Notes under the pieces: model-generated
Seen by the model: the letters and a program-made list of their open reading frames with translations, nothing else
Told to the model about the DNA's origin: nothing
Database searches by the model: none
Assembly (NCBI GenBank): GCA_041651415.1
Contig: JBAZJH010000001.1
Location: 215,713 to 279,712 of the forward strand
Length of the DNA: 64,000 nt
From: Minisyncoccota bacterium
GTDB taxonomy: Bacteria > Patescibacteriota > Minisyncoccia > UBA6257 > XYB1-36-10
Reading direction: 5' to 3'
Translations under genes and position numbers: made by a program
Shown here: positions 1-64,000 of the stretch, piece after piece
Position numbering within the stretch: the first letter of the stretch is position 1
Layout of the letters: each line of letters begins with the position of its first letter

Positions 1-882
1 AGCCCGATAAGCGAATTAAGAGCAGTATTGGAAGAAACTTTCGGGGCGGGAAAAACGGCGGTTTTTGATTCAGGAGGGATGACGAAAGAAGAAGCCAAAA
101 AAAATATTTCTTTCTTTTTGAGAGAAATGAGACGAACGGAAAGAAAGGGAAAGGTTTTTGTACGGCAAATAGAAAAAGAAGAAGCGGAATGGCTTGAAAG
201 AGGAAAAAGCTTACGGGAAATTTCCGCCAGTTTTAATCCGAAAGGAATAGAAATTTTCCCGATAAGGTTTTTATTGCCCAAAGAAATAAGAAAAGAAAGA
301 ACAAAAGATTTGAGGCAAATAGCAGAAAGAGAAGACATTTTAGAAAAAATAAATCTAGAGGAAGGAGAATTAAAAATTTTTGATGATTTTTGCCGCAAAA
401 AACACTACGAAGGAAAAAGTTTCAAGAGTTTGGGAAAAAATGAAAAAGAAAGAAAAGAAAAACTTTTATCCATTTTCAAAGAAATAAATTTTGAGGGATT
501 GATAATCGGAAAGAAAGAAAAAGGAGGAGAAAATGAGTTATTAAAAAAGAAAACAATTTTTTTAACAGCGATAGCTAATATAGAAGAAACAAAAGACACT
601 TTCACCAGTTTTATCAAAGAATCGTTCATTAATGGAGAAGCGATAGAAAAAACCATCGAGAAAATAACTTCGGCTCCGGCAAAGACAATGGGCTTTAAAA
701 ATATCGGGGAAATAAAAGAAGGAAATGAAGCCGATATCGCCCTTTTTAACAGAGTGGGAGAAATAAAACATTTGGTTGTCGGAGGGGTTTTAACTATCGA
801 ACACGGAAAAATAACGGGAAAACTGGGAGGAAAAATGAAAAAGGACGAAAATATAAGGAAAGAAAAAACAAGATGGTTTTAA
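1..882 (+). CDS. amidohydrolase-family protein, 5'-partial (reading frame open to window start)
   Basis: C-terminal ~90 aa (…TSAPAKTMGFKNIGEIKEGNEADIALFN…VVGGVLTIEHGKI) matches the typical C-terminus of metal-dependent amidohydrolases. The middle is K/E-rich low complexity. The frame has no stop back to position 1. Confidence 0.4.
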   Translation, partial: SPISELRAVLEETFGAGKTAVFDSGGMTKEEAKKNISFFLREMRRTERKGKVFVRQIEKEEAEWLERGKSLREISASFNPKGIEIFPIRFLLPKEIRKERTKDLRQIAEREDILEKINLEEGELKIFDDFCRKKHYEGKSFKSLGKNEKERKEKLLSIFKEINFEGLIIGKKEKGGENELLKKKTIFLTAIANIEETKDTFTSFIKESFINGEAIEKTIEKITSAPAKTMGFKNIGEIKEGNEADIALFNRVGEIKHLVVGGVLTIEHGKITGKLGGKMKKDENIRKEKTRWF

Positions 883-2024
883 GCAGATTATTTTCTTTTA
901 AAGAAATAAGAAAGCGAGCCGGAAGTCCGGATTATGTAATGCTTGTTTCTTTTATTTTTATTTTAGGATTCGGGCTTTTAATGCTTTCTTCCGCTTCAGC
1001 CGACCTCGGAAAAATAAGAGAAGGGGACACTTATTTTTATCTGAAAAGTCAACTAACAAAAGGAGTGGGGCTGGGTTTATTGGCTTTTCTTTTTCTTTAT
1101 TTTATAGATTATAAATATCTGAAAAAGTTTTCCATTTTTCTCCTTCTTTTAAGCATTATTCTTCTTATTCTAGTCTTTACGCCTCTTGGAGAAACAAAAA
1201 AAGGAGCAACAAGATGGCTGGATATCGGACCGGCATCAATACAACCGGCGGAAATAGTTAAATTTACTTTTTTAATTTATGTGGCTTCCTGGCTTTCCGG
1301 CAAAAAAGGAGAAAGAAGAAGAGAGAATTTAAAAGAAGGGTTTTTGCCTTTTATTTTAATTTCTGGAATAATAGCGACACTATTGTTTTTACAGCCAGCA
1401 ACAAGCATTGTGGCAATAATAATGCTTTCGGCTTTGATTGTTTATTACATCGCCGGAGGAAAAAAGTCTTTTGTTTTTTGGCTGGTTCTCGTAATCACTT
1501 TGGCGATTTCTGTTTACGCTTTTTTTACTCCCTATCGCTGGGCCAGAATTTCTTCTTTTTTTGATTTTATAAAAACCGGAGAAGTAACCGATACTACGGG
1601 CGCGCAACATCAATTAAACCAAAATTTAATAACCATAGGTTCGGGCGGAATTTTCGGAGTGGGTTACGGAAATTCCGTCAATAAGAAAAGCTATTTGCCG
1701 GAACCGATTGGAGATTCCATATTCTCCGTAATAGCGGAAGAATTCGGATTTGTGGGAGCAACGATTCTTATTTTGATTTTTTTCATTTTAGTTTTAAGAG
1801 GATTTATTTTGGCTTACCGGACAGAAGACACGTTCGCGCGCTTGGTTCTGGTGGGATTTTCTTCCGTTATCGGAATTCAAGTTTTTACGCACGTGGCGAC
1901 AAATTCCGGTTTAATTCCGACAACGGGAATTCCGTTGCCATTCGTGAGTTTTGGAAGCACTAGTATGGCGGTTTTTTTAGCTATGGCCGGCGTGATGCTG
2001 AATATGTCAAAATACGCAAAATGA
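873..2024 (+). CDS. ftsW: SEDS-family peptidoglycan glycosyltransferase FtsW/RodA
   Basis: Polytopic membrane protein with SEDS signatures (…GSGGIFGVGYGNS…, …NSGLIPTTGIPLPFVSFGSTSM…). Sits directly upstream of murG as in dcw clusters. Confidence 0.8.
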   Translation: MVLSRLFSFKEIRKRAGSPDYVMLVSFIFILGFGLLMLSSASADLGKIREGDTYFYLKSQLTKGVGLGLLAFLFLYFIDYKYLKKFSIFLLLLSIILLILVFTPLGETKKGATRWLDIGPASIQPAEIVKFTFLIYVASWLSGKKGERRRENLKEGFLPFILISGIIATLLFLQPATSIVAIIMLSALIVYYIAGGKKSFVFWLVLVITLAISVYAFFTPYRWARISSFFDFIKTGEVTDTTGAQHQLNQNLITIGSGGIFGVGYGNSVNKKSYLPEPIGDSIFSVIAEEFGFVGATILILIFFILVLRGFILAYRTEDTFARLVLVGFSSVIGIQVFTHVATNSGLIPTTGIPLPFVSFGSTSMAVFLAMAGVMLNMSKYAK

Positions 2025-2072
2025 AATAAAATTTTAAGGACCGCTTATTTTTCTTTGTGATATAATAAAAAA

Positions 2073-3209
2073 GTGAAAAAAATAAGAATAATTTTTACTG
2101 GCGGGGGAACAGGCGGGCATATTTATCCTTTAGTGGCCGTTTTTAAAGAAGTAAAAAGAATAGCGGATAAAAACAACAGAGAAATCGAGGCGAGGTTTTT
2201 CGGGGCAAGCGGAAAATATCAGACAATGCTTGAGGGATATGGAATGAAAATAGGGAAAATAATTTCCAGTAAGATCAGAAGATATTTTTCCCCTTTAAAT
2301 CTGCTGGAGCCGTTTAAGTTTATCTATGGAATATTTCAAGCTTTGATAAAAGTTTATTTTTTTATGCCGGATGTTATTTTTTCGAAAGGCGGTCCGGGGG
2401 CTTTACCGGTTGTTTTGGCAGGGTTTTTTTACAGGATTCCCGTGATTATCCACGAATCGGACGCGGTGCCGGGGCTAACAAACAGGATTTCAGCAAAATT
2501 TGCCAAAAGAATAGCGATTTCATTCAAGTCGGCAGAAGTATTTTTTAACGGAAAAAAGACAGCTTTAGTGGGCAATCCAGTGCGGGATGATCTGATAAAT
2601 AACCGCGACGACCAAATTTTTGCCAAAAGATATTGGGGATTTAATCCGGAAAAACCGGTGATTTTAGTCTTGGGCGGTTCGCAAGGAAGCGAAATAATAA
2701 ATGACGTGATAATCAGAAACGCGCCGGAACTTCTGAAAAAATACCAGATAATACATCAGACAGGCGAGGATAAATTTAAAGAAGCGAAAGGGGAACTTGA
2801 ATTTATCGGAAAAGAAATCGGGAAAGAGGAAGCGAAAAATTACCAACTTCTGGCTTATTTATCAAAAGATTTAAAAGAAGCGTACACGGCTGCGGATTTA
2901 GTGGTCGGGAGAGCCGGCGCGGGAACAATTTTTGAAATAGCTTCTTTCGGAAAACCGGCTATTCTTATTCCACTAGCCAATTCCGCCGGAGAACATCAAA
3001 GATTAAACGCTTATGAATTTACCGAGACAGGCGGAGGCAAGGTTATAGAAGAAGATAATTTATTGAATAATGTTCTTTTGATTCAAATAGATAAAATTTT
3101 AAGCGATAAAGACAATTTAAAAAAGATGCAGGAAGCGTCTTTAAATTTCTTCATACCGAATTCGGCGGAAATGATCGGGGAAGAGATTTTTCGAATTGCC
3201 AGTTTCTAA
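2073..3209 (+). CDS. murG: UDP-GlcNAc:lipid I N-acetylglucosaminyltransferase MurG
   Basis: N-terminal G-loop IIFTGGGTGGHIYPLVAV, GT28 architecture, C-terminal …GGSQGS… and …GRAGAGT… motifs. Confidence 0.85.
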   Translation: MKKIRIIFTGGGTGGHIYPLVAVFKEVKRIADKNNREIEARFFGASGKYQTMLEGYGMKIGKIISSKIRRYFSPLNLLEPFKFIYGIFQALIKVYFFMPDVIFSKGGPGALPVVLAGFFYRIPVIIHESDAVPGLTNRISAKFAKRIAISFKSAEVFFNGKKTALVGNPVRDDLINNRDDQIFAKRYWGFNPEKPVILVLGGSQGSEIINDVIIRNAPELLKKYQIIHQTGEDKFKEAKGELEFIGKEIGKEEAKNYQLLAYLSKDLKEAYTAADLVVGRAGAGTIFEIASFGKPAILIPLANSAGEHQRLNAYEFTETGGGKVIEEDNLLNNVLLIQIDKILSDKDNLKKMQEASLNFFIPNSAEMIGEEIFRIASF

Positions 3210-3255
3210 AATTTAAAGTATAGAAAAAAGCGTTTTTTGTGTTATAATCAAGATA

Positions 3256-4647
3256 ATGTCAGGCGAAAATAAAGAGGTGAGGGTAAGAATAGCCCCTTCA
3301 CCAACAGGATCGCTTCATTTTGGTACTGCCCGTACCGCTCTTTTTAATTTGCTTTTTGCCAGAAGCAAAAAAGGAAAGTTTTTAATACGCATAGAAGACA
3401 CCGATTTAGAGAGGTCCGAAAAGAAGTTTGAAGAAGAAATATTAGAAGGTTTGGAATGGCTCGGAATAAAATCAGACGAAACGATATTAAGACAAAGCGA
3501 AAGAGGAGATATTTATGAAAAATATTTAAATAAGCTTTTAGAAGAGAAAAAAGCTTATTTCTGCTATTGCACGAAAGAAGAATTGGCAGAAGAAAAACAG
3601 TTTATGCTTTCACAAGGACTCGCGCCAAAATATAACGGAAGATGCTTAAATTCTCCTCCTAAAGACAGAGAACCGCAGCTTATCAGATTAAAAGTTCCGG
3701 AGAAAACGGTAGTTTTCAAAGATTTGATAAGAGGAAAAGTTTCTTTCGATTCCGGATTAATAGGAGATATCGCAATAGCAAAAAATTTAAGAACGCCTCT
3801 TTATAATTTTGCGGTGGTGGTTGATGACTTCGAAGAAAGGATAACGCACGTAATCAGAGGAGAAGACCATGTTCCGAACACCCCCAAACAAATTCTGATT
3901 CAAGAAGCTCTAAATATTCCAATTCCGGAATATGCGCATTTGCCGTTAATCTTAAACCCAGAAGGAGGGAAAATGTCAAAAAGATACATGGAAACATCGC
4001 TTCTGTCTTTTAGAGAAGAAGGATATTTACCTGAAGCAATGATAAATTTTATGGCTTTTATCGGTTGGCATCCAAAAGAAGATAAAGAAATAATGAGTCT
4101 GGAGGAAATAATAAAAGAATTTTCCATTGAACGAGTGCAAAAAGGGGGGGGAATCTTCAATAAAGAAAAATTAGAATGGATAAATTCTCAATATTTAAAA
4201 ATAATGAGCGATGAAGAAGCGGAAAAAAGAATAAAAGATTTTGTTCCGAAAGAATGGACGGAAAAAAAAGAAATCTATAAAAGAGCTGTGTCTTCTTTAA
4301 GAGAGAGGCTAAAAAAATTAAATGATTTTAAAAAAGAAGCAGATTTTATTTTTGAAACTCCGGAATACGAAAAAGAATTGCTTCTATGGAAAGAAACCGA
4401 AATGAAAGAAGAAAAAGAAATCTTGAGAAGAATTAAAGAAATAACGGAAAAAAACACTTCAAATAGAGATGAAAAAATTGTCGCTTTAGCGGAAGAAAAG
4501 GGGAGAGGGGAAGTTTATTGGCCTCTTCGAGTCGCTCTGTCAGGAAGAAAAAATTCTCCGCCGCCGCTGGAACTTCTTTCTATTTTAGGCCAAACCGAAT
4601 CTTTAAACAGAATAGAAAGAGCAATAGAAAAACTTGAAAATGACTAA
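3256..4647 (+). CDS. gltX: glutamyl-tRNA synthetase
   Basis: Class I HIGH-type motif (PTGSLHFG) and KMSKR motif (KMSKRY). Overall GluRS layout, 463 aa. Confidence 0.9.
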   Translation: MSGENKEVRVRIAPSPTGSLHFGTARTALFNLLFARSKKGKFLIRIEDTDLERSEKKFEEEILEGLEWLGIKSDETILRQSERGDIYEKYLNKLLEEKKAYFCYCTKEELAEEKQFMLSQGLAPKYNGRCLNSPPKDREPQLIRLKVPEKTVVFKDLIRGKVSFDSGLIGDIAIAKNLRTPLYNFAVVVDDFEERITHVIRGEDHVPNTPKQILIQEALNIPIPEYAHLPLILNPEGGKMSKRYMETSLLSFREEGYLPEAMINFMAFIGWHPKEDKEIMSLEEIIKEFSIERVQKGGGIFNKEKLEWINSQYLKIMSDEEAEKRIKDFVPKEWTEKKEIYKRAVSSLRERLKKLNDFKKEADFIFETPEYEKELLLWKETEMKEEKEILRRIKEITEKNTSNRDEKIVALAEEKGRGEVYWPLRVALSGRKNSPPPLELLSILGQTESLNRIERAIEKLEND

Positions 4648-5902
4648 TAATTTTTTAAAAAAAGCGGCGATTGTTTTTTTTGTTTTGGCGGTTTTTGGAA
4701 GCGCCGAAGAAATTAAGGCCGTGAGCCAGGAGGAAGAATTAAAGATTAAAATAGAAGAAAGAAACAAAGAACTCCAAAAAATAAAGGAAGAAATCGAGAG
4801 TACGGAAAAAGATTTGAATATAGTCGAAGACCAAAAAAAAACCTATCAAGGAGATGTAAATTCCCTTACCAAAAATATAAAACAGCTCAATTTAGGAATA
4901 AAATCAGCGGAGGTTTCCATTGGGAAGCTTGATTTGGAACTTACGTCGCTTGAAACCGGAATCAGAAGCACGGCAGAAGAAATAGAAGATAAGACTTATT
5001 CAATGGGAAAGGTTTTAAGAGAAGTGCAATTTTTGGATTCTTCGAGCGAAATCATGACTCTTCTAAAAAGTAAAAGTCTGAGCGAGGGAGTGACAAATAT
5101 TCAAAATCTTTTGGATTTAAAAAATAAAATTTCTGACGAAGTGGAAATTTTGAAATCATTAAAAGATGATTTAAATATAAAAGTAAAAGACCGCTCGGAT
5201 AAAAAAGAGGAAGTTGTCCTGCAAAATAAAAATTTAACTTACAGAAAAGTGATCATAGAAGAGCAACAGGAAGAAAAAAAGAAGCTTTTAAGTTTAACTA
5301 AAAAACAAGCGGAAGAATATTCCGACAAACTAAACGATTTAGTAAAAAAACAAGAAGAGATTGCTAAAGAAATAGAAGACATAGAATTAAAATTAAAAGA
5401 AAATTTTAATTTGGAAAGCTTGAAGGGGATAGGAGGAGTGCTGCTTTCCCCGATAAAAGGCGTAGTAGGAGACTTTTTAACCCAAGAATACGGAATCACT
5501 TCTTTTTCCTCAAGCTATAAAAGCGGGTTTCATAACGGAATAGACTTAGGAATTCCTACAGGCACGCCGGTTTTTGCCAGCGCCGATGGTATTGTCGCAG
5601 CAGTTGGGAATCAAGACAGTTATTGTTACAAAGGGGCTTATGGGCGATTTATAGTATTAAAACATTCGGAAAATAAATTAACGACTTTATATGCTCATTT
5701 ATCAAAGTATCTTGTCTCCCCTAACCAAGATGTAAAAAGGGGGGAGTTGATCGGATATTCCGGCAGTTCAGGATTTTCAACCGGTCCGCATCTTCATTTC
5801 ACAGTTTACGCTTCAGAGACTTTCTATATGGGACAAAGCAGAGTATGCGGGCAAATGCCTTTCGGCGCTCATTTAAATCCAATGGAATATATAGGAAAAT
5901 AA
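4634..5902 (+). CDS. M23 family metallopeptidase with N-terminal signal peptide and long coiled-coil (EnvC-like)
   Basis: Signal peptide, ~250 aa K/E-rich coiled coil, C-terminal LytM/M23 domain (HNGIDLG…GTPVFA…GSSGFSTGPHLHF). TTG at 4634 or ATG at 4640 are both possible starts. Confidence 0.75.
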   Translation: MKMTNNFLKKAAIVFFVLAVFGSAEEIKAVSQEEELKIKIEERNKELQKIKEEIESTEKDLNIVEDQKKTYQGDVNSLTKNIKQLNLGIKSAEVSIGKLDLELTSLETGIRSTAEEIEDKTYSMGKVLREVQFLDSSSEIMTLLKSKSLSEGVTNIQNLLDLKNKISDEVEILKSLKDDLNIKVKDRSDKKEEVVLQNKNLTYRKVIIEEQQEEKKKLLSLTKKQAEEYSDKLNDLVKKQEEIAKEIEDIELKLKENFNLESLKGIGGVLLSPIKGVVGDFLTQEYGITSFSSSYKSGFHNGIDLGIPTGTPVFASADGIVAAVGNQDSYCYKGAYGRFIVLKHSENKLTTLYAHLSKYLVSPNQDVKRGELIGYSGSSGFSTGPHLHFTVYASETFYMGQSRVCGQMPFGAHLNPMEYIGK

Positions 5903-6105
5903 AACAAAATGATAGAACAAATTCTAACGCAATTAAAAACAGAAGTATTAGAAGTAATGGGAAATGGATTTCTTTTAATAGCAAAAGGAGCGGCTAATTT
6001 TTTTATTATTTTAATAGATTTCATTAAGTCCTTCTTTTGAGGCAAATTATAATAATATGTCGCAAAACAGCTCTTGTGCGACAGGTTATATAGATTCCCC
6101 CGCCG

Positions 6106-6657
6106 ATGAATAAATTTTCAAAATTTAAAATAATATTTTTAATAATCGGACTCTTAGTCCTTGTTTCTCTTTTAATTTTAAACTTCAATTATTTCAAACA
6201 ATTCACATCCGATTTTATTGAAAATCGACTCGTCTCTTGGGGTTATCTCGGATTCTTCCTTATTGTCTTTTTATTGGAAGCTCTCCCCCAGCCGTTTTTA
6301 AGCCCGCTCATTCCTTTTATTACCGGAGCTATTTTGAATTTTAATGTTATCACTCTTTTCTGGCTTACCATTATCGGTTCCATTCTTGCCAATTACGCCG
6401 CTTATTATCTCGGCTTAAGTTTGGAAAGCTCCGCCGTAAAATTATTTGTAAAAGAAGAAAATTACGACAAATCATTAAGCTGGTTTAATAAATACGGAAA
6501 AAAATCTTTCAGTTTACTGGCTCTTTCCCCTCTTCCTTTTTTCCCCATTTTGGGAGGCGTTTTTAAGATGAATTTCTTTGAATTCACCAAATACGCTATA
6601 ATTCCAAGAATTATCCATTATTTGATATTCGGAAGTATTTTAATCCTTTCGCTTTAA
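6106..6657 (+). CDS. DedA/TVP38-family membrane protein
   Basis: Polytopic membrane protein with DedA-type motifs FLLEALPQPFLSPLIPFITGA and …SPLPFFPILGGV…. Confidence 0.5.
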   Translation: MNKFSKFKIIFLIIGLLVLVSLLILNFNYFKQFTSDFIENRLVSWGYLGFFLIVFLLEALPQPFLSPLIPFITGAILNFNVITLFWLTIIGSILANYAAYYLGLSLESSAVKLFVKEENYDKSLSWFNKYGKKSFSLLALSPLPFFPILGGVFKMNFFEFTKYAIIPRIIHYLIFGSILILSL

Positions 6658-6662
6658 AAATT

Positions 6663-6914
6663 ATGAAATCAAACAAAAACAGAATAATTACTATTGTTAT
6701 CTTTTTAGTGGTTATAGTATCCATCATTCTTTTCATTATCTTTAACTTCAGTATTTTTGATAAAAGAAAAGATTTTATGGAAAAAGAAAAAATTGCCTGC
6801 CAAAATTTTAATATCGACGATTCTTGTTCTTTTTATATTGAAAATGAACGGGTTTCCGGCCAATGTTTCAAATTAAAAAACGGCCCTTTAGTTTGCAGAC
6901 CGATTAAGAAGTAA
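6663..6914 (+). CDS. small secreted/membrane-anchored Cys-containing protein, unknown function
   Basis: N-terminal transmembrane helix, 4 Cys in the C-terminal half. Followed by a bidirectional hairpin terminator at 6935-6965. Confidence 0.35.
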   Translation: MKSNKNRIITIVIFLVVIVSIILFIIFNFSIFDKRKDFMEKEKIACQNFNIDDSCSFYIENERVSGQCFKLKNGPLVCRPIKK

Positions 6915-6970
6915 ATAATTTTTTATTTAAAAAAGGCCTTACGCGAATTTTCGCGTAAGGCTTAATTTTA

Positions 6971-7270
6971 TTAACAAACAAAAGCAATTTTCAAATAAAA
7001 ATAGACGATAAAGAAAAAAACCGCAAAGAAAAGAATAGCAGTGGTGGAGAGAAAAATCATTTCTTTCATTTTAAAATAAAGATCTCTCCTTATTTGCCCC
7101 TTTTCTCCTTCTGTATTGTCAAAAGCTATATAAATCCAAATTTCTTTTCCTATTTGATTGTACTTATAAAAACGGCAATAAAGAAGAAAAGATAGAATGA
7201 AGCTGATAATTCCTGCTCCGAGAACAATGTTTTTGAGCAGATAAAACTGCCCAAGAGTCATTTCGATCAT
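6971..7270 (-). CDS. small membrane protein, unknown function
   Basis: Three predicted transmembrane segments. Ends before the hairpin terminator at 6935-6965. Confidence 0.35.
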   Translation of the reverse strand: MIEMTLGQFYLLKNIVLGAGIISFILSFLLYCRFYKYNQIGKEIWIYIAFDNTEGEKGQIRRDLYFKMKEMIFLSTTAILFFAVFFFIVYFYLKIAFVC

Positions 7271-7354
7271 TTTTAATCTCCTATTTTTGCCAACTGGCAG
7301 ATTTTTTATTTCAATTCTTTTAAAAGTTTTTCATATTTTGTATTTTTTGTCAAC

Positions 7355-7418
7355 AAAACTCCACGGCCGTAAGGCTGTGGAGTTTTAAGTTTCGCCCCAC
7401 AGAAAGGCGGTGTAAATA
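7355..7418. repeat. intergenic mosaic palindromic repeat (modules A+B, degenerate copy)
   Basis: AAAACTCCACGGCCGTAAGGCTGTGGAGTTTT hairpin followed by GTTTCGCCCCACAGAAAGGCGG…. Same family as the copies at 9.6, 11.7, 31.0, 32.6, 35.2, 51.2 and 56.2 kb. Confidence 0.6.
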
Positions 7419-7421
7419 ATT

Positions 7422-8153
7422 TTAATAGACGATATCTACGCCTTTTAAGACAGACTTTATCTTCTCCCCTTCCCCTGCCGGAAGATTATTTTTATAGATA
7501 TAAAGAGTGTCTAAATTCTTCAAGCCGGATATTTTTTCGGAAATGGCGGAAAAAAGCTTATTATTTGCCAAATCCAATTTAGTTAAAGAAGAAAGCGTCC
7601 AAAGTTCATCAGGAAGAGAAGAAAGAGAGTTAACATTCAAATAAAGCTCGGAGAGATTGGAAAGACTACCGATAGAAAGAGGGATCTCAGAAAGCTGATT
7701 ATTAGTCAGGTTTAAAACCACAAGCGAAGAAAGACTGCCGATATTTTCCGGCAAAGAAGAAAGAGAGTTATTGCTCAAATCAAGCAGACGCAAACGAGAA
7801 AGTTTGCCGAGACTAACCGGAAGTTCTTTCAAGCCGTTTTTTGAAGCGTGAAGCTCGACCAGATTCTCGAATTTATCAATATCGCCGGGAAGCGAACCGA
7901 GACCGGCATTATTCAAATCAAGCCAGCAAACGCTTTCCGGATTTTTTTGAGCTTCTTTCAAATCGGTGAAAGGATGTTCTTTGTCGCCAAGACAGAAACT
8001 TTTTCTTTTTTCCGTTAAATTAATTTCCGGCAAGACTGCTGATTCTTCTTGTTGAGATTTATTTTTAAGAAAACCGAAATAAAAGAAAGCGGAAACGAGA
8101 ACAATAAAAATAATAACAAAAACAAAGGAAAGTATCTTTTTATTATTTTTCAT
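7422..8153 (-). CDS. leucine-rich-repeat (LRR) surface protein with N-terminal membrane anchor
   Basis: N-terminal transmembrane/signal anchor, then about seven 22-23 aa repeats of LxxLxLxxNxLxxLPxxIGxLSx (e.g. LDLSNNSLSSLPENIGSLSSL). Confidence 0.75.
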   Translation of the reverse strand: MKNNKKILSFVFVIIFIVLVSAFFYFGFLKNKSQQEESAVLPEINLTEKRKSFCLGDKEHPFTDLKEAQKNPESVCWLDLNNAGLGSLPGDIDKFENLVELHASKNGLKELPVSLGKLSRLRLLDLSNNSLSSLPENIGSLSSLVVLNLTNNQLSEIPLSIGSLSNLSELYLNVNSLSSLPDELWTLSSLTKLDLANNKLFSAISEKISGLKNLDTLYIYKNNLPAGEGEKIKSVLKGVDIVY

Positions 8154-8324
8154 AAGATAATTATAGCATTTTAAAGAAATAAAAAAGTCCGGCCGGCAGG
8201 CCTAAGAGTGGAAAAGTTAATCAAGAGAGGCAAAAGCAACAACCGCAAGCAAGAGATTTTTTAATTTCTTCATAAACGCGCGGGGCTTTCGCGGAGATTA
8301 ACAAATAAGATATAATAAGGAACA

Positions 8325-9098
8325 ATGTTTTATAAAAAAGAGAACGAGGCGGAATTCAGAGAAAAAGCAGGATATGAGATAGGAGAAGAATGGTATCCGA
8401 GAGTGACAAAAATAATGGAAATAAAATCAAAACCGGCGCTTTACCGGTTTTATTCGGCTGTCGGTTTTGATAACGGAGAGAAAATAAAAGAAAAATCGGC
8501 GACGGAAGGGACGATGGTGCATGAGGCCGTCCAAAAAATAATGGTCGGAGAAGACCCGATAGTGCCTTTAGAAATCAAGCCGGCCGTGGACGCTTTCATA
8601 AAATTCAAAGAAAGAAATTTGATTGAGGCCTATCCGGAACTCATTGAAAAAAGGGTCGTTCATAATTTTTTCCGCTACGCGGGGACAGTGGACGCCATAG
8701 TCAATTTAAACGGGCGATTTGGGGTTTTAGACATAAAAACCTCTCAATCGGTCTATCGGGATTACAATCTGCAGACAGCGGCTTATTTTGACGCTTTAAA
8801 AGAGAAGTTTCCGGAGCTTTCCGCCAGGTGGATTTTAAGAATCGACCAGGCGCAAAAATGCATGGCGTGCGGAGCGGTTTTAAGAACAAAAGGAGGCCGA
8901 AAAAAAATCACCAAGCCGTTTCCTTATGTAAACGGAATGTGTAAGGAAGAAGAGCACGCTTGGTCGGACCCGCAAGGAATTATTGAACTTTCCGAATCTC
9001 CCGCCTCCCATGAGAATGATTTTGAAGCGTTTCTTGGAGCCAAAAGATTGTGGGAATGGGAAAATGAGACGATGCTTAAAAAAATAGGATATTTATAA
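8325..9098 (+). CDS. PD-(D/E)XK nuclease-superfamily protein (RecB/Cas4-like) with C-terminal Cys cluster
   Basis: RecB-family motifs in order: GTMVHEAVQ (motif I), GTVDAIV (motif II Asp), GVLDIKTS (D-x-K), QTAAYFDAL (QxxxY). Followed by CMACG…GMCKEEEH. Confidence 0.6.
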   Translation: MFYKKENEAEFREKAGYEIGEEWYPRVTKIMEIKSKPALYRFYSAVGFDNGEKIKEKSATEGTMVHEAVQKIMVGEDPIVPLEIKPAVDAFIKFKERNLIEAYPELIEKRVVHNFFRYAGTVDAIVNLNGRFGVLDIKTSQSVYRDYNLQTAAYFDALKEKFPELSARWILRIDQAQKCMACGAVLRTKGGRKKITKPFPYVNGMCKEEEHAWSDPQGIIELSESPASHENDFEAFLGAKRLWEWENETMLKKIGYL

Positions 9099-9100
9099 TA

Positions 9101-9319
9101 TTATTCGGAGCATTTTTCGATAACGATAGGAATATTTTTAAATTCCTGAAAATAAAGATAACCGAGAGCGAAGCTTAAAGAAGAAATAAGCATAACAAGA
9201 ATAAAGAGAATCATCTCTCTCCCCTTTTCCCTGAAAAAGTCTTTGATTTTTTCCATATTTGAATTATATTGACTTTTAAAAGAAAAATATAGTAAAATAG
9301 CTTGATATGGCACATACAA
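9101..9319 (-). CDS. small membrane protein, unknown function
   Basis: ORF with one transmembrane segment in a short intergenic region. Weak support only. Confidence 0.25.
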
Positions 9320-9579
9320 AATCTGCGGGCTCTACCAGATTAGGGAGAGATTCCAAATCAAAAAGACTGGGAGTAAAGAAACAAGACGGCGAAGCAATAA
9401 GAGCGGGAGAAATAATCATCAGACAACGCGGAACGAAATATCATGGCGGAAAGAACATAAAGACAGGAGCAGACGATACGCTTTTTGCGGCAAAAGACGG
9501 AAAAGTAAAATTCTCCAGCAAGTTTAAAGCCGGATTCGATGGAAAGAAAAGAAAAATAACTTTGGTAGAAGTCAAATAA
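9307..9579 (+). CDS. rpmA: 50S ribosomal protein L27
   Basis: [16 protein letters not shown]… is the canonical L27 N-terminus. 90 aa. Confidence 0.9.
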
Positions 9580-9602
9580 AAAACCCGAAAGGGTTTTTTA
9601 TT

Positions 9603-9724
9603 TTTATTAAATCTCCGCTTCAAACCCCTTAAGATAGCGCGCGGGGTTTGAAGCGGTAAAGATTTAAAATAAACCCCGACTTTCTACGGGGTGAAACTTT
9701 ATAGCCGAAGGCTGTGAAGTTTCG
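9603..9724. repeat. intergenic mosaic palindromic repeat (modules C-B-A, inverted orientation)
   Basis: Contains GGGGTTTGAAGCGGTAAAGATTTAA, AAACCCCGACTTTCTACGGGGTGAAAC and a GAAGGCTGTGAAG hairpin. It is the reverse complement of the layout at 11735-11895. Confidence 0.65.
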
Positions 9725-10168
9725 TTACTCTTCTTTTAAAATAATAATTTTCAGGTCGGCAAAAATTTCCGGAGTCAAGAAAATTCTTAGCGGATATTCT
9801 CCGAGCGTTTTTAAATGACTTTCAAATTCAATTTTGAAAGGCAAAAAGCCAAATTCTTTTTCAAAAATTTGAGAAATATCCTTTTCGGAAACTGAACCGA
9901 AAAGTTCTCCCTTCTCCCCCGCTTTTCTTGAAATTTCAAAAACCCGACCGGAAATTTTTTCTTTTTCTTTCAGAGCCAGATAATTTTTTTCTTCGTTTTT
10001 AACAAGAGCAGATTTTTTTTCCAGCTCTATTTTTTCAACTGATTTGGAATCGGCAATTTTGGCTAGCCCTCTCGGAATAAGAAAATTGCGAGCGTAGCCG
10101 TCCGAAACATTTTTGACTTCAAAACGGCGCCCGATTTTTTTGACGTCTTCCAGCAAGATTATTTTCAT
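9725..10168 (-). CDS. rplI: 50S ribosomal protein L9
   Basis: [36 protein letters not shown] is the canonical L9 N-domain. Confidence 0.9.
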
Positions 10169-10173
10169 AAGAT

Positions 10174-11430
10174 TTATTGCTGTTTAATTATTTCCAAAGC
10201 TTTTTCGAGCTGAGGGTCTTTCTTTTGTTCTTTGTCTTCTTCAGTAATTTCAACTTTATAATCAGGTTCAAGACCTTCTTCCTTTAAGATTTGTCCGCTC
10301 GGCAGGACCCACTCGGCGATAGTAAGTTTAACCATAGAGCCATCGGCCAAGTAATTGAGTTCCTGAACAGTTCCTTTGCCGAAAGTTTTCTCGCCGACTA
10401 ATTTCACGCCACGCAAATCGCGAAGAGCGCCGGCCAAAATTTCGGAAGCAGAAGCGGAACCCTTATTGACCAAGATTACCGTTGGAAAATTTTTCAACGC
10501 TTCATTGCCGGTAGCGACAAAATCGTCTTTTTTTCCGTCGCGGAAACGCTCACTGACAACCACTTTGCCATTTTCCACAAACCAGCCGGACAAACGAGTA
10601 GCCACCTCGAGATAACCACCTGGATTGTTTCTTAAATCAAGCACCAGGCCTTTGGCTCCGGAGAATAGCGACTTAATCATGGCTTCATAAAAAAGCGGAA
10701 GAGAATTTTCATTAAAACCCATCAATTTTACATAAGCGATATCCCCTTTCATTTCCCATTCAAGAGTCGGAACTTTTATCACTTCTCTTATAATAGAAAA
10801 ATCTTTTGCCTCTTTGAATCCATCGCGGAAAATAGAAAGAATAACCTTTGTGCCGACATCCCCTCTTATTTTTTTAACAGCAGAATTGGCATCCAAAGAA
10901 CTGATTTCTTCTCCATCTACTTTAAGAATAAAATCTCCAGCTAAAAGCCCGGCGCGTTCAGCAGGAGTATCTTTTAAAGGAGCAACAACAACTAAACGCC
11001 CATTTTTTGATTCAATCTCCATACCCACGCCGCCAAAAGAGCCTTTAACATCTTCTTCAAATTTTTGCGAATCCTCAGGAGGAAGAAAAACAGAATAAGG
11101 GTCTTTTAATGAAGAAACAAGCCCGGCCATGGCACCATACATTAAATCTTTATCTTTAACTTTTTCGCCGGCTATATGCTTTTCTTTAATCATTCCCCAA
11201 ACTTCCCAGAAAGGATTCAAGCTGATTCCTTCTTTATTTTCAACCCCTTCCCCGCCGGAAGTTTTTATTTCTTGAAACTTTTGCGCGCCAAAATAAAAAC
11301 CAAGATAGAAAGCGAAATAAACCGCAACAAAAGAAGCGGTGGAAGCGATAATAATTTTTTGATATCTTTTTCTTTTTTCGTCCATAAGTTTAGATTCTTT
11401 TATTTTAGCAAGGTAATTAAAAGCGAGCAA
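10174..11430 (-). CDS. ctpA: carboxyl-terminal processing protease (S41 family) with PDZ domain
   Basis: N-terminal transmembrane helix, PDZ region, S41 catalytic region (…[16 protein letters not shown]… and …[15 protein letters not shown]…). Confidence 0.85.
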
Positions 11431-11470
11431 GCAGGTTGCTTTTAATGAAAGGCGAGATAAGATAAAAGCG

Positions 11471-11737
11471 ATGGAAGGCGTAGAAAAAGAAAAATACCTG
11501 GAAGAAATAAAAAAACGGAAGAAAAAATCCCGCGTTTATAAAAGATTCCAATTGATCGGACTTGAGATTGCCATGCATCTTGAAGACGAGAAGCACAAAT
11601 CGCTTTATATAAAAATGGCGAAATTCGGCGACTCGGATAAATTGCTCGCTCTTGCAAAAAATATCGGGGAGAATAAAAAAGCAAAAAATAAAGGAGCTTA
11701 TTTTATGAAAATGGCTATAAAAAAACTGGAAAAATGA
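11471..11737 (+). CDS. hypothetical small basic protein
   Basis: 88-aa K-rich ORF. Followed by mosaic repeat and hairpin+T-run terminator at ~11862-11895. Weak ribosome-binding site. Confidence 0.35.
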   Translation: MEGVEKEKYLEEIKKRKKKSRVYKRFQLIGLEIAMHLEDEKHKSLYIKMAKFGDSDKLLALAKNIGENKKAKNKGAYFMKMAIKKLEK

Positions 11738-11895
11738 AACTCCACGGCCTTACGGCCGTGGTATCCTGAGTTTCACCCCGCAGAAAGGCGGGGTTTATTA
11801 AATCTTTACCGCTTCATCCCCGCGCTAACGCGCGGGGTTTTTGCAAAGATTTAATAAATCCCCTTGGCGGAAAATTCCGTCAAGGGGTGTTTTTA
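11735..11895. repeat. intergenic mosaic palindromic repeat (modules A+B+C plus terminal hairpin)
   Basis: GAAACTCCACGGCCTTACGGCCGTGGTA, then GTTTCACCCCGCAGAAAGGCGGGGTTTATTAAATCT, then TTACCGC…CCCCGCGCTAACGCGCGGGG…AAAGATTTAATAAA. Ends with CCCCTTGGCGGAAAATTCCGTCAAGGGG and a T-run. Confidence 0.7.
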
Positions 11896-12036
11896 ATTTA
11901 AACTTATTCCTTTCTTTATTTCTTCGTTTTTAAAAAAATCAAAAATGTTTTTTATTTCCGCCTGAACTTTTTCAAGGACTTGATCCCAATCAAAACAATT
12001 GGGACAAACAAAAACAGAAGCTACCGATACGTTCAT
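11893..12036 (-). CDS. candidate small ORF (47 aa) with strong ribosome-binding site
   Basis: AAAAGGAGGAAGGAAATG places a near-perfect Shine-Dalgarno sequence 6 nt before the ATG. Encodes MNVSVASVFVCPNCFDWDQ…. Not in the six-frame track, which has a 60-aa cutoff. Confidence 0.25.
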   Translation of the reverse strand: MNVSVASVFVCPNCFDWDQVLEKVQAEIKNIFDFFKNEEIKKGISLN

Positions 12037-12062
12037 TTCCTTCCTCCTTTTTATGTTTATAT

Positions 12063-12091
12063 TTGCCAAAAAGCTTTTGATACAATAATAT
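12063..12091 (+). promoter_or_regulatory. sigma70-like promoter upstream of def (TTGCCA-17-TAATAT)
   Basis: The -35/-10 hexamers have 17-nt spacing. A conserved ATTCCGACCcAAGTCGGA hairpin follows at 12128-12146 in the leader. Confidence 0.3.
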
Positions 12092-12174
12092 AAAGAAAAG
12101 GAAAAGTAAAGATTTAATAATCAAGCGATTCCGACCCAAGTCGGAGCGCAAAGCGAAATTTATATAAATTTGGC

Positions 12175-12684
12175 ATGAAAATTCTAACGATTGAAAAAAG
12201 AGAGGAGGAAAAGTTTCTGCGGAAGAAAACCGCGGAGTTTGATTTTTCCAAGTTTTCCAAAAAAGAAATAAATGAACTTCTCAAGGAAATGAGGAAAACG
12301 ATGAAAGAGAAAGACGGAGTGGGGCTCGCCGCCAATCAAGCCGGTTTTCTTTTTTCCATGTTTGTGGCGGAATCCCCCGCGCAAGGCGCCACGAGAAAAA
12401 GATTTTACGCGGTGTTTAATCCGAAAATAGAAAAAGTTTCCAAAGAAACGGAAAAGGATATTGAAGGTTGCTTAAGCGTGCCGGAAGTGATGGGAGAAGT
12501 GGAAAGATATAAAAAAATAACCGTTTCGGGATTTGACAGAAACGGCAAAAAAACAAAATTAAAAGTTTTTGGGTATACGGCAAGAATTTTTCAACATGAA
12601 ATCGACCACTTGAACGGAATTCTTTTTATTGACCGAGCTTCAAAAAAATTCAAAGTAACGGGAGAAAAAGTGATGAGAGGATAA
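12175..12684 (+). CDS. def: peptide deformylase
   Basis: All three PDF motifs: GVGLAANQ (motif 1), EGCLSVPE (motif 2), QHEIDHLNG (motif 3). Confidence 0.9.
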   Translation: MKILTIEKREEEKFLRKKTAEFDFSKFSKKEINELLKEMRKTMKEKDGVGLAANQAGFLFSMFVAESPAQGATRKRFYAVFNPKIEKVSKETEKDIEGCLSVPEVMGEVERYKKITVSGFDRNGKKTKLKVFGYTARIFQHEIDHLNGILFIDRASKKFKVTGEKVMRG

Positions 12685-12731
12685 AAATAAAAATATTAAT
12701 ACTTAATAATACATTGTAGTGACGCATTAGA

Positions 12732-12917
12732 CTAGTTTGATTCAAGAGGTGGTGAAAACTTTATTATTTTTTCCTCAATAGAAAGAGGTTGAGATTTGAT
12801 TTTGTTTTCTCTATCTTTTTTAACTATTCTCTCTGATTCAGAAATTGTTATTCTTATTTTTATATCTTGATTATTAGGAGAAATTGCCATTATGTTTTTT
12901 AATGAATGATATTGCAT
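12732..12917 (-). CDS. small hypothetical protein inside AT-rich insertion
   Basis: 61-aa ORF 12 nt downstream of the ClpP-like gene on the same strand. Same AT-rich codon usage as its neighbour. Confidence 0.3.
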   Translation of the reverse strand: MQYHSLKNIMAISPNNQDIKIRITISESERIVKKDRENKIKSQPLSIEEKIIKFSPPLESN

Positions 12918-12929
12918 ATTATTTAAGTT

Positions 12930-13862
12930 TTAATTTATTTCAGTATTAGCTAATTTAGATTCTTTTAATACAAAATCAATATAAACGTTTTCTTTACCCA
13001 AAACAAAATTATTTGATATTTGATTTAAAGTTTGTTCATATTCATTACCAAATTCTGTTGATTTTTTAATATTCGATAAAAATCTAGAAATTAAATCATA
13101 GTCAATTACATATCCATGATCAGGACAACCATTAACTAAATAATCAACGAGTATATTTTTATTTTCGTTTGAAATATCAGGATTGTAAAGTGATAAAATT
13201 CTTCGAGCATATTGTTCACCAATATCTAATTTTCTATTTTTATCTCCTATTTTGTACGGATTTATTTGTTTTAAGAGTGGTTCGTAAAATTTTGCTAAAT
13301 AATCAAGAATTTGTTTAGAAAGTTCATTTTTATTAATATGAATAAGATCACTCGTGTATAAGTCGGTAAACATTTTTAAATATAATTCTCGCGAACGAGT
13401 TTCTATTCTATTTAGTGAGTTTTCATCTATTAATGCACTTTCACTTTCAATATCTGGTCTATCATCTAATTCCTTTGGAATTTGCACATCTATCGGACCA
13501 AATTCACCGAACTCATCCATTATAATTTGAGAACCCCCTAACGAAAGTAATGTAGCGGCACTTTTTGCCCAAAAAGGTACAATAATATTTACTTTTGAAA
13601 AGTTTTTTCGAAGAGTCCTGATAATCCTATAAGCATCATCAGCACTTCCACCTGGTGAGTTTATAATAAAATCAATTTCATTAGAGAGAGGATTATCAAA
13701 TTTAAATTGTTGAATTTTTCCTCTTAATTTCATGAGAGTTTTAGGATTAATAACCTCAACAAATAGAAATTGCGGAATTTTCCTAATCTCTGATAGTTTT
13801 TTAATAAGTGATATGATTTCATCCATATGCCTAAAGTTTACATTGAGTGAAGCGAAATGCAA
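12930..13862 (-). CDS. ClpP/S49-fold serine peptidase-like protein (SDH/ClpP-class N-domain plus unknown C-domain)
   Basis: N-domain has IINSPGGSADDAYRIIRTL and …FWAKSAATLLSLGG…, which parallel the ClpP/SppA oxyanion and Ser regions. ~180-aa C-terminal extension of unknown function. Strongly AT-biased codons unlike the flanking def/fmt. Confidence 0.55.
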   Translation of the reverse strand: MHFASLNVNFRHMDEIISLIKKLSEIRKIPQFLFVEVINPKTLMKLRGKIQQFKFDNPLSNEIDFIINSPGGSADDAYRIIRTLRKNFSKVNIIVPFWAKSAATLLSLGGSQIIMDEFGEFGPIDVQIPKELDDRPDIESESALIDENSLNRIETRSRELYLKMFTDLYTSDLIHINKNELSKQILDYLAKFYEPLLKQINPYKIGDKNRKLDIGEQYARRILSLYNPDISNENKNILVDYLVNGCPDHGYVIDYDLISRFLSNIKKSTEFGNEYEQTLNQISNNFVLGKENVYIDFVLKESKLANTEIN

Positions 13863-14730
13863 ACTAGAGTGAAGCTCGATGAAATATTACTTATAACATC
13901 CATTATTTATAAGCTTTTTTTGGTTTTTTTGGCTCATTTTAGATAATAATTAGGTGTAGTGCTTGACATATTATTTAAAGTATGATATATTATATTTATA
14001 ATTAAAAGTTCTTTAAAAATAAGTAAAGTTTCCTACATAGCTTTGAGTTGATTATTTTAGTCACCTGCAAGCTGTGTGGGAAAATTTTCTCATTCAGCCA
14101 AACTATAGGTTGGCCGCTAATAACCTACTAAAAAAGCGGAGAAAAAAATGAGAATCGTATTGAATACGAAAATTAGCGTTGGTTTTTTGGGGGGGAGTTG
14201 CCGGGAATTTGGTCCAGAAGCAAATTTTTTTCCCGAGAAATGCGTTTGCAAATCGTGGGGAGTAATTGCAAGCGGATCAATGACGCCCACTGGCAAGGGC
14301 TCAGAAACAAAAGAGCCCTACAAAATATATCTCCCATGGCACGTGATTATGTCGATGAATGAGACATATTAATTAGTAGCATACATCAATCCCTGCACAA
14401 AGGTTCTAATCCTGCGTGTAGGGGTTTTTCTTTCCCAAAAAAACTAAAAAGAGCTCAATTTAAAAATAGAAATTATAAACAATATTTTATCGGGCGCAGC
14501 CAGATATACGGTGTTAGATAATGTAGCGACTGCAAGGAGCTATTTTATCTAACTCGTTTATATGCGAAGTGTTTTCGTATATTAAACACAATAATGCACT
14601 TTTTGCGAATATTGTGTATGATTTAGTTATACTAAAAATATCAATGAGCGTCTATTTAAAAAACTTGAATATGAATCGCAGCTTCGCAAATTTAGCTTTA
14701 AAACTATAAAAAATCCTTTAATATAAAATT

Positions 14731-15594
14731 ATGAAATTCGTATTTTGGGGGACACCGAGGTTTGCGGAAATTGTTCTAAAGGAACTGCTCCAGGCGGGAT
14801 TCAAGCCGGAGACAGTGGTTTGCAATCCTGACCGATTAGTCGGAAGAAAAAAAATACTCACTCCCCCGCCAGTAAAGATATTAGCGGAAGAAAAAGGCAT
14901 AAAAGTTTTTCAGCCGGAAATTTTAGATGAAAATTTTATAGAAGAACTGAAAAAAATAAATCCGGATTTTTTTGCGGTGGCGGCTTACGCCAAAATAATT
15001 CCGAAAGAAATCTTGGAAATTCCCCGACTCGGTTCGATAGGAATTCATCCATCGCTATTGCCGGATTTAAGAGGAGCAACTCCTATACAAACCGCCATTA
15101 TAAAGGGCTATAAAGAATCGGGAGTGTCTTTATACTTAATGGATGAAAAGATGGACCATGGGCCAATTTTAGGGCAAAAAGGGGTGATTTTGGAGACAAA
15201 AGGGCAAAAAATGGGCTATTTAGAAGCGGAAAAAGCTTTAGGAGAAGAGGGAGGAAAGCTGATAGCTAAAATCCTGCCTGATTTTATAAACGGCAAAATA
15301 GAGCCGAAAGAACAAAATCACGAAAAAGCCACTTTCACTAAAAAAATAAAGACCGAAGACGGATTGGTTGAGATTGAAGATTTAAAAGAAGCTCTAAACG
15401 GAAATCCGGAAAAAGCGAAAGAAATAGAGAAAAAGATTTTAGCGTTTAATCCGGAACCGGGAGTTTATGTTTTAAATCCAAAAAGAATAAAACTTTTGGA
15501 GGCAGAGATAAAAGAAGAGATATTAGTTTTAAAGAAAATCCAAATAGAAGGGAAAAAGCCGGTGGAAAAGTTCAGTATTGATATTTTTAAGTGA
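14731..15594 (+). CDS. fmt: methionyl-tRNA formyltransferase
   Basis: FWGTPRFA N-terminus, formyltransferase core (IHPSLLPDLRGATPIQTAI), C-terminal Fmt domain. Confidence 0.9.
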   Translation: MKFVFWGTPRFAEIVLKELLQAGFKPETVVCNPDRLVGRKKILTPPPVKILAEEKGIKVFQPEILDENFIEELKKINPDFFAVAAYAKIIPKEILEIPRLGSIGIHPSLLPDLRGATPIQTAIIKGYKESGVSLYLMDEKMDHGPILGQKGVILETKGQKMGYLEAEKALGEEGGKLIAKILPDFINGKIEPKEQNHEKATFTKKIKTEDGLVEIEDLKEALNGNPEKAKEIEKKILAFNPEPGVYVLNPKRIKLLEAEIKEEILVLKKIQIEGKKPVEKFSIDIFK

Positions 15595-15891
15595 AGAGAT
15601 TTAATTAAAGAAGAACGGGGGTGGAATTTCTCCTGTCGGTGTTTGGGATGTAGGCAAGTGTTATAGTTTGGTTTTTGCACTTTTTTCTTTCAGCAGGCGA
15701 AGAGCAGACGCCTGCTTTTTTTGCCTCTTGCTTTATTATCGGTTTTAGGTTATAATGACCTTGGTTTGTGGTAAGAGTTTCTCAAAGTGCTTTTTCTAAC
15801 AAATCTGGCATTTTAAAAAAGTTCCGGATAAAAGTAAAAAGCGGCCGAGAGGGGGTCGCCTTACGCAATCTAAAATAAGAATTATATAAAA

Positions 15892-16149
15892 GTGAATAAG
15901 AAATTATTTATCGGAGGCCTTCCTTGGAAAGTTACCGATAAAGATTTGTCTGACGCTTTCAGCGAAGCCGGCACAGTTGAATCAGCTTCCGTCGTCATTG
16001 ATAAAATGACAGGACGTTCAAGAGGATTCGGATTTGTGGAAATGGCTACTGAGGAAGACGCCCAGAAAGCCATCGAAATGTGGAATGGCAGAGAAATGGG
16101 AGGAAGAAACCTCGTAGTCAACGAAGCTAAACCGAAAGTGGAAAGATAA
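15892..16149 (+). CDS. RRM-type RNA-binding protein
   Basis: RNP-2 (LFIGGL) and RNP-1 (RGFGFVEM) motifs. 85 aa. Hairpin+T-run terminator at 16162-16188. Confidence 0.85.
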   Translation: MNKKLFIGGLPWKVTDKDLSDAFSEAGTVESASVVIDKMTGRSRGFGFVEMATEEDAQKAIEMWNGREMGGRNLVVNEAKPKVER

Positions 16150-16361
16150 GCTAAAAAAATACCCTGACGAAAGTCGGGGTGTTTTTTTAAAATAGATGGC
16201 CCCAGGGTTCCAGTCTGGGGCCTTCATGCATTCTCGGGAGAATGCATGATGTACCGCTTTTATTAAAACAGAAAGAAATAGAAAAAGCAAGAAGTTTTCC
16301 ACAGGACAAAAAAAGAGGAAAACCTTTACTTTTCTAAAAAAATAAAATAGAATGAAAATCA

Positions 16362-16490
16362 GCATAACCGTTTGCCCCTCCTTATCCTATTCTCACTCCT
16401 GGAGCTCTAGGGAGCCCCGGCAAACGTTTACCTCTTGCCCCGAATGAGAGTCCCCTCACTCTAGTTCGGGGCTTTTTTTTAATAAATCTC
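16362..16490 (+). ncRNA. candidate small structured RNA (unclassified)
   Basis: Putative TTTACT-17-TAGAAT promoter at ~16325-16355. Long imperfect hairpin CCGTTTGCCCC…GGCAAACG. Terminal GCCCCGAA…TTCGGGGC + T8 terminator on the plus strand. No coding signal. Confidence 0.25.
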
Positions 16491-16502
16491 CACTATAAGG
16501 TT

Positions 16503-16925
16503 TTATTCGGATATTTTATTGGGGGCCGAAGAAGACGGCTTGATTTGAACCGAGTCAGCTATAAAACTTCCGTCGGAATTTGATTTTCCGGAAACTGAAA
16601 CATTACCGCCGACTATTAAATCCCCTTTTTCGCCTTCAGCTGATTTTAGAATCGAAGCGGAAGCGGGAGTAAAAACAATTTTTGAACCGCCGGTTGGAAG
16701 TTTAACGATTATGCTTTCTTCATCCTTAGAAATTATTTCACCCGTTATCATTACGCTATTTTGATTTTTAACGCCACCCGAAAAACCGGACCCAGGGAGA
16801 CGAGCTTGCAGATTGCCGGTGAAAGCAGCCGTTCTTTTTGATTCGCCATATTTAACTCCGGAATAAAACAAACCGATTCCTAAAAGAACGGCGGCGATTG
16901 ATAATAAATAAATATTTTTTTTCAT
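16503..16925 (-). CDS. secreted/lipoprotein-like protein of unknown function (last gene of efflux operon)
   Basis: Signal peptide MKKNIYLLSIAAVLLGIGLFYSG, G/S-rich mature part. Same strand as and contiguous with the ABC permease. Confidence 0.5.
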   Translation of the reverse strand: MKKNIYLLSIAAVLLGIGLFYSGVKYGESKRTAAFTGNLQARLPGSGFSGGVKNQNSVMITGEIISKDEESIIVKLPTGGSKIVFTPASASILKSAEGEKGDLIVGGNVSVSGKSNSDGSFIADSVQIKPSSSAPNKISE

Positions 16926-16949
16926 ATCTTTTTAAAATTAATTTTAAAA

Positions 16950-18173
16950 TTATTCGTAGCGCAAGGCCTCAATAGGATTAAGTTCGGAGGCGCGGCGCGC
17001 CGGATAATAACCGAAAGTTATGCCGATGGCGGCGGAAACGCCAAAGGCAATTAAAACGGAATAGAAAGAAACGCTGGTTTCAACTAAATCTAAATAAGAA
17101 ACAAAGAAAGAAACCAGCCAGCCCAAAATTACCCCGATAACTCCGCCGATAAAAGTTAAAGTGATGGCTTCAGCAAGAAATTGGATGCTAATATCTTTCT
17201 TTTTAGCGCCGATGGCTTTTCTCAAACCGATTTCCCTTGTTCTTTCCGTAACAGTGGTGAGCATCATATTCATAATGCCGATACCGCCAACTATAAGAGA
17301 AATACCGGCGACAGCGGCAAGAAGAATAGTGAAAGTTTCTGTGACACTGGAAGCGGTTTCAACCATATCCGCCTGATTCATAACCCGAAAATCAGCAGAT
17401 TCCGCATTTGTAATTTTATGGCGTTTCAAGAGAAGAGCGGTTATCTCTTCTTCAAGAGCAGTCATTGATTCGGAATCATAAGCTTCGGCATAAATGGAAG
17501 AAAGATGATTATCTCCCGCTAAAAATTTTTGGGCAGTGGAAAGCGGAATATAAATCATATCATCTTGATTGTTCATGCCGCTGCCGCCTTTGGTTTCCGT
17601 TATGCCGATAATTTTGAATTCCATACCATTTATTTTTACGGTTTTCCCGACAACGTCCGAAGCTCCTTCACCAAAAAGGTCGTCTCGAGCAGTGGGACCA
17701 AGAACGGCAACTTTGGAAAAAATTTTTTCATTTTGTTCGGAGATAAAGTTTCCTTCACTTGTTTCAATATTGCGAACGGAAGGATAGGAAGTGGAGACAC
17801 CGACAATGGAAGTATTGGTATTTTTTCCTTTAGAAACAACCTGATAACGGGAAGAAAGTTCCGGGGAAACAGCTCTAACAAGTTCAAGCTCGGCTACTGC
17901 GTCGGAGTCTTCTTTTGTTAATGTAGTGGAAGAACCGCGGCTGGAACTCGCCTGATAGCCAATTGATTTTTGCATTCCAGGCATAACGGTAATTAAATTG
18001 GAACCGGCTGATTCTATTTTTTCTTCCACTGAATTTTGCGCTCCTTCGCCGATAGCGACCATAGCAATAACAGAACTAATGCCGATAACAATGCCAAGAA
18101 TAGTAAGACTCGACCTGACTTTGTTAGCCGAGATAGCGATTAGCGTTTCTTCAAATAAATCCCAAATAGTCAT
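16950..18173 (-). CDS. ABC transporter permease, MacB/FtsX family
   Basis: N-terminal transmembrane helix, large periplasmic MacB-like domain, C-terminal FtsX-type 3-TM bundle. Confidence 0.85.
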   Translation of the reverse strand: MTIWDLFEETLIAISANKVRSSLTILGIVIGISSVIAMVAIGEGAQNSVEEKIESAGSNLITVMPGMQKSIGYQASSSRGSSTTLTKEDSDAVAELELVRAVSPELSSRYQVVSKGKNTNTSIVGVSTSYPSVRNIETSEGNFISEQNEKIFSKVAVLGPTARDDLFGEGASDVVGKTVKINGMEFKIIGITETKGGSGMNNQDDMIYIPLSTAQKFLAGDNHLSSIYAEAYDSESMTALEEEITALLLKRHKITNAESADFRVMNQADMVETASSVTETFTILLAAVAGISLIVGGIGIMNMMLTTVTERTREIGLRKAIGAKKKDISIQFLAEAITLTFIGGVIGVILGWLVSFFVSYLDLVETSVSFYSVLIAFGVSAAIGITFGYYPARRASELNPIEALRYE

Positions 18174-18174
18174 T

Positions 18175-18882
18175 TTAGTTTTTTTTAATTATTCTTTTCT
18201 GATGCTGTTTGGAATCTTCCACAATGACTCCGTCTTTAATATAAATAATGCGTTCGGCGTGTTCCGCCACATCCGATTCGTGAGTGATTAAGATAATGGT
18301 TCTTTTTTCTTCTTCGTTTAATTTTTGAAAAGAGCCGAGAACTATTTCTCCGGTTTTTGAATCCAGATTGCCAGTCGGCTCATCCGCCAGAATTATTGCC
18401 GGGTCATTAACAAGAGCTCTTGCAATCGCCACTCTTTGAATTTGTCCGCCGGAAAGCTGATTGGAAAGATGATAAAAAAAATCTTTGTCCAAACCGGCGG
18501 ATTCCAGCGCTTTTTTAGCTTTCTCTTCCCTTCTTTCTTTAGAGAGTCCGGCATAAATCAAAGGAAGACAAACATTTCTTAAAACAGAAGTCCTCGGCAA
18601 AAGATTAAAAGATTGGAAAACAAAACCGATTTGGTTTTTTCTGATATCAGCCAATTCGTCATCAGTCAATTTGCTCATATCTTTTCCGTTCAAAAAATAA
18701 GAACCGTTAGTCGGCGTGTCCAAAGCTCCAAGAATGTGCATAAGAGTCGATTTGCCACTGCCGGAAGGTCCCATAATCGCCACAAATTCCCCTTCTTTTA
18801 TTTTGAAGCTAACTCCCCGTAGCGCCTGATAATCAAAATCGCCGGTTTTATATGTTTTTTCCACGTCTTTTATCTCAATCAT
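18175..18882 (-). CDS. ABC transporter ATP-binding protein (MacB/LolD-type)
   Basis: Walker A GPSGSGKST, signature LSGGQIQRVAIARAL, Walker B ILADEPTGNLD. Confidence 0.9.
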   Translation of the reverse strand: MIEIKDVEKTYKTGDFDYQALRGVSFKIKEGEFVAIMGPSGSGKSTLMHILGALDTPTNGSYFLNGKDMSKLTDDELADIRKNQIGFVFQSFNLLPRTSVLRNVCLPLIYAGLSKERREEKAKKALESAGLDKDFFYHLSNQLSGGQIQRVAIARALVNDPAIILADEPTGNLDSKTGEIVLGSFQKLNEEEKRTIILITHESDVAEHAERIIYIKDGVIVEDSKQHQKRIIKKN

Positions 18883-18892
18883 TTTTTTATTT

Positions 18893-20674
18893 TTATCTCG
18901 GCGGTCCGCCTCCTCCCATATCGAATAATCCTCCCGAAGACGAGCTTTTGCTTGAAGAAGAACTTAAGGAGCTGGAAGAAGTTGAAGTTGTGGTCTTCTC
19001 GATTATTTTTTCGTTTTCGCTTAAACCGGAAATTATTTCAGTGTTTTCATCATCGGAAATTCCGATTTTAACTTGTCTTTTTTGGATAGAAGAATCATTA
19101 GCTAAAATTTCTACATAAGAAGAATCATTTTCCGTTTTTATGGCCAAGCTTGGCGCCAGAAGAATATCCTGCTTGGAATCAGTAATAATGGAAGCGGTAA
19201 CGCTCATACCCGGTTTAACTCTGTCGTCTTGAACGTCAAAACTTATTTTTAAACTATAAGAAACAACTCCTTGAGAAACAGAACCAATGGAATCCAATTC
19301 CGCCACTTCGCCGGATAAACTTAAACCATCAATAGCGTCAAAAGAAAGCGCAACTTTGTTGCCAACTTTTATTTTGGAAGCGTCAACTTCATTCAAGGAG
19401 ATCTCCGCTATTTTTTGGTCGGCAATGAAAGTGCCGATAGACGCGCCGCTTGAAACAGAATCTCCTTTTTTTATGACAAGCGCAGCTAAAGTTCCGTTAA
19501 AAGGCGCGCGAATATAGCAAGAAGACAAATCCTTTTTCGCGTCTAAAAGGTCATTTTCTTTTTGTCTGACGGTGATTTTAGCAGACCTTATTTCTAATTC
19601 ATCGGCGCCGGCTTTCAGTTCTTTAAGAGATTCCGAACTTTCTTCTATGGTCCTTTTGGCGCTAGTGATGGAATTTTTAGCGCTTTCAATGGAATTTTTG
19701 GCGGAAAGCAGATCAGAGAGAGTTGAGTTTACTTCGCTTGTGTATGAATTAAGAGTGGAGAGATGAGTGTCGGAAAGAGATTTAGGCGTAAGATTATGGT
19801 CAAGAAAAACTTCTCTGTAAAATTGAATAAGATTAGTGGCGCTTTTAACCGTTTCGGAAATATCTCTGGTCAATAGATAAGTTTCATCAATTAAAGTTTC
19901 TATTTCCTCGTCGCTGGCGGAACGGGAAGTTGCTTTATATTTGCCGGAAATTTCTTCATATTCCAATTTTGCCGCCGTATGTTTTGTTTTTAAATCGTCT
20001 TTGTAGTCATCAGCCGCATCATCAAACTGGGCGGCAGAGTTGGCATAAAAATCGATATTCCACTGCGAACTTCCTCCCAAGGCAGAACTTGAAGTATATA
20101 AAGTATCTTGAAGACCGGACATAACGCTAGGCAGATTAAGAAAAGTATTGGAGATGCTGGTAAATCCGTCTTCATAAGCTTTTTTTAAATCTTCTTCAGC
20201 GCTTTTTTTCGATTCTTCCGCCTTAATCAAATTATTTTCAGCTTGAATAAGAGAAAGGCCGCTTGCCGGTTTAAGAAGCTCTTCAAGATTAAGATTGGCA
20301 GTTTCAAGGTCAATTTCGGCATCACGCACGGCTTTTTCCGCATCGCTTGCGTCAAGAGAAGCAATCAAAGCTCCGCTTTGCATTTTTGCGCCGGGAGAAA
20401 CGGCAACATAAACGACATCGCTGGAAGTTTTGGCTTTCAAGTCAACTTCATTGGAAGAAGAAACTTGCCCGCTGCCGGAAACGGAAACCGTGATAGTTCC
20501 CTTTTTTACGGAAGCCAGAACATATTTTGTTTCAGCAGTTGAACCGCTGAATAAATTAAAAATCCAAAAAATAAAAAAGAGGGAAAAAAGGAAAGAGACG
20601 GCGGCAATTCTTTCGTGCGCCGCGGCAAAAGATTTTATTTTTTGAACCGATTCTTTTTGAAATATTTTTAACAT
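18893..20674 (-). CDS. HlyD/MacA-family periplasmic adaptor (membrane fusion protein) with Ser-rich C-terminal tail
   Basis: N-terminal transmembrane helix, long coiled-coil hairpin, lipoyl/beta-barrel regions typical of membrane fusion proteins. C-terminal TTSTSSSSLSSSSSKSSSSGG low-complexity tail. Confidence 0.75.
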   Translation of the reverse strand: MLKIFQKESVQKIKSFAAAHERIAAVSFLFSLFFIFWIFNLFSGSTAETKYVLASVKKGTITVSVSGSGQVSSSNEVDLKAKTSSDVVYVAVSPGAKMQSGALIASLDASDAEKAVRDAEIDLETANLNLEELLKPASGLSLIQAENNLIKAEESKKSAEEDLKKAYEDGFTSISNTFLNLPSVMSGLQDTLYTSSSALGGSSQWNIDFYANSAAQFDDAADDYKDDLKTKHTAAKLEYEEISGKYKATSRSASDEEIETLIDETYLLTRDISETVKSATNLIQFYREVFLDHNLTPKSLSDTHLSTLNSYTSEVNSTLSDLLSAKNSIESAKNSITSAKRTIEESSESLKELKAGADELEIRSAKITVRQKENDLLDAKKDLSSCYIRAPFNGTLAALVIKKGDSVSSGASIGTFIADQKIAEISLNEVDASKIKVGNKVALSFDAIDGLSLSGEVAELDSIGSVSQGVVSYSLKISFDVQDDRVKPGMSVTASIITDSKQDILLAPSLAIKTENDSSYVEILANDSSIQKRQVKIGISDDENTEIISGLSENEKIIEKTTTSTSSSSLSSSSSKSSSSGGLFDMGGGGPPR

Positions 20675-20795
20675 AAATTTTCGCGAAAATTATAAAAACA
20701 AATGAATAGAATTTAAATAACTAAAATATAAATAAACCCTTTTAATATTACGAAAAGAAAAAACAAAAAAATTCAAAGCGCTTGTTTTGTTAATC

Positions 20796-20858
20796 TATTT
20801 TCAAGCCTGCCTGCTGGTAGGCAGGGCAGGTAGGCGGCAGGCAGGAATTTAAGAATGG
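20796..20858. repeat. palindromic repeat family 2 (AAGCCTGCCTGC(C/T)GGTAGGCAGG…)
   Basis: TTCAAGCCTGCCTGCTGGTAGGCAGGGCAGGTAGGCGGCAGGCAGGAATTTAAGAA. Related copies at 57181-57212 and 58521-58565. Confidence 0.5.
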
Positions 20859-21093
20859 AATTAAAAATGAAGAAGAGTATAATAAAAAGTAGCATACAGA
20901 AAATCTTTTTTCCGTAAAGGTCCTCGGAAAAAAGAAATGCCTTGTCCCCTCTTTAATTAGGGGGGAATTTTTTATAAAAAATGGAAGGCGTTAATTATTT
21001 TCCTTATTCCAATGTTCTGCAGAACATTGGAATAAGAAATTCAAAAAATTGATTTTTGGCGGAAAAATAAGTATTATTTTAAAGAAAAAAGAA

Positions 21094-21157
21094 TGCCGGA
21101 TCGTCTAAAGGCCCGCCTCGACGAGCTGAGCTCGTCTCAGCGAGGCGGGTAGGACAT
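21094..21157 (+). pseudogene. duplicated 5' fragment of tRNA-Gln (first 26 nt) interrupted by a 38-nt palindromic insert
   Basis: TGCCGGATCGTCTAAAGG + [CCCGCCTCGACGAGCTGAGCTCGTCTCAGCGAGGCGGG] + TAGGACAT is identical to nt 1-26 of the intact tRNA-Gln at 21422. Similarity stops after that point. Confidence 0.55.
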
Positions 21158-21164
21158 AATAATA

Positions 21165-21413
21165 ATGCATATACTTCATCTGTTGAAAAGCATTAATTTT
21201 TCAAAAAGTTATATCGGTATAACTAATAATCCAGAAAGAAGATTAAAAGAACACAATTCTGGAAAAAGTTTTTACACAAAAAAGTATTCGCCATGGAAAA
21301 TAATTTATACCGAAGAATGTAAGAATTTCAAAGAAGCAAGAGAACGGGAAAAATTCTACAAATCAAGCGTAGGAAGAAGAGCTTTAAAAAAGATATTTGA
21401 TAAGTTAGGATAG
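21165..21413 (+). CDS. GIY-YIG nuclease-family small protein (UPF0213/YhbQ-like)
   Basis: …YIGITNNPERRLKEHNSG…TKKYSPW…EAREREKFYK… matches the GIY-YIG core (GIY…YIG…R…H…G…E). 82 aa. Bracketed by the tRNA-Gln 5' duplication. Confidence 0.8.
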   Translation: MHILHLLKSINFSKSYIGITNNPERRLKEHNSGKSFYTKKYSPWKIIYTEECKNFKEAREREKFYKSSVGRRALKKIFDKLG

Positions 21414-21421
21414 ATTATATT

Positions 21422-21495
21422 TGCCGGATCGTCTAAAGGTAGGACATGGGCCTTTGAAGCCCAGTATCTTGGTTCGATTCCAAGTCCGGCAGCCA
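21422..21495 (+). tRNA. tRNA-Gln (anticodon TTG), CCA encoded
   Basis: Folds by hand. Acceptor TGCCGGA/TCCGGCA with the U1:A72 pair typical of bacterial tRNA-Gln. D-stem GTCT/GGAC. Anticodon stem TGGGC/GCCCA with loop CTTTGAA. T-arm CTTGG-TTCGATT-CCAAG. Discriminator G, then CCA. Confidence 0.85.
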
Positions 21496-21639
21496 AAGTC
21501 AGCGTGGTATCATGGCAAGACCACCTTGCCTCAGTAATGCTCTAATTTCTCCTTCCCTAAAATGTGATACAGGCTGAGTGCCGTATTCAAGACAAAAAAT
21601 CACCGATTAATTTCGATGTTTTTTTGTTTTTTCTGGGAC

Positions 21640-21668
21640 TAGAAATTTATTTCTACATTTGATATGAT
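21640..21668 (+). promoter_or_regulatory. inverted repeat TAGAAAT-tt-ATTTCTA next to a TATGAT -10 element upstream of the XRE regulator
   Basis: Perfect 7-nt inverted repeat at 21640-21655, then TATGAT at 21663-21668, ~13 nt before the HTH gene start. Confidence 0.3.
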
Positions 21669-21680
21669 CTCCTCGAGCTT

Positions 21681-21884
21681 ATGTTTGATATATCAAAAAA
21701 CTTCGGGAAAAAAGTCAGGGAAATACGCCTAAGAAATAAGATGTCTCAAGCCGGTTTAGCCAAGATTCTTGGGGTACACCCCACCGATATTAGTGGTATC
21801 GAGCGCGGCATGAGAAATATGGCTCTTAAGAATATCGAAAGGTTAGCAAAAGCTTTGAACGTATCAGTTAAAGATTTACTCTAA
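21681..21884 (+). CDS. XRE-family helix-turn-helix transcriptional regulator
   Basis: …MSQAGLAKILGVHPTDISGIERGMRNMALKNIERLAKAL… is a classic Cro/C1-type HTH. 67 aa. Confidence 0.85.
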   Translation: MFDISKNFGKKVREIRLRNKMSQAGLAKILGVHPTDISGIERGMRNMALKNIERLAKALNVSVKDLL

Positions 21885-21891
21885 TAACACC

Positions 21892-22734
21892 ATGGCTCAA
21901 CCATTTAACTCAAACCTCGTAATAGAGGAAAAAATATCGGAAGCCGATTTTAAGGCCTATAGCGTCGGCTATGAGCAGAATCAATTCAGGTTTAAGCCTC
22001 TCGTCGATTTGATATGTGAGGTTATTCCCGAATTTGCGCTCGGTTACCATGAAGGCAAGGAGACGCCAAATACACAGATTGTTTCTAGACTTCGCGAAGC
22101 TGCGCGTACGATCTATGGTACTAACAAATTCGAAAATCGTGGTGAGTTTGGCGAGTTAATACTCCATCTATTACTTCGTGATTTCCACGACACGATTCCG
22201 TTAGTTGCCAAGATATATTTTAAAGATGCACAAAATAACGCCGTCCACGGATTTGATGGGGTACATATAACAATTGAACCAGGAAAGAAGAAGTTGTGGC
22301 TCGGGGAATCCAAGATTTACTCCGACGGCTTTGCAGGGATTTCTTCCTTAGCGGAAGATCTCGAAAAACATATTCAGGCAGACTACTTGAAGTCTGAATT
22401 CAGCCTTATAAAGCACAAGCTTCCTGCCAACACTCCCGAAATAGAATACTGGCGGAACCTTATGGATGAACATAAAAATCTCGACGAGATATTAAACGGA
22501 ATCTGTATCCCGATGGTCTGTACCTACTCAAGCAAGACAGTTAAAGACCATAACGCAATTACCAAAGATTATGTTAATGCTTTTACCGAAGAGTGCCAAA
22601 AACTGAAAGAGAAATTCGATGAGAAAAAGATCGCGACGAATGTCGAGGTAATTCTTATGCTTTTACCTATACCAGATAAAGAGGAATTGGTGACCGAATT
22701 AGACGAGCGATTAAAGGCCATGCGCATGGACTAA
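21892..22734 (+). CDS. PD-(D/E)XK-like protein, probable HamA (DUF1837-like) effector of a Hachiman-type defence system
   Basis: 280 aa directly upstream of an SF2 helicase. Candidate catalytic triad D122 (GFDGVH)…E139-S-K141 (LWLGESKIY). Size and gene order match the HamA-HamB architecture. The DUF1837 assignment is from memory of the family, not from a search. Confidence 0.5.
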   Translation: MAQPFNSNLVIEEKISEADFKAYSVGYEQNQFRFKPLVDLICEVIPEFALGYHEGKETPNTQIVSRLREAARTIYGTNKFENRGEFGELILHLLLRDFHDTIPLVAKIYFKDAQNNAVHGFDGVHITIEPGKKKLWLGESKIYSDGFAGISSLAEDLEKHIQADYLKSEFSLIKHKLPANTPEIEYWRNLMDEHKNLDEILNGICIPMVCTYSSKTVKDHNAITKDYVNAFTEECQKLKEKFDEKKIATNVEVILMLLPIPDKEELVTELDERLKAMRMD

Positions 22735-22741
22735 AAAATTT

Positions 22742-24907
22742 ATGGATACCGAAGCCGCAAAATTGTTAATTACCGAGAATCGAGACCTGAGTTTCGAAGA
22801 GAGCTTTCAGCTTTCTCAGTTATGCTCCAAGCTATTAAATGTAAAAGACGCGTCCATTGCTGGACGCGATTTAATTATTCGAGTTTTGGATATTTGGGAA
22901 CGAATTCCCGCGTCAACTCAGACAATGTGGAAAGACTTGATCGAAGCCGCGGGATTCTATCCTTATCTTGAAAAACAGGATTTGTGCGGAGCCGGACTTT
23001 TGCGTCGCGAATATCATCGCTCAAAATATCTTTCGGAAGAAACCTACCTACACGCCGAACAGATGGATCTCTCCATCATGCTGGATACCTCAAACAGCTT
23101 GATAGTCAGTGCTCCAACAAGTTTTGGCAAGAGTAAACTCATTGAAGAAATCGTTGCCAGTGGGAAGTATAATAATATTGTAATCATTCAACCCACGCTG
23201 GCGCTTTTAGATGAGACCAGAAAAAAACTGAGAAAATATGCAAGCGACTACAACATGGTCGTTACCACCACCCAAAAGCCCCAAAGTGGCAAGAACCTCT
23301 TCTTGTTTACTGGCGAGCGCGTTGCGGAGTACGAGCATTTCCCAGCTGTTGATTTTTTTGTAATTGATGAATTCTATAAATTGAGTATCGAGCGCGACGA
23401 TGAGAGGGCGGCTTCACTCAACCATGCGTTGTATAAGTTGCTTAGCATGACTCACAAATTCTATATGCTCGGTCCCAGCATTAACTCCATACCGCCGGGA
23501 TTCGCTGAGCGACACAACGCTGTATGGTTTAAGACTGATTTTGCAACCGTTGCCGTAGATATTGAGCGGATTTGGGAGAAAGTCGGGAGAGCAAAAGAAG
23601 AAGAAAAAGAAGCGCCGTTATTTGACCTCTTAAAAGACCTCAGGGAGCCAACAATCATTTACTGCAGTTCGCCAAATAAAACAAACAAACTCACTCAAAG
23701 CTTTTTAAAATATGTACTATTGAATGAAAAGCTCAAATCTGAACTCCAAAATAATAATAACGACAACGCAATCGACTGGATAAAAGAGAATATTCATGAG
23801 GACTGGATTCTTGCGAAGTCGCTTAAGTACTCTATCGGAATGCATCATGGTGCACTTCCACGCCATCTTTCAAGCTCTATTATCGATTTTTTTAATAGGG
23901 GCGATGTACGTTATCTATTTTGCACCTCTACGTTAATTGAAGGGGTTAACACCTCGGCAAAAAATGTCGTCCTATTTGACGAGAAGAAGGGATCAAAGGC
24001 GATTGACTATTTCGATTTTAAGAATATAGCTGGCCGATCTGGCAGAATGAAAGAACACTTCATCGGCAAAGTTTTTCAATTTCATAAAGAACCTAAGCAA
24101 GAGGAGCTCGATATTGATATTCCACTTTTTACTCAAACCAATGCCCCTCTCGAATTACTTGTCCAAATTGATCCAAAGGAAATTAAAGAGACCGCGATGA
24201 AGAAGTTGGTTAAATTCTCAGAGCTAAGTAATTCAGTACAAGAACTTATAAAGCAAAACAAGGGAGTTTCCGTGGAAGGGCAAATGACAGTAATCGATAT
24301 TTTGAGAAATAATATCGATACTCTCCATGACAAGATTTCCTGGAGCGGCGTCCCATGTTATCCGGAACTGGTTTACGTCATTAGTTTGGCTTGGGAACAC
24401 TTTCGAACAGTTCGCTCGTCAGAGGGTGGCGCTCACAGTCCCAAACATCTCGCTACTCTCACGCTTCAATATATTGGCACAAAGTCGATCAGAGGCATGA
24501 TTGATAAGATGGTTAAAAGCGATTATTGGGTAGCGCACAGACCCGATATACAAGAACGCATTGAGATTATTGTGGATACGGTTTTGCAAGTAAACCAGCA
24601 CTGGTTTAGATATAAGCTACCGAAGTGGCTTTCTGTATTGTCTGAAATTCAGAAATTTGTGTGTCAAGAAAAAGGTTTGCAGTTTGGAGATTATGGCGTA
24701 TTAGCCAATCTCATAGAAAATTCTTTCTTGCCAAGTCATTTGGGAGTCCTTCTTGAATATGGCTTACCACCATCTGCTATTAGAAAAATTGGCGACTATA
24801 TTAAGGAAGAAATGGAGCCGGAGAAATTGATTGCGGCAATCAAACGCCTTGATCCAAATAAGTTAGGACTACTTCCTTACGAAGTAGACAAGTTAAAAGA
24901 TTTATAA
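22742..24907 (+). CDS. superfamily-2 helicase, probable HamB of a Hachiman-type defence system
   Basis: Motif I APTSFGKS, motif II FFVIDEF, helicase C-terminal domain with FCTSTLIEGVNT and motif VI NIAGRSGR. 721 aa. GC-richer codon usage than the core genome. Confidence 0.65.
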   Translation: MDTEAAKLLITENRDLSFEESFQLSQLCSKLLNVKDASIAGRDLIIRVLDIWERIPASTQTMWKDLIEAAGFYPYLEKQDLCGAGLLRREYHRSKYLSEETYLHAEQMDLSIMLDTSNSLIVSAPTSFGKSKLIEEIVASGKYNNIVIIQPTLALLDETRKKLRKYASDYNMVVTTTQKPQSGKNLFLFTGERVAEYEHFPAVDFFVIDEFYKLSIERDDERAASLNHALYKLLSMTHKFYMLGPSINSIPPGFAERHNAVWFKTDFATVAVDIERIWEKVGRAKEEEKEAPLFDLLKDLREPTIIYCSSPNKTNKLTQSFLKYVLLNEKLKSELQNNNNDNAIDWIKENIHEDWILAKSLKYSIGMHHGALPRHLSSSIIDFFNRGDVRYLFCTSTLIEGVNTSAKNVVLFDEKKGSKAIDYFDFKNIAGRSGRMKEHFIGKVFQFHKEPKQEELDIDIPLFTQTNAPLELLVQIDPKEIKETAMKKLVKFSELSNSVQELIKQNKGVSVEGQMTVIDILRNNIDTLHDKISWSGVPCYPELVYVISLAWEHFRTVRSSEGGAHSPKHLATLTLQYIGTKSIRGMIDKMVKSDYWVAHRPDIQERIEIIVDTVLQVNQHWFRYKLPKWLSVLSEIQKFVCQEKGLQFGDYGVLANLIENSFLPSHLGVLLEYGLPPSAIRKIGDYIKEEMEPEKLIAAIKRLDPNKLGLLPYEVDKLKDL

Positions 24908-24958
24908 AATCTATACTACAAGTAAATAAATTGCTATTATACTGCCTTAAAGAAAGGA

Positions 24959-25291
24959 TTGAAATTCATAGTCCGCAAAAAAGTATTAAAGCGCATAAGC
25001 ATTACCACACCCGATGGAGAGACGATAGAAGAAAAAGGAAATATGGATGTTGAAATAACAATTGATGCTTTACACTATAAAAGAAAGTACGACGCTGCAA
25101 TATTTTTTACCGGTGATTCTGATTTTTTAGCGTTAATAACCTATCTGCAGAGAGATGGAAAAAAAGTGTATGTATTTTCTTCGAAAAATAATATTTCCGA
25201 AGAGCTACGAACTGGAAGTGATGGGTATTCTGATGTGTTAATTATCACAAACGACATCTGGGGAAGAGAATTAAAACATCGTTTAAAATGA
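24959..25291 (+). CDS. truncated NYN (LabA/YacP-like PIN-fold) domain protein
   Basis: …MDVEITIDALHY…AIFFTGDSDFLALITYLQRDGKKVYVFS… matches the central and C-terminal NYN motifs (D…D and SGDSDF…GK.V). The N-terminal conserved Asp region is missing. Hairpin terminator at 25296-25320. Confidence 0.5.
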   Translation: MKFIVRKKVLKRISITTPDGETIEEKGNMDVEITIDALHYKRKYDAAIFFTGDSDFLALITYLQRDGKKVYVFSSKNNISEELRTGSDGYSDVLIITNDIWGRELKHRLK

Positions 25292-25519
25292 AAGCAACCC
25301 TCCTTGCGGAGGGTTGCCCTTGGATGTGATACCCTTCTAGTTATGGCTAAACCAGAAGATAGTATTAGTATAGCAAAAGATGAATATGCGAGTCAATAGT
25401 TATCCACAATAATATTTATAAATTAAATATATTTTAAACAAAAAACCCCGAGAGAGTCGGGGTTTGAAAATTGCAATCGTATCTCTTCGATAAACTCAGA
25501 GAATAAAAGAACTAAAAAA

Positions 25520-26440
25520 TCAGAACATAAATTGAAGGCGGGCGAGGAAGCGGCAGTCCCTATCCCCTGCGAGCGGAGTTTCAACATCCGCCGTAAGGGA
25601 AAGATTCTTTTTGAAGCTGAACAAGCGAATGCCGTTTGCCCAAATTAAATCAGAAGATTTTCCTTCTCTTGCGCCTAAATCCAGACGGCTATGAAGTTCC
25701 AGCCATTTTGCCGGATAATAGGCGCCAAATAGATAACCACCGAAAGAGTCGCCGCGCAAGTCGTTTGAAGAACGATAAAGCGCGACACGAAGATAAGATT
25801 CGTTATTAATCTTCCAAGTGCCGTCCATTCCAAAATTCTGATATTCTTCGGAAATTTGGATGTTCTCGGAAAGAGAAAAATTATCACCAAACTTCTTCGT
25901 CAATCTAGCGGAAGTTTCCGGATATTCAAAACTTTTTGAATTATCGAAGGAGTATCCGGAACTGGTAGTGATGTCAGTTAATAAACTCCATCCGTTTTCA
26001 AACGCTCCCACAAACTGAATGCCGTAACCGTAAGAACGGAAAGGTTCAGTGAGCGGACAACTAATTGTTTCCATTTTAAACGGAGGGATACTGGAAAAAA
26101 ATGCGCTAGTGACAACACGACCGAATCTTATCTTCCAGTTCTCATTTAAACCGCGTTCCAGATAAAATTTTCTTAGCCAGTTTATCTCTTCGCGATTCAT
26201 ATGGGCGAAGTTTTCTTCCATAACCAGCTTCCAATCATCGTCGAATTTAACCGTCTGCCAAGTTCGGAAATAAGGCCAATCGAATTCCGGGTCGGCATTT
26301 TCGATGAAAGTAAGCTGAGTATAACCGGCGATATCAATTGAAACACCGGCAATAGAGACGGAGCCGATTAATGGCTCTTGCGAGAAAGCGACAGGAATTG
26401 CGAATAAAGCAACAATAACGAAAGACAACAGAACTTTCAT
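25520..26440 (-). CDS. secreted beta-rich protein of unknown function (porin-like C-terminal Phe)
   Basis: Cleavable signal peptide (…AFSQE). Alternating hydrophobic pattern. Ends …ARLQFMF. GC-richer than the core. Confidence 0.4.
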   Translation of the reverse strand: MKVLLSFVIVALFAIPVAFSQEPLIGSVSIAGVSIDIAGYTQLTFIENADPEFDWPYFRTWQTVKFDDDWKLVMEENFAHMNREEINWLRKFYLERGLNENWKIRFGRVVTSAFFSSIPPFKMETISCPLTEPFRSYGYGIQFVGAFENGWSLLTDITTSSGYSFDNSKSFEYPETSARLTKKFGDNFSLSENIQISEEYQNFGMDGTWKINNESYLRVALYRSSNDLRGDSFGGYLFGAYYPAKWLELHSRLDLGAREGKSSDLIWANGIRLFSFKKNLSLTADVETPLAGDRDCRFLARLQFMF

Positions 26441-26452
26441 TTTCTTCTCCTT

Positions 26453-27748
26453 TTAGGCCGCGCAAGCGGCAGGAGAAGAAATAAAAATATCTCTTGCCTC
26501 TTTAGGCGGCGCTCTCGGTTGAACTACGATTAGAAATTCTCGGTTTAAAACTTTTTTCACACTGGCTTCGGATATTATGAAATCCGGAGCTTGAAAAATG
26601 ACCGGTTCAATTCCGATAAAACAAAGATTAATTTTCTTTATTTTTGGAAGTTTGAATGAAGAAAAAACGTTTTTAAAAGAAATTCCTTCATTCGATTTCA
26701 AAACTTCGTTTTCGGAATCGATTTGACTGGAGATAAAAACGACCGGTTTTGAGATTTGCGATTTTGCAGACACAAGGCTGAAAGAGCCTAAAATCCAAAC
26801 GGCAAAACCAGCCAGAGCCGGGCGATAAACCAGTTCTTTTTCCGCTTTAGTGATGGCGTCTTCAAAAGACAAGACAGGCGCCATTACTTTTGCCCAGATG
26901 GCTTTTTCTTCAAGAGCAGTCGGCCGATAACCGGATTCTTTCGTTTTCAGAAATTCACGCAAAATTTTCCGATAACATCTTAGAGAATTTGCCGTTTCCG
27001 AAACGAAAATAAGTCCGAATGGGCCGAAACAACCGGCATAAAAAATCTCACGGTAATCGAAATAAACTTTTTCGATTACCGCTTTAAAAGATTTTTTAAC
27101 AAACCAGACGTTCAAAAGCAGGCAAAAGACAGACGGAAAAACCAGAAGGTAATACCACTTTAGAAACCACAGCCCGACGGCAGGCCAATCAATATCAACC
27201 CGCATACAATCCGGCTGAGGCGTTTCCGCAAAAGCCTGCATCACCTTAAAGTTAAGTATGACTTTCGCATGTTCTTTTCGAGCTAAGTCATTTTCCGCAA
27301 AAAGTTTTTTATAGCTTTCTGGGGTTTCTTCCGGAGGCTGCCAATTATCGACAAAACATTCTCTTGCTTTGTCCATTATAAAAGAAGTTTTATCTGTCCA
27401 ATCAACTTCAATTTTTGAACAAAATTCAACAATTTGATAATTGAAAGAAGTGGCTTCCTTCAAATCAAGATTTTTTACTTCCACTTTCTTTTTGACTTGG
27501 TCCATTACTTGGGAGATTTCAGCAATGGTTTCTTCGTAAGCAAGAGTTCCCGGGAGAATAATATTTTTTTGTCGTTCTTCAATGCGCTTACTAAACCAAG
27601 ACCAGTCAATAAAGAGAGCGATAAAGGAAATAAAAATCAAAAGAGAAAAAAATGTTTGCCAAGAATTGACAGGTTCCTCGTTGCGCCATTGGTTTTTTTG
27701 CGGATGCGGATAAATTTCAGTTCCAAACCAGTTATATCCGTAATACAT
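26453..27748 (-). CDS. polytopic membrane protein of unknown function
   Basis: 431 aa with several predicted transmembrane segments. No recognisable catalytic motif. GC-richer. Co-directional with and 12 nt upstream of the previous gene. Confidence 0.4.
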   Translation of the reverse strand: MYYGYNWFGTEIYPHPQKNQWRNEEPVNSWQTFFSLLIFISFIALFIDWSWFSKRIEERQKNIILPGTLAYEETIAEISQVMDQVKKKVEVKNLDLKEATSFNYQIVEFCSKIEVDWTDKTSFIMDKARECFVDNWQPPEETPESYKKLFAENDLARKEHAKVILNFKVMQAFAETPQPDCMRVDIDWPAVGLWFLKWYYLLVFPSVFCLLLNVWFVKKSFKAVIEKVYFDYREIFYAGCFGPFGLIFVSETANSLRCYRKILREFLKTKESGYRPTALEEKAIWAKVMAPVLSFEDAITKAEKELVYRPALAGFAVWILGSFSLVSAKSQISKPVVFISSQIDSENEVLKSNEGISFKNVFSSFKLPKIKKINLCFIGIEPVIFQAPDFIISEASVKKVLNREFLIVVQPRAPPKEARDIFISSPAACAA

Positions 27749-27873
27749 CTTTTCTCACCTTCTTTCTTTATTAAGTTGTCAAAATAAAACTGGCTATATT
27801 ATATAATGTTTTTATAAAAAAGTCAAAAAGCGAATGAGGAAAATCGCTTATACTAAAAAAGACGAGAAAAAAA

Positions 27874-28608
27874 TCAAAGTCCGAGAGAAGAGAGAAAAGT
27901 TTTAAGCTCATCCCCTTTTAGTTCGCGGAAGGAGCCGGCGGGAATATTGCCAAGCTTGATATTCATAACCCGCACTCGCTTCAAGTCGCGAACAGTCAGA
28001 AAAAGCGCTTCGCACATTCTTCTGATTTGATGTTTTTTGCCTTCGGTTAAAACTATCCTAAAAGAACGCTCGCCCATTATTTCCACCTTGCAGTTTTTGG
28101 TTTTGAAATCATCAAGAACAATTCCTTCTTCCATTTTATTTTTAAAGCTTCCGCGAAGCTTTTCTTTCACTTCAACCACATATTCTTTTTCGTGAATGTA
28201 TTTGGGATTTAAGAGGCGGTCGGTAACGCGGCCGTCGTCGGTTAAAATAATAAGTCCGTGAGAACTTTTATCCAGACGACCAACCGGAAAAACGCCTTCA
28301 AAAGGGACAAATTTTTTAATGTCTTTTTCACCGAGTTGCGGAGAATGAGTAATCACTTCTCTCGGCTTATTAAAAGCGTAATAATGGAAAGTTTTGGGAT
28401 TTTTATTCTGTTTAACTTCCACTTTATCCCCTGCTTCCACTTTAGCGCCAAGAACGGCAAGACGGCCGTTAATAAAAACTTTTTTGTTTTTGATAAGCTC
28501 GTCTGCGCCAAGTCTCGTGGAATAGCCATGCAAGGCAAGGTATTTATTGATGCGAACAGGGAATTCTTCTTTTTCCATACGGAAGGCAGTATAACACCAA
28601 ATTGTCAA
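27874..28608 (-). CDS. pseudouridine synthase, RsuA/RluB family
   Basis: N-terminal S4 domain (RINKYLALHGYSTR…) and catalytic GRLDKSSHGLIILTDDG motif. Confidence 0.85.
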   Translation of the reverse strand: MTIWCYTAFRMEKEEFPVRINKYLALHGYSTRLGADELIKNKKVFINGRLAVLGAKVEAGDKVEVKQNKNPKTFHYYAFNKPREVITHSPQLGEKDIKKFVPFEGVFPVGRLDKSSHGLIILTDDGRVTDRLLNPKYIHEKEYVVEVKEKLRGSFKNKMEEGIVLDDFKTKNCKVEIMGERSFRIVLTEGKKHQIRRMCEALFLTVRDLKRVRVMNIKLGNIPAGSFRELKGDELKTFLSSLGL

Positions 28609-28653
28609 ATAGGAAACTTGAAAATAGAGGCGAGGTAAGATTTAATTAAAGAG

Positions 28654-29043
28654 ATGATAAAAGCAATTTTGCATTTTTTTGACAGATTAGAAGACAGGGT
28701 AAGACAAATTTTAAGCAAGTCGCCGATAATTTACGCTTTTATCGGCGGAGTGGGCATTGTGCTTTTTTGGAGAGGAGTTTGGGAATTGGCGGACGATTTC
28801 GGGCTTTCTTCTTTCGGTTCACTTTTTATAAGCGTATTAATATTGCTTCTTACGGGAACTTTCGTGTCTTTCTTTATCGGAGAAGAAATACTGATTTCCG
28901 GAGTAAAAGCGGAAAAGAGACGCGACCAAAGTATAATGGAAAAAATAGAAAAGGAACAAAAAAAATCAATCGAGCTCTTGAAGGAAGTGGACGGAATAAA
29001 AAACAGTTTGGAAGAAATAAAAAACAAGCTTGATAAAAAATAA
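28654..29043 (+). CDS. membrane protein with C-terminal coiled coil, unknown function
   Basis: Two transmembrane helices followed by a K/E-rich coiled coil. Confidence 0.4.
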   Translation: MIKAILHFFDRLEDRVRQILSKSPIIYAFIGGVGIVLFWRGVWELADDFGLSSFGSLFISVLILLLTGTFVSFFIGEEILISGVKAEKRRDQSIMEKIEKEQKKSIELLKEVDGIKNSLEEIKNKLDKK

Positions 29044-29063
29044 CTTTTTGATAAAATAAAAAT

Positions 29064-29276
29064 ATGAAAAATTTATACCGAAGCCGAGACAATAAAGTTT
29101 TTGCCGGCATATTCGGAGGTTTGGGAGAATATTACGACCTCGACCCGACACTACTTCGCTTATTGTGGCTTTTTGTTCTCGTAATTACGGCTTTTGTGCC
29201 GGGAATAATCGCTTACATTATCGCTATGTTCGTGGTACCGAAGAAACCGATAACAGAGAGAAAAAAGGCAAATTAA
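29064..29276 (+). CDS. PspC-domain membrane protein
   Basis: LYRSRDNKVFAGIFGGLGEYYDLDPTLLRLLWLF is the PspC N-terminal motif plus one transmembrane helix. Hairpin terminator follows. Confidence 0.7.
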   Translation: MKNLYRSRDNKVFAGIFGGLGEYYDLDPTLLRLLWLFVLVITAFVPGIIAYIIAMFVVPKKPITERKKAN

Positions 29277-29368
29277 AAACGGCTTTGTCATTTTGACAGG
29301 GCGCCGTTTTAACCCTTTATTGTTTATTTTCTTATCATCCTGGATAAACCCAGGATTTGTACATAGCT

Positions 29369-30046
29369 TCATCGCAAAAAAAGAGGTTCCGATTCGTGCT
29401 TTTTCTCTTTCAGATATTCCATGCCCTTACCAACATCCGTGTTAATCGGAATTTTTTTGGCACAAAGCGGACAATTTGCTTCATCCCAAGCGTCAAGTTT
29501 GATATTGACAAGCGCAAAGAGCTTTGGAGGATTTGATATATCCTCCAGCGTGATTCCTCCGCGGTTACAGAGAACGCCAAGACCGACGACATTACCATCA
29601 AGAGCGCGGGTTGCTTGAATGACTGCTCTTGCTGAACCTCCAGTAGTGAGCACGTCTTCCACCACCAAAACGTTTTTTCCGGCGACGATTTTGTCGTAGC
29701 CGCGTTTGATGATAAAGCCAGCATCTATGACTCCCTCTTTTTTTTCGGCATAAACACCAAACACTTCGCGTCCGGTAATTTCCGAAAGATGATGCGCTAT
29801 CCACTGCGAAAGGATTACGCCGCCAATTGCCGGAGCAATGACCACTTCCACACCGTCGTTTGCGAATTGCTCGGCGATTACTTGGCAGAGACGAGACGTT
29901 TCTGCGGTGTGCGGATAGAGCGCATCCTTATTAACGTAAGCCGTACCGTGTTTCCCGGAAGTATAAACGATATGGCTGTCAGTAATCACCGCGCCGACTT
30001 GACCAAGAACTTGCAAAACTTCTTGTTCATTCATAATTTCTTTCAT
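29369..30046 (-). CDS. pyrE: orotate phosphoribosyltransferase
   Basis: PRTase motif VLVVEDVLTTGGS. Start placed at MKEIMNEQ…, which has an AAGGAG Shine-Dalgarno sequence. The longer ORF to 30226 would overlap pyrF. Confidence 0.85.
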   Translation of the reverse strand: MKEIMNEQEVLQVLGQVGAVITDSHIVYTSGKHGTAYVNKDALYPHTAETSRLCQVIAEQFANDGVEVVIAPAIGGVILSQWIAHHLSEITGREVFGVYAEKKEGVIDAGFIIKRGYDKIVAGKNVLVVEDVLTTGGSARAVIQATRALDGNVVGLGVLCNRGGITLEDISNPPKLFALVNIKLDAWDEANCPLCAKKIPINTDVGKGMEYLKEKKHESEPLFLR

Positions 30047-30057
30047 CTCCTTCTTAC

Positions 30058-30768
30058 TTACAGGACTGCCGCGATTTCTTCCGCGATTTTTTTGGCCGCG
30101 TCCGCTGGCGTACCGATTTCTGCCGGCGGTTTTGTAATCGGACGACCAATAACAAGCGCCGTCGCGCCAGCCTTGATTGCTTCCGACGGAGTCATGATTC
30201 GCTTCTGGTCGCCAGCAGCCGCCCATTCAGGACGAACGCCGGGCGTTAATTTCAGCAAAGTAAAATTCTCCAGTACTCCCAGTTCCTTGGGAGAACAAAT
30301 AATGCCATCAGCGCCAGCGTTTGCCAGCATCCGGGCAAATTGTTCTACTTTTGCCGATGCCGTATCGCCGAAAATGGAAAAACATTCATCCGTGCCATCT
30401 TCCTTTATTCCAATAGAGGTCAAAACCGTGACTCCCAAAACAAGGGAATTGCCTTTATTAGCAACCGCGACTTCAATAGCCTTTTGTCCGGCCGAGGCGT
30501 GGACATTAAACATTTTTACGCCTAAACCGGCCACGGCTTTGGCAGCATTGCCGACAGTGTTGGGAATATCGCAAAATTTACCGTCGTAAAAAACCTGCCC
30601 GCCATGCTCGTGAACAAAACGCACCACATTTGGTCCGCCTTCGGCTGTGAGCAATTCAAGGCCAACTTTAAAACACCCGACAAAAGGCGCAAGTTCAGCG
30701 ATGAGTTGACCTGCCTGTTCCAATGAGGGAACATCCAGCGCTACTATAATCCTGTCTTTTACTTCCAT
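30058..30768 (-). CDS. pyrF: orotidine-5'-phosphate decarboxylase
   Basis: IIVALDVPS…, FKVGLEL…, …DGKFCDIPNTV… are typical OMP decarboxylase active-site regions. Confidence 0.85.
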   Translation of the reverse strand: MEVKDRIIVALDVPSLEQAGQLIAELAPFVGCFKVGLELLTAEGGPNVVRFVHEHGGQVFYDGKFCDIPNTVGNAAKAVAGLGVKMFNVHASAGQKAIEVAVANKGNSLVLGVTVLTSIGIKEDGTDECFSIFGDTASAKVEQFARMLANAGADGIICSPKELGVLENFTLLKLTPGVRPEWAAAGDQKRIMTPSEAIKAGATALVIGRPITKPPAEIGTPADAAKKIAEEIAAVL

Positions 30769-30914
30769 GACTACACCTCCTGCAACGTTTTAGTTTTTGA
30801 AGTACAAATAAGTCAAACATTGGTTTAACTTTCTTCTAAAGCATATTACTTAAAAATAATGGAAAAGTCAATGATTAAAAATGAAAACAAAAACTGGTAA
30901 GTTTTCATAATTAG

Positions 30915-30988
30915 TGGACGATACTGGACTTGAACCAGTGACCTCTGCAATGTGAATGCAGCGCTCTAACCAGCTGAGCTAATCGTCC
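30915..30988 (-). tRNA. tRNA-Val (anticodon CAC)
   Basis: Reverse complement GGACGATTAGCTCAGCTGGTTAGAGCGCTGCATTCACATTGCAGAGGTCACTGGTTCAAGTCCAGTATCGTCCA folds as a canonical cloverleaf. Discriminator A. CCA not encoded. Confidence 0.85.
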
Positions 30989-31038
30989 TTTTATTTATAA
31001 AGAATAGATAATAATAAGAGCCAAATCAAGAATTTTAG

Positions 31039-31147
31039 AAACGAAATTCAAGATTGAGTTTCACCCCGCCTACGACGGGGTTTTATTAAATCTTAGCCGT
31101 AAAAACCTCGCGCTAACGCGCAATGTTTCTACGGAGATTTAATAAAA
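31039..31147. repeat. intergenic mosaic palindromic repeat (modules B+C), nearly identical to the copy at 32572-32688
   Basis: …GATTGAGTTTCACCCCGCCTACGACGGGGTTTTATTAAATCTTAGCCGTAAAAACCTCGCGCTAACGCGCAATGTTTCTACGGAGATTTAATAAA. Confidence 0.7.
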
Positions 31148-31267
31148 AAAGAAGGGGTTATTGGAGGGAGAAAGAAACAATCCACCGTTGGAAGAATTTC
31201 TCCGGAGAAAAAGACCAATAACCAGCCTTCTTGTGTAAAAAAGATAGCAGAAGAAAAAAGAAAAAGC

Positions 31268-31300
31268 AAGATAAAAAACACTCCGCTTGAAAGCGGAGTG
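31268..31300. terminator. bidirectional hairpin terminator downstream of rplL
   Basis: AAAACACTCCGCTTGAAAGCGGAGTGTTTTTT: GC-rich stem flanked by an A-run and a T-run. Confidence 0.5.
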
Positions 31301-31308
31301 TTTTTTAT

Positions 31309-31405
31309 AATGAAGTTCTTCGACAAGCTCAGAAACTAAAACTTGCTTTTTAAAACTTATGAAGTTCTTCGACAGGTTTAGAAACTGAAACTTATTTTTT
31401 TTAGA
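31309..31405. repeat. tandem ~49-nt direct repeat (2 copies) immediately 3' of rplL
   Basis: ATGAAGTTCTTCGACAAGCTCAGAAACTAAAACTTGC… followed by ATGAAGTTCTTCGACAGGTTTAGAAACTGAAACTTA…. A related CTTCGACAAGCTCAGG segment recurs at 32540. Confidence 0.5.
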
Positions 31406-31420
31406 ACCAGTGAAAAAAAT

Positions 31421-31789
31421 CTATTTCATTTCGGCGGTAGCGCCGGCTTCTTGAAGTTTCTTTACCAGAGCTTCAGCTTCGTCTTTTTTCAAACCTTCCT
31501 TAACCACTTTTGGAGCTCCATCCACCAAGTCCTTTGCTTCTTTCAAACCAAGACCGGTAACTTCGCGAACAACTTTAATAACATTTATTTTCTGTTCTCC
31601 GGCAGATTTCAATTCCACATTGAAAGAATCTTTTTCTTCCACGGCTTCTCCGGAAGCGGCCGGGCCGGAAACAGCCATAGCGGAAGCGGAAACGCCAAAC
31701 TTTTCCTCAAGAGTTTTGACAAGTTCAGCCAGTTCCAAAACGGAAAGTTTTTCTATTTTCTCAATAATCTCATTGAATTTATCACTCAT
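31421..31789 (-). CDS. rplL: 50S ribosomal protein L7/L12
   Basis: N-terminal dimerisation helix, Ala/Glu hinge, C-terminal …[22 protein letters not shown]…. Confidence 0.9.
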
Positions 31790-31814
31790 TTTTTTATTGG
31801 TTTAATTTTAATTT

Positions 31815-32303
31815 TTAAGCTTTTTTCGCTTGTTCGTTTAAAACAAACATAAACATTTTAAGAGGCGCGGCAATCATGCCAACCAAACGACCGAGAAGAA
31901 TTTCGCGGCTCGGAAGCGAACTGATTTCCTTAATGAAATCAGCGGAAAGAACTTCTTTCTTTTCAAAATCGAAACCGCTAAGAACTTTAAAATTTTCACT
32001 CGCTTTCATCGATTTAAAAATCGAGGAAGCGATATCGATCAATTCTTTATCGGAATAAATAACTCCGATTTGAGCCTCAAAATCTTCAGGGTTTATTTTT
32101 ATCCCCTTTTTTTCAAAAGCAATTCTTAAAAGACGCTTTTTGATAACTTTGTATTCGGATTCCAAACTTTTAAGATTCTTTTTCAAGCCGACGATATCTT
32201 TAGTCGGAACGCCGGTGAAATCCGCTAAAAGAACAGTTTTGCTTGAATCAAGCTTTTTCAAGCTTCCATCAAGTTCCGCTTTCTTTTGATTTTTTGATTT
32301 CAT
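31815..32303 (-). CDS. rplJ: 50S ribosomal protein L10
   Basis: …LKKLDSSKTVLLADFTGVPTKDIVGLKKNLKS… is the L10 fold. Start placed at MKSKNQ…. The track ORF extends to 32354. Confidence 0.8.
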   Translation of the reverse strand: MKSKNQKKAELDGSLKKLDSSKTVLLADFTGVPTKDIVGLKKNLKSLESEYKVIKKRLLRIAFEKKGIKINPEDFEAQIGVIYSDKELIDIASSIFKSMKASENFKVLSGFDFEKKEVLSADFIKEISSLPSREILLGRLVGMIAAPLKMFMFVLNEQAKKA

Positions 32304-32571
32304 TTTTTTGAAATAAAAACGACCTTTAAATAATAAGGTCGCAGACATAAACAAACATTGTTCTCGGCAGGAGATTAAGCTAAAGCAATTCCGACCTAAG
32401 TCGGAACACTCAATTTTTTAGATAAATTTTGAAAAAATTTATAAAAAATTGGTGGCACCTGCGGTCTGCGAACATTTGTATTGTATTTTAAAAGGAAAGA
32501 AAAGTCAAACAAGGAAGCCTCATGCCTATCGTCAGGCAGGCTTCGACAAGCTCAGGGAATAAGAGAAAAGC

Positions 32572-32688
32572 GGAGATTTAAACGAAACTCAATTTTGAGT
32601 TTCACCCCGCCTACGACGGGGTTTTATTAAATCTTAGCCGTAAAAACCTTGCGCTAACGCGCAATGTTTCTACGGAGATTTAATAAAA
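32572..32688. repeat. intergenic mosaic palindromic repeat (modules B+C), near-identical direct copy of 31039-31147
   Basis: GGAGATTTAAACGAAACTCAATTTTGAGTTTCACCCCGCCTACGACGGGGTTTTATTAAATCTTAGCCGTAAAAACCTTGCGCTAACGCGCAATGTTTCTACGGAGATTTAATAAA. Confidence 0.7.
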
Positions 32689-32705
32689 AAAGCCCGTTTT
32701 AGCTT

Positions 32706-33188
32706 TTAAGCATAAACGGGTTCGATATATCCGCTGAATTCCGGCAATACCTTTTCTACGACAGAGGCATGCCATTTCAAAATTTCATTTTCTTCTCTCA
32801 TTTTTCTCCAATCTTCAGGAGAGACAATTTTTATATCTCCAATTTCATTGTCTATTTTTAAAATAGGCAAAAATGGAAGATTGATAAGGAAAATGGAGTG
32901 GCGAAAACCATGTCTTATAATAACGTCTTCGAGAGACATTTGATCTCTCATATAAATAAGATTAATTCCTGTTTCTTCTAATACCTCCCGAAGAGCAGTT
33001 TCCCTTTCCTCTTTTTCCCAAGATTTAGATTTCCCGCCAGGAAGCTTAAAAAAAGTTTTTGTGACTTTTTGAAAGCCTTGATGAGAATAAGAAAAATTCT
33101 TTTCTTTTTCCTTAACTAAAATAACTCCTTCCGTCGTATAAATGATAACTCCGGCAGAAGGACGAAAATTTTCGTTAAAATAAATCAT
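32706..33188 (-). CDS. NUDIX hydrolase
   Basis: Nudix box GGKSKSWEKEERETALREVLEETGI (Gx5Ex7REUxEExGU). Confidence 0.8.
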   Translation of the reverse strand: MIYFNENFRPSAGVIIYTTEGVILVKEKEKNFSYSHQGFQKVTKTFFKLPGGKSKSWEKEERETALREVLEETGINLIYMRDQMSLEDVIIRHGFRHSIFLINLPFLPILKIDNEIGDIKIVSPEDWRKMREENEILKWHASVVEKVLPEFSGYIEPVYA

Positions 33189-33274
33189 AGACCTTCTCCC
33201 TTCTTATTTAGTTTTCAATGTAGTTTTTTGATTATATACTAAAGAAGAAAGAATGTCAAATAGATGTGGAAAAG

Positions 33275-34030
33275 TCAGGCAGTTAAAATGAGCGGGCCGT
33301 TATCCGTGATAGCAATAGTATCTTCAAAGTGAGCCGCCAGCGAGCCGTCGGAAGTTTGATAGCTGTCGTCGTCAAGCTGAAAAATGTTTTCCGAGCCCAA
33401 AGAAAACATCGGCTCAATAGCGATAGTGAGCCCGGAAAAAAGTTTCATCCCCTGTCCAGGATTGCCGTAGTTATAAACAGTCGGCTCTTCATGGAGGCGT
33501 TTTCCAACGCCATGACCGGTCAACATTTTCACGACAAAAACTTTATTTTTTTCGGCAACTTGTTCAACAGCATAACCGATGTCGCCGATTGTTTTTCCGG
33601 GAAAAGCGGATTTAAGAGCCGAAGCAAGAGCTTCTCTCGTGGCTTTTAAAAGATGCGCGGCTTCGGAAGAAATTTTTCCAACCGGAAAAGTGCGGGCGGC
33701 GTCGGTAATAAATCCCTTAAACTTGACGCCTAAATCAATAGAAATAATATCGCCTTCTTTCAAAGCATAATCATTCGGAGCGCCGTGAACGACAATTTCA
33801 TTCACCGAAGAACACAGGGAAGCAGGATAAGGAGTTTTGGCTCCGGCCGGACGATAGTTTAAAAAAGCCGGTTCAGCGCCGGATTTTTTAATAAAATCAA
33901 AAGCCAGTTTATCCAAGTTTTTTAAAACAGCTCCCGGTTTTATTTCTTCAGAAACAGCTAAAAGAGCGCCAGCAAGAATCTTGCCGCCTTCTTTCATTAG
34001 CTTTATTTTTTCCGCGTCTTTTTCCGTCAT
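33275..34030 (-). CDS. map: methionine aminopeptidase type I
   Basis: Pita-bread fold with metal ligands in …DIISIDLGVKFKGFITDAARTF… and …GHGVGKRLHEEP…. Confidence 0.9.
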   Translation of the reverse strand: MTEKDAEKIKLMKEGGKILAGALLAVSEEIKPGAVLKNLDKLAFDFIKKSGAEPAFLNYRPAGAKTPYPASLCSSVNEIVVHGAPNDYALKEGDIISIDLGVKFKGFITDAARTFPVGKISSEAAHLLKATREALASALKSAFPGKTIGDIGYAVEQVAEKNKVFVVKMLTGHGVGKRLHEEPTVYNYGNPGQGMKLFSGLTIAIEPMFSLGSENIFQLDDDSYQTSDGSLAAHFEDTIAITDNGPLILTA

Positions 34031-34707
34031 TTAATACGCTTCAAAATACTCTCGTGAACTTTATAAGGCAAGGGACGGCCGTCTATTTTAAAAATTTTAT
34101 AGCCGTTTTTCTTTAAAGTGTTTTCTATCGGTTTGGTGCGATTCATATATTCAACCAAGCGCTTTTTTATAACTTCCGGAGCGTCCAATGTCCGCTTTTT
34201 TAAAGGACTGCCGGTAAAAGGACAGGAAGTGAGTTTTACTTTTGTGCCCATAATCGGCAGTCCAGTTAAAGGGCTTAAGAGACGCGAGCTATTCCGCTTC
34301 AGCGAATCGGAAGCTTTAACATCAAGAGAAAAAACAAAAATGTTTTTCTGATTAAAAGTTTTTTCCAAGAAAGGAATGAGGCCTTCCACGCCATCTCCGC
34401 CGTAAGTTTCAAAAAGCGTGCGAGGAGAACCGCTATAAACAATGCTGAAACCGGCTTTAAAAATCTGTTCGGTGCGTTTTTTAACGATAGAGAGAGCCCA
34501 AGCCGGGTCGACTAAAAATCCGGTATCGAAAAGCTTTTTTTGTTCCTGAATTTTTTTATCTTTTTTATTATCCGGGTCGTTAAAAACATTTTCCAGATAA
34601 GCGCCCGTATCAAAATGAATGAGGCCAAGGCGGCTTGCTAAGAGACTAGCTTGCGTGCCTTTGCCGGAACCGGGCGGCCCGTAAATAATAACGGCTATTT
34701 GTTTCAT
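34027..34707 (-). CDS. adk: adenylate kinase
   Basis: P-loop GPPGSGKGTQ and the LID region. Start at MKQIAVIIYGPPG…. The longer track ORF runs to 34731. Confidence 0.85.
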   Translation of the reverse strand: MKQIAVIIYGPPGSGKGTQASLLASRLGLIHFDTGAYLENVFNDPDNKKDKKIQEQKKLFDTGFLVDPAWALSIVKKRTEQIFKAGFSIVYSGSPRTLFETYGGDGVEGLIPFLEKTFNQKNIFVFSLDVKASDSLKRNSSRLLSPLTGLPIMGTKVKLTSCPFTGSPLKKRTLDAPEVIKKRLVEYMNRTKPIENTLKKNGYKIFKIDGRPLPYKVHESILKRIK

Positions 34708-34906
34708 AAAGGTATTATAGCAAAAAAACAAAAAACGGAAAAAGTTGACAGTTCAAAATAAAGTGTGGTATATAAGAGACAGATTTTTAACATATTCGAA
34801 ATCCGCTTACACCGAATCCGCCTATCCGCTTTGCGGCGAGGCAAACCGGATTCCTCCGACCTTGTGTCGGAGGAATGACAAAGACAAAGCAAGAAGGAGA
34901 AAGAAA

Positions 34907-35089
34907 ATGGGTTTTAAAACGATTTATTTTGCAGGAATTAACGCGAGGAGTGTCCATAACGCGCTAGAAGAGTGGCTAGGGAAGGAGGGAGAATCCATAG
35001 ATATTACCTCTCATTCTCTTTCTGTGAAATTTAACACTTTAACCGGCTGGACGGAATTTTTTATTTCCGTCATTTATAAAGAGCTATAA
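34907..35089 (+). CDS. small ORF (60 aa) inside an insertion between adk and secY
   Basis: Strong Shine-Dalgarno AAGGAGAAAGAAAATG. Hairpin+T8 terminator at 35124-35150. Opposite strand to the flanking spc-operon genes. No recognisable domain. Confidence 0.4.
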   Translation: MGFKTIYFAGINARSVHNALEEWLGKEGESIDITSHSLSVKFNTLTGWTEFFISVIYKEL

Positions 35090-35147
35090 AGAAAAGGAAT
35101 AAAATCTTTTTCAGAAGAAACCAAAACGGAGCTTTTGCTCCGTTTTT

Positions 35148-35274
35148 TTTATTAAATCTTCGCGAAAACCCCGCGCGTTAGCTAGGGAGTTGAAGCGGTA
35201 AAGATTTAATAAACCCCGCCTTTCTGCGGGGTGAAACTCAGGGTACCACGGCCGTAAGGCCGTGGAGTTTCATT
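35148..35274. repeat. intergenic mosaic palindromic repeat (modules C-B-A, inverted orientation)
   Basis: …ATTAAATCTTCGCGAAAACCCCGCGCGTTAGC…GAAGCGGTAAAGATTTAATAAACCCCGCCTTTCTGCGGGGTGAAACTCAGGGTACCACGGCCGTAAGGCCGTGGAGTTTCA. Confidence 0.7.
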
Positions 35275-35323
35275 TGTAATAATGTGCCTCCGACCAGAGT
35301 CGGAGGAATAAAAGCTAAAGCTT

Positions 35324-36586
35324 TTATTCATACTGGCGGATGGCAAGCTGGGATTCAACTTGGCGCATTATTTCAAGAGCCACAGAAACAACGATTAAGA
35401 GAGACGTGCCGCCTAAGCGGAACATTGCGATGCCTGTTAAACCTTGAATGATATTCGGAAGAACGGCGATAAGCCCCAAAAAGAGAGCGCCGAAAAGAGT
35501 GGTGCGTCCGGTGATTTTGGCAAGATAAGAACTGGTTTGTTCTCCCGGGCGAAGGCCGGGAATAAATCCACCGCTCTTTTGAAGATTTTTGGAAATTTCC
35601 GCCGGGTCGAAAGTAACGGCCGTGTAGAAATAAGTGAAAAGAACAACCATTACAAAATAAGAGATGCCGTAGATCCAGCCATTATTAAAAAGATAAAGAA
35701 CCCACTCGTTCATTTTTATGGAAAGGTCTGGAGAAAAAAGAGAAAAAGCCTGGGCGATAAACTGCGGAAAAAGCAAAACAGAAACGGCGAAAATAATCGG
35801 AATAACTCCGGCTTGATTTACTTTTAAAGGAAGATAACTCGAAACACCGCCATAAAGCTTGTTGCCGCGGACACGGCGGGCATAAGAAATGGGAACTTTT
35901 CTCTCGCCTTCATTAATAAAAACAACGCCAGCGATAACCACAACGCTGATTGCGGCAAAGAGAAGATAGCTTTGAAGCATAGAAGCGTCAAAAGAAAAAG
36001 CGGCTAGACGAAGATTAGCGGGAAGGCCGGCAATAATACCGGAAAAAATAAGAAGAGAAATACCGTTACCAAGGTGGTATTCGCTGATAAGTTCGCCGAG
36101 CCACATCAAAATAACCGAGCCGGCAGTGATAATTATCATATCGGCAAAAAGATTCCAGCCGCTTAAATTGGTGAAAACACCGCGAGAATTCAAGAAGTTT
36201 AAAAAACCGTAAGATTGAACAAGAGCAAGAGGAATGGTGATAAGACGGGAAACACGATTGAATTTTGCCCGTCCCATTTCCCCTTCTTCATAATACATCT
36301 TTTTAAGATTAGGAAAAACGATGGTTAAAAGCTGCATAATAATAGTGGCCGTAATATAAGGGCCGACACCAAGCATGGCGATGGAAAGATTAGACAGCCC
36401 GCCGCCGGAAAAAATATCAAGAAAACCAAGAAGCTGGTTGGAAGAAAAGAGATTTTTTAAGCGTTCAAAATCAACATTCGGAACCGGAATGGAAGCAAGA
36501 AGACGAGAGACAGCCAAGAGTCCGATAATCGAGAAAACTTTGTATCGCAGGTCTTTTATTTTAAAAACGTTCAGAGGGTTGATCAT
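35324..36586 (-). CDS. secY: preprotein translocase subunit SecY
   Basis: 10-TM SecY topology. 420 aa. Sits between rplO and adk. Confidence 0.9.
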   Translation of the reverse strand: MINPLNVFKIKDLRYKVFSIIGLLAVSRLLASIPVPNVDFERLKNLFSSNQLLGFLDIFSGGGLSNLSIAMLGVGPYITATIIMQLLTIVFPNLKKMYYEEGEMGRAKFNRVSRLITIPLALVQSYGFLNFLNSRGVFTNLSGWNLFADMIIITAGSVILMWLGELISEYHLGNGISLLIFSGIIAGLPANLRLAAFSFDASMLQSYLLFAAISVVVIAGVVFINEGERKVPISYARRVRGNKLYGGVSSYLPLKVNQAGVIPIIFAVSVLLFPQFIAQAFSLFSPDLSIKMNEWVLYLFNNGWIYGISYFVMVVLFTYFYTAVTFDPAEISKNLQKSGGFIPGLRPGEQTSSYLAKITGRTTLFGALFLGLIAVLPNIIQGLTGIAMFRLGGTSLLIVVSVALEIMRQVESQLAIRQYE

Positions 36587-36614
36587 GAGAAAATGTCTAA
36601 TTAAGAATTTCTAT

Positions 36615-37046
36615 TTATTTTTTTTCAGAAGTTATTATTTTACCTCCCGCTTTTTCTATTTTAACCCGAGCGGATTTGGAAACAAAGATGTCTTTGATTT
36701 CAACTTTTGATTTTATTTCACCATTGCCAAGTATTTTAATATCGCCGCGGAAGCCTTTATTCAAAAACTTTGCCTTTCTGAAAAATTCCGGATTTATTTT
36801 AGCTTCTTTGAGCTTGTCCAAATCTCCGACATTTAAAACCAAACGTTCACGAGAAACATTTCTGTTTTTATAACCGCGGAATTTCGGCAGGCGTTGAATA
36901 AGTTCGCGTTCAGCCGGAATAATGCGATGACCGGCTCTCGCTTTCTGTCCTTTTTGGCCGCGTCCGGAATAAGTGCCGCGTTTGCCGCCGCGTCCAAGAC
37001 GTTTTTTGCCTGTTTTCTTTTTCACTTGTATTTCGTTGATAAGCAT
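36615..37046 (-). CDS. rplO: 50S ribosomal protein L15
   Basis: …GKKRLGRGGKRGTYSGRGQKGQKARAG… is the L15 signature. Confidence 0.9.
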   Translation of the reverse strand: MLINEIQVKKKTGKKRLGRGGKRGTYSGRGQKGQKARAGHRIIPAERELIQRLPKFRGYKNRNVSRERLVLNVGDLDKLKEAKINPEFFRKAKFLNKGFRGDIKILGNGEIKSKVEIKDIFVSKSARVKIEKAGGKIITSEKK

Positions 37047-37531
37047 TATTTTCCTATATGTTTTGACTTAATTTTTTTCAAAGCTTCAATGGTTGCCATA
37101 GCATTCGTCAGTTTATTGGCAGTGCGTCCAAGACATTTAGCGGTGATATCTTTAATACCAAGCATAGAAAGAACAGTCCTGACAGAACTGCCGGCTTTCA
37201 AGCCATGGCCCACAACCGCCGGACGAAGCAGGACTCTGGCCGCACTGTATTTGGCTTCAACTTCATGATTAATAGTGCGTCCGTTTAAAGGTATCAAGAT
37301 AAAGTTCTTCTTCGCTTTAGTTTTGGCTTTATTCACTGCATCCTGAACATCGGAACCTTTGCCGATACCAATTCCCACTTTGCCGTTTTCATTGCCTAAA
37401 ACAACCGTAGCGCGAAAACGAAATCTTTTTCCTCCGGCGACAACACGGGCAACGCGGCGCAAATCAATCACTTTTTCTTTGTAATCGCTGTCTTTCTTTT
37501 TTAATATTTTTCTATTTTTATTAGGAAACAT
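37046..37531 (-). CDS. rpsE: 30S ribosomal protein S5
   Basis: S5 dsRBD region and C-terminal domain (…VVLGNENGKVGIGIGKG…). rplO follows directly, so there is no rpmD (L30) between them. Confidence 0.9.
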   Translation of the reverse strand: MFPNKNRKILKKKDSDYKEKVIDLRRVARVVAGGKRFRFRATVVLGNENGKVGIGIGKGSDVQDAVNKAKTKAKKNFILIPLNGRTINHEVEAKYSAARVLLRPAVVGHGLKAGSSVRTVLSMLGIKDITAKCLGRTANKLTNAMATIEALKKIKSKHIGK

Positions 37532-37542
37532 ATAAGTTTAAA

Positions 37543-37896
37543 TTAAAATTCCAATCCGGCTTCGCGAGCGCCTTCAGCCAAAGATTTTACCCGGCCATGA
37601 TAAGCATAACGACCCCGGTCAAAAACAACTTTTGTTATTCCCGCCTCTTTAGCTTTTTTTCCAACAGCCATTCCGACTTCTTTGGCTTTTTCAGTTTTGT
37701 TTTTTTTATCTTTTTTTATAAGAGAAGAAGAAGCGGAAGCCAAAGTTTTTCCGGTTTCATCATCGATAATTTGAGCGTAAATATATTTGCTGCTTTTAAA
37801 AACGCTTAAACGAGGCCAACCGCCTTTTTTTATCGAGCTCCTCACTTTAATGGCTCTTCTTGCTCTTTTTTTAGTTATTTCCTTTTCTGATTTCAT
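37543..37896 (-). CDS. rplR: 50S ribosomal protein L18
   Basis: …[29 protein letters not shown]… is the L18 fold. Confidence 0.9.
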
Positions 37897-37910
37897 AATT
37901 CAATTTAAAA

Positions 37911-38450
37911 TTAACCGCTAACGACTTTCTTTCCCGATTTTCTTAAAATAATTTCTTCGACATATTTTATGCCTTTGCCTTTATAAGGTTCCGGTTTTTT
38001 TATGGCTCTGATATTAGCGGCGGTTTTACCGACTAGGTCTTTATTGAACCCGGAAATTTTGATGAGATTTTTTTCAAGCGCGATTTCTATGCCTTCCGGA
38101 ATAGGAAATTTAACCGGATGAGAAAAACCGACGCTTAAAATAAGATTTTTCCCTTCCAAAGCGGCGCGATAACCGACACCGTTAATTTCTAATTCTTTTT
38201 TAAAACCGAGAGACACACCGAGAACGGCGCCGTTTATCAAACTTCTCAAAGTCCCCCAGTTAGCCCGGCCTTGCTTGATGTTTTTTAAAAGAGAAATTTC
38301 AATAAGATTGTCTTTTATGGCAACATCCGTATAAGGAATGATTTTTATTTTTATTTCCCCTTTCGGCCCTTTTATCAAAATAAAACCATCCGCTTTAGAA
38401 ACGGAAACTTCATTTTTCAATTCTATTGGTTTTTTGCCGATTTTACTCAT
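37911..38450 (-). CDS. rplF: 50S ribosomal protein L6
   Basis: MSKIGKKPIELKNEVSV… two-domain L6. Confidence 0.9.
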   Translation of the reverse strand: MSKIGKKPIELKNEVSVSKADGFILIKGPKGEIKIKIIPYTDVAIKDNLIEISLLKNIKQGRANWGTLRSLINGAVLGVSLGFKKELEINGVGYRAALEGKNLILSVGFSHPVKFPIPEGIEIALEKNLIKISGFNKDLVGKTAANIRAIKKPEPYKGKGIKYVEEIILRKSGKKVVSG

Positions 38451-38456
38451 ATTTTT

Positions 38457-38837
38457 TTACCAGATTTCAAAAAGATATTCGCCGCCCAGTTTTTCTTTTC
38501 TAGCTTTAAACGAATTCATAATGCCTTTCGGAGTGGAAATAATTCCGGCGCCATAACCTTGCTTAACCGGACGCAAATCTTTATAACTTAAATAAACTTT
38601 TTTGGAAGGCTTGCTGAAGAATTTAAGACCGCTGATTATGGGCTGTCCGTTTTCATATAAGAGGTTAACATCAATTATTTTTTTGACTCCTTTCCCCTTC
38701 TTAGAAATAGCGCCAATTATTTTTCTTTCAGACAAAACTCCAAGAATATTAAAAACAAACTCCGAATAAGGAACTTTAATTTTTTCTTTTCCGACAGCTT
38801 GAGCGTTTTTAATTCTGATTAATGAATCTTGATACAT
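38457..38837 (-). CDS. rpsH: 30S ribosomal protein S8
   Basis: MYQDSLIRIKNAQAV… and C-terminal …GGEYLFEIW. Confidence 0.9.
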   Translation of the reverse strand: MYQDSLIRIKNAQAVGKEKIKVPYSEFVFNILGVLSERKIIGAISKKGKGVKKIIDVNLLYENGQPIISGLKFFSKPSKKVYLSYKDLRPVKQGYGAGIISTPKGIMNSFKARKEKLGGEYLFEIW

Positions 38838-38849
38838 AGACTTTTAAAC

Positions 38850-39035
38850 TTACCAGCTTGCTTTTTTAATTCCTGGAATTTGTCCGCGACTCGCCATTTC
38901 TCGAAAACAAATACGGCAAAGACCAAAATCTTTCAAATATCCTCTTTTGCGGCCGCAGCGAAAACATCTCGAAACTAAGCGAGAGGAAAATTTGGGTTTC
39001 TTTTTCGCGCGAGCGATTACTGATTTTTTAGCCAT
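38850..39035 (-). CDS. rpsZ: 30S ribosomal protein S14 type Z (zinc-binding)
   Basis: 61 aa with a CxxC…CxxC zinc ribbon ([10 protein letters not shown]…CRICFRE). Confidence 0.9.
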
Positions 39036-39582
39036 GTTTTATAGGGACTTTTATTTCTTTTAAAAACTCAACTGATTTTTGACGGTTGCGAAATTTCGGA
39101 ATAACGGAAACTTCCAAACCAAAGGAAATTTTAGATTCTTCCGGAACTATTTCAGGAAAGATTGATTTATCGCGAAGACCGATGTTTAAAACGCCGCTCT
39201 TATCTACAGAGCTTGGCTTTAGTCCCCGAAAGTCCTTGATACGAGGTAGAACTATATTAATCAATCTGTCCAAAAAATCAACTGCGCGCTTTTTTCTCAA
39301 GGTTACTTTAAGACCGATAATCTGGCCGATTCTAAGCTTGAACCCGGAGATAGCGGATTTTGATTTGATAACCTCGGCTTTCTGGCCGGTGATAAGGCCA
39401 AGTTCTTTAATAAGTTCAGGAACAACTCTTGATTCAAAATCATTAGCCTGGCTCATTCTGCCGACACCGACATTAATAACAACTTTTTCTATTTTTCCTT
39501 TATATTTTTTATCCATAAAATTATTCAAGCCGAGTTTGGCATTTTTTGCAGATGCGAGCCTTTTTATTTTTATTATCCGCAT
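39028..39582 (-). CDS. rplE: 50S ribosomal protein L5
   Basis: …[23 protein letters not shown]… aligns with the L5 N-terminus (…FNY.SVMQVPKIEKIVINMGVG). The start at 39582 overlaps the rplX 3' end by ~60 nt. An alternative ATG at 39516 would remove the conserved N-terminus. Confidence 0.8.
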
Positions 39583-39853
39583 TTTCCAGAATATAGCCGA
39601 CCCTGGAGGCTTTTTTGCAATTCGGACAAAGAAGAGCAATATTGGAAATATCAACCGCTCTCGGAACGGAAATTATCTCTCCTTTTTCTCCCTGGCGTTT
39701 CGGACGCTTATTTTTTTTAAGCAAATTCAAACCTTCGATAACCGCCTTTCTCAAAGAAGAGTCAACTTTAATGACTTTTCCCGTTTTGCCGCGGTCTTTA
39801 CCAGCCAGCATTTTTATAATGTCTCCTTTTTTTATCTTCATATTTTTAGACAA
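39521..39853 (-). CDS. rplX: 50S ribosomal protein L24 with C-terminal zinc-ribbon extension
   Basis: KOW motif (KKGDIIKMLAGKDRGKTGKV) plus CPNCKK…CKKCQ tail. Confidence 0.9.
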   Translation of the reverse strand: MSKNMKIKKGDIIKMLAGKDRGKTGKVIKVDSSLRKAVIEGLNLLKKNKRPKRQGEKGEIISVPRAVDISNIALLCPNCKKASRVGYILENADNKNKKARICKKCQTRLE

Positions 39854-40214
39854 TTTCTTCAGCTAAGTTGGCAATTTTATCGTAACCCCTTTGTTTTATT
39901 TCTTTCGGAATCGGCCCAAAGACGCGGGTAGCCACCGGTTCTTTTTTCGCGTCAACAATAACCACGGCATTTTCGTCAAATCTGATGTAAGAACCGTCGT
40001 CTCTTTTTGTTTCTTTTCTCTGTCTCACGACAACCGCTTTTACTATGTCTTTCTTTTTGATATTTTTCCGCGGTTCGGCCACTTTGACGGAAGCGACAAT
40101 AATATCGCCAAGACGCGCATAATGACGGCGGGTGCCTCCTAAAATGCGAAAACACTGCACGATTTTCGCGCCTGAATTGTCCGCCACCTTAAGCATTGAT
40201 CTTTCTTGAATCAT
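39846..40214 (-). CDS. rplN: 50S ribosomal protein L14
   Basis: MIQERSMLKVADNSGAK… is the L14 signature. Confidence 0.9.
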   Translation of the reverse strand: MIQERSMLKVADNSGAKIVQCFRILGGTRRHYARLGDIIVASVKVAEPRKNIKKKDIVKAVVVRQRKETKRDDGSYIRFDENAVVIVDAKKEPVATRVFGPIPKEIKQRGYDKIANLAEEIV

Positions 40215-40215
40215 G

Positions 40216-40455
40216 TTATTTTATTTCTTTTTTTCCGATTATTGTCCATCTTTTTTCTTTGGAGATAGGGCGGCTTTCTTCAAGCAGAACAAAATCCCCC
40301 GTTTTGAATTCATTCTTTTCGTCATGAGCTTTCAGTTTGGAAGAAACGCGGAAATATTTTCTGTATTTCGGATGCTTTTTCAAACGTTCAATCAAAACAA
40401 CTCTGGTTTTATCCATTTTGTCAGAGACTATTTTTCCCGATAATTTTCTTCTCAT
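40216..40455 (-). CDS. rpsQ: 30S ribosomal protein S17
   Basis: …[30 protein letters not shown]… S17 OB fold. Confidence 0.9.
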
Positions 40456-40466
40456 ATTTTTTAAAT

Positions 40467-40667
40467 TTATTTTTCCTGCTTTTTAAGAATAGTAAAGATT
40501 CTCGCGATTTCTTTTTTGGTATTTTTTATTTCTTTCACATTCTTTATCTTTCCGGCAGCCAAGTCAAATCTAAGAGAGCGCAAGCTTTCTTTTTTATCCG
40601 AAACGGATTTCAAAAGTTCCGCTTCCGATTTATTCATTATTTCTTCCAAAAATTTTTTTCTTTTCAT
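40467..40667 (-). CDS. rpmC: 50S ribosomal protein L29
   Basis: 66-aa helical protein. Position between rplP and rpsQ. Confidence 0.85.
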
Positions 40668-40668
40668 A

Positions 40669-41082
40669 TTAGTCTTTAATCAATACTTTGGTTTTAAAAG
40701 GAAGCTTGTGGCCGGCCAAGCGAAAAGCGGCGCGAGCTTTTTCTTCGGAAACACCGTCGATTTCAAAAAGAACCCGTCCGTTTCTGACCGGAAAAACATA
40801 TTTATCAACCGGACCTTTTCCGCCTCCCATAGTAACTTCCGGAGGCCTTTTTGTCACCGGTTTATCCGGAAAAACGCGAATCCAAACCTTGCCTTCCCTT
40901 TTCAAGTGATTAGTGATGGCGCGGCGGGCAGCTTCAATCTGAGCGGAAGTAAGCCATTTTGATTCAAGGGCTTGAATGCCGTATTTTCCGAAAGCGACAT
41001 AATTGCCGCGAGTTTCAACCGTTCTTTTTTTAGAACGTCCTTTCTGCCATTTTCTATGTTTTACTTTTTTAGGAATAAGCAT
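40669..41082 (-). CDS. rplP: 50S ribosomal protein L16
   Basis: MLIPKKVKHRKWQKGR… is the L16 signature. Confidence 0.9.
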   Translation of the reverse strand: MLIPKKVKHRKWQKGRSKKRTVETRGNYVAFGKYGIQALESKWLTSAQIEAARRAITNHLKREGKVWIRVFPDKPVTKRPPEVTMGGGKGPVDKYVFPVRNGRVLFEIDGVSEEKARAAFRLAGHKLPFKTKVLIKD

Positions 41083-41097
41083 GGTGAAAAATTAAAA

Positions 41098-41787
41098 TTA
41101 CTTTTGGGATTTATTCTCCGCAACCGGCTTTTCGGCAAAAATTTCGCCTTTATTTATCCAAACCTTTACGCCAATCGTTCCGAAAGTCGTAAAAGCAGTA
41201 GCGTCTCCGTAATCAATATCGGCTCTCAAGGTTTGAAGAGGAATCGTGCCTTTTGCCAGCCATTCGGTGCGGGCAATCTCCGCTCCGTCCAAACGTCCGG
41301 AAACTTTTATTTTTACTCCTTTGACATCCCTGTTCTGTTCCGCCAGCTCGATGTATTTTTTTAAAGTCCTTCTGAATTTAAATCTTTTCTCCAGGTCCCA
41401 AGCTATTTGCTGAGCCATCAGAACAGCGGAAATTTCCGTTCTCTTTAACTCTTCGATATTAAGATTGATGGGAAAATTTTTTTTCGTGTCTTTGGTGGTT
41501 TTCTTCAAAGCTTTAACTATGGCTTTATTCAAGTCTTCTATCCCCTGTCCGCCGCGGCCGATAATAAGGCCCGGGCGAGCGGCGCGGATGTGAATTTTGC
41601 ATTCGTTTCCGGTTCTTTCGATTTCAATCGAAACAATACCGCCGGCGCTGATTTTTTTATTGATGACATGCCTGATAATTTCATCTTGTTCAAGAAAATC
41701 TTTAAAACCTTCCTTGAAAAACCACCTTGATTTCCAAGGTTTCATAATTCCTAAACGAAATGAGTCGGGCCTGATTTTGTGTCCCAT
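41098..41787 (-). CDS. rpsC: 30S ribosomal protein S3
   Basis: MGHKIRPDSFRLGI… KH domain plus S3 C-terminal domain. Confidence 0.9.
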   Translation of the reverse strand: MGHKIRPDSFRLGIMKPWKSRWFFKEGFKDFLEQDEIIRHVINKKISAGGIVSIEIERTGNECKIHIRAARPGLIIGRGGQGIEDLNKAIVKALKKTTKDTKKNFPINLNIEELKRTEISAVLMAQQIAWDLEKRFKFRRTLKKYIELAEQNRDVKGVKIKVSGRLDGAEIARTEWLAKGTIPLQTLRADIDYGDATAFTTFGTIGVKVWINKGEIFAEKPVAENKSQK

Positions 41788-41807
41788 AGTGATAATTTAA
41801 AATTTAA

Positions 41808-42344
41808 TTAAACGGATTTTCGGCGGAACATTTGTTTGAAGAATCCTTTTTCTTTCGCCACTTCTTTTCTGCCCGTTTTTTCGACTTCTTTTTCCATAAT
41901 CTTTTTGGAAGATTCTTTTTTCAATTCCGGTTTTTTACCCGCTTTTTCTTCTTTCTTCTCTTTTTTCTTTTTGATGATATTGAACTTGGCTTTAAAATTC
42001 TTGTCTTTAATTTCATCAAGAACAAGAGAAATATGGCTGCATTTTCTTTGAATCGGAGAAGCGGAACCGCGGGCGCGGGGAAGAAATCTTTTAAGCTTCG
42101 GACCTTCGTTGACAATAATGTTTTTTACAAAAAGAGCGTCCGAATTGAGATTCTTGTTTTTTTCCTTGGCGGAAGAAACGGCGGAACGAATAAGCTTCAA
42201 TATGGGAAGAGCGGAACGTTTGGACATTAAAATAAGCTCCGCTTCCGCAGAATTAACCGGCATGCCTTTAATCAAGTTCGCGATCAAGCGGACCTTTCTT
42301 GGAGCCATGCGTAAATAATTGAGTTGTGCTTTTTGTTCCGTCAT
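41808..42344 (-). CDS. rplV: 50S ribosomal protein L22 with Lys-rich C-terminal extension
   Basis: …AQLNYLRMAPRKVRLIANLIKGMPV… L22 core. ~60-aa K/E-rich tail. Confidence 0.9.
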   Translation of the reverse strand: MTEQKAQLNYLRMAPRKVRLIANLIKGMPVNSAEAELILMSKRSALPILKLIRSAVSSAKEKNKNLNSDALFVKNIIVNEGPKLKRFLPRARGSASPIQRKCSHISLVLDEIKDKNFKAKFNIIKKKKEKKEEKAGKKPELKKESSKKIMEKEVEKTGRKEVAKEKGFFKQMFRRKSV

Positions 42345-42351
42345 ATTTTAT

Positions 42352-42663
42352 TTATTTAGCGGGAGCGGCGGGAGCCGGTTTTGCCGCCGAACCTTTTTCA
42401 ATATCTCTTTGCATTTTTCCGCCGTGGCGAACAAATTTTCTGGTCGGAGAAAATTCCCCCAAACGATGCCCGACCATATCTTCAACCACTTTAACTTCAA
42501 TGAATTCTTTTCCGTTATAAACGCCAAAAGCGCGACCAATCATTTCAGGCGAAATTTCCGAAGCGCGGGACCAGGTTTTAATAACTTCGCCCGGCTTGGA
42601 TTTTTCCATTTTTTTCAACAATTTTTGGTCAACGAACGGACCTTTTTTAAGTGAGCGCGACAT
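42352..42663 (-). CDS. rpsS: 30S ribosomal protein S19
   Basis: [12 protein letters not shown]…GHRLGEF… is the S19 signature. Confidence 0.9.
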
Positions 42664-42665
42664 AA

Positions 42666-43496
42666 TTATTTTTTCTTATTTCTTCTTTCTATAATGAATA
42701 AATTGGATTTCTTTTTCTTGTTTCTGGTTCGGCGACCGCCAGTAACATTGCCCCAAATATCTTTCGGGCGCTTGGTGCCTCTTTGCGTGCGGCCTTCGCC
42801 GCCGCCATAAGGATGGTCAACCGGATTCATAACCGAACCGCGGACAGTGGGACGAATGCCAAGCCAGCGAGAACGTCCGGCTTTTCCGGAAACAACCAGA
42901 TTGTTTTCCGGATTGGAAGCGCGCCCCAAAGTGGCAAAACCGGCGGAAGGAACCTTTCTGATTTCGCCGGAAGGCATTTTCAAATGAGTGAATTTTCCTT
43001 CAAGAGCCGCCACTTCCACAAAAGAGCCGGCGGAACGAGCAATTTGCCCGCCTTTATTTGGAGAAAGTTCAACATTAAAGATTTGATAGCCAACCGGAAT
43101 TCTGTTTAAAGGAAGACGATTGCCATTCTTCAAAGGAGCTTTATCACCAGTCATAACAGAATCGCCGACCTTAAGATCATGGGCCGCTAAAATATAACTT
43201 CTTTCTCCGGTTTTGTAAACGATACGAGCGATAAAAGCGGAACGATAAGGGTCGTATTCAAGATGTTCCACTTTAGCCGGAATATTCAAAAAGCTTTGTT
43301 TGAAATCAATGAGGCGATAAAGTTTTTTATGGCCTCCGCCTTGATGACGAACAGTAATGCGGCCGGCGGAATTGCGGCCGGAACGGGAAGAAATTTTTAT
43401 CAAAAGTTTCTTTAAAGGCTCCACTTTAGAAAGGGAGGAAAAATCCGCAAGAATCATTTGGCGCCTGCCGGGCGTTCGGGGATTAAATTTTTTCAT
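42666..43496 (-). CDS. rplB: 50S ribosomal protein L2
   Basis: …[19 protein letters not shown]… and …HPYGGGEGR… L2 signatures. Confidence 0.9.
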
Positions 43497-43499
43497 ATT

Positions 43500-43778
43500 T
43501 TATTCGGGAAGCGTGTCTATTTTTTGGCCTTTTTTCAGGGTAACGATTATTTTTCTTTTGCCTTCCTGTTTGGAAAACTTGGAACCGAATCTTTTCTTTT
43601 TTCCCGGAAGATTAATAATGTTCGCTTTAATAACATTAACAGAATAAAGGCGTTCAATAATTTTTTTCGCTTCCGAAGAGGAGGAATTTTTATTAATCAA
43701 AAAAATGTATTTTCCGGAACTGCCGAGGTCAACGGATTTTTCAGTGATATAAGGTTTTTTTAGTAAAAGCGGATTCAT
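43500..43778 (-). CDS. rplW: 50S ribosomal protein L23
   Basis: 92 aa. …KPYITEKSV…KYIFLI… L23 fold. Confidence 0.9.
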   Translation of the reverse strand: MNPLLLKKPYITEKSVDLGSSGKYIFLINKNSSSSEAKKIIERLYSVNVIKANIINLPGKKKRFGSKFSKQEGKRKIIVTLKKGQKIDTLPE

Positions 43779-43784
43779 ATTTTT

Positions 43785-44453
43785 TTATTTCGTTTTAGCA
43801 TCAGCGGTTCCGACCGCGGATTTTCCAAAATGGCTGATAATCGTGGAAACAGCGTCTTTTTCTATAAAAATATCACGATAAACGGAGAGGTCGTAAACGT
43901 TCAAAGATTCAGGATTAATAGAAAGAACTTTCGGAATATTTTTAGTTGCCCGATTAAAATCGCGATTTTCTTTAGCCGGCACAAAAGCGGCGCTCACTTT
44001 ATTTTTTTCGGCAAAAAGATTTTTGACTATGGAAGCCGCTTCTTTTGTTTTTGGAGAACTTAATTTCAAAGAATCGATTATCTTAAGATTTCCGTCTTTT
44101 ACTTTTTTAGACAAAAGAGAAAACAAAGCGGCAACTTTCTGCTTTTTATTTATTTTTTTATCAAAACTTATGGCCGGATTAGGACCATGAGTAACACCGC
44201 CGCCTTTCCAAAGCGGAGAACGAATGGAGCCGTGGCGGGCGCGGCCGGTACCTTTTTGTTTCCAAGGTTTTTTGCCGCCGCCTTGCACCTCTCCCCTATT
44301 TTTGACGCTAGCCACAACTTCGCGAGAATTGGAACGCTGAACTTCATAAGCGAAATGAACCAGTTCTGGATTCCAATCGGCGGAGAAAGCAAAATCAGGC
44401 AAATCCATTTCGCCCACTTTTTTGTTTTTTATGTTGTAGATATCGGCAATCAT
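43785..44453 (-). CDS. rplD: 50S ribosomal protein L4
   Basis: …KNRGEVQGGGKKPWKQKGTGRARHGSIRSPLWKGGGV… L4 signature. Confidence 0.9.
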   Translation of the reverse strand: MIADIYNIKNKKVGEMDLPDFAFSADWNPELVHFAYEVQRSNSREVVASVKNRGEVQGGGKKPWKQKGTGRARHGSIRSPLWKGGGVTHGPNPAISFDKKINKKQKVAALFSLLSKKVKDGNLKIIDSLKLSSPKTKEAASIVKNLFAEKNKVSAAFVPAKENRDFNRATKNIPKVLSINPESLNVYDLSVYRDIFIEKDAVSTIISHFGKSAVGTADAKTK

Positions 44454-44458
44454 TTTTT

Positions 44459-45013
44459 TTATTTCTTTATTTCCAAAACGGAACCGTTAAATCCCGGAAC
44501 CGCTCCCATAATAAACAAAGTGTTGTCTTCTTTATTGACTTTAACCACGGTCAGATTTTTGACGGAAACTTTTTTCAAACCGTCGTGGCCGGCCATACGA
44601 AGACCTTTCCTGACTTTTTGAACGCCACCGGCGCCAAGAGAGCCCGGGGCGCGATGGCGGTCTTTTTGTCCATGGCTTTTCGGTCCGCCATGGAAACCAT
44701 GCCTTTTAATGGCGCTCTGAAATCCTTTGCCGCGGGAAATCCCCGAAACAACAACTTTATCCCCTTCATTAAAAAGGGAAACATCTAAGACGTCTCCTTT
44801 TTTGATTTCTTTTGATTCCGAGCGGAATTCCCTTAAAACTTTTCTTTTGCCGATAGGCATAGAAACTTGAATCGCTTCGTAACCGTGTTTATCCAAGTTG
44901 CGAAGATTGGAGACAGTGTTCGGTTCGGCTTTAATAACCGTGACCGGAACCACTTTTTCATTTTGCCAAATCTGGCTCATTTTAACTTTTTTTCCAAGGA
45001 TAAACTTATTCAT
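44459..45013 (-). CDS. rplC: 50S ribosomal protein L3
   Basis: …LGKKVKMSQIWQNEKVVPVTVI… and …GKGFQSAIKRHGFHGGP… L3 signatures. Confidence 0.9.
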   Translation of the reverse strand: MNKFILGKKVKMSQIWQNEKVVPVTVIKAEPNTVSNLRNLDKHGYEAIQVSMPIGKRKVLREFRSESKEIKKGDVLDVSLFNEGDKVVVSGISRGKGFQSAIKRHGFHGGPKSHGQKDRHRAPGSLGAGGVQKVRKGLRMAGHDGLKKVSVKNLTVVKVNKEDNTLFIMGAVPGFNGSVLEIKK

Positions 45014-45260
45014 AATTTTTCAAAAAAATAAAGGGCGGGCCCTTCAATAGTTTGAAATTAACCCATTTACGCGTGTCCTGAATTATAAAGCATCAGAAAG
45101 GGTAATGTCAAGAGAAAAAAACAACAGCAATAAATAGATAAAACTTTACATCCCAACGCGAGGGTTCGCGGAGATTTAATAATCTTTTTTTTGCTAAAAG
45201 AAACAAAAATCCCTCTGTTTTATTATAGAGGGATTTTTGAAAGAAATAGATAGAACTTAT

Positions 45261-45605
45261 TTATACAGCGGAGCCGACGCCAACCATTTTGATTTCCACA
45301 TCAATACCGGCGGGAAGATTCAGATTGGAAAGCGATTCGATGATCACGCGGTTCGGATTCAAGATATCAATCAATCTTTTGTGAACGCGAAGCTCAAACT
45401 GTTCGCGAGAATCCTTATGGACAAAAGTGGAACGATTAACGGTGTAGCGCTTTATTTCAGTAGGCAAAGGAATCGGACCGACGATTTCGCCGCCATTCCT
45501 TTCTGCTGTGTCAATGATTTGATGGCAAGAATTATCAACGAGCTTATGGTCGTAACCCTTGACCCTAAGGCGCAAATACTCCGCTTGTCCCTTCTTTTTT
45601 ACCAT
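45261..45605 (-). CDS. rpsJ: 30S ribosomal protein S10
   Basis: …LRLRVKGYDHKLVDNSCHQIIDTAERNGGEIVGPIPLPT… S10 signature. Confidence 0.9.
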   Translation of the reverse strand: MVKKKGQAEYLRLRVKGYDHKLVDNSCHQIIDTAERNGGEIVGPIPLPTEIKRYTVNRSTFVHKDSREQFELRVHKRLIDILNPNRVIIESLSNLNLPAGIDVEIKMVGVGSAV

Positions 45606-45607
45606 AT

Positions 45608-46807
45608 TTATTTATTGATTTTTGTAACAACTCCGGCGCCAACGGTTTTTCCTCCTTCGCGGATAGCAAATCTCTGGCGTTCCTCAAGAGCAACTGGGGA
45701 AATAAGTTTCACTTTGAAAGTGACAGTGTCGCCCGGCATAACCATTTCCACGCCAGCTGGAAGTTCAACTTCTCCGGTGACATCGGTGGTTCTGATGTAA
45801 AACTGAGGTTTGTATCCTTTGAAAAACGGAGTATGACGGCCGCCTTCCTCTTTATTTAAGACATAGATTTCGGCGTCAAATTCGGAATGAGGAGTAACGG
45901 AACCAGGTTTTGCAAGAACTTGTCCGCGTTCCACATCTTCTTTCTTAAGCCCGCGGATAAGGATTCCAACATTGTCTCCGGCTTGTCCTTCATCCAAAGT
46001 TTTATTAAACATTTCAATTCCGGTAACAACGGTTTTTTGAGTGTCGCGAAGACCGATAATTTCGATTTCTTCGTTGACCTTAACAACGCCTCTCTCAATA
46101 CGGCCGGTAACGACCGTTCCTCTTCCTTCAATGGAGAAAATATCTTCTATAGGCATAAGGAAAGGCTTGTCGAGTTCGCGAACCGGATCAGGAATGTAGC
46201 TATCCATAGCATCGATCAAATCAAGAATGCATTTGGCTTCCGGAGCATCAATTGAGATTGCTTCAAGAGCTTTAAGAGCGGAACCACGGATAATCGGCGT
46301 GTTGTCTCCGTCAAATTCATATTTTTTAAGGAGCTCGCGAATTTCGGATTCAACAAGGTCAATAAGTTCCGGGTCATCAACCATATCGCACTTATTCAAG
46401 AAAACTATAATTTTTGGAACACCAACCTGGTGAGCAAGAAGAATGTGTTCGCGGGTTTGAGGCATCGGGCCGTCTGTTGCCGCCACCACAAGAACCGCGC
46501 CGTCCATCTGAGCGGCTCCGGTAATCATGTTTTTAATGTAGTCGGCGTGTCCGGGAGCATCAATGTGGGCGTAGTGCCTCTTTTCCGATTCATATTCCGA
46601 ATGATGCAAAGCGATAGTGATACCGCGTTGCTTTTCTTCCGGTGCATTATCAATTTGGTCGACTTTCTCTTCTTTTTTGGCTAAACCTTTTTTAAAAAGG
46701 ATGTGGGTAATAGCCGCAGTGAGCGTAGTCTTGCCGTGATCAACGTGGCCGATTGTGCCAACATTGACGTGCGGTTTGGAACGCTGAAATTTTTCTTTTT
46801 CTGCCAT
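45608..46807 (-). CDS. tuf: elongation factor Tu
   Basis: [23 protein letters not shown]-motifs. 399 aa. Confidence 0.95.
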
Positions 46808-46944
46808 ATTATTAGATTAATAAATAATAATTAATTTTAAAAAACTTTATTCTTTTTCGCAATTCTTATTTTAAGGCAAAAGCCTTAGTTTTGTCAATAA
46901 GGTTTTGCATATAAAATTTATTTTATAAATTTTAGACGAAGCTC

Positions 46945-49050
46945 TTATTTTCGACCTTCAATAATTTCCTGTTCGATATTTTTCGGGACAGGTTCATAGG
47001 AACCAAATTCCATTGTGAAGCTTCCCCGTCCTTGAGTCAAAGAACGGAGCTTGGTGGCATAACCGAACATTTCGGAAAGCGGAACTTTCACGTCGATGAC
47101 TTTCGTGCCTTCGCGGTCGTCCATGGATTCAATCCGGCCTCTCTTGGAATTCAGGTCGCCCGAAACATCGCCTAAAAATTCAAGCGGAATAATCGTCTGA
47201 ACCTTCATAATCGGTTCCAAAATTATCGGTTTGGCGCGCTTAGCGGCTTCTTGTAAAGCCATAGAAGCGGCAATTTTGAAAGCAGCTTCGGAAGAGTCGA
47301 CTTCATGAAAAGAACCATCATAAAGAGCAACTTCAAAATCAACGAGAGGAAAACCGGCGATAACGCCTTTTTGCAAAGCTTCCTTGACTCCTTTTTCCAC
47401 CGCCGGAATAAATTCATTCGGAATAGCGCCTCCCTTAATTTCATTTTCAAAAGTGAAACCGGCACCGCGCTCAAGCGGAGTGATTCTAAGACGCACATGG
47501 CCGTATTGTCCGCGTCCGCCGGACTGGCGAATATATTTTCCTTCAGCTTCAGAACCGGTCGTTACAGTTTCTTTATAAGCAACTTGCGGACGACCGACTG
47601 ACGCGTCCACATTAAATTCACGCTTCATACGGTCAACAATAATTTCGAGATGAAGTTCACCCATGCCGGCAATAATAGTTTCGCCGGTTTCCTGGTCGCT
47701 TTTGATGCGAAAAGTCGGGTCTTCATCAGCCAGACGCTTAAGAGCCAAGCCCATTTTTTCCTGGTCGGCTTTTGTCTTCGGGTCGATTTTAACATTAATA
47801 ACCGGTTCTGGAAACACAATTTTTTCCAAAATAATCGGGCGGTCGGGAGAACAAAGCGTGTCGCCGGTCGTGGTGTTTTTCAAACCAACAATGGCGCCGA
47901 TGTCGCCGGAAAAAATTTCTTCCACTTCTTCGCGCTGATTAGCATGCATGCGGAGAATCCGGCCGACTCTTTCTTGTTCGTTCTTAATGGAATTTAAAAT
48001 GTAGCTGCCTTTTTTAAGGCTGCCGGCATAAACGCGGAAGAAAGTGAGGTGTCCAACATAAGGGTCGGAAGCGATTTTGAAAGCAAGAGAAGTGAAGGGA
48101 GCGCTATCGTCTGGATTTACAGTAATTTCCGCTTCGGTTTTAGGATCATTGCCTTTAACCGGAGGAACGTCTAGTGGAGACGGAAGATAATCAACTACAG
48201 CATCAAGAAGAAGCTGGACGCCTTTATTTCGAAGAGCGGTGCCGCAAAGAACCGGTACAAGAACGTAATTAATAGTGGCTTGCCTTAAAGTTTTTTTCAG
48301 TTCGTCTACAGAAATTTCTTCGCCGTTTAGATATTTATTTATAAGAGCTTCATCCTGCTCGGAAATTTTTTCAACAAGAATCGCTCTTTTTGCTTCCGCT
48401 TCCGCGCGCAAATTTTCCGGAATTTCAATTTTTTCCATTTTTTCTCCGTTTTCGCCGGAAAAAGAAAAAGCTTGCATAGTGAGAAGGTCAATGACGCCGG
48501 AGAAAGCGCCTTCCGCACCAATAGGAATTTCAAGAGCAACGGCTTTTTTAGTCAGTTTTTTTAAAATGGAATCGAAACTTTTATCAAAACTTGCGCCCAT
48601 GCGGTCAAGTTTGTTGATAAAACAAATTCTCGGAACTTTATATTTATCGGCTTGGCGCCAAACGGTTTCCGATTGCGGTTCAACACCGGCAACGCCGTCA
48701 AAAACTACAACACCGCCGTCTAAGACGCGGAGAGACCTCTCAACTTCAACCGTGAAGTCAACGTGGCCGGGAGTGTCAATCAAATTAATGCGATATTCAA
48801 AATTCTTATCTCCTTTTTTATAAGTAGGGGTCCAAAAACAAGTGGTGGCGGCGGAAGTAATAGTGATGCCGCGTTCGCGTTCCTGTTCCATCCAATCCAT
48901 AATGGCTTCTCCTTCGTGAACCTCGCCGATTTTATGCGAAATGCCGGTGTAAAAAAGAATGCGTTCGGAAACAGTTGTTTTTCCGGCATCGATATGAGCG
49001 ATAATGCCGATATCTCTCACTTTTTCCATTGGGTATTGTCGAGCAGACAT
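46945..49050 (-). CDS. fusA: elongation factor G
   Basis: [22 protein letters not shown]-motifs. Five-domain 701-aa protein. Confidence 0.95.
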
Positions 49051-49125
49051 ATTATAAAAAAATTTCTAATTTCTAATGATTAATGATATTGCGACTAAAA
49101 AACAAGCAAAAACATATGTTTTGCT

Positions 49126-49614
49126 TTATTTATTCTTAGGTTTGGAAAAATTGGCAAAGTGAGCAAAAGCGCGGTTAGCTTCAGCCATTTTATGGGTATC
49201 CAGTTTTTTCTTAATAGCGTTGCCTTCGTTATTCGCCGCAGCAATCAGTTCTTCCGCCAAGCGTTTTGACATCGGCATGCCTTTTTTGCCGCGCGCGGCG
49301 GTGATAATCCAGCGGGCAGCCAAAATAAAACGGCGGTCGGGACGAACTTCAATCGGAATCTGATAATTGGCGCCTCCCACTCGGCGAGAAGCAAGCTCAA
49401 TATCAGGAGCGGCGTTTTCCATAGCTTTTTCAAAAACCGCCACCGGGTCCTGTCCGGTTTTTTCCGCCAAAATACTAAAACAATCGTGAATGATTTTTTC
49501 AGCCGCGGTTTTTTTGCCGTCCAGCATCAAATAATTGACAAAACGGCCAATGTCGAGGCGGTTATATTCAAAGTCCGGACCGAAATGTTTTTTATAAACT
49601 CTTTTTTTTCTCAT
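49126..49614 (-). CDS. rpsG: 30S ribosomal protein S7
   Basis: …NYLMLDGKKTAAEKI… S7 fold. Position between rpsL and fusA. Confidence 0.9.
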   Translation of the reverse strand: MRKKRVYKKHFGPDFEYNRLDIGRFVNYLMLDGKKTAAEKIIHDCFSILAEKTGQDPVAVFEKAMENAAPDIELASRRVGGANYQIPIEVRPDRRFILAARWIITAARGKKGMPMSKRLAEELIAAANNEGNAIKKKLDTHKMAEANRAFAHFANFSKPKNK

Positions 49615-49624
49615 CTTGATTTAT

Positions 49625-50035
49625 TTATTTAGGCCTCTTGGAACCGTATTTGCTTCTTTGCTGTTTGCGCTTCTCAACGCCGGCAGTGTCAAGAACGCCG
49701 CGAACGATATGATAACGAACACCGGGAAGGTCTTTGACGCGGCCGCCACGGAGAACAACCACGGAGTGCTCCTGAAGATTGTGGCCTTCGCCCGGAATAT
49801 AAGCGGTCACTTCCATGCCGTTTGAAAGCTTGACTCTTGCCACTTTACGAAGAGCCGAGTTCGGCTTTTTCGGAGTGGTGGTAAAAACTTTCAAACAGAC
49901 TCCCCTTTTGAAAGGAGAAGGAGAATCAACGGGCTTGTTTAAAATAGTATTAAAATACAGCCGAAGAGCCGGAGTTTTTTGTTTTTTAGCGGAAGTTTTT
50001 CTTCCTTTTCTGACTAATTGATTGATTGTGGGCAC
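49625..50035 (-). CDS. rpsL: 30S ribosomal protein S12
   Basis: [12 protein letters not shown]…[11 protein letters not shown]… S12 signature. Confidence 0.95.
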
Positions 50036-50261
50036 AATAGAAGTTAAAAGTTTGTAAAGTTGAAAGTTAAAAGGACAATAATAATCGCGGGCAAGATAGC
50101 CTGCGGTTTTTAAATATAAGGCAAGAGATGCGTATTGTCAAATGACGAATTACTAATTTCTAATAACCAACTAATTATTAATAAATGACAAAAAAATAAA
50201 TTTTTCTAAATCAAGCCAAAAAATAATAAAGCTTTTAAAATTCAATAGAAAAAAGATATTT

Positions 50262-50885
50262 TTAAAAAACCAGAGAGGAACCTATTAAAAGATAAAAAAT
50301 AGCTTCGGAAATCGGGGAGATAAAAACGAAAGCAACAAGAAGAGCGATAAAAATGCCAATATAACCAAGTTTTAAAAAATGGCGGAAATATTTCGGAAAG
50401 AGAACGGCAACGATTTCTGAACCATCAAGAGGCGGGATGGGAATAAGATTGAAAACAGCAAGAACGATATTGGTGTAAACCACGAGTTCCAAAAAGAAAA
50501 TCGCGTTAGCGGAAAGGAGTCCGTAAGAAACAAGAAAAGGAGCGACAAATCTGATGAAAAGGCCGAAAACGGCGGCGATAGACAAGTTGGCGGCAGGACC
50601 GGCTAAAGCAACTTTCAGGGAACCATATTTTTTATCGGAGAGATTATAAGGATTATAAGGAACAGGCTTAGCCCAGCCGATAAAAATTCCGGAAGAAAAT
50701 AAAAGCAAGAGCGGAAGAATAATAGTGCCGAAAGGGTCAAGATGAGGAATAGGATTTAAAGTAAGGCGTCCGGCGCGTTTGGCAGTGTCGTCTCCCAATT
50801 CATAAGCCATAAGCCCATGAGCGTATTCATGAAAAATAGCCGAGACTATAATAACGAGATAAGTAAAAAAAGGAGATAAAGACAT
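50262..50885 (-). CDS. M50/site-2-protease-like membrane metalloprotease (small)
   Basis: HExxH in the first transmembrane helix (IFHEYAHGLMAYELG). Polytopic. 207 aa. Confidence 0.55.
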   Translation of the reverse strand: MSLSPFFTYLVIIVSAIFHEYAHGLMAYELGDDTAKRAGRLTLNPIPHLDPFGTIILPLLLLFSSGIFIGWAKPVPYNPYNLSDKKYGSLKVALAGPAANLSIAAVFGLFIRFVAPFLVSYGLLSANAIFFLELVVYTNIVLAVFNLIPIPPLDGSEIVAVLFPKYFRHFLKLGYIGIFIALLVAFVFISPISEAIFYLLIGSSLVF

Positions 50886-50949
50886 AGTTTTGCTTGCTTT
50901 TTGTGTTTCCTTATATTACACTAATTAAACTATTAAGGCAATAAAAAAT

Positions 50950-51132
50950 ATGAAACAATGTGAAATTTGCGGCAGAGGTTCCATAATGCGCAACAAAAGA
51001 GTAAAGTTGCGCGGAAATTACAACCCGACCGGAACAACCAGAAAGAAACCGAATTTGCAAAAAACTTTTTATAAAGGAGAAAGTATTTTATCCTGCACGA
51101 AGTGCATAAAAAGACAAAAGAAAGCAAAGTAA
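50950..51132 (+). CDS. rpmB: 50S ribosomal protein L28
   Basis: MKQCEICGRG…L.GNYNPTG…K… zinc-ribbon L28. Hairpin+T-run terminator at 51131-51165. Confidence 0.85.
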   Translation: MKQCEICGRGSIMRNKRVKLRGNYNPTGTTRKKPNLQKTFYKGESILSCTKCIKRQKKAK

Positions 51133-51174
51133 AAATTTTCCGCTTAGGGCGGAAATTTTTTTTTATGAAGTTTT

Positions 51175-51312
51175 TTACGCGCAATGTTTCTACGGAGATT
51201 TAAACGAAACTCAATTTTGAGTTTCACCCCACAGAAAGTCGGGGTTTTATTAAATCTTAGCCGTAGAAACCTTGCGCTAACGCGCAATGTTTCTACGGAG
51301 ATTTAATAAAAA
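51175..51312. repeat. intergenic mosaic palindromic repeat (partial C + B + C)
   Basis: CGCGCAATGTTTCTACGGAGATTTAAACGAAACTCAATTTTGAGTTTCACCCCACAGAAAGTCGGGGTTTTATTAAATCTTAGCCGTAGAAACCTTGCGCTAACGCGCAATGTTTCTACGGAGATTTAATAAA. Confidence 0.7.
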
Positions 51313-51428
51313 AAACCCTCTGGCGGAGGGTAAGGCCAGAGGGAAAACGGTTCGGGAGGAACCGCAGCAACCGGGAATCTCTTCTCTATCTTGTGCTATT
51401 TTTTATGATAGTTTAAAGGAAAAAAAAG

Positions 51429-51998
51429 TCAATACCCAGTAGACTTGCCAATTTGGCGATTTATAGAAAATGAAGAACCGTCCAGTGACGCGCCTAAAGA
51501 ATAAGATTCATCACCGCAACCATTTGTAATTAACGGTATGATATTAGGGACCGGACCAAAAATCCAAAGATTGTGTTTTTTGCTCGCCTCTTCTAAATCT
51601 TGAGCAAAAGAGAGAATTCTTTTAATGAAGGTGTTTTCTTTCCAAGAAAGTTTTGGCCAAGCGGCTCCGCAAATTCTTGAAATGAAATCAATTTTAATTT
51701 CATTCAAATCCGGCCTGATAGCCTTTAATTCCTCTTCGGTAACGACTCTAAGTTCATAAGGAGAAGAGATTGAAAACGGTTCACCAAATTTCTTTTCACA
51801 AAAAGGGCCTCTTCCATCCCAGAAACAAGACGGACCTTTTACTGCGACATGACGAATTATTCCGTTTTTCATCAAGCCATAGATAGGCCAACCGGTTCCC
51901 CGCGAAAAAGCGATCGCGAAAGCATAGCATTCCCCATCAAGACAAAAAGATTTTATGAAAGACCGAAGTTCTTTTCTATTAATCGGCGATATTTCCAT
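51429..51998 (-). CDS. hypothetical Cys-containing protein
   Basis: 189-aa ORF with normal codon usage. No recognisable motif. Confidence 0.4.
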   Translation of the reverse strand: MEISPINRKELRSFIKSFCLDGECYAFAIAFSRGTGWPIYGLMKNGIIRHVAVKGPSCFWDGRGPFCEKKFGEPFSISSPYELRVVTEEELKAIRPDLNEIKIDFISRICGAAWPKLSWKENTFIKRILSFAQDLEEASKKHNLWIFGPVPNIIPLITNGCGDESYSLGASLDGSSFSINRQIGKSTGY

Positions 51999-52148
51999 AG
52001 TGCGCCTCCGAACACAGGTTTATAAAAAAGCTCAAAATATAATAAATGACTTTTAGTGTTTCGTCAATATCAGACAAAAAACAATCTTGTGAAAAAGAGC
52101 CCGGTCAGATAAGATAAAAGAAAAGTTTTGTTTTTAAAGTATTTCTAA

Positions 52149-52219
52149 CGGGCTGTCGTATAACGGAAGTACGCATGCATGGGGTGCATGTAGCCCGGGT
52201 TCAATTCCCGGCAGCCCGA
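52149..52219 (+). tRNA. tRNA-Pro (anticodon GGG)
   Basis: Acceptor CGGGCTG/CAGCCCG with the C1:G72 pair typical of tRNA-Pro. D-stem GTAT/GTAC. Anticodon stem CATGC/GCATG with loop ATGGGGT. T-arm CCGGG-TTCAATT-CCCGG. Discriminator A. CCA not encoded. Confidence 0.8.
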
Positions 52220-52366
52220 CAAAGATAAGCGCAAAAAAACAAAGTTTGATATAAAACAGATTTAAATCGGGTTCTTAGCCAGAGTCCGTCTTTAATGGAA
52301 ATTCCCGGCCCGCTTCGCCGAGACAAAAGCGAGGCGAGCAGCCCAACCAACTTTAACTTTTTTCTT

Positions 52367-52395
52367 GACTTTAAATAATATCTGTGCTATAAAAA
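52367..52395 (+). promoter_or_regulatory. sigma70-like promoter TTGACT-17-TATAAA
   Basis: Near-consensus hexamers with 17-nt spacing, ~65 nt upstream of the 52461 gene. Confidence 0.4.
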
Positions 52396-52460
52396 GCAAG
52401 GTTTTAAATTGCGGTGTTTTGCCGCAAAAGCACATAAAAAATTAAAAAGGAGAAAGAATC

Positions 52461-52964
52461 ATGGGACAAAGATGGAAGGATTATGAGGGTGCGTTGGAAT
52501 ATGGACCGAAAAAAATTGTCGTAAAGGTTATTTTGGGACTTTTTTCGGTCGCTGTTTTGGTTTTTGTTCTCGGATATATGTTTGGTTGGTTCGGTGAAGC
52601 AGTAATGTTAGCGAAAGAGGAATTCGGACCGCGCGCCATGCTTGAAAAGTATGAGTGGTTTAAAGATGCCGCCGCTCAACTTGAAAAAAAGCAGGCAGAC
52701 ATTGCTGTTTACAACGGACGCTTAACGGCGATGAACGGGACTTATAAAGACCTCGCTCGCCAGAAGTGGCCGCGTGAAGACCGGGAACAATATAACATTT
52801 GGACATCGGAAGTCGCCGGAGTAAAAGCAAGTTTTAATGCGCTTGCTGCCGATTACAATGCCCAAATGGCCAAGTTTAATTGGCGATTCGCTAATGCCGG
52901 AGATTTGCCTAAAGGAGCGGATAAACCGCTTCCGCGAGAATTTAAAGAATACATTTCCCAATAG
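52461..52964 (+). CDS. membrane-anchored protein of unknown function
   Basis: One N-terminal transmembrane helix, then a soluble ~120-aa domain. GC-richer than neighbours. Good Shine-Dalgarno AAAAGGAGAAAGAATCATG. Confidence 0.45.
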   Translation: MGQRWKDYEGALEYGPKKIVVKVILGLFSVAVLVFVLGYMFGWFGEAVMLAKEEFGPRAMLEKYEWFKDAAAQLEKKQADIAVYNGRLTAMNGTYKDLARQKWPREDREQYNIWTSEVAGVKASFNALAADYNAQMAKFNWRFANAGDLPKGADKPLPREFKEYISQ

Positions 52965-52998
52965 TTCCAGGAATCAAACGAAAGAAAGGAAAATACAA

Positions 52999-53553
52999 AT
53001 GAAGAAAGCATCCGTAGTTTTCACTTTTGTTTTAGCGCTTGGCATCTTAACTGGATGCGGACCCCAAGTTCAATCTGTATCCGGAACTAAGATGGCAACA
53101 GTCGAGGAAGTCAAAACCGGCTCTAACGGACTGACGGTTGAACAACAAAACATATCGGATCGCATTATTATGGACAACCAACCCGGCGCCATCAAACACT
53201 TGTATGTTGTTTCCGCTTATAGTGGACAGGTCATTATTTATTCCACTGTCCGCGGAAAAGTAACAAGTAGCGGGAAAAGATTAACACCAGACAGTGTTGT
53301 AAATAGTGTAAATAATTTCCGTTTTAATATAAGCGGAATGGAATTTTGTACAGATAAGGTTCTAGGAGAAGATGGGACCTATGGATCGTCTATAGAATAC
53401 TTGTATTGGTGGGATGCGAAAGGAGTTTACCATCAGCAATACGTAACCGGCGGCATGATTCTTCATGTTTCCGACCAACCGCTTGCGGTTAAGGGAATTA
53501 TCATTAATATGGAAATTACCCAAAAACCGGAAGTGGAAGCAAAAGAAGAATAA
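52999..53553 (+). CDS. lipoprotein of unknown function
   Basis: Lipobox …LGILTGC. Start at MKKASVV…, which has its own ribosome-binding site. The track ORF from 52837 is an upstream read-through overlapping the previous gene. Hairpin terminator at 53575-53605. Confidence 0.5.
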   Translation: MKKASVVFTFVLALGILTGCGPQVQSVSGTKMATVEEVKTGSNGLTVEQQNISDRIIMDNQPGAIKHLYVVSAYSGQVIIYSTVRGKVTSSGKRLTPDSVVNSVNNFRFNISGMEFCTDKVLGEDGTYGSSIEYLYWWDAKGVYHQQYVTGGMILHVSDQPLAVKGIIINMEITQKPEVEAKEE

Positions 53554-53621
53554 AGAGGAGAAAAAACCAACAACGCCTTACGGAGAAATCCGCAAGGCGT
53601 TTTTTATTAAATATTTTTAAA

Positions 53622-54557
53622 TTAGTTTTTTATTTTTTGTTTGAAAGAATCGATAAGAGGCGTAGATAAAGGATTTACTCCGGAAGATTTGGCAATGGAA
53701 AGAGAAGCCCAGCCCGCAATGAGAAGAGAAGAAAAAATCTCTTCAAAAACATTATCTCCCTTCGATTCGTTCACGAGAACGGATTTAAAGATTTCGGAAG
53801 TAACGGCCATTCTTTTTTTAATCATCGCCGAGTCGCGAGAAGAAGAAAGAAAAATAAAAGCAAATTTATTTAAGCCGGAAGAAAAACCTTCCATTTCGTT
53901 ATGATTCAGTTCCGGAAAATAATTGGCAAAAGCGGGAATTTTGGCGGTTTCGTTGAATTTTATTTTCCAAGCGTAAGCGAGCGGGAAATTAAGAAGGGAA
54001 GAATAAACGACAGGAATCTTGCCGGAAATAAATTCGGCAAATTTTTCTCCGTCCTTGATAAAAGATTCCGGGCGGAATTTAGAAGAAAGAGAAGAAACTT
54101 CTTCCTCTTCTTTTTTAAGACCGATTAATTTAAGGAGAGCTTTTAAAGAAAAGCCGAGGGCAAGGCGAGGCGGAAAACCGGCAGGAATTTTTACAAAAGG
54201 AATTTTGTTTTCCAGAGCCAGACGAAGAAGCTGGCCACCAGAGGAAACAACGGCAAGATTCAATCCCTTTTTTAAAGATTCATTAAAAACATCAAGCGTT
54301 TCTTCGGTTTCGCCGGAATAAGAAGAACAGATAATAAGAGAATCATTTAAAAAATAATCGGGAACGCGAGGAAGTCCGTAGTCGCGATGGATAAGAAGGT
54401 CCAGTTTTGGAGCGGCAATTTTAATAAATCCGGCTGATAAATGGGAACCGCCCATACCAGCGACAATAAACTTATCCGCGCCTTTTAAATTTTCTGAATT
54501 GATTATTTCAGGCTGAAAAGCAAATTGGGCGGAAAAGTTTTTAAGGATATTTTCCAT
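53622..54557 (-). CDS. bifunctional phosphoglucose/phosphomannose isomerase-type SIS-domain protein
   Basis: SIS motifs FIVAGMGGSHL and ICSSYSGETEETL. Size (311 aa) typical of the PGI/PMI family. Confidence 0.65.
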   Translation of the reverse strand: MENILKNFSAQFAFQPEIINSENLKGADKFIVAGMGGSHLSAGFIKIAAPKLDLLIHRDYGLPRVPDYFLNDSLIICSSYSGETEETLDVFNESLKKGLNLAVVSSGGQLLRLALENKIPFVKIPAGFPPRLALGFSLKALLKLIGLKKEEEEVSSLSSKFRPESFIKDGEKFAEFISGKIPVVYSSLLNFPLAYAWKIKFNETAKIPAFANYFPELNHNEMEGFSSGLNKFAFIFLSSSRDSAMIKKRMAVTSEIFKSVLVNESKGDNVFEEIFSSLLIAGWASLSIAKSSGVNPLSTPLIDSFKQKIKN

Positions 54558-54615
54558 AAAAAGATTATAACATAAAACCGGTCCGATTATATCGGACCGG
54601 TTTTTAAAAGAAAGA

Positions 54616-55389
54616 TTAATTTGCCAAAGCTTTGTCTAAAACAGATTTTATGAATTCAGTTGGATAAGCGCCTGGAATAGTACCCACGTAACCTTTTTCG
54701 TTAAAAACAAGAGAGTAAGGAGTGCCTTCAGCGCCGTTTTTTGAACCTTCGGCAGCTTCAGAGGCTACAGAAGAAGCATATTTACCGGAATCAAGGCAAG
54801 AAGAAAAAGCTTTTTCGTCTATACCCAGAGTTTTAGCGATATCAGACAATTCAGCGATTTTAATCTGTTCGTTTTTGAAAAGTTCATCGGCAAATTTCCA
54901 GAAAGCGTCATTGCCGCCAAGTTCGGCAACACATTCGGAAGCTTCCGCCTTTTTTTCCGCTCCGGCATGAATGCTTAAAGGAAAGTGGCGGTAAATCCAA
55001 GCAACTTTTCCGGTATCGATATAATCAGCTTTAACATCATTCAACATAGTTTCCTGAAATTTTCCGCAGAAAGGACATTCCAGGTCGGAATATTCATAAA
55101 TTTTAACGAAAGCATTGCGGTCGCCAAGAATATGGTCAGTATCCGAAACAGGAGAAACCGATATTTCTGTTTTTGCGCCAAGAGATTCTTCCACTTTTGC
55201 CTGTTCGCCATTTTTAACTGAAGGACTGGAGTCATAAACAACAGCTCCCGCGATAAGAAGGCCGGCGACAATAATGGAACTTGCGATAATATAAATGTTA
55301 TTTTGTTCTTTATTATTTTCTGACATTTTAAATAAGTGAATTATAAAAGGCGAGATAAGTATAAAAGAAAAGGAAAAAGTTATCAACAA
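54616..55389 (-). CDS. DsbA-like thiol:disulfide oxidoreductase with N-terminal membrane anchor
   Basis: CPFC active site (YSDLECPFCGKF) inside a thioredoxin fold. N-terminal transmembrane helix. Exact start uncertain. Confidence 0.75.
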   Translation of the reverse strand: MLITFSFSFILISPFIIHLFKMSENNKEQNNIYIIASSIIVAGLLIAGAVVYDSSPSVKNGEQAKVEESLGAKTEISVSPVSDTDHILGDRNAFVKIYEYSDLECPFCGKFQETMLNDVKADYIDTGKVAWIYRHFPLSIHAGAEKKAEASECVAELGGNDAFWKFADELFKNEQIKIAELSDIAKTLGIDEKAFSSCLDSGKYASSVASEAAEGSKNGAEGTPYSLVFNEKGYVGTIPGAYPTEFIKSVLDKALAN

Positions 55390-55394
55390 AAAAG

Positions 55395-55775
55395 AGGGGG
55401 TTGAAAATAAAAAAGAGGTTTGATAATATTGAAATCAGTACTTCAAACCGGTTATAGAAGAACTGAAGGAAGAGTAAAACTCAAACGACTTATGGAAGCC
55501 GTTTGGGCGGAAAATGGGAAGCGGTTCGACCGCACTTTGCTTGGTTATCAACAAACCGGCAAAAGGAGAAATATCATGTTGAAAGACAAAATGGTCGCGG
55601 GTTCCCGCGGTCAACCACAGGAATTCGGTTTCGGTTTTGAGTCTACAGTGTCTACAGTTCGGTTCTGCGACAGCGACGCGGTGGAGACTACTCTCTAAAG
55701 AGCACGCGCTTAGTGCATAGGGGGGAGATGTCTTCTACCCGGCCCGAGGCAAAAAGTCTCGGGCCTTTTAATTTT
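55395..55775 (+). other. cassette copy A: promoter (TTGAAA-17-TAATAT), ~140-nt conserved leader, SD+sORF (55576-55698, 40 aa), intrinsic terminator
   Basis: The leader CAGTACTTCAAACCGGTT…AGAGTAAAACTCAAACGACTTATGGAAGCCGTTTGGGCGGAAAATGGGAAGCGGTT is repeated almost exactly in copy B. Shine-Dalgarno AAAAGGAGAAATATCATG. Terminator GGCCCGAGGCAAAAAGTCTCGGGCCTTTT. Confidence 0.45.
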
Positions 55776-55776
55776 T

Positions 55777-56145
55777 AATATTGACAAAAAATAAATCGAT
55801 TTGATATTATAAAAGCAGTACTTCAAACCGGTTGAAGAAAGAGTAAAACTCAAACGACTTATGGAAGCCGTTTGGGCGGAAAATGGGAAGCGGTTTCGGC
55901 CGCACTTCGCTTGGCTAGCAAGCCAGCGGAGGGAGAAATTATCATGTTTACCCAAAAGACGGCGACCTGTGGATGTCCACGCGGTCGCCCGGAAACGATG
56001 GCTCAGTTTTTTTCAGTCACGACGGCCCCCAGAATCAGCGACGCAGTGGAGACTTTCCAAAGCACACGCTAAGGTAAACACCCCAAGTGCGTAGGAACTC
56101 TCCTACCCGGCCCGAGACAAAAAGTCTCGGGCCTTTTAATTTTTA
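55777..56145 (+). other. cassette copy B: promoter (TTGACA-18-TATTAT), conserved leader, SD+sORF (55944-56072, 42 aa), intrinsic terminator
   Basis: Same leader minus a 16-nt segment. Shine-Dalgarno GGAGGGAGAAATTATCATG. The peptide differs from copy A except for a shared …SDAVET… stretch. Terminator GGCCCGAGACAAAAAGTCTCGGGCCTTTT. Confidence 0.45.
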
Positions 56146-56150
56146 ATATT

Positions 56151-56262
56151 GAAATGAAACTCCACGGCCTTACAGCCGTGGTATCTTCAAGTTTCACCCC
56201 GCCAAAGGCGGGGTTTTATTAAAAATGAAGCCCCGCAGCCCTATGGTCGTGGAGTTTCATTT
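56151..56262. repeat. intergenic mosaic palindromic repeat (A+B enclosed by a long inverted repeat)
   Basis: ATGAAACTCCACGGCCTTACAGCCGTGGTA…GTTTCACCCCGCCAAAGGCGGGGTTTTATTAAAAATGAAGCCCCGCAGCCCTATGGTCGTGGAGTTTCAT. Confidence 0.65.
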
Positions 56263-57120
56263 TTGGCAGTTCGGGCAAAATCTTGTTCCACGCCCGCCGA
56301 CCTTCATTTTTTCTATTTTTGATTTGCGGCAACGCGGGCACAATTTTTTTTCTTTTTGATAAACCTTAAGAAATTTAGCAAAACCTCCGGGATGGCCGTC
56401 GCTATTTCTAAAATCGCGAAAAGTAGTCCCCTTGTGTTTAATCGCTTTTTTCAAAATCGATTGGCATAGCAAAAATATTTTTTCTTTTTCTTTTTTTGTC
56501 AAACTTTCCAACTTTCTATCCGGCCGGACCTTCGCTTCAAAACAAATTTCATCCGCGTAAATATTGCCGATTCCCGCGATAAGACCTTGATTCATCAAAA
56601 CCGCTTTTATTTTTCCTTTTTTATTTTCCAATAATTTTAAAAAAGATTTTTTTGTAAAAGCGGGAGAAAGCGGGTCAAGCCCGTATTTTTCTTCCACTGC
56701 CATTTTTTCTTTCTCATTAACCAGTTTCATATAACCGAATTGGCGCATATCGTTAAAGAAAAGCCGGCTATTATCGGAAAAAGAAAAAATGATGTGCGAA
56801 TACTTATTCGGCAAATCTTTTAAGTCGCTATCGGAAATTTTGTGTCCGCCGGCAGTTATCTTTTCTTTTTTCTTATAAATAAGCTGGCCGGTCATTTTTA
56901 AGTGAGTAAGCAAAAAAAGGCCGTTTGAGAGATAAAAAATTAAAAGTTTTCCGGCGCGGGAAATTTTGATAAATTTTCGCCCTTCCATTTTTTTGATAAA
57001 TTCAGAAGCATTTCCGCGCACGATTTTTTTCTTTCTGACTTCCACTTTTTTTATCCTTTTTCCTAAGATGATTTTTTCTAAATCCTTTTTTATTGTTTCT
57101 ACTTCCGGAAGTTCGGGCAT
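56257..57120 (-). CDS. mutM: formamidopyrimidine-DNA glycosylase (Fpg/Nei family)
   Basis: N-terminal MPELPEVE (catalytic Pro2/Glu3), H2TH region, C-terminal zinc finger CPRC…CPNC. Confidence 0.85.
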   Translation of the reverse strand: MPELPEVETIKKDLEKIILGKRIKKVEVRKKKIVRGNASEFIKKMEGRKFIKISRAGKLLIFYLSNGLFLLTHLKMTGQLIYKKKEKITAGGHKISDSDLKDLPNKYSHIIFSFSDNSRLFFNDMRQFGYMKLVNEKEKMAVEEKYGLDPLSPAFTKKSFLKLLENKKGKIKAVLMNQGLIAGIGNIYADEICFEAKVRPDRKLESLTKKEKEKIFLLCQSILKKAIKHKGTTFRDFRNSDGHPGGFAKFLKVYQKEKKLCPRCRKSKIEKMKVGGRGTRFCPNCQK

Positions 57121-57168
57121 GGTAATTATGTCATTTTTACGACTTTAAATAGGTGTTTTTATTCCGCC

Positions 57169-57549
57169 TGTCATTCCAGCGAAAGCCTGCCTGCCGGTAG
57201 GTATGGCTGGAATCTAGGTTAATTGATAAATTTATAATATAAATCCTCCCATTTTGGGTTCTCTTTTTCAATAAGCCCCAATTTCCAATTTCTTTTCCAT
57301 GCTTTCAAATTTTTTTTCTCTTTTTATTGCATCGTAAGCATTAACAGTTTCTTCATAATAAACAAGCTTATCAACTCCGTATTTTTTAGTGAATCCTTCA
57401 ACTAGTTTATTTTTATGCTCTCCAATCCTTCTTAAAAGATCAGAGGTAACGCCAACATACAAGGTACCATTTCTTTTACTGGCTAAAATGTAGACGTAAT
57501 AAGATTTCATAAATAACTTTCTGGATTCCCGCCTTCGCGGGAATGACAG
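57169..57549. mobile_element. ~380-bp mini-element: GIY-YIG gene bounded by 14-bp terminal inverted repeats CTGTCATTCC(A/C)GCG, each end forming an ATTCC…GGAAT hairpin
   Basis: Left end CTGTCATTCCAGCG at 57169-57182. Right end CGCGGGAATGACAG at 57536-57549, whose reverse complement CTGTCATTCCCGCG matches 13/14 positions. The left hairpin also embeds a family-2 palindrome (GCCTGCCTGCCGGTAGG). Confidence 0.5.
57268..57510 (-). CDS. GIY-YIG nuclease-family small protein (UPF0213/YhbQ-like)
   Basis: MKSYYVYILASKRNGTLYVGVTSDLLRRIGEHK…TKKYGV…LVYYEE…REKK… is a textbook GIY-YIG core. 80 aa. Confidence 0.85.
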   Translation of the reverse strand: MKSYYVYILASKRNGTLYVGVTSDLLRRIGEHKNKLVEGFTKKYGVDKLVYYEETVNAYDAIKREKKFESMEKKLEIGAY

Positions 57550-57627
57550 ACAAGAAAAGAGTTTTGCATCTATCTTAAATTCAATAAAAAGAGATCTTAC
57601 AGAAATGACTGGAAAAAATAATAAAAA

Positions 57628-58467
57628 TTATTTTGTTATTTCTCTTAAGATACCAATATTTTTTTTATCGGGACCAAGATTATCAAAACCGGGCACTTCC
57701 AAAATCCAGGGAATGTTTCTGAAGTGAGACACTTGCGCAAGATTTTTGAAGCCGGATAAGCCGATTTTTCCTTCACCGATGTTCTCATGGCGGTCGTGAT
57801 GGGAGTCCGCGGCGGTTTTGGAATCATTGGCGTGAATCAAGGCAATTTTTTCCAGGCCGATTTTTTTGTCCCAAACGCTGAAAAAAGTTTTTATTTCGAC
57901 CGGAGAATATTCTTTAATCATCCCCGATTCAAAAGCGTGCGCGGTGTCAAAACAAACTTGAACTCGGGCAGATTTGACTTTTTTGATAATGGCAGAAATT
58001 TCTTCCAAACCGCCGACTTTACCGCCGCCGCCGGCATCATTTTCCAAAATCAATTTTGATTTTCCTTTGACGTTTTTCAGAACTTCCTTGATGCCGGAGA
58101 CAATAAAATCAATCCCTTTTTCTTTCGCCATTTTTTGGGAAGAGCCGACGTGGAAAACCAAACCGAAAGCGCCGAGCGCTTCCGTAATTTTAAGATGGGC
58201 GGATAAGCTGGCAACAGATTTTTTTCTTAAATCGGGAATAGGAGAAGCCAGATTAACAAGATAAGCGGAATGAAGAAAAACCGGACCGAGGCCGGATTCT
58301 TTTAAAGCTCTTTCATATTTTTCTATTTCAGCGGAAGAAGGAATTTTGGCCTGCCACTTTCGCGGTGAGGCGCCAAAAATTTGAAAGCAGTCCGCGCCGA
58401 TTTTTTGCGCGTTTTCCACTCCCCTATAAAACCCGCCAGCGACAGAAATATGGGCGCCGATTTTCAT
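57628..58467 (-). CDS. nfo: endonuclease IV (AP endonuclease family 2)
   Basis: MKIGAHISVAGG… TIM barrel with His/Asp/Glu metal ligands (…FHVGSS…, …LENDAGGG…, …CFDTAHAF…). Confidence 0.85.
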   Translation of the reverse strand: MKIGAHISVAGGFYRGVENAQKIGADCFQIFGASPRKWQAKIPSSAEIEKYERALKESGLGPVFLHSAYLVNLASPIPDLRKKSVASLSAHLKITEALGAFGLVFHVGSSQKMAKEKGIDFIVSGIKEVLKNVKGKSKLILENDAGGGGKVGGLEEISAIIKKVKSARVQVCFDTAHAFESGMIKEYSPVEIKTFFSVWDKKIGLEKIALIHANDSKTAADSHHDRHENIGEGKIGLSGFKNLAQVSHFRNIPWILEVPGFDNLGPDKKNIGILREITK

Positions 58468-58520
58468 AAGAAAATTATAACAGAGAGCGAAAGAAAAGAA
58501 ACAAAATCTATTCTTAAATT

Positions 58521-58565
58521 CTCAAGCCTGCCTGCCGGTAGGCAGGAATTTGAGAATAGATTGAA
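58521..58565. repeat. palindromic repeat family 2 copy with flanking inverted arms
   Basis: TCTATTCTTAAATTCTCAAGCCTGCCTGCCGGTAGGCAGGAATTTGAGAATAGATT. Centre CCTGCCTGCCGGTAGGCAGG, arms AATCTATTCT…/…AGAATAGATT. Confidence 0.55.
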
Positions 58566-58577
58566 ATTGACAAATAA

Positions 58578-60335
58578 TTATTTTTTTAAAAGTTCTTTGA
58601 AGATTTCGGGTTTGATGTCCACGCGGCCGGCGGCTTTCAAGCGTTTCTTGCCGCGCTGCTGTTTTTTCCAAAGTTTCATTTTGCGGGTGCGGTCGCCGCC
58701 ATACAAATAGCCGGTAACATCTTTTTTCAAAGCGGGAATGGTTTCACGGGCGATAATCTGGCCGTGAGCTTTTCCTTGAATGGCTTGAGCAAACTGCTGG
58801 CGCGGAAGAAGGTCTTTCAGTTTTTCGGCCATTTTTCTCGCCTCGTAATCAACTTCGTCTTTTGCCACCACGCGAGTCAAACCGGAAACAACTTCGCCCG
58901 CAACCAAAATTTCCAATTTTTCCACCGCGCCTTTTTCGTAGCCGGCAAATTCATAACTGAAAGAAGCGTAGCCTTCCGAAACAGATTTTAATTTGTCGTC
59001 AAAATCGCGAATGAGGTCGGCAAGAGGCATTTTGGCTTTGAAAATAGCATGTTCTTCGTCAAAATTTTCCGTCGTGGTTTCTTTCATATGAAAAATTCTA
59101 TTGAGTTGCATCAGGCCGTTTAAAAAAATATTGGGAGAAATTATTTCGAGATTAACCAAAGGCTCATACACTTCGTCAAAATCATCGGGAAAATCTTTCG
59201 GATTAAAAATAGTTGTTTCCTTCCCGCCTTTCTTAATAATGTAAGCGACAGAAGGAAAGCTATTAACGAGCGAAAGCCCGAATTCTCTTTTTAACCTTTC
59301 AAAAACAATTTCAAAATGGAGGCGTCCCAAAAAACCGCATTTGAATCCGCGACCCAAAACTTCGCTCCGGTCAGCTTCAAAAGTGAGCGAGGAATCATTC
59401 ATTTTGAGACGGCTCAAGGCCTGCTTCAATTCATCGTAATCGCTTTCTTCGCTCGGATAAAAAGAAACAAAAACAACCGGAGTCGGTTCTTTATAGCCAG
59501 AAAGAGGGCGACCGGATTTATTTCCCAAAATAGTGTCGCCGATTTTAATTTTTTCCGGGTCTTTCAAACCAGTAGCGACAAAACCGATTTCGCCGGCGGA
59601 AATTTTTTCCGATTTTCTAATTTCCGGATGAAAGAAGCCGACTTCTTTGACTTTAAAAAACGTCTTGGCGGCGGAAAGAAAAACTTCGTCGCCGGATTTC
59701 AAGGAACCGTCAAAAACGCGAATGTGAGCAATATCGCCTTTATGGTCGTCATAAACGGAATCAAAAATAAGAGCGCTGAAAGTGGAATTTTTCTCCGACT
59801 GCGGAGGAGGAATTTTTTCAATAACGGCTTGAATGACATTTTCTACGCCAAGTCCGGTTTTAGCGGAAACACGGAGAATTTCTTCTTTAGGGCAACCAAT
59901 AAGTTTCGCGGTTTTTGCGGCAATTTCTTCAAGATGAGGCGGGTCCATATCAACTTTATTCAAAACGCCGATGATTTTTAAGCCGGCGCGGCGGGCAGAA
60001 TGAAAATTAGCCAAGGTTTGCGCTTGAATGCCTTGAGTTCCGTCAACCAAGAGAATCGCTCCTTCAACCGCGGCAAGGGCGCGGGAAACTTCATAAGAAA
60101 AATCGGAGTGACCGGGAGTGTCAATCAGATTCAAAATATAACCTTTATATTCCATGCGAATCGGAGCCATTTTGATGGTTATCCCCCGCTCCCGTTCAAG
60201 GTCAAGCTGGTCAAGATATTGAGCTTTCATTTTTCTTTTTTCCACTGCGCCAGTCAAATCAAGCAGGCGGTCAGCCAAAGTGGATTTGCCGTGGTCGATA
60301 TGGGCGATGATGCAAAAATTGCGGATGTTTTCCAT
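58578..60335 (-). CDS. lepA: elongation factor 4 (LepA)
   Basis: N-terminal GTPase (AHIDHGKSTL, DTPGHSDF, NKVD). EF-G-like domains II-V. LepA-specific C-terminal domain (…YGGDRTRKMKLW…). 585 aa. Confidence 0.9.
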   Translation of the reverse strand: MENIRNFCIIAHIDHGKSTLADRLLDLTGAVEKRKMKAQYLDQLDLERERGITIKMAPIRMEYKGYILNLIDTPGHSDFSYEVSRALAAVEGAILLVDGTQGIQAQTLANFHSARRAGLKIIGVLNKVDMDPPHLEEIAAKTAKLIGCPKEEILRVSAKTGLGVENVIQAVIEKIPPPQSEKNSTFSALIFDSVYDDHKGDIAHIRVFDGSLKSGDEVFLSAAKTFFKVKEVGFFHPEIRKSEKISAGEIGFVATGLKDPEKIKIGDTILGNKSGRPLSGYKEPTPVVFVSFYPSEESDYDELKQALSRLKMNDSSLTFEADRSEVLGRGFKCGFLGRLHFEIVFERLKREFGLSLVNSFPSVAYIIKKGGKETTIFNPKDFPDDFDEVYEPLVNLEIISPNIFLNGLMQLNRIFHMKETTTENFDEEHAIFKAKMPLADLIRDFDDKLKSVSEGYASFSYEFAGYEKGAVEKLEILVAGEVVSGLTRVVAKDEVDYEARKMAEKLKDLLPRQQFAQAIQGKAHGQIIARETIPALKKDVTGYLYGGDRTRKMKLWKKQQRGKKRLKAAGRVDIKPEIFKELLKK

Positions 60336-60458
60336 TATTTAGACCATAACAGAAAAATGCTATTTTGCCTATTGACAAAAATAAATAAGAGATTATAATT
60401 TCGCTTAGTATTTTGAAGTTCAGAAACGCGGAAAAATCCGCAAAAAAGGAGAAAGAGT

Positions 60459-60923
60459 ATGTTGAGTTTTGTGAAGTGGTTACAAGAGGAGTTGGAGAAA
60501 ATAACGGCGGAGGAAATGGAAGCGACTGGCGTAGAATTGGACGCCGGAAATGTGGGCGAAGAAGTAATCGCCGAAGAAATAAGTGTTCCTTGCAAAAAGC
60601 TTTTTACTTTTTATAAAAAGCTCTGCCAGAAACACAAAGAGACGGTTATCGGTGTGATGACCGCAGAGTTAAGAAAGGAAATGCTTGGGGAAAAGGCAGA
60701 GGATGACGAGTCCAGTAAAGAAATTAATTTGCTGGAAGAGTATAAGAAAATTACATACTCAATATTCTGGAGAAGTATTAAAATGGACTTCCCAGAGACC
60801 GAAAAGCAAGCGGTAATTGGAATTCGAAGGGGGTGGAAAATCGTCAGCGCCCTTCCAAAAAAAACGGGAGAAATTCCGGAATGCCTTCTTCATCAGATAC
60901 TTTGCAGTATTCAAGGTTCTTAA
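60459..60923 (+). CDS. hypothetical acidic protein
   Basis: 154-aa ORF with Shine-Dalgarno AAAAAGGAGAAAGAGTATG. No recognisable motif. Confidence 0.4.
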   Translation: MLSFVKWLQEELEKITAEEMEATGVELDAGNVGEEVIAEEISVPCKKLFTFYKKLCQKHKETVIGVMTAELRKEMLGEKAEDDESSKEINLLEEYKKITYSIFWRSIKMDFPETEKQAVIGIRRGWKIVSALPKKTGEIPECLLHQILCSIQGS

Positions 60924-61008
60924 ACCTCCTTTTTTTCCTTCCAAGTTCAAGCAAAGCCAGCGAATTCGCTGGCTTTTTTAATTTCATTTTTTAAATTTTT
61001 TGGAAAAA

Positions 61009-63129
61009 CTAAACGCTTTTTAGAGTGAGGACAAATTCAATTCTTTTTTCGGGAGCAGGATTCTCAAAAGTGAAAAGAAAATTATCCGCTTCGGCCCATT
61101 TGAAACCGGGCGGAGCTTCTATGTCAAATTTCACTCCCCCTTTTACTCCGGACTGCCTGTCAAAAACAAAAGAGAATTTTTGGCCTTCGGACACAATCAT
61201 TTTTTTCTCATTTTCATATTCAAAACGGAGAGTTTTGGTTTGGCCGGCCAAAGTAGTGAGCCAAGCGGAGAAAACCGATTTTCCCGCTTCTTCTCCTTTT
61301 TCCAAAAGAACGATATCTTCATCTTTTTGAAATTCTTCTTTTTCATAATCAAGCGGCGGATAAATTTTTTTATTTGTCGCGCCGGTTAAATTGAGAAGTT
61401 TGGAGCCCGAAGGAGCAAGAACGCGAATAAAGCTTTGATTTTTGGTCGTGTACCAATCGTATTTGGCGTCGCGTCCGTTATGCGAACGTTCGATGGAAAG
61501 AAAATTGGTTATTCTGCCTTCGGTGTTTATTTCGGTTTTGAGATAAATGTCTTGGTTTAAAAAAGCGTCGGTTTTGCCGCCGGCAATATTAGCGGCGACA
61601 ACTGCGAGATAATTTCCCTGAAAAGCCGGAGAAGTTTCAAAGACGCGGCCGGCGACTTTCTTTTTTTCAAAAAAGGCCTGAAGATTTTTATCGGAAGAAT
61701 AAAGCATCAAATCTTTTTGGCCGAAATGATAAATTATTTTTTCAATCAAAGCGTTTTTCTTTTCAAGAGGAAGTTCATTGATTTTAGAGAGAATAATGGG
61801 AGTAGCGTCTTTAATGACGGTTTTCGGCTGGCCTTTGTCTTTTGTTCTTTTCACTTCTATTTCATATTGGATTTCTTCCAAAAAATTATCTTTGGAAAGA
61901 GTGAGATCGTATTCGGGGAGTTCAACCGGCCCGACAGCTTCCAGAATACTTTCAAAGACGTCGGTGTTTACAGCAAGAACTCCGTCAAAAGTTATTCCTT
62001 TTTCGGAATAGATTTTAGAAGAATTCAAAAGAAAAGTTATTTTCTCGGCGGATTTTTTAAAATCAAAGAACCAGTTGGAATCACGGGCGGTCCATCTTGA
62101 AACAATCGTCTGGAGAGGCGCGGGAGGAACTATATTCAAATCAAGCTGGCCGTCCGGGTCGTAAATGTCGGAAACTTTTAACTCTTTAACAGCGCCGCGG
62201 CTTACGGACAGGTCGGCATAGCTCCCGATAAAACCGCCTGCGGGGCGAAGCTCGGAAGGATTCTGAAAAACAATAAGCCAGTGGCGTTCCAGCGGATAAT
62301 CAATAAAAGAAATAAGAGAGGAAAGAAAATCATTCAAACCGTCCAAATCGTTGCGGAAAGAAAGAAAAGAGCCGATAGATTCTGAATCCTGACTAACCAA
62401 GGAAAGGGCGGAAGAAAGATTATCGCCTTCCTTCATAATAAGGCGGGAATCGCTTTCAACTTCTTTCAATAAAGGAAGAAGCTTATCGCCTTCGCCATTC
62501 AAGAACCAGGAAAGCCCGTCGCTTTTCAAAACATCGAGATTCTCGCCGGTTTCCAAGGCTAAAGAAGCCGTGTTTTCAAGACCGGAAAGAGAATCGGAAG
62601 CCTTTTTAAAGCTGTCGAAGAAACCGCCGAGAAGGCCGGCGATTTGAGCCAAGCCCAGATTTTCCGCCTGAAATCTTAATTCTTTAATTTCCGACTTGGC
62701 GGAAAAAAGAGATTTATTGCCGGATTTAAAGTCAAAATTCTTGAAATAGCCGGCAGTTTCGATAAATTTTTCCGCGATGGATTTAGAAGAAGAAATAGCA
62801 TCTTCTTTAAAATTAAGAACAAGAAAAGAATAAAAAGCTAAAGAAGAAAGAATGGCGCCGATTATAAAAGGAAGGAAAAATCTTTTCCGGCGGGAATCAA
62901 TTTTTATTTTGGAATCCAGTTTTGAAACGGGGTTGTTAAAAGAAACCTGTTTTATTTCAAGAGGAGAAAAAGAAACGGTTTCAATTTCCACATTTTTAAC
63001 AGAGGATTCGGTTTTAACCGGAATAGTTTTGAAATTAGCGCCGGGGAAAAAGGGAAAATCTTCCGGAGGGCTTTCCAGGGGGCGAATGTCGCCCAGTTTT
63101 TTATAGATATTTTTTTTAGGAGCGCGCAC
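61009..63129 (-). CDS. large membrane-anchored extracytoplasmic protein of unknown function (possibly DUF4012-like)
   Basis: Cytoplasmic N-terminus, single transmembrane helix (FFLPFIIGAILSSLAFYSFLVL), ~600-aa extracellular region. Immediately downstream of a GT4 glycosyltransferase. The DUF4012 assignment is a guess from architecture only. Confidence 0.45.
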   Translation of the reverse strand: MRAPKKNIYKKLGDIRPLESPPEDFPFFPGANFKTIPVKTESSVKNVEIETVSFSPLEIKQVSFNNPVSKLDSKIKIDSRRKRFFLPFIIGAILSSLAFYSFLVLNFKEDAISSSKSIAEKFIETAGYFKNFDFKSGNKSLFSAKSEIKELRFQAENLGLAQIAGLLGGFFDSFKKASDSLSGLENTASLALETGENLDVLKSDGLSWFLNGEGDKLLPLLKEVESDSRLIMKEGDNLSSALSLVSQDSESIGSFLSFRNDLDGLNDFLSSLISFIDYPLERHWLIVFQNPSELRPAGGFIGSYADLSVSRGAVKELKVSDIYDPDGQLDLNIVPPAPLQTIVSRWTARDSNWFFDFKKSAEKITFLLNSSKIYSEKGITFDGVLAVNTDVFESILEAVGPVELPEYDLTLSKDNFLEEIQYEIEVKRTKDKGQPKTVIKDATPIILSKINELPLEKKNALIEKIIYHFGQKDLMLYSSDKNLQAFFEKKKVAGRVFETSPAFQGNYLAVVAANIAGGKTDAFLNQDIYLKTEINTEGRITNFLSIERSHNGRDAKYDWYTTKNQSFIRVLAPSGSKLLNLTGATNKKIYPPLDYEKEEFQKDEDIVLLEKGEEAGKSVFSAWLTTLAGQTKTLRFEYENEKKMIVSEGQKFSFVFDRQSGVKGGVKFDIEAPPGFKWAEADNFLFTFENPAPEKRIEFVLTLKSV

Positions 63130-63133
63130 GAAT

Positions 63134-64000
63134 TTAAATTTGAGAAGATAAAATTTTTAAAATTTTAGAAGCGGAAGAAGGCCAGCTGAATTTTTTGACA
63201 TTTTCCAATCCTCTTCTTGAAAGTTCCGCGCTTAAATCTTTTTCAAGCATAATTTTTTTCACAGCGGAAACAAGTTCGGAAAATTTCCAAGGGTCAATGA
63301 GAATGGCGGAATCACCAAGAATTTCCGGCAAAGAAGAGCGGTTTCCGGCAATAACCGGAATGCCGCAACTCTCCGCTTCAAGAGGCGGAAAACCAAAGCC
63401 TTCAAAAAAACTGGGGTAGAGGAAGGCCTTAGCTTCATTATACAAGAAAACCCGTTCGGACGGAACGATGTCGTTTTTTATTTTTATAAAATTGCGGAAA
63501 GGAGAAGAAAAAATTTCTTTTTTTGCTTCGCCAAAGAGCCATTCTTTAGAACCGGCAAGAACAAGCTCAAGAGAGGAAAAGTCTTTTTCTTTTTTTATTT
63601 CGTTGAAAGCGGAAATGACAGCCAATAAATTTTTGCGCGGCTCAAAGGAACCGAGAAAAAGAAGATAAGGGTTAAGAAGCCCGTGCTTTTTTTTAAATTT
63701 TCCCAAATTATCTTTATCTTTTTCTTCGGAGATAACGCGAAAATCGGGATTAACCCCCGGGCAAACAACGGATATTTTTTCCGGCGGAATTTTGAAAAAA
63801 TCGATTATATCGCTTTTGGTAAATTCGGCATCGGTGATAATATGAGAGGCTTTTTCCGCCTGAATGCGGCAATTCTGCAGGAAATGCCAAAAACGCTGGC
63901 TTTTTGTAAAAAAAGAAGGATAGTGAAGAAAAGAAAGGTCATGAATAGTGAGGACACGAGGAGTGTTTTTTAGAGAAAGCGATTGAAGATGCGGACTGAA
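63134..64000 (-). CDS. glycosyltransferase family 4 (GT-B), 5'-partial; reading frame continues past window end
   Basis: C-terminal Glycos_transf_1 motif EGFGFPPLEAESCGIPVIAGNRSSLPEILG. Upstream in the same frame with no stop to 64000 is a GT4 N-domain (…RVLTIHDLSF…ISVVCPGVNPDF…). The track ORF was truncated at an internal TTG (63706). Confidence 0.75.
   Translation of the reverse strand, partial: FSPHLQSLSLKNTPRVLTIHDLSFLHYPSFFTKSQRFWHFLQNCRIQAEKASHIITDAEFTKSDIIDFFKIPPEKISVVCPGVNPDFRVISEEKDKDNLGKFKKKHGLLNPYLLFLGSFEPRKNLLAVISAFNEIKKEKDFSSLELVLAGSKEWLFGEAKKEIFSSPFRNFIKIKNDIVPSERVFLYNEAKAFLYPSFFEGFGFPPLEAESCGIPVIAGNRSSLPEILGDSAILIDPWKFSELVSAVKKIMLEKDLSAELSRRGLENVKKFSWPSSASKILKILSSQI

Follow-up and report, generated by a model that had tools for sequence, protein, structure and literature searches.

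The question raised by this locus is how a mosaic of palindromic repeats came to stand between the genes of a small uncultured member of the Patescibacteria (CPR), a group whose small genomes are generally said to contain few repeats and little mobile DNA. Within the window, i.e. the whole 64-kb stretch of DNA analysed here, the original prediction listed eight copies and two fragments of a family of three hairpin modules, A, B and C, and all of them were recovered at 20–100 times the chance expectation. GAAACTCCACGGCC has 7 matches versus 0.31 expected by chance (≤2 mismatches) and GCGGGGTTTTATTAAATCT has 7 versus 0.06 (≤3 mismatches). The copies in the window were catalogued with nhmmer profiles, one for each module (Table 1), and a repeat search yielded the same families (D1, D2, D3, D5 and D11). 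Remnants at 51176-51203 and 32570-32581, and possibly at 12110-12120, have to be added to the predicted list. Together, the elements sum to ~1 kb or ~1.5% of the window. The family is not limited to the window, as profile scans found further module copies in 27 kb of flanking sequence and elsewhere among the contigs of this sample. Over 91.5 kb of the genome, nhmmer identified 11 B-containing copies, every one of them intergenic. Short-read contigs end within the hairpin repeats.

Table 1. Hairpin elements of the window and the searches or comparisons that identified them.
Element	Position	Strand	Evidence
A-B copy, B degenerate, without C	7352-7415	+	Repeat matches and nhmmer (7352-7413)
C fragment, right half	8275-8301	+	nhmmer, E 1e-4
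A-B-C full copy (C-B-A as read)	9603-9726	-	nhmmer census
A(long)-B-C full copy	11733-11858	+	nhmmer census
A(short)-B-C copy, rplL/tRNA-Val	31039-31146	+	nhmmer; empty site in two relatives
12-nt C remnant and A(short)-B-C copy	32570-32687	+	nhmmer; empty site in L034
A(long)-B-C full copy, secY/adk	35148-35274	-	nhmmer; empty site in both relatives
C fragment, right half, rpsJ/rplC	45155-45182	+	nhmmer, E 3.5e-4
Half-C (right) and A(short)-B-C full copy	51176-51310	+	nhmmer; repeat family D5
A(long)-B-inverted A copy	56153-56261	+	nhmmer; repeat matches

On balance, we favor the view that these elements are small non-autonomous mobile DNA, namely a lineage-specific family of 65-130 nt built from three modules and similar to REP/BIME elements or to palindrome-associated transposable elements (PATEs). 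Every full copy is predicted to fold into three consecutive hairpins (16 copies folded, plus an alignment fold) with the feet GAAAC(T) for A, TTTCA for B and TTAAATCT for C, and the termini of the A-B-C unit are TGAAAC.. and ..AGATTTAA(TAAAA). Module C carries a perfect 13-bp inverted repeat (TTTTATTAAATCT and AGATTTAATAAAA). The initial description of module A needs correction in two respects: the copies at 31039, 32572 and 51175 have a short hairpin, GAAACTCAATTTTGAGTTTC, without the inner CCACGGCC..GGCCGTGG hairpin, and the 3' arm is not a full palindrome in most long copies. In the copy at 7352, A is a perfect palindrome with a 14-bp stem and a GTAA loop, flipped relative to the other copies. 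The proposed variation in combination and orientation was borne out, with A and C found both ways relative to B and with nested and head-to-tail units, the latter exemplified by the half-C and A(short)-B-C of the 51176 copy, fused at AGATTTAA/ACGAAAC (slashes in sequences mark junctions). The modules invert independently, as seen in the A loop (TTAC or GTAA) and in the reversed C interior of L024.

The elements are found near gene 3' ends. The earlier statement that they always lie between convergent or terminating genes holds roughly, the exceptions being the 32570 copy, which has the NUDIX terminator on one side and the rplJ promoter/L10 leader on the other, and a copy in L027 located between co-directional genes. 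The copy at 9603 begins 1 base past the stop codon of rplI, with its C end against a bidirectional terminator that also serves rpmA, the C end of the 11733 copy adjoins a terminator hairpin at 11860-11887, and the 35148 copy adjoins a terminator that is kept in relatives. Directly after the C fragment at 8275, a TATAAT-like box and then a gene start are found. The upstream gene's stop codon is sometimes supplied by the element itself: the AATGAAAC end of the 11733 copy contains the TGA stop of an upstream 88-aa ORF and the end of the 56153 copy contributes the TGA stop of fpg. In the relative L039, which has no element at fpg, the stop is TAA at the same codon.

Comparison with related genomes revealed that the hairpin elements are recent insertions, missing from close relatives. 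The relatives compared were L034 (SecY 97% identical at the amino acid and 86.5% at the nucleotide level), L037 (SecY 87% and 78%, respectively) and L039 (Fpg 83% at the amino acid level). An empty site was found in syntenic relative contigs at 4/4 testable loci, specifically rplL/tRNA-Val, NUDIX/rplJ, secY/adk and the fpg 3' end, and the module profiles returned no copy over the 15-21 kb of syntenic contigs of L034-L039. These empty sites bear directly on the alternative that the elements are selected cassettes, i.e. modular terminators, 3'-UTR stabilisers or structured ncRNAs distributed by recombination and retained because of the RNA structures they form. Such a role would fit the location at gene 3' ends and the resemblance of all modules to intrinsic terminators (a T-run follows B, and a terminator scan flags the C inner hairpin and A'). 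It would also fit the compensatory changes that preserve some stems (5/25 pairs within the set, and the outer stems of A and C in L005-L007), although DNA-level processes likewise predict covariation between palindrome arms. However, because the elements are absent from relatives at the four tested sites, they are not needed there, and every one of these sites has a conserved terminator to begin with. In a search of Rfam 15, only tRNAs reached the gathering thresholds and no match overlapped the elements at E≤1. The orientation relative to transcription, which the original prediction proposed to count, shows no consistent direction (of the 9 copies scored, 4 are co-directional and 5 are antisense), arguing against a primary RNA-level role and, together with the independent flipping of modules, for DNA-level events. 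We therefore regard selected cassettes as highly improbable.

The favored reading, insertion of mobile DNA, can be followed to the junctions. Three A-B-C insertions lie at ...TTTTTTTA/TTAAATCT, directly 3' of a hairpin and T-run, and all three share the junction form TTTTTTT(A)/TTAAATCT in one orientation relative to the T-run. The individual junctions are GCTCCGTTTTTTTT/ATTAAATCT, ACGGGCTTTTTTTA/TTAAATCT and CCCCTTCTTTTTTTA/TTAAATCT; the hairpin beside each of them is kept in relatives, and across the family 9 of 14 copies have a GC hairpin beginning within 9 nt of the C end. The elements land directly 3' of an intrinsic terminator, made up of a GC hairpin and a T-run. The landing strand is that which gives the element the order C'-B'-A' (5'-TTAAATCT ... 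GGAGTTTCA-3'), which is also the strand with the more stable predicted fold in 13 of 16 copies, a sample of few and partly related copies. Over the 91.5 kb, one strand carries 9/11 copies (two-sided binomial p about 0.07, again from few and partly related copies), and GC skew, examined for the replication direction, follows the coding strand here. At three sites, divergence of the flanks obscures the exact right-hand boundary.

Comparing filled with empty sites at the four loci, no terminal inverted repeats or target duplications were found in the inserted units, except for the inverted repeat of the copy at 56151. This is relevant for a second alternative, in which the elements are classical MITEs with terminal inverted repeats, mobilized by a DDE transposase encoded elsewhere (e.g. 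of the IS630 or IS5 type), with C and A...A* as the mobile units. The inverted repeat of C, its occurrence alone in contig L003 and the 18-bp inverted terminal repeat of the 56151 copy would agree with this, whereas in the A-B-C units absent at empty sites the two termini are unrelated and a consistent target duplication is lacking, their orientation is fixed relative to the adjacent T-run, and no DDE transposase was called in the 91.5 kb. Classical MITEs are thus very doubtful candidates.

A search for an associated RAYT-like gene, suggested by the original prediction, led to a Y1 (HUH) transposase gene 4.8 kb past the right end of the window, with modules on both sides. The GIY-YIG gene also considered there (57268-57510) showed no association with the hairpin elements. 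These surroundings raise the third alternative, a true REP/RAYT system (REPtron) whose REPs are spread by a single-copy domesticated RAYT located elsewhere or by this Y1 gene acting as the RAYT. In its favor, the repeats are extragenic palindromes in an alternating mosaic, and the only Y1 gene seen, present in one copy within the 91.5 kb, is flanked by modules on both sides as in a REPtron. By profile, however, the protein is an IS200/IS605 TnpA (NF033573, 122 bits, cutoff 55) and stays below the NCBIfam RAYT cutoff (NF047646, 39 bits, cutoff 80), its motif is YVRHQ (Y---Q) instead of the Y..NP of RAYTs (PMC6006769), and A, B and C all lack a conserved GT[AG]G or CGTC foot, GTAG occurring only within the stem of one C subtype. 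More than 570 homologues share 74-84% identity with it, mostly on contigs of 0.6-2 kb, and the ends mapped from independent insertions leave the modules outside. The Y1 element is a true multi-copy IS200-type insertion sequence with its own ends, and from the 91.5 kb covered we consider a REP/RAYT system unlikely. The mapped ends also refute the elements as simple deletion derivatives joining the left and right ends of the resident IS.

We hypothesize that a Y1 HUH transposase, with the IS200-type TnpA of this neighboring IS as the candidate, mobilizes the elements in the form of single-stranded DNA hairpins. Another transposase encoded elsewhere in the genome, including a RAYT, could also be responsible. 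Mobilization by a Y1 transposase is probable because the IS family likewise inserts beside hairpins (7/7 independent insertions ≤9 nt 3' of a GC hairpin) and its 5' end, TTAATCT or TTAGTCC, resembles the TTAAATCT of the elements. The right end of the IS shows guide/cleavage covariation (AAAG..TTAC/ vs AAAA..TTAT/). In other genomes, the sub-threshold matches of the B profile are IS left-end hairpins alone, without exception in reverse orientation (E 0.03-0.09 in one scan and 0.23 in another). The reciprocal search with an IS left-end profile gave no significant match to B (E 1.6-10), and an IS right-end profile did not match A. The IS copy of this genome splits one element exactly between B (GCGGGGTTTTA/) and C; tnpA may sit in an element simply since B resembles a terminator.

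Each inserted hairpin offers a new hairpin target, and copies thereby accumulate in nested form (the inner hairpin seen in long A), head to tail (GTTTCGT/TTAAATCT) and with flipped modules, which produces the BIME-like mosaic. The terminator-like hairpins that the elements add would be a putative side effect, as would assembly breaks or promoted rearrangement. Roles as terminators or mRNA stabilisers are plausible as putative by-products. A broader scenario, in which an IS200-group Y1 lineage found throughout the Patescibacteria targets hairpins with T-runs and has spawned a REP/BIME-like population in this genome without RAYTs, is speculative and rather unlikely; it would represent an early, still polymorphic stage in the birth of REP-type repeats within the streamlined genome of a symbiont, with elements perhaps co-opted as stop-codon/terminator cassettes.

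A young, expanding hairpin family that fills ~1.5% of the window and is absent from a relative with 97% identical SecY offers a natural system for studying the origin of REP/BIME-like mosaics and for testing if they can be driven by ordinary IS200 transposases. The elements would also explain assembly breaks and mis-joins of this organism at these points, and they mark terminator-adjacent "safe sites" common to several mobile elements. A new biological principle would be implied only if a host function and the involvement of the Y1 transposase were demonstrated.

Modular organization is also known from the BOX elements of Streptococcus pneumoniae, composed of boxA, boxB and boxC, and Correia and ERIC are other mosaic intergenic repeats. 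They share with the present family a modular A-B-C layout of variable content, stable predicted hairpins and intergenic positions near gene ends. They differ in possessing terminal inverted repeats, a proposed mobilization of the DDE type, or both, whereas the present elements insert beside terminators, and we know of no sequence relationship between them. Group IIC introns, as well as IS1397 and ISKpn1 in REPs, are mobile elements that target hairpins or terminators and likewise insert directly beside a stem-loop or intrinsic terminator as a "safe" intergenic site; unlike the present elements, they encode their own machinery and use retro-homing or DDE transposase chemistry.

REP/BIME (REPIN) elements with their RAYT (TnpA-REP) are known from E. 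coli and Pseudomonas (PMC6006769, PMC3116915, PMC5581495). Both families consist of short imperfect intergenic palindromes arranged as terminator-like mosaics in two orientations, and in both a Y1 HUH gene has repeats on either side. The proposed REP/BIME likeness therefore stands at the level of the modular mosaic pattern, while membership proper does not, given a transposase of the IS200 class rather than a RAYT and the lack of the GTAG/CGTC foot. Further, the present unit comprises three distinct hairpins inserted together as one element of 105-130 nt, the host belongs to the Patescibacteria, and the elements are missing in close relatives whereas the literature portrays REPINs and RAYTs as long-lived and passed on vertically. 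PATEs are non-autonomous derivatives of IS200/IS605 elements (PMC3119063, PMC7290912, PMC10055086). The ends of the present elements are only marginally similar to those of the resident IS, and they are not left-end plus right-end deletions of it, which sets them apart from PATEs. Common to both are the lack of terminal inverted repeats and target duplications, subterminal hairpins (here at both ends), insertion in a single orientation at a short target, a co-resident IS200-type TnpA and, in the few copies scored here, an apparent strand bias. The mosaic hairpin family is a fresh example of an already known type of selfish DNA rather than a new kind of system.

The motifs of the hairpin family are real and occur far above chance. 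In the window, GAAACTCCACGGCC with up to two mismatches is found 7 times against 0.31 expected and GCGGGGTTTTATTAAATCT with up to three mismatches 7 times against 0.06 expected, and a repeat finder recovered the same families. Site reading and nhmmer profiles of the three hairpin modules, A, B and C, located all eight copies and both fragments where the original prediction had placed them, as well as further remnants (Table). Folding predicts three consecutive hairpins for every full copy, and compensatory changes are seen in 5 of 25 predicted pairs in a B-C alignment of 14 copies. Modules also flip independently, with A carrying either a TTAC or a GTAA loop and the interior of C being inverted in contig L024, while a head-to-tail junction of AGATTTAA with ACGAAAC is repeated at 32572, at 51175, beside the neighbouring insertion sequence (IS) and in two other contigs (L023 and L026). 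The right half of C, followed by TATAATAAGG and ATGTTT, stands upstream of two different genes in the window and in contig L027, where a promoter-bearing element end may have been co-opted.

Table. Repeat modules, junctions, IS ends and neighbouring features (window coordinates unless a contig is named; ^ marks a junction)
Feature	Position	Sequence or structure	Remark
Copies (starts)	7355, 9603, 11735, 31039, 32572, 35148, 51175, 56151		
Fragments	~8285, ~45160		
Further remnants	51176-51203, 32570-32581; possibly 12110-12120		
Full unit, 5' part		(AA)TGAAAC, hairpin A, GTTTCA	copies oriented alike
Full unit, hairpin B		CCCCGC, loop, GCGGGG	
Full unit, after B		TTT(T)A, module C, TAAAA(AAA)	
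Module C		outer stem TTAAATCT/AGATTTAA; inner hairpin GC-rich, variable	long hairpin
Module A, long form		inner hairpin CCACGGCC-TTAC-GGCCGTGG	
Module A, perfect palindrome	7355; also in L027		14-15 bp
Module A, short form		GAAACTCAATYTTGAGTTTC	long form without inner 20-nt hairpin; compare second L023 copy
C right half and continuation	8275-8330; L027 8475-8528	C right half, (G/A)TATAATAAGG, ATGTTT start	85% identity
Three insertion junctions		GCTCCGTTTTTTTT^ATTAAATCT; ACGGGCTTTTTTTA^TTAAATCT; CCCCTTCTTTTTTTA^TTAAATCT	
fpg 3' end, L039		CAA AAG TAA AAAATTAAAAGGCCC	
fpg 3' end, window		CAA AAA TGA AAC...element...AAAAATTAAAAGGCCC	
IS left end		TTA(G/A/T)TC...AAACCCCCAGC-loop-GCTGGGGTGTACG	
IS right end		CCACC.G.CC-loop-GG..GGTGG-N4-TTAC^ or TTAT^	
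PF01797 gene	68.8-69.4 kb (window-equivalent)		
Intact IS	68848-69477 (window-equivalent) = L033 10070-10699		~630 bp, 151-aa TnpA; mapped ends
Second palindromic family	20780-20850, 57177-57205, 58500-58560, 32520-32553 (-); also 31330 (-), 25497 (-)	..ATCTATTCTTAAATTCTCAA-GCCTGCCTGCCGGTAGGCAGG.., motif GAGCTTGTCGAAG	
Conserved long hairpin	~31150-31260 (-)	AAGAAGGCTGGTTATTGG ... CCAATAACCCCTTCTT + T-run	
Ribosomal protein L10 leader	32305-32489 (-)		38.4 bits (Rfam threshold 44), E 3e-4
Tandem duplication	55401-56159		~370 bp, 87-98% identical
GIY-YIG gene	57268-57510 (-)		80 aa, PF01541 E 2e-15

The window encodes the S10-spc ribosomal operon, tuf, fusA, secY and related genes, and its nearest SecY relatives carry the labels Candidatus Pacebacteria or Paceibacterota, which fall within Patescibacteria. 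With identical contigs from ENA and JGI the sequence could be extended to 91.5 kb (12.5 kb to the left, 14.9 kb to the right), in which 11 B-containing copies were identified, a density of about one per 8 kb; the window's + strand has nine of them and the - strand two. Three further short contigs of the same JGI sample contain one to three copies each, including tandem B-C-A-B-C arrays, and the repeats are break points of short-read contigs of the same strain, with two Logan contigs (L029 and L031) ending inside them. Copies are thus spread beyond the window, and confinement to it, a possibility raised with the original prediction, is ruled out. Contig L003, from the same population in ENA, is 99.9% identical to the window until the middle of module C (L003 10799-10871 compared with window 9603-9678) and then continues into a different locus, with C alone followed by DUF5680 and RNase J; this switch, within C of the 9603 copy, reflects either genuine rearrangement at the repeat or chimerism of the assembly.

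Public data contain few exact matches to the B motif. Collections were scanned with the pattern GTTTCACCCC-N8-11-GGGGTTT-N0-1-ATTA, the viral one with a longer ...ATTAAA ending. The 185,579 GTDB species representatives, among which the window's own genome does not figure, yielded three matches, all with the family architecture: two come from Patescibacteria MAGs and the third, a minimal copy, from a contig labelled Gammaproteobacteria. JGI metagenomes, again without the window's own genome, yielded six, two due to chance and four real, the latter from a single sample and the same or a near-identical organism; the viral collection gave no match to the exact pattern. In other MAGs the copies are still built as A-B-C, and their stems have changed in a compensatory way: the outer stem of A goes from GAAACTC/GAGTTTC to GAAACCT/AGGTTTC, and that of C from AAATCT/AGATTT to AAATTC/GAATTT and AAATCCC/GGGATTT. 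Literature searches returned no account of such repeats in Patescibacteria/CPR.

Comparison with relatives makes it very probable that these are mobile, insertion-derived mosaic hairpin elements. Two syntenic contigs, L034 (86.5% nucleotide identity) and L037 (78%), were found via SecY homologues (97% and 87% identical) and share with the window the gene order S10...SecY-adk-map-NUDIX-rplJ-rplL-tRNA-Val-pyrF. In intergenic alignments the 31039, 32572 and 35148 copies are missing from both, while the hairpins flanking these sites are conserved; at the 32572 site the L037 sequence is unrelated and may include a degenerate C-like remnant. For the 56151 copy, contig L039, found via an Fpg homologue (83% identity), has a clean empty site. 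In the window, the element lies between the fpg stop codon and the terminator and provides a TGA at the same codon, leaving Fpg length unchanged at 287 aa. The upstream stop codon likewise lies inside the AATGAAAC end for an 88-aa ORF at 11735 and an ABC-transporter gene of L006, and probably for the upstream gene in L007. Module profiles found no copies anywhere in L034-L039, and parsimony favours element gain in the lineage of the window. Strain-level empty sites were sought via identical L27, L7/L12, EF-Tu and LepA proteins, which recovered only the same strain.

Several other features of the window were observed. A long hairpin, which L034 and L037 also have, lies between the rplL terminator and tRNA-Val and might act as a small RNA or as an attenuator; its T-run directly precedes the inserted 31039 element. 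The candidate L10 leader lies directly downstream of the 32572 element, and the window lacks part of the leader region that the relatives have. Another palindromic repeat family, unrelated to the first, is likewise missing from both relatives at the NUDIX-rplJ spacer. The tandem duplication, which comprises a small ORF, a promoter-like region and a terminator, is single-copy in L039.

Insertions are oriented with respect to terminators. In all three A-B-C insertions the C end abuts the T-run of a hairpin also present in relatives, and of 14 copies examined, 9 have a GC hairpin that begins no more than 9 nt from the C end. The inserted unit has mutually unrelated termini, and no consistent target duplication was seen at the filled and empty sites compared. 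Relative to the gene whose 3' end precedes, four copies are co-directional (9603, 11735, 35148 and that in L027) and five antisense. Because of the head-to-tail junctions, independent flips and mixed orientation, the copies are attributed to DNA-level events and not to a conserved transcript. The C'-B'-A' strand is predicted to fold more stably in 13 of 16 copies. GC skew in the window tracks the coding strand, so that replication direction is not readable from it.

The original prediction suggested looking for an associated RAYT-like or GIY-YIG gene. A Y1 transposase gene (PF01797) does lie 4.8 kb beyond the right window end, but it is of the IS200 type: its product, TnpA, scores 122 bits against a cutoff of 55 with the NCBIfam IS200/IS605 model and only 39 bits against a cutoff of 80 with the model for RAYTs (REP-associated Y1 transposases). 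The called 208-aa ORF starts within module A, the true protein being about 151 aa, and its YVRHQ motif is of the Y---Q type found in IS200-class proteins (Quentin et al., PMC6006769). More than 570 homologues at 74-84% identity were found, mostly on 0.6-2 kb contigs, a distribution typical of a multi-copy IS on which assemblies collapse; the IS family is widespread in Patescibacteria. For GIY-YIG there is proximity only: the stand-alone gene in the window shares no repeat with the hairpin family, and no link between them was found. Genes of 81-82 aa of this type also lie near IS200 copies in three other contigs (L012, L014 and L015).

IS ends were mapped from seven independent insertions of related IS copies in other genomes (L008-L021). 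At the right end, the four bases on the 5' side of the hairpin change in step with the final four (AAAG/TTAC, AAAA/TTAT), recalling the guide/cleavage rule of IS608. One origin considered for A-B-C was deletion of the gene from an A-B-[tnpA]-C arrangement. However, the mapped ends exclude A, B and C, and the window genome's IS sits exactly between B, ending in GCGGGGTTTTA, and C of an A-B-C copy, which refutes a derivation of A-B-C from the IS by loss of its gene.

The neighbouring IS200-type Y1 transposase is the most likely driver, although this is unproven; that a Y1 transposase of this type mobilises the elements is a tentative proposal to which we give slightly less than even credence. 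Subterminal hairpins, the lack of TIRs and TSDs, and insertion in a set orientation next to a short, T-rich target support it, as do the 9:2 strand bias and the greater C'-B'-A' fold stability. Target geometry is also common to both: left-end junctions of the IS family lie within 9 nt 3' of a GC hairpin in 7 of 7 independent cases, usually with a T-run, and the IS starts with TTAATCT, TTAGTCC or TTATCCC where elements start with TTAAATCT. In ~150 kb of other genomes, the sole weak matches of a B profile are left-end hairpins of the IS, in every case on the reverse strand (E 0.03-0.09; 0.23 for the own genome's IS). The reciprocal comparison gave no significant match of the IS left-end profile to B (E 1.6-10) and none of the right-end profile to A; by eye only, the inner hairpin of A, CCACGGCC-GTAA-GGCCGTGG plus 8 nt, resembles the IS right end, CCACCGGCC-CTAA-GGCCGGTGG plus 8 nt. 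The presence of the IS inside an element may simply reflect terminator mimicry by B, and the 91.5 kb in view, a minor part of the genome, counts against the link.

Rfam, at gathering and permissive thresholds, contains no family matching the modules. Integron attC sites were dropped as candidates, with no regular arrays and no GTTRRRY core in the regions examined, and so were CRISPR-like and TIGR arrays, with neither regular arrays nor called or Pfam-detected cas/tas genes there. Palindromic sub-modules and an 18-bp terminal inverted repeat in the 56151 copy are reminiscent of TIR-MITEs; however, the inserted unit lacks both TIR and TSD, so the elements are not classical TIR-MITEs. They behave like REP/BIME elements and IS200/IS605-derived PATEs, although descent from the resident IS is unproven. 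The original REP/BIME-like reading was right in kind and wrong in family. Two defining features of REP/RAYT systems are missing: the hairpins have no GTAG/CGTC foot, and the 91.5 kb encode no RAYT-class protein. The elements form a young, lineage-specific family of mobile mosaic hairpins that insert at the flanks of terminators.

Follow-up and report, generated by a model that had tools for sequence, protein, structure and literature searches.

Proteinases of the SDH type (PF01972, SDH_protease, formerly SDH_sah) carry, according to the Pfam description, a catalytic serine, aspartate and histidine in that sequence order. An anti-phage system with such a protease, FS_HP_SDH_sah, was reportedly described by Fillol-Salom et al. 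in Cell in 2022 on phage-inducible chromosomal islands; its small gene presumably lies upstream of the protease gene. In lambdoid prophages, exclusion genes occupy the slot between cI and N, where lambda holds rexAB and 933W holds stk. DefenseFinder uses FS_HP_SDH_sah as the name of a system with an SDH_sah component (PMC13532340). Our search of the literature on PF01972/SDH_sah proteases, including their anti-phage roles, returned nothing useful.

Here we describe a protease gene and a small partner gene located between def and fmt in the genome of a CPR bacterium (Table 1; "the window" denotes the whole stretch of 64,000 nucleotides analyzed). The pair resembles FS_HP_SDH_sah in combining a small hypothetical protein with an SDH_sah-family protease and in occurring on mobile elements; the window protease would qualify as the protease component by its match to the Pfam model PF01972. 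A Klebsiella prophage encodes a 71-aa ORF together with an SDH-like protease that is remotely homologous to the window protease over its full length. However, the enterobacterial prophage versions are only ~23–26% identical to it, the small gene lies downstream in the window family and presumably upstream in FS_HP_SDH_sah, and the window host is a CPR bacterium with neither PICI nor prophage around the cassette. A distant homologue holds exactly the cI–N slot in an E. coli lambdoid prophage, but RexA, RexB and Stk bear no sequence relationship to the window protease, and the copy in the window lies outside any prophage.

Insertion at the def–fmt junction

The earlier note described def and fmt as separated by an AT-rich insertion of about 2 kb, and this is what we find: 2,046 bp at 29.1% GC, compared with 39.1% for the window. 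Adjacency of the two genes, assumed there to be the normal state, is borne out by 31 related loci, in which def lies directly 5′ of fmt, with a gap of at most 135 nt in 27; larger gaps measure 427 and 445 nt (two loci) and 1,389 nt (one), and the gap of the window is the largest among the related loci compared. The fmt gene matches a Candidatus Paceibacterota MAG entry at 100%. In the closest relative (L031; fmt 87% identical, C-terminal 81 aa of def 91% identical) the genes are 19 nt apart, and in L034, syntenic with the window over more than 10 kb, 4 nt apart, both without the insert; with L035 included, the gaps range from 4 to 19 nt. None of the relatives carries the protease gene between def and fmt. 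Synteny around the junction is otherwise kept (L9, S41 protease, def, fmt, RRM, MacB/ABC/MFP), and the same sequence is present, identical, in two independent assemblies. A flanking direct repeat, an integrase and a transposase were looked for at the insertion, and insertion scars at the cassette; none were found.

Table 1. Features of the def–fmt junction, with positions in the window
Feature	Position	Strand	Remarks
def (peptide deformylase, 169 aa)	12175..12684	+	intact; left border of the insertion; Pfam Pep_deformylase, E 1.3e-48
Whole strain-specific insertion	12685..14730	none	2,046 bp, 29.1% GC; missing from L031, L034 and L035
Small partner gene (61 aa)	12732..12917	-	charged product, predicted mostly one long helix; 12 nt downstream of the protease gene
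SDH-type ClpP-fold serine protease (298 aa from ATG 13826)	12930..13826	-	assigned by PF01972, PHROG and AF2/Foldseek
Inverted repeat, left arm	13874..13932	none	blastn of the stretch against itself
Promoter-like site facing fmt	13963..13991	+	TTGACA-17-TATATT with TG, 11 of 12; near-consensus; candidate only
Promoter-like site facing the protease gene	13989..14017	-	TTTAAA-17-TATAAT, 10 of 12; consensus scan; candidate only
Long hairpin	14029..14083	+	~15 paired bases in the outer stem; flagged terminator-like; fold of 14020-14100: -28.4 kcal/mol, z -5.0
Orphan 74-aa ORF	14148..14372	+	surrounding stretch has 39% GC, with 5 of 6 frames open
Terminator-like hairpin, then U-run	14388..14437	+	fold of 14378-14445: -20.1 kcal/mol, z -4.9
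Inverted repeat, right arm	14435..14495	none	blastn of the stretch against itself
Hairpin with 29-nt motif (CTCGTTTATATGCGAAGTGTTTTCGTATA)	14512..14599	+	~150 nt upstream of fmt
fmt (methionyl-tRNA formyltransferase, 287 aa)	14731..15594	+	intact; right border of the insertion; Pfam Formyl_trans_N, E 9.2e-33

The note also called the junction hyper-conserved, but four other relatives have different small inserts at the same place. The def–fmt junction thus tolerates small inserts in this Paceibacterota lineage and is not inviolable.

The visibly AT-rich codon usage noted before is confirmed by the protease gene (GC 0.269, GC3 0.140), the sole one of 47 window ORFs of at least 150 aa to fall more than 2 sd below the mean (GC 0.399, sd 0.040; GC3 0.375, sd 0.060). 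The gene is AT-richer than its own flanks in 21 of 21 loci, and its composition is roughly that of the host in Polaribacter, Tenacibaculum and Chitinophaga cymbidii. The protease has 289 homologues; those at 50–70% identity come mostly from Bacteroidota, and also from Balneola, Ignavibacteria, Dadabacteria and Saccharibacteria, in a patchy distribution of the cassette. The closest relatives without the insert, the foreign composition and the mostly Bacteroidota origin of the nearest homologues together make the insert a horizontally acquired cassette, the cargo proposed in the note; the most likely donor is an AT-rich Bacteroidota-type gene pool.

The location at the def–fmt junction, along with weak matches to SppA and ClpP models, might hint at a protease with a housekeeping role, either SppA-like or paralogous to ClpP, that is tied to N-terminal processing by the two flanking enzymes. 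We find this scarcely conceivable, as the gene is missing from the closest relatives, lies on the strand opposite to def and fmt, has a foreign composition and occurs in unrelated contexts elsewhere, while its product reaches only 17 bits with the SppA domain model (TIGR00706; cut-off 155) and 25 with the NCBIfam ClpP model (cut-off 228). A housekeeping SppA, the outcome against which the note had set its own proposal, is effectively refuted.

A divergent SDH-type protease

The oppositely oriented gene of 310 aa reported in the note is present as a minus-strand ORF (12930–13862) with the motifs INSPGGS and AKSAATL, but the TTG start at 13862 extends it too far: ATG 13826 is the start in every homologue and in the database entry, giving a protein of 298 aa. 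Two of the Pfam families predicted for it are matched above their cut-offs, PF01972 with 48.4 bits (31.3) and CLP_protease with 24.3 bits (20.2), in agreement with a ClpP-like N-terminal half bearing the quoted oxyanion and serine motifs. The PF01972 alignment covers only residues 57–129 of the 310-aa translation (~73 residues, profile positions 88–160 of 286), and the protease is therefore placed in a divergent subfamily. The same short alignment tells against a plain SDH assignment, as does the NCBIfam equivalog NF047768 (Clp_like_SDH, "SDH family Clp fold serine proteinase"), with which the protein scores 53.1 bits against a cut-off of 250; judged by these scores, it is a relative of the equivalog group and not a member. 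Many homologues are named SDH-family in NCBI and UniRef. Two features set the subfamily apart from other SDH-type proteinases, conserved motifs of its own (PFWAKSAATL, NGCPDHGYVIDYD) and a small gene dedicated to it as partner, and sequence comparison delimits it as a distinct, Bacteroidota-centered subfamily of SDH-type ClpP-like proteinases.

The AF2 model (pLDDT 81, pTM 0.73) has a ClpP/crotonase-like fold followed by a helical C-terminal half. Searched with Foldseek, it matches ClpP structures and NfeD 1510-N (E 1e-6 to 1e-5), and over its full length (285–297 columns, TM ~0.5) annotated serine dehydrogenase proteinases, including those of giant viruses, which share the combination of a ClpP-like N-terminal and a helical C-terminal half. 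What the note had taken for an unknown domain fused to the protease is thus the regular C-terminal helical half of the SDH family, carrying the conserved histidine.

Ser89, Asp113 and His237 are invariant in 21 sequences, as are D228 and D242, and the first three form the predicted catalytic triad. Its order, Ser-Asp-His, would be that of SDH-type proteinases and would differ from the Ser-His-Asp of ClpP, the histidine coming from the C-terminal helical region. The Klebsiella prophage homologue, although only 23% identical, aligns with an hhalign probability of 99.5 (E 2.5e-22) and keeps S89, D113 and H237 as well as the motifs KSA, GPLD and HG(Y/F)VID.

ClpP (S14), SppA/SohB (S49), NfeD and the ClpP-related prohead proteases share the fold and the position of the nucleophilic serine, but only the N-terminal 110–180 residues of the window protease align to most of the structures, the protein lies far below the family cut-offs and no head module accompanies it. 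In lambda, C/Nu3 combines a protease with an overlapping small ORF, and the protease with its overlapping small ORF loosely resembles this arrangement; along with weaker matches to ClpP-related head maturation proteases (PHROG, E 5e-8 to 1e-4; NCBIfam, 2.9e-9), the resemblance could point to a stray prohead protease with a scaffold-like partner, that is, to a gene of a structural module. This is very unlikely: the best PHROGs, phrog_21683 (1.3e-24) and phrog_11747 (2.9e-21), match nearly the full length and are families of unknown function rather than head proteases, the prohead protease model NF045542 gives 37 against a cut-off of 120, no portal or capsid gene recurs as a neighbor in the 22 loci compared, and the E. 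coli lambdoid prophage carries its homologue in the immunity region instead of the head module.

A conserved small partner gene

The 61-aa ORF mentioned in the note, 12 nt downstream of the protease gene, is present as described, and conservation marks it as a real partner gene. Its product is 63% identical to that of the ORF directly 3′ of a 70%-identical protease in two loci (L003/L005). An ORF at the same place was recognized in 9 further loci by position and in 6 more by a profile of partner ORFs. Across Bacteroidota, Balneola, Saccharibacteria and a viral contig, ~15 of the 17 loci that could be tested have the partner directly 3′ of the protease gene. Among 5.8 billion clusters only 15 homologues were found, all unnamed, and a Pfam search of the partner found nothing. 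AF2 (pLDDT 77) places a helix at residues 17–42. No third neighbor of the pair recurs in the 22 loci compared.

Several features of the pair would suit an addiction or toxin–antitoxin-like module, in which a potentially toxic protease is held by its partner (or the reverse) and is kept because its loss is costly, with no dedicated anti-phage role. The two genes form a compact operon and are translationally coupled or overlap at many loci, evolution of the partner is rapid and leaves just one residue nearly invariant, the distribution is patchy, the composition is AT-rich, and a ParE toxin gene is located nearby in L038. Nevertheless, we regard such a module as unlikely. The partner resembles no known antitoxin, a ribbon-helix-helix antitoxin being unsupported (AF2 gives helices only and Pfam nothing), and to our knowledge a ClpP-fold protease of 298 aa is not among the known toxin classes. 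Four CPR loci (L022–L025) with proteases 39–42% identical also lack a recognizable partner ORF.

Genomic contexts of homologues

The protease–partner pair is found in a different context at each locus, and several of these are mobile. The Chitinophaga homologue belongs to a prophage or integrative element that also encodes a serine recombinase, ParE and a DrmE/NERD cluster; in L016 the homologue is directly upstream of the terminase small subunit; an IS1595 transposase stands beside the copy in L013, and in an IMG/VR viral contig the homologue adjoins Fic and an IS1595 transposase. Distant homologues include the gene in last place behind the integrase of a P2-like Burkholderia phage, a gene beside an XRE/ImmA pair in the Klebsiella prophage, and a gene that directly follows, in the same orientation, the cI-like repressor of the E. 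coli lambdoid prophage and precedes N. Relatives of the protease thus hold immunity slots of prophages, so the window gene is probably a phage-conflict gene. The suggestion of the note, a phage-defense or Abi-type protease or a phage remnant, is consistent with these prophage and moron contexts.

Against a phage-conflict role stand the housekeeping surroundings in the window, L036 and L003, where no mobility gene accompanies the cassette and no scars are seen. Nor did protease, partner or 74-aa ORF match any model of PADLOC-DB v2 (5,027 models, E up to 1); the window HamA (298 bits) and HamB (771 bits) served as a positive control for this search. The window contains a Hachiman system 7 kb from the cassette.

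DNA between the cassette and fmt

With the protease starting at ATG 13826, the stretch without a recognized gene spans 13827–14730 (904 bp). The note had given about 870 bp of non-coding DNA (13863–14730); the long gene-poor stretch is real, but it has these wider limits and holds an ORF of 74 aa called by gene callers. This ORF has no true homologue: a search against 1.84 billion representatives matched only itself and three repeat proteins, which we do not count as homologues because many weak stretches add up in these matches, and Pfam, PHROG and NCBIfam, like PADLOC, returned no match. Going by these searches, it is probably not a conserved protein gene.

The two promoter-like sites of the stretch stand back to back as a divergent pair. 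The one facing the protease gene is a candidate only, because the number of such sites in the region is not above shuffle expectation. The inverted repeat is 61 nt long and imperfect (77% identity) and brackets a GC-richer core; reading it as a MITE was dropped, as the window has just this one copy and shows no target-site duplication. In an nhmmer search of the stretch against all compared loci, only the element at 14512–14599 matched, in the region upstream of def in L061 (E 4.8e-4, with alignment); its motif CTCGTTTATATGCGAAGTGTTTTCGTATA occurs once in the window, where chance would give 0 matches. Comparison with phage and plasmid collections by blastn gave no match, and two exact 20–23-mers from the stretch had none in viral contigs.

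The stretch is relevant to the possibility that the insert is left over from a decaying phage or mobile element and serves no present host function, with the 900 bp as the wreck of further genes. Half of the insert does lack a recognizable gene, part of it is bracketed by the imperfect inverted repeat, and mobility genes are all gone. However, both ORFs of the cassette are intact, the catalytic residues are conserved, the partner shares 63% identity with its nearest relative, there is a pair of promoter-like sites and the sequence is identical in the two assemblies. Pfam found nothing in any of the eight open frame fragments of at least 45 aa, and so no pseudogene remnant is detected in the stretch. 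In our opinion, decay is improbable.

We also considered whether 13990–14440 could be a novel structured non-coding RNA of ~430 nt that is functionally part of the cassette. The segment is delimited by the near-consensus promoter-like site (11 of 12) and the terminator-like hairpin with its U-run, has 39% GC inside an AT-rich insert and embeds an ORF that is an orphan; the MFE z-score of 13995–14440 is -6.45. However, a scan of the window in 300-nt segments (mean z -1.2, sd 2.1) yields a dozen more extreme values, down to -11.7; the window is full of stronger hairpin regions, and therefore the fold signal does not stand out in this genome. Accordingly, we dropped the idea that a structured RNA of exceptional stability is encoded here. 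Rfam gave chance-level matches only (at the gathering threshold, and at E up to 10 for the insert), ARAGORN predicted neither a tRNA nor a tmRNA for the insert, and the segment has no homologue among the compared loci, the phage and plasmid collections or the viral contigs. Other cassette loci also lack a comparable upstream stretch, the protease of L003 beginning 20 nt after uvrA. A functional RNA is quite unlikely on this evidence.

Proposed role and significance

On balance, we lean towards reading the insert as a recently acquired, self-contained accessory cassette of two genes that originates from a mobile element and most likely plays a role in phage conflict. Horizontal acquisition is the firm part of this reading, and the phage-conflict function, drawn from the contexts of homologues, the probable one. 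The cassette would have come from the AT-rich Bacteroidota-type pool and entered a junction tolerant of small inserts. It encodes a cytoplasmic ClpP-fold protease of the SDH type and a small charged helical protein co-transcribed directly downstream, probably from a promoter of their own. The pair may act in conflict between phage and host or between phages, as defense or as superinfection exclusion, with the protease as effector and the partner as its regulator, adaptor or substrate. Since the family is akin to ClpP-like prohead proteases, the enzyme might cleave or mis-process proteins of an infecting phage, or cleave host proteins as a form of abortive infection. The oligomeric state of the protease, the part played by its partner, the target and the anti-phage effect are what we infer for this pair.

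More tentatively, we speculate that the pair could represent an unrecognized, widespread two-gene anti-phage or exclusion system, centered in Bacteroidota and spreading into CPR bacteria, with a partner and a gene order unlike those of HP+SDH_sah; in it, a relative of prohead proteases would sabotage phage assembly proteins, gated by the small protein. Less likely still, the ~430-nt unit from promoter to terminator might add a new structured RNA to such a system.

SDH-type ClpP-like proteases are almost unstudied, although prophage immunity slots, P2-like hotspots, giant viruses and a named defense system contain them, and the subfamily described here escapes current PADLOC models. Its conserved, unannotated small partner makes the pair a concrete two-component unit for testing. 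CPR bacteria, whose genomes are minimal, are regarded as sparsely armed. The recent gain, across phyla, of a likely conflict cassette by one of them, inside one of the most conserved bacterial gene pairs, documents gene flow into CPR bacteria as well as a tolerated insertion point.

An Insertion Between def and fmt

The def and fmt genes of the window are both intact and are 2,046 bp apart, the space between them being occupied in part by a minus-strand cassette of an SDH-type ClpP-fold serine protease gene and a small partner gene. Candidatus Paceibacterota MAG entries match the protease, fmt and the small ORF at 100%, and the window sequence is present identically in two independent assemblies. 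In L031, the nearest of the available relatives (87% identity in fmt, 91% in the def C-terminus), 19 nt separate the def stop from the fmt start. In L034/L035 (fmt 67% identical) the gap is 4 nt, and the order L9, S41 protease, small ORF, def, fmt, RRM protein, MacB/ABC/MFP is common to these loci and the window. A same-strand def lies immediately 5′ of fmt in all 31 related loci carrying both genes; the gap is at most 135 nt in 27 of them, and the largest is that of the window. The 2 kb between def and fmt are an insertion, and the earlier note was right that two normally adjacent genes are split here.

The junction is not inviolable in this Paceibacterota lineage. Three other relatives or pairs of relatives carry different inserts there (see table), so it is a site at which small foreign genes have landed repeatedly; the two proteins of the L032/L033 insert have no Pfam match. 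No integrase, transposase, tRNA or flanking direct repeat was found at the site of the window's insert.

Upstream of def, an 88-aa ORF without a Pfam match (11471-11737) follows the S41 protease gene. ORFs of 87 and 91 aa hold the same position in L032 and L034, the likeness being one of length and position alone. The remaining 437 bp of this region (11471-12174) contain no convincing gene and include a segment that ranks among the most strongly folding in the window.

Features of the def–fmt junction in the window and in related loci
Feature	Position	Strand	Remarks
def	12175-12684	+	intact; Pep_deformylase, E 1.3e-48
Small partner ORF	12732-12917	-	61 aa; 12 nt downstream of protease
Protease ORF	12930-13862 as first read; 12930-13826 from ATG	-	SDH-type ClpP-fold serine protease
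Imperfect inverted repeat, 61 nt	13874-13932 and 14435-14495		within the stretch between protease and fmt
Promoter-like site (candidate)	14017-13989	-	faces protease operon; consensus score 10/12
Hairpin, then 29-nt motif	14512-14599		CTCGTTTATATGCGAAGTGTTTTCGTATA (also given as CTCGTTTATATGCGAnnTnTTTTCGTATA); upstream of fmt; aligns with L061
fmt	14731-15594	+	intact; Formyl_trans_N, E 9.2e-33
L047 insert	1031-1475		445-nt gap; PD-(D/E)XK gene (PDDEXK_3, GxxExxY-type)
L052 insert	3568-3994		427-nt gap; 23S_rRNA_IVP four-helix-bundle gene
L032/L033 insert	L032 2929-4317		1,389-nt gap; 66-aa membrane-like protein and 246-aa secreted-looking protein

The Protease

The start used by every homologue and by the database entry corresponds to the ATG at 13826, so the protein has 298 aa, and the 310-aa form first read from a TTG is an over-extension. 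As had been expected of a ClpP-clan member, it matches PF01972 (ClpP-like SDH-type serine proteinase; 48.4 bits, cut-off 31.3) and the Pfam family Clp_protease (24.3 bits, cut-off 20.2). The NCBIfam SDH-family equivalog is far from reached (53 vs 250), and scores against the SppA, ClpP and head-protease models of NCBIfam lie below even that. The top PHROGs are two families without assigned function, matched over nearly the full length (1.3e-24 and 2.9e-21); head-maturation protease PHROGs match at 5e-8 or weaker only.

In the AlphaFold model (21 homologues as input; pLDDT 81, pTM 0.73) the N-terminal 110-180 residues superpose on ClpP and the NfeD 1510-N protease. Over its full chain the model aligns with proteins of giant viruses that carry the annotation serine dehydrogenase proteinase (285-297 columns, TM ~0.5), so the C-terminal half, previously taken for an unknown domain, is the ordinary helical half of the SDH family. 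Ser89 (AKSAATL), Asp113 (GPxD) and His237 (CPDHGYVIDYD) are invariant in the homologue alignment, and all three motifs are kept in a 23%-identical Klebsiella prophage homologue (262 columns; hhalign probability 99.5%, E 2.5e-22). The residues fit the Ser-Asp-His order after which the PF01972 family is named. What is shown is an intact ClpP-fold protease with conserved putative catalytic residues.

The Small Partner

The 61-aa ORF reported earlier just downstream of the protease gene was found there. It is 63% identical to the ORF directly following a 70%-identical protease in L003/L005, and in nine further loci an ORF of 50-67 aa has its start within a span from 28 nt ahead of the protease stop to 82 nt beyond it, often overlapping the protease tail. 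In L037, a profile of the partner matches an ORF in precisely this place (6.5e-15), and it matches weakly (E 0.002-0.04) ORFs at the same position in L011, L019/L038, L017, L006 and L016; in the viral contig L039, a 66-aa ORF overlapping the protease end was assigned by position, not by profile. From these finds, the partner is estimated to be present in roughly 15 of the 17 testable loci (protease identity of at least 52%); none was seen beside more distant CPR homologues (39-42% protease identity). We consider the ORF, on this comparative evidence, a real, co-conserved partner of the protease.

The partner evolves fast, a single Arg being its only nearly invariant residue, and a search of 5.8 billion clusters detected just 15 relatives of it, none of them named. 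Its predicted structure is mostly one long helix (pLDDT 77), which argues against a ribbon-helix-helix antitoxin. Across the compared loci, the pair was not accompanied repeatedly by any third gene.

Occurrence and Genomic Context

Protease homologues of 50-70% identity occur in Bacteroidota (Flavobacterium, Aequorivita, Polaribacter, Tenacibaculum, Chitinophaga, Pedobacter, Larkinella) and, outside them, in Balneola, Ignavibacteria, Dadabacteria and Saccharibacteria, with a different genomic context at every locus. At several of these loci the surroundings are mobile DNA. In Chitinophaga the copy belongs to a prophage or integrative element that also encodes a Toprim primase, repressors, ParE and a serine recombinase and adjoins a methylase/DrmE/NERD cluster; the copy in L016 is just upstream of a terminase small subunit, and that in the IMG/VR viral contig L039 has a Fic gene and an IS1595 transposase as neighbours. 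Mutually homologous transposases of the IS1595 family (ISXO2-like) adjoin the cassette in Tenacibaculum (L013 4907-5839) and L039 (9099-9926), hinting at one route of mobility.

Among distant homologues, one is the last gene after the integrase in a P2-like Burkholderia phage, and the Klebsiella prophage homologue, next to XRE/ImmA, is paired with a 71-aa ORF of opposite orientation. A related protease gene is carried by 49 of 5,426 complete E. coli genomes. In the lambdoid prophage of NZ_CP019259.1 (4058001-4060695; L071 6163-8857), an ‘SDH family Clp fold serine proteinase’ is encoded immediately downstream of a cI-like repressor and before N, a slot holding rexAB in lambda and stk in 933W, exclusion genes both expressed in lysogens. 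Taken together, the links of the family to phage conflict are strong, if circumstantial.

The closest cassette (L003 9147-10931, 70% identity; MAG deposited as Gammaproteobacteria) lies right after uvrA; beyond it come two genes without annotation (154 and 176 aa) and an NYN-domain gene.

Relation to Known Systems and Possible Function

The system FS_HP_SDH_sah reportedly stems from the PICI cargo tested by Fillol-Salom et al. (Cell 2022). The window cassette is akin to it in kind, both pairing an SDH-family protease with a small hypothetical protein on mobile DNA; it is not categorically new. FS_HP_SDH_sah is a DefenseFinder system name with an SDH_sah component (PMC13532340). However, the window protease is a remote relative, the small gene of the window lies downstream of the protease gene, unlike that of FS_HP_SDH_sah, and none of the PADLOC models matches the cassette, although these models readily detect the Hachiman system of the window; the cassette was therefore not filed as a member.

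That Hachiman system is complete (21681-24907, plus strand), lies about 7 kb from the cassette and adjoins tRNA-Gln (21422-21495). It comprises a C-protein-like HTH gene (67 aa), HamA (280 aa, 298 bits) and HamB (721 aa, 771 bits), and is followed by a small NYN-like ORF (24959-25291).

We hypothesize that the protease acts in phage conflict and that the small partner would gate it, target it or be cleaved by it. Assembly proteins of the infecting phage may be the target, as kinship with prohead proteases suggests, or else host proteins in an abortive response. The cassette could possibly instead be a toxin-antitoxin-like addiction module, or a functionless remnant.

The Stretch Between Protease and fmt

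The long non-coding stretch described earlier as beginning at 13863 is present, its bounds being 13827-14730 (904 bp) with the protease starting at its ATG; it holds no recognisable gene. Candidate promoter-like sites stand back to back in it, the plus-strand one scoring 11/12 with an extended -10, and one of three strong hairpins is followed by a U-run. The 39%-GC core is open in five of six frames and contains an orphan 74-aa ORF. It folds well (z = -6.45), but many segments in a window-wide scan fold better relative to shuffles, Rfam has no match in the stretch, no collection searched holds a homologue of the core, and the other cassette loci are without a comparable stretch; a structured RNA is given a small probability.

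The mean folding z of the window is already -1.2. Segments of 300 nt folding far better than dinucleotide shuffles are 21001-21300 (z -11.7), 11701-12000 (z -9.9), 15901-16200 (z -8.8), 9601-9900 (z -7.7), 7201-7500 (z -7.6) and 35101-35400 (z -7.4), none matching Rfam at the gathering threshold. Long hairpins or structured elements seem to be plentiful in this genome.

The hairpin and motif upstream of fmt have a counterpart upstream of def in L061 (97-189), a relative with protein identities to the window of only about 51-55%. The stem sequence differs, and 26 of the 29 motif positions are identical. As a lead from two sequences, this may be a conserved cis-element of the def–fmt unit, a native regulatory element now serving fmt.

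Composition and Origin

The insert has 29.1% GC vs 39.1% for the window. The AT-rich codon usage remarked on in the earlier note is borne out by the protease gene (GC 0.269, GC3 0.140), the sole ORF more than 2 sd below the mean among the 47 window ORFs of at least 150 aa (mean GC 0.399, sd 0.040; mean GC3 0.375, sd 0.060). The gene is AT-richer than its flanks in all 21 homologue loci, the difference being almost nil in Polaribacter, Tenacibaculum and Chitinophaga cymbidii and small in Flavobacterium and Pedobacter, which makes an AT-rich Bacteroidota pool a plausible reservoir.

With foreign composition and no insert in the closest relatives, the view of the cassette as horizontally acquired cargo was essentially right. 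It is a tidy case of cross-phylum acquisition by a CPR bacterium, and it brings to light a partner gene, so far unannotated, of a protease family that has been neglected.

Follow-up and report, generated by a model that had tools for sequence, protein, structure and literature searches.

Organization of the locus

The window, i.e. the whole 64 kb stretch of DNA analysed here, comes from a MAG of Candidatus Paceibacterota, so that the CPR host thought probable from an earlier reading of the letters alone (hereafter the sequence-only reading) is confirmed. An intact tRNA-Gln of anticodon TTG (21422–21495, forward strand; found by ARAGORN, and by the Rfam tRNA model at 61.7 bits) is followed on the same strand by the four ORFs on which this reading had dwelt, and whose positions proved right: a gene for a 67-aa HTH protein (21681–21884), hamA (21892–22734), hamB (22742–24907) and a NYN ORF (24959–25291). 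The first three are tightly packed, with 7 nt between the HTH gene and hamA and again 7 nt between hamA and hamB; the identical three-gene block was found on contig L002, from a second, independent sample.

The HamA and HamB proteins

The 280-aa product of hamA is a predicted DUF1837 effector nuclease: it matches Pfam HamA (PF08878) over the entire profile (positions 1–230 of 230, E 3.2e-58) and the PADLOC model HamA1 at E 1.7e-89. The triad D122...E139-x-K141, already pointed out in the sequence-only reading, is intact, and its three residues are invariant across a family alignment of 31 sequences. Structure prediction gave a PD-(D/E)XK fold; in this model HamA carries the D...(D/E)xK active site that is a feature of type I-A. 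The downstream gene encodes HamB, a predicted SF2 sensor helicase of the Ski2/Hel308 kind in a short, AbpB-like form of 721 aa, which matches PADLOC HamB1 over its full length (E 4e-232) and reaches no housekeeping helicase model. The announced helicase motifs are in place—I, APTSFGKS, at 124–131; II, DEFY, at 209–212; VI, AGRSGR, at 430–435—and motifs Ia, III and V could be located too. The best PDB match of HamB is AbpB (8zue_B, 4e-89), while HamB of ECOR31 comes at 1.7e-7; the matches after AbpB are the Pol theta, Ski2, Hel308 and Brr2 helicases. G129, K130 and S131 of motif I align with G127, K128 and S129 of AbpB, the mutation of which abolishes defence (PMC11914072). In essentially all of about 136 related loci, wherever these extend far enough, hamB stands directly 3' of hamA. 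By analogy with the E. coli homologs, HamA and HamB would be expected to form a complex and to protect against phages (PMC12278908, PMC11914072).

A full-length DUF1837 HamA with D122, E139 and K141, followed by a HamB helicase with its motifs, makes this pair a canonical type I Hachiman. From these profile and motif matches, the Hachiman call of the sequence-only reading holds, and the pair is to be regarded as a genuine but ordinary two-gene anti-phage system. The "defence island" in which this reading had placed it was not confirmed: when PADLOC was run over all ORFs of the window, HamA and HamB constituted the sole system found. Nor is the supposed GC-richer codon usage confirmed: hamA has GC 0.416 and GC3 0.459, hamB GC 0.412 and GC3 0.429, vs GC 0.407 ± 0.043 and GC3 0.384 ± 0.067 for the window ORFs of at least 200 aa.

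Type I-A Hachiman, defined by an active DUF1837 HamA, is among the closest known systems (E. coli ECOR31 and DEC14B; Tuck et al. 2024 Cell, Cui et al. 2025 Nat Commun). Compared with ECOR31, HamB is shorter (721 vs 1174 aa) and its sequence similarity is remote (the E value of 1.7e-7 given above). An OB-fold region is reported for III-A HamBs alone, that of ECOR31 included (PMC13064477), and the matched part of the window HamB contains nothing equivalent; besides, the window differs from type I-A Hachiman by the presence of an upstream controller gene. The nearest solved structures for both proteins are AbpA and AbpB of E. coli K-12 (type I-B, PDB 8zue). AbpA is nevertheless a different protein: its 565 aa comprise a Cap4 nuclease domain at the N-terminus, besides a DUF1837 that is catalytically dead, whereas HamA of the window consists of DUF1837 only, without Cap4, and keeps its active site. 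It aligns to residues 313–433 of AbpA, in which F and E occupy the positions of E139 and K141. The features of type I-B, Cap4 and an inactive DUF1837, are therefore not those of this HamA. As for type II, no ORF corresponds to its third gene, hamC (DUF3223); hamAB is flanked by the HTH gene on one side and by the NYN fragment on the other.

The NYN remnant and the right junction

Downstream of hamB, the NYN ORF of 110 aa opens with a TTG; homology at the protein level begins before it and delimits, at 24935–25291 on the forward strand, the remnant, truncated at its 5' end, of a LabA/NYN gene conserved in CPR, corresponding to residues ~69–186 of ~186. The match covers positions 54–142 of 145 in Pfam NYN, in line with the remark of the sequence-only reading that the N-terminal catalytic region is lacking. 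Residues 1–68, including the conserved FIDASN motif with the catalytic Asp, are found nowhere in the window; with this N-terminus missing the remnant is probably a pseudogene. The right junction of the hamAB module could be placed at 24908–24946: by blastn against loci that contain hamAB only (L003, L061), homology ends at 24900–24910, and against intact NYN genes it begins at 24935 (tblastn) or 24946 (blastn), about 27–39 nt past the hamB stop. Nucleotide homology with intact NYN loci then runs to 25378, i.e. into the 3' flank proper to the NYN gene, and a GC-rich hairpin read just past the NYN stop (25294–25317, forward strand) lies within this native flank.

The sequence-only reading had proposed that the NYN/PIN-like protein could be an auxiliary nuclease, which would make of the locus a four-gene Hachiman variant with the HTH protein as its regulator. 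The four genes are indeed co-directional and close together, PADLOC holds NYN models from defence contexts, one of which is matched by the fragment at 2.7e-9, and full-length NYN genes are often met at the borders of variable or defence regions, as in L166, where a DGR, a type III res gene and another NYN are close by. Yet a NYN homolog accompanies none of the ~136 related hamAB loci, the catalytic part is lost, and the homology to intact genes starts abruptly past hamB and is prolonged into the gene's own 3' flank. The relatives, 70–83% identical and 185–191 aa long, belong to many CPR lineages and classes, a distribution that fits a resident, conserved gene. GC3 is 0.29, against 0.43–0.46 for hamAB; finally the sole start codon, TTG, abuts a purine-rich stretch and leaves no spacing for a ribosome-binding site. 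A four-gene system is thus hardly credible: the NYN ORF lies outside the Hachiman system and is what is left of a resident gene, cut where the cassette ends on its right side.

The tRNA-Gln flank

The cassette sits in the 3' flank of tRNA-Gln, a neighbour rightly named by the sequence-only reading. The region described there began at 21094, which is not the tRNA but a duplicated fragment of its 5' part, upstream of a GIY-YIG ORF: nt 1–18 (21094–21111) and nt 19–26 (21150–21157) of tRNA-Gln form a relic on the forward strand (21094–21157), interrupted by a 38-nt GC hairpin (21112–21149; -31.2 kcal/mol, z = -3.0). The 18-mer of the tRNA-Gln 5' end occurs in exactly two copies in the window. Both the relic and the ORF, situated at 21165–21413 on the same strand and immediately upstream of tRNA-Gln, are part of the context and lie outside Hachiman; the ORF encodes 82 aa (Pfam GIY-YIG 1.4e-16) and is named GIY-YIG nuclease family protein at NCBI. 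A GIY-YIG element here splits tRNA-Gln, and the same architecture with a relic fragment is repeated in locus L093, where a GIY-YIG homolog (35% identity) occupies the same place relative to tRNA-Gln.

The location in a tRNA flank, stressed in the sequence-only reading, recurs in independent loci; the recombinase and att hallmarks are on the other hand missing at this one. We found no recombinase ORF within 20.7–27.8 kb, no second copy of the tRNA-Gln 3' end, even allowing up to 3 mismatches, and no empty site, the close relative L167 losing synteny at 27855. Insertion of the cassette at tRNA-Gln is therefore putative.

The controller protein

The 67-aa HTH protein belongs, from its sequence, to a tight CPR family of the controller (C) proteins known from R-M systems. 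It is made of a single XRE domain (Pfam HTH_3, 2.4e-13, residues 12–65), matches the PADLOC model Control_protein at 1e-18, and its top PDB matches are C.BclI (5.6e-10), C.AhdI (1.6e-9) and C.Esp1396I (4e-6). To these and to C.PvuII it compares in size (67 aa here vs 74–82 aa) and by its single XRE HTH; like the R-M C proteins, it is encoded directly upstream of, and co-directionally with, the nuclease gene that it would control, with a palindromic candidate operator in its own promoter and a very short leader. The cargo is however different. The hallmark of C proteins is to control an adjacent R-M system, whereas here hamA and hamB lie downstream; moreover the half-sites TAGAA/TTCTA with a 6-nt spacer are specific to the family, and there is one box where a pair is usual. 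Descriptions of C proteins concern type II systems and a single type I system (PMC12707154); neither type III nor non-R-M systems figure among them. The HTH gene is not a general Hachiman component either, as 0 of ~125 related hamAB loci possess a homolog: the sequence-only reading was right to leave both the HTH and the NYN genes out of canonical Hachiman.

The perfect inverted repeat noticed by this reading near the -10 element lies at 21640–21655 on the forward strand. This sequence, TAGAA-ATTTAT-TTCTA, forms a perfect 7+7 palindrome (TAGAAAT/ATTTCTA), present once in the 64 kb vs 0.12 expected by chance, and is a candidate C-box, situated in the C gene's own promoter. Among the loci fetched, TAGAA-N6-TTCTA was found only in front of genes of this family, at a distance of 41–76 nt. 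A consensus scan detects a promoter-like site at 21640–21668, forward strand (9/12 matches): -35 TAGAAA, a 17-nt spacer and an extended -10, TGaTATGAT, in which TG precedes the -10. The palindrome overlaps the -35 position and ends 7 nt 5' of the -10 element. The ATG comes 12 nt past the -10, so that the leader would be very short or absent. No promoter-like site appeared by the same scan between the C gene and hamA. From this geometry we infer promoter function, occupancy of the operator and the sign of the regulation.

Two observations nuance the assignment of the operator. Everywhere else in the C family the box is dual, TAGAA-N6-TTCTA-TA-TAGAA-N6-TNCAA, vs the single box of the window. A dual box is typical of C circuits that activate, then repress; with its single box, the window may follow a different regulatory logic, and activation is possible. 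In the sister C-hamAB locus L148-150 the TAGAA palindrome is absent and the presumed recognition helix of the C protein differs (HPMDISGIERGVQN vs HPTDISGIERGMRN), which indicates that the operator assignment fails for some family members.

Could the HTH protein be a chance neighbour, i.e. an unrelated host regulator between the tRNA and a hamAB pair expressed from its own promoter? Upstream of most hamAB loci an HTH gene is absent, and small XRE genes are very common. But only 7 nt, without promoter-like site, separate the C gene from hamA; the C gene, hamA and hamB form one block at a different chromosomal site, beside tRNA-Arg, in L148-150, where the C gene was co-inherited with hamAB (about 80% nucleotide identity, the homology running from inside the C gene onward); and the family stands 3–50 nt upstream of same-strand, defence-type cargo in every locus examined. 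We consider a fortuitous vicinity improbable. The idea of a regulated variant, formulated in the sequence-only reading, is on the contrary sharpened: the regulator is of the C family, its operator is conserved, and it was inherited together with hamAB in a second lineage.

Another possibility is that the HTH protein acts by protein contact rather than purely on transcription, neutralizing HamA or HamAB like the antitoxin of a type II pair (PezA, HipB). Weak, sub-threshold NCBIfam similarities to the HTH domains of the antitoxins HipB, Y4mF, MqsA and PezA, the mild toxicity of Hachiman (PMC12278908) and the PezAT module that precedes hamAB in Streptococcus (PMC13064477) point to such a role. 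The protein is nevertheless confined to its 67 aa and one HTH domain, with no extra domain for binding a toxin; ~125 related hamAB loci do without it, and a conserved DNA palindrome accompanies its family. Above all, the family precedes at least five unrelated cargos at 74–81% identity, and cannot be the specific protein-level partner of all. An antitoxin is accordingly quite improbable.

The locus could also be a decaying relic, left by an element since lost and on its way to the pseudogene state of its NYN neighbour. This neighbour is truncated, no recombinase or att repeat is left, a relic tRNA fragment lies nearby and the operator is down from two boxes to one. However none of the three ORFs is shortened, their invariant and catalytic residues are all preserved, the copy from the independent sample is identical, and the sister locus keeps its three ORFs open at ~80% nucleotide identity, which indicates purifying selection. 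Decay appears very unlikely.

Altogether, we hold with good confidence that C-hamA-hamB is a three-gene operon lying 3' of tRNA-Gln in a Paceibacterota genome, that hamAB is a canonical type I Hachiman placed behind a probably autorepressing C protein, and that the NYN ORF is the truncated remainder of a resident gene. Hachiman itself is already known; what is modestly new is the regulatory variant, with an R-M-type controller in front.

How the operon might work

If it behaves like its E. coli homologs, HamB would be an ATP-dependent SF2 helicase that surveys DNA in complex with HamA; damaged DNA or 3' single-stranded ends produced by infection would set off the helicase activity and unleash the HamA nuclease (D122/E139/K141), which would then degrade DNA indiscriminately and provoke abortive infection. 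For the E. coli homologs this mechanism is documented, as is the mild toxicity of HamAB (PMC12278908; PMC11914072). The C dimer would bind TAGAA-N6-TTCTA over the -35 position of the extended -10 promoter and autorepress the whole operon, so that the amount of HamAB, which is mildly toxic to the cell itself, would stay low and homeostatic; upon entry into a naive cell, a burst of hamAB expression might occur. Repression of a whole type I R-M operon by one C protein has a precedent (PMC12707154).

A comparable arrangement is Pez-Ham of Streptococcus (Tian et al. 2025, PMC13064477), where hamAB is repressed by an autoregulated module with an XRE-type HTH (PezA), encoded just ahead of it in one operon; expression and protection are in a trade-off there, protection being balanced against fitness cost. 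The two differ in that Pez-Ham associates a 158-aa PezA and the PezT toxin with a type III-B Hachiman in Firmicutes, while the window has a lone 67-aa C protein, no toxin and another Hachiman clade, in CPR.

The C module in other CPR genomes

Homologs of the C protein (70–81% identity) stand directly upstream of R-M and other defence cargo: type III R-M and type I-like R-M (74–79% identity with the window protein for these two), a SNF2+DUF2779 pair and a Hypoth_Ymh gene. The sister cassettes adjoin tRNA-Arg or tRNA-Gln and are often beside a serine recombinase. From these comparisons, the C gene and its operator form a portable module, which in other CPR genomes would drive varied defence cargo.

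We tentatively go one step further, with a proposal that is conceivable but for which we would not claim the better chance: CPR might circulate a plug-in module of ~280 bp—operator(s), promoter and a C gene of 67–68 aa, often paired with a serine recombinase in divergent orientation—that was recombined ahead of five or more unrelated defence cargos, Hachiman among them. Since a single operator is common to these cassettes, the C protein already resident in a cell would preset the expression of incoming cassettes of the family. Cross-regulation or mutual exclusion is known for type II R-M systems under C control; if the proposal is true, it could extend to different CPR defence systems, and in the window Hachiman would for the first time be seen under a C-type controller. 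The paucity of defence in CPR, stressed in the sequence-only reading, is true per genome but not per Mb, the density per Mb being reported as highest in CPR, especially in Paceibacteria (PMC12259885).

Hachiman genes and their classification

Four co-directional ORFs were recovered by ORF scan: the C gene, which codes for a helix-turn-helix (HTH) protein of 67 aa (21681-21884), hamA (21892-22734, 280 aa), hamB (22742-24907, 721 aa) and an NYN ORF of 110 aa with a TTG start (24959-25291). Gaps of 7 nt separate the first three, and an intact tRNA-Gln(TTG), detected by ARAGORN and Rfam, lies beside the group at 21422-21495, as the sequence-only reading had stated. The coordinate 21094 from which that reading started is not the tRNA-Gln itself: it belongs to a second copy of the first 18 nt of the tRNA. 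The locus comes from a Candidatus Paceibacterota MAG; it is also present on the same contig in ENA (ERZ27247363) and on an identical 3.6-kb contig from a different run. An Rfam scan of 20.5-26 kb returned nothing above threshold besides the tRNA; a psRNA14 match around the C promoter scored 30 bits, for a gathering score of 60, and was dismissed as sub-threshold.

HamA covers the whole Pfam HamA/DUF1837 profile at 3.2e-58, in the profile search that had been proposed for it, and matches the PADLOC HamA1 models at up to 1.7e-89; HamB matches PADLOC HamB1 over its full length at 4e-232. In an alignment of 31 sequences (56-93% identity), D122, E139 and K141 of HamA are invariant, and so is an upstream motif, R83-G84-E85-x-G87-E88. 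HamB carries motifs I (APTSFGKS, 124-131), Ia, II (DEFY, 209-212), III, V and VI (AGRSGR, 430-435). That it might be a housekeeping helicase such as RecQ or RecG was considered, and no such model was reached; similarity to Hel308-like helicases was sub-threshold only. More than 1000 HamA homologs were found, mostly of about 280 aa; for genome contigs a HamA-only query returned no relatives while an alignment query succeeded. Genomes and metagenomes supplied 136 related loci, in which hamA is followed by hamB wherever the contig extends far enough. The Hachiman identification is thus correct and robust, for a system that is ordinary and already covered by existing models. The call alone adds little: PADLOC or DefenseFinder would give it, and the NCBI labels of the C gene, hamA and hamB already read "helix-turn-helix transcriptional regulator", "DUF1837 domain-containing protein" and "helicase-related protein".

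The closest relatives of known structure, judged by sequence, are AbpA and AbpB of E. coli K-12: HamB aligns with AbpB at 4e-89 over residues 21-688, but with the ECOR31 HamB only at 1.7e-7. AbpA carries a Cap4 nuclease domain in addition, and its DUF1837 site is dead, with F and E at the alignment positions of E139 and K141; this fits what has been published on type I-B (PMC11914072; PMC12278908), whereas the window HamA is DUF1837-only with an intact site. The window pair is therefore a relative of the AbpAB clade that has DUF1837 alone and keeps its catalytic residues. In the scheme of Cui et al. its HamA architecture makes it type I-A, and its helicase is short and resembles AbpB. The clade is large and scattered (Bacteroidota, Planctomycetota, Nitrospirota, Asgard and other archaea, another Paceibacterota), which is the usual pattern of a horizontally mobile defence system.

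A controller gene shared with other defence cargos

The C protein has as best PADLOC matches the "Control_protein" models (1e-18), and as best PDB matches C.BclI, C.AhdI and C.Esp1396I. Its family is tight, with members of 66-68 aa that are 70-81% identical and come from genomes named Parcubacteria, Zambryskibacteria, Uhrbacteria and Giovannonibacteria. In the genomic context of seven family members the C gene stands 3-50 nt 5' of its cargo and in the same direction. Among the loci fetched for comparison (L-numbers), the cargo is a type III R-M system with Mod and Res (L140-147, L151-158, L160-161), a type I-like R-M system (L170-172), an SNF2 helicase and DUF2779 pair (L173-176), a Hypoth_Ymh protein (L159) or hamA-hamB again, behind a C copy 81% identical to that of the window (L148-150). 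A divergent serine recombinase lies upstream in six of the cargo loci, and a tRNA is often close to C-family loci. The HTH gene thus appears to be an R-M-type controller recruited to Hachiman.

One of these cargos deserves a mention of its own: at L173 (~5207-10201) an SNF2-family helicase of 1172 aa and then a DUF2779 protein of at least 496 aa follow the C controller; this pair of L173-L176, which adjoins a large serine recombinase, is a candidate two-gene defence cassette.

The C gene is not a general Hachiman component. In the 136-locus set, tblastn found no homolog of it at the ~134 other hamAB loci. The 126 loci with enough upstream sequence gave 84 short neighbouring ORFs, among which a Pfam scan recognized only two XRE proteins, both of different architecture (L085, L086), along with two MerR/HTH_17 proteins (L080, L093). 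At the closest long relative (84% HamA identity), hamAB is preceded by a type I R-M operon, not by a C gene. The MerR/HTH_17 proteins belong to an independent hamAB clade, where a 66-aa excisionase-like gene (L080 3182-3382, L093 4808-5008) overlaps the start of hamA by 7 nt; they represent a second, unrelated kind of small HTH recruited 5' of Hachiman.

The operator and the control it suggests

A perfect inverted repeat had been noticed near the -10 element of the C gene. It is real, TAGAAAT-TT-ATTTCTA at 21640-21655, and contains the palindrome TAGAA-N6-TTCTA, found once in the 64-kb window for 0.12 expected anywhere. Over all fetched loci this palindrome is confined to C-family loci, always 41-76 nt before the ATG of the C gene. 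In every one of the non-Hachiman cargo types it forms the first half of a composite, TAGAA-N6-TTCTA-TA-TAGAA-N6-TNCAA, which resembles the strong and weak paired C-boxes of classical C circuits (PMC12707154). In these non-Hachiman loci DNA homology starts at about -75 nt and stops where the C gene ends, which delimits a portable module of ~280 bp. For one of them, the R-M locus L160, a consensus scan of the sequence preceding the C gene returned no sigma-70-like promoter.

The window keeps the perfect box alone, without the second box of the composite. The box stands 7 nt upstream of an extended -10 (TGaTATGAT), so that it covers the -35 of the sole promoter-like site, and the ATG of the C gene comes 12 nt past the -10, which leaves almost no leader in the transcript. 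From this geometry, a single box over the -35, the C protein would exert simple autorepression of the C-hamA-hamB operon; the alternative is that it activates the operon rather than repressing it.

The DNA that the sister cassette L148-150 has in common with the window begins just within the C gene and is ~80% identical from there on. Upstream of the sister C gene (L148 396-487) the TAGAA-N6-TTCTA palindrome is absent and no alternative palindrome was seen by eye, and the presumed recognition helix of its C protein differs by two substitutions, T-to-M and R-to-Q (HPMDISGIERGVQN).

Hachiman both senses and causes DNA damage, so that its dosage matters, and to our knowledge PezAT in Streptococcus is the only natural device described for its control. 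There, the upstream autoregulated PezAT cuts the hamAB transcript ~5-fold and the protein ~50-fold, setting protection against cost (PMC13064477); Hachiman is also reported to be mildly toxic, and must be restrained (PMC12278908). These reports supply a biological rationale for control of hamAB. The idea of a regulated Hachiman variant gains support in a more specific form: the HTH, which Hachiman loci generally lack, is a predicted C-type controller with a family-specific operator.

A 2025 review of R-M systems knows C proteins from type II systems and from a single type I system only, C control of type III R-M being absent from it (PMC12707154). In the literature we found no case of Hachiman under C-protein control; a C-like XRE protein does figure in the Ambrosia preprint, for an RM-like system. 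The putative R-M-type controller with its family-specific operator on Hachiman is the sole new element, and this regulatory context, not Hachiman itself, is the part worth keeping: it would widen the range of C proteins, so far type II and type I R-M, and offers a concrete, readily testable example of modular regulation swapped between defence systems. Known defence systems are under-detected in CPR genomes, and the C gene with its operator could serve as a cheap marker for further CPR defence cargo.

A solitary cassette beside a tRNA gene

The window hamAB is a solitary cassette and not part of the defence island that had been proposed. PADLOC, run over every window ORF, found no second defence system and the surroundings are housekeeping genes; a "mad3" match corresponds to an ABC-transporter ATPase (18178-18882) with generic ATPase similarity and no defence gene. 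Nor does composition mark an island: the GC3 of hamAB is 0.43-0.46, for 0.384 +/- 0.067 in long window ORFs, and both GC and GC3 are within ~1 SD, so that the GC-richer codon usage put forward as evidence does not hold. The expectation that CPR defence repertoires are sparse is half right, since in an aquifer survey (PMC12259885) CPR bacteria have fewer systems per genome yet rank first in density per Mb, with Paceibacteria leading; with such a density, Hachiman here is no surprise.

The ORF scan showed no recombinase near the cassette, no att-type direct repeat of the tRNA-Gln 3' end was found with 3 mismatches allowed, and a generic repeat search gave chance-level families only. The close relative L167 (~86% nucleotide identity) is syntenic with the window from 46464 down to 27855, just past the stop of a pseudouridine-synthase gene (27874-28608, minus strand), and then continues with YceG, patatin and BipA. 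These are absent from the window, where two hypotheticals without family matches replace them, of 306 aa (25520-26440) and 431 aa (26453-27748); what varies here may thus extend beyond the Hachiman cassette. L167 shows no empty site, and we infer insertion of the cassette at tRNA-Gln rather than see it, because synteny is lost at 27855 and never resumes. The tRNA-flank site recurs: the sister cassette L148-150 follows a tRNA-Arg(CCG), and the independent MerR-type loci L093 and L080 lie directly against the 3' side of tRNA-Gln genes.

The NYN ORF had been taken for a possible auxiliary nuclease. Of the 145 positions of the NYN profile it matches 54-142 alone; its relatives are LabA/NYN proteins of 185-191 aa, 70-83% identical across many CPR classes, and the first 68 codons of the gene, with the catalytic FIDASN motif, are absent everywhere in the window. 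Protein-level homology begins at 24935 (residue ~69) and nucleotide homology at 24946, running 85 nt past the stop into the gene's own 3' flank, including a hairpin (25294-25317). As homology to hamAB-only loci stops at 24900-24910, the edge of the cassette and the break of the gene coincide within ~40 nt. The GC3 of the ORF, 0.29, differs from that of hamAB, and no other locus of the 136-locus set has an NYN neighbour. All this argues for a truncated resident gene and not an accessory nuclease; an "extra nuclease" beside a defence operon can be mere insertion damage.

Elsewhere, intact NYN genes are found downstream of tRNAs or at the edges of variable regions, so they may be markers of variable-region borders in CPR genomes. 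The left flank of the cassette (21496-21680) has no similarity to the tRNA-NYN intergenic regions of intact loci. In four assemblies (L162-L165) the contig or fetched stretch begins with ~1 kb of sequence ahead of an intact NYN gene (NYN at ~1.0-1.7 kb), this being the contig start for L162-L164 while L165 is reversed, and tRNA-Asn is present in both that were scanned (L162, L163). At L166 (5047-6576), two divergent NYN genes have a DGR / type III res region on one side and housekeeping genes on the other.

GIY-YIG elements and an apparently split tRNA-Gln

Window positions 21094-21495 hold, in order, tRNA nt 1-18, a 38-nt GC hairpin, tRNA nt 19-26, an 82-aa GIY-YIG ORF and the complete tRNA-Gln. 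The unrelated hamAB locus L093 (8398-8858, minus strand) has a distinct 18-nt tRNA 5' fragment (TGGGGGG...), a hairpin, a GIY-YIG ORF 35% identical to that of the window, a complete tRNA-Gln and a 3' tRNA-Gln fragment, whose acceptor strand (CCCCCCA) pairs with the far-upstream 5' fragment. In both instances a GIY-YIG element appears inserted in the D-loop of tRNA-Gln, and the tRNA looks as if split at position 18/19 by an element carrying its own replacement tRNA; we know of no description of a tRNA-Gln split by a GIY-YIG element. A second small GIY-YIG ORF of the window (57268-57510, minus strand; 80 aa, ~36% identical to the first) has no tRNA nearby; it lies between an AP-endonuclease-like gene and fpg/mutM, with a GC hairpin (CCCGCGAAGGCGGG) just 5' of its ATG. 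Small hairpin-flanked GIY-YIG genes therefore recur in this genome.
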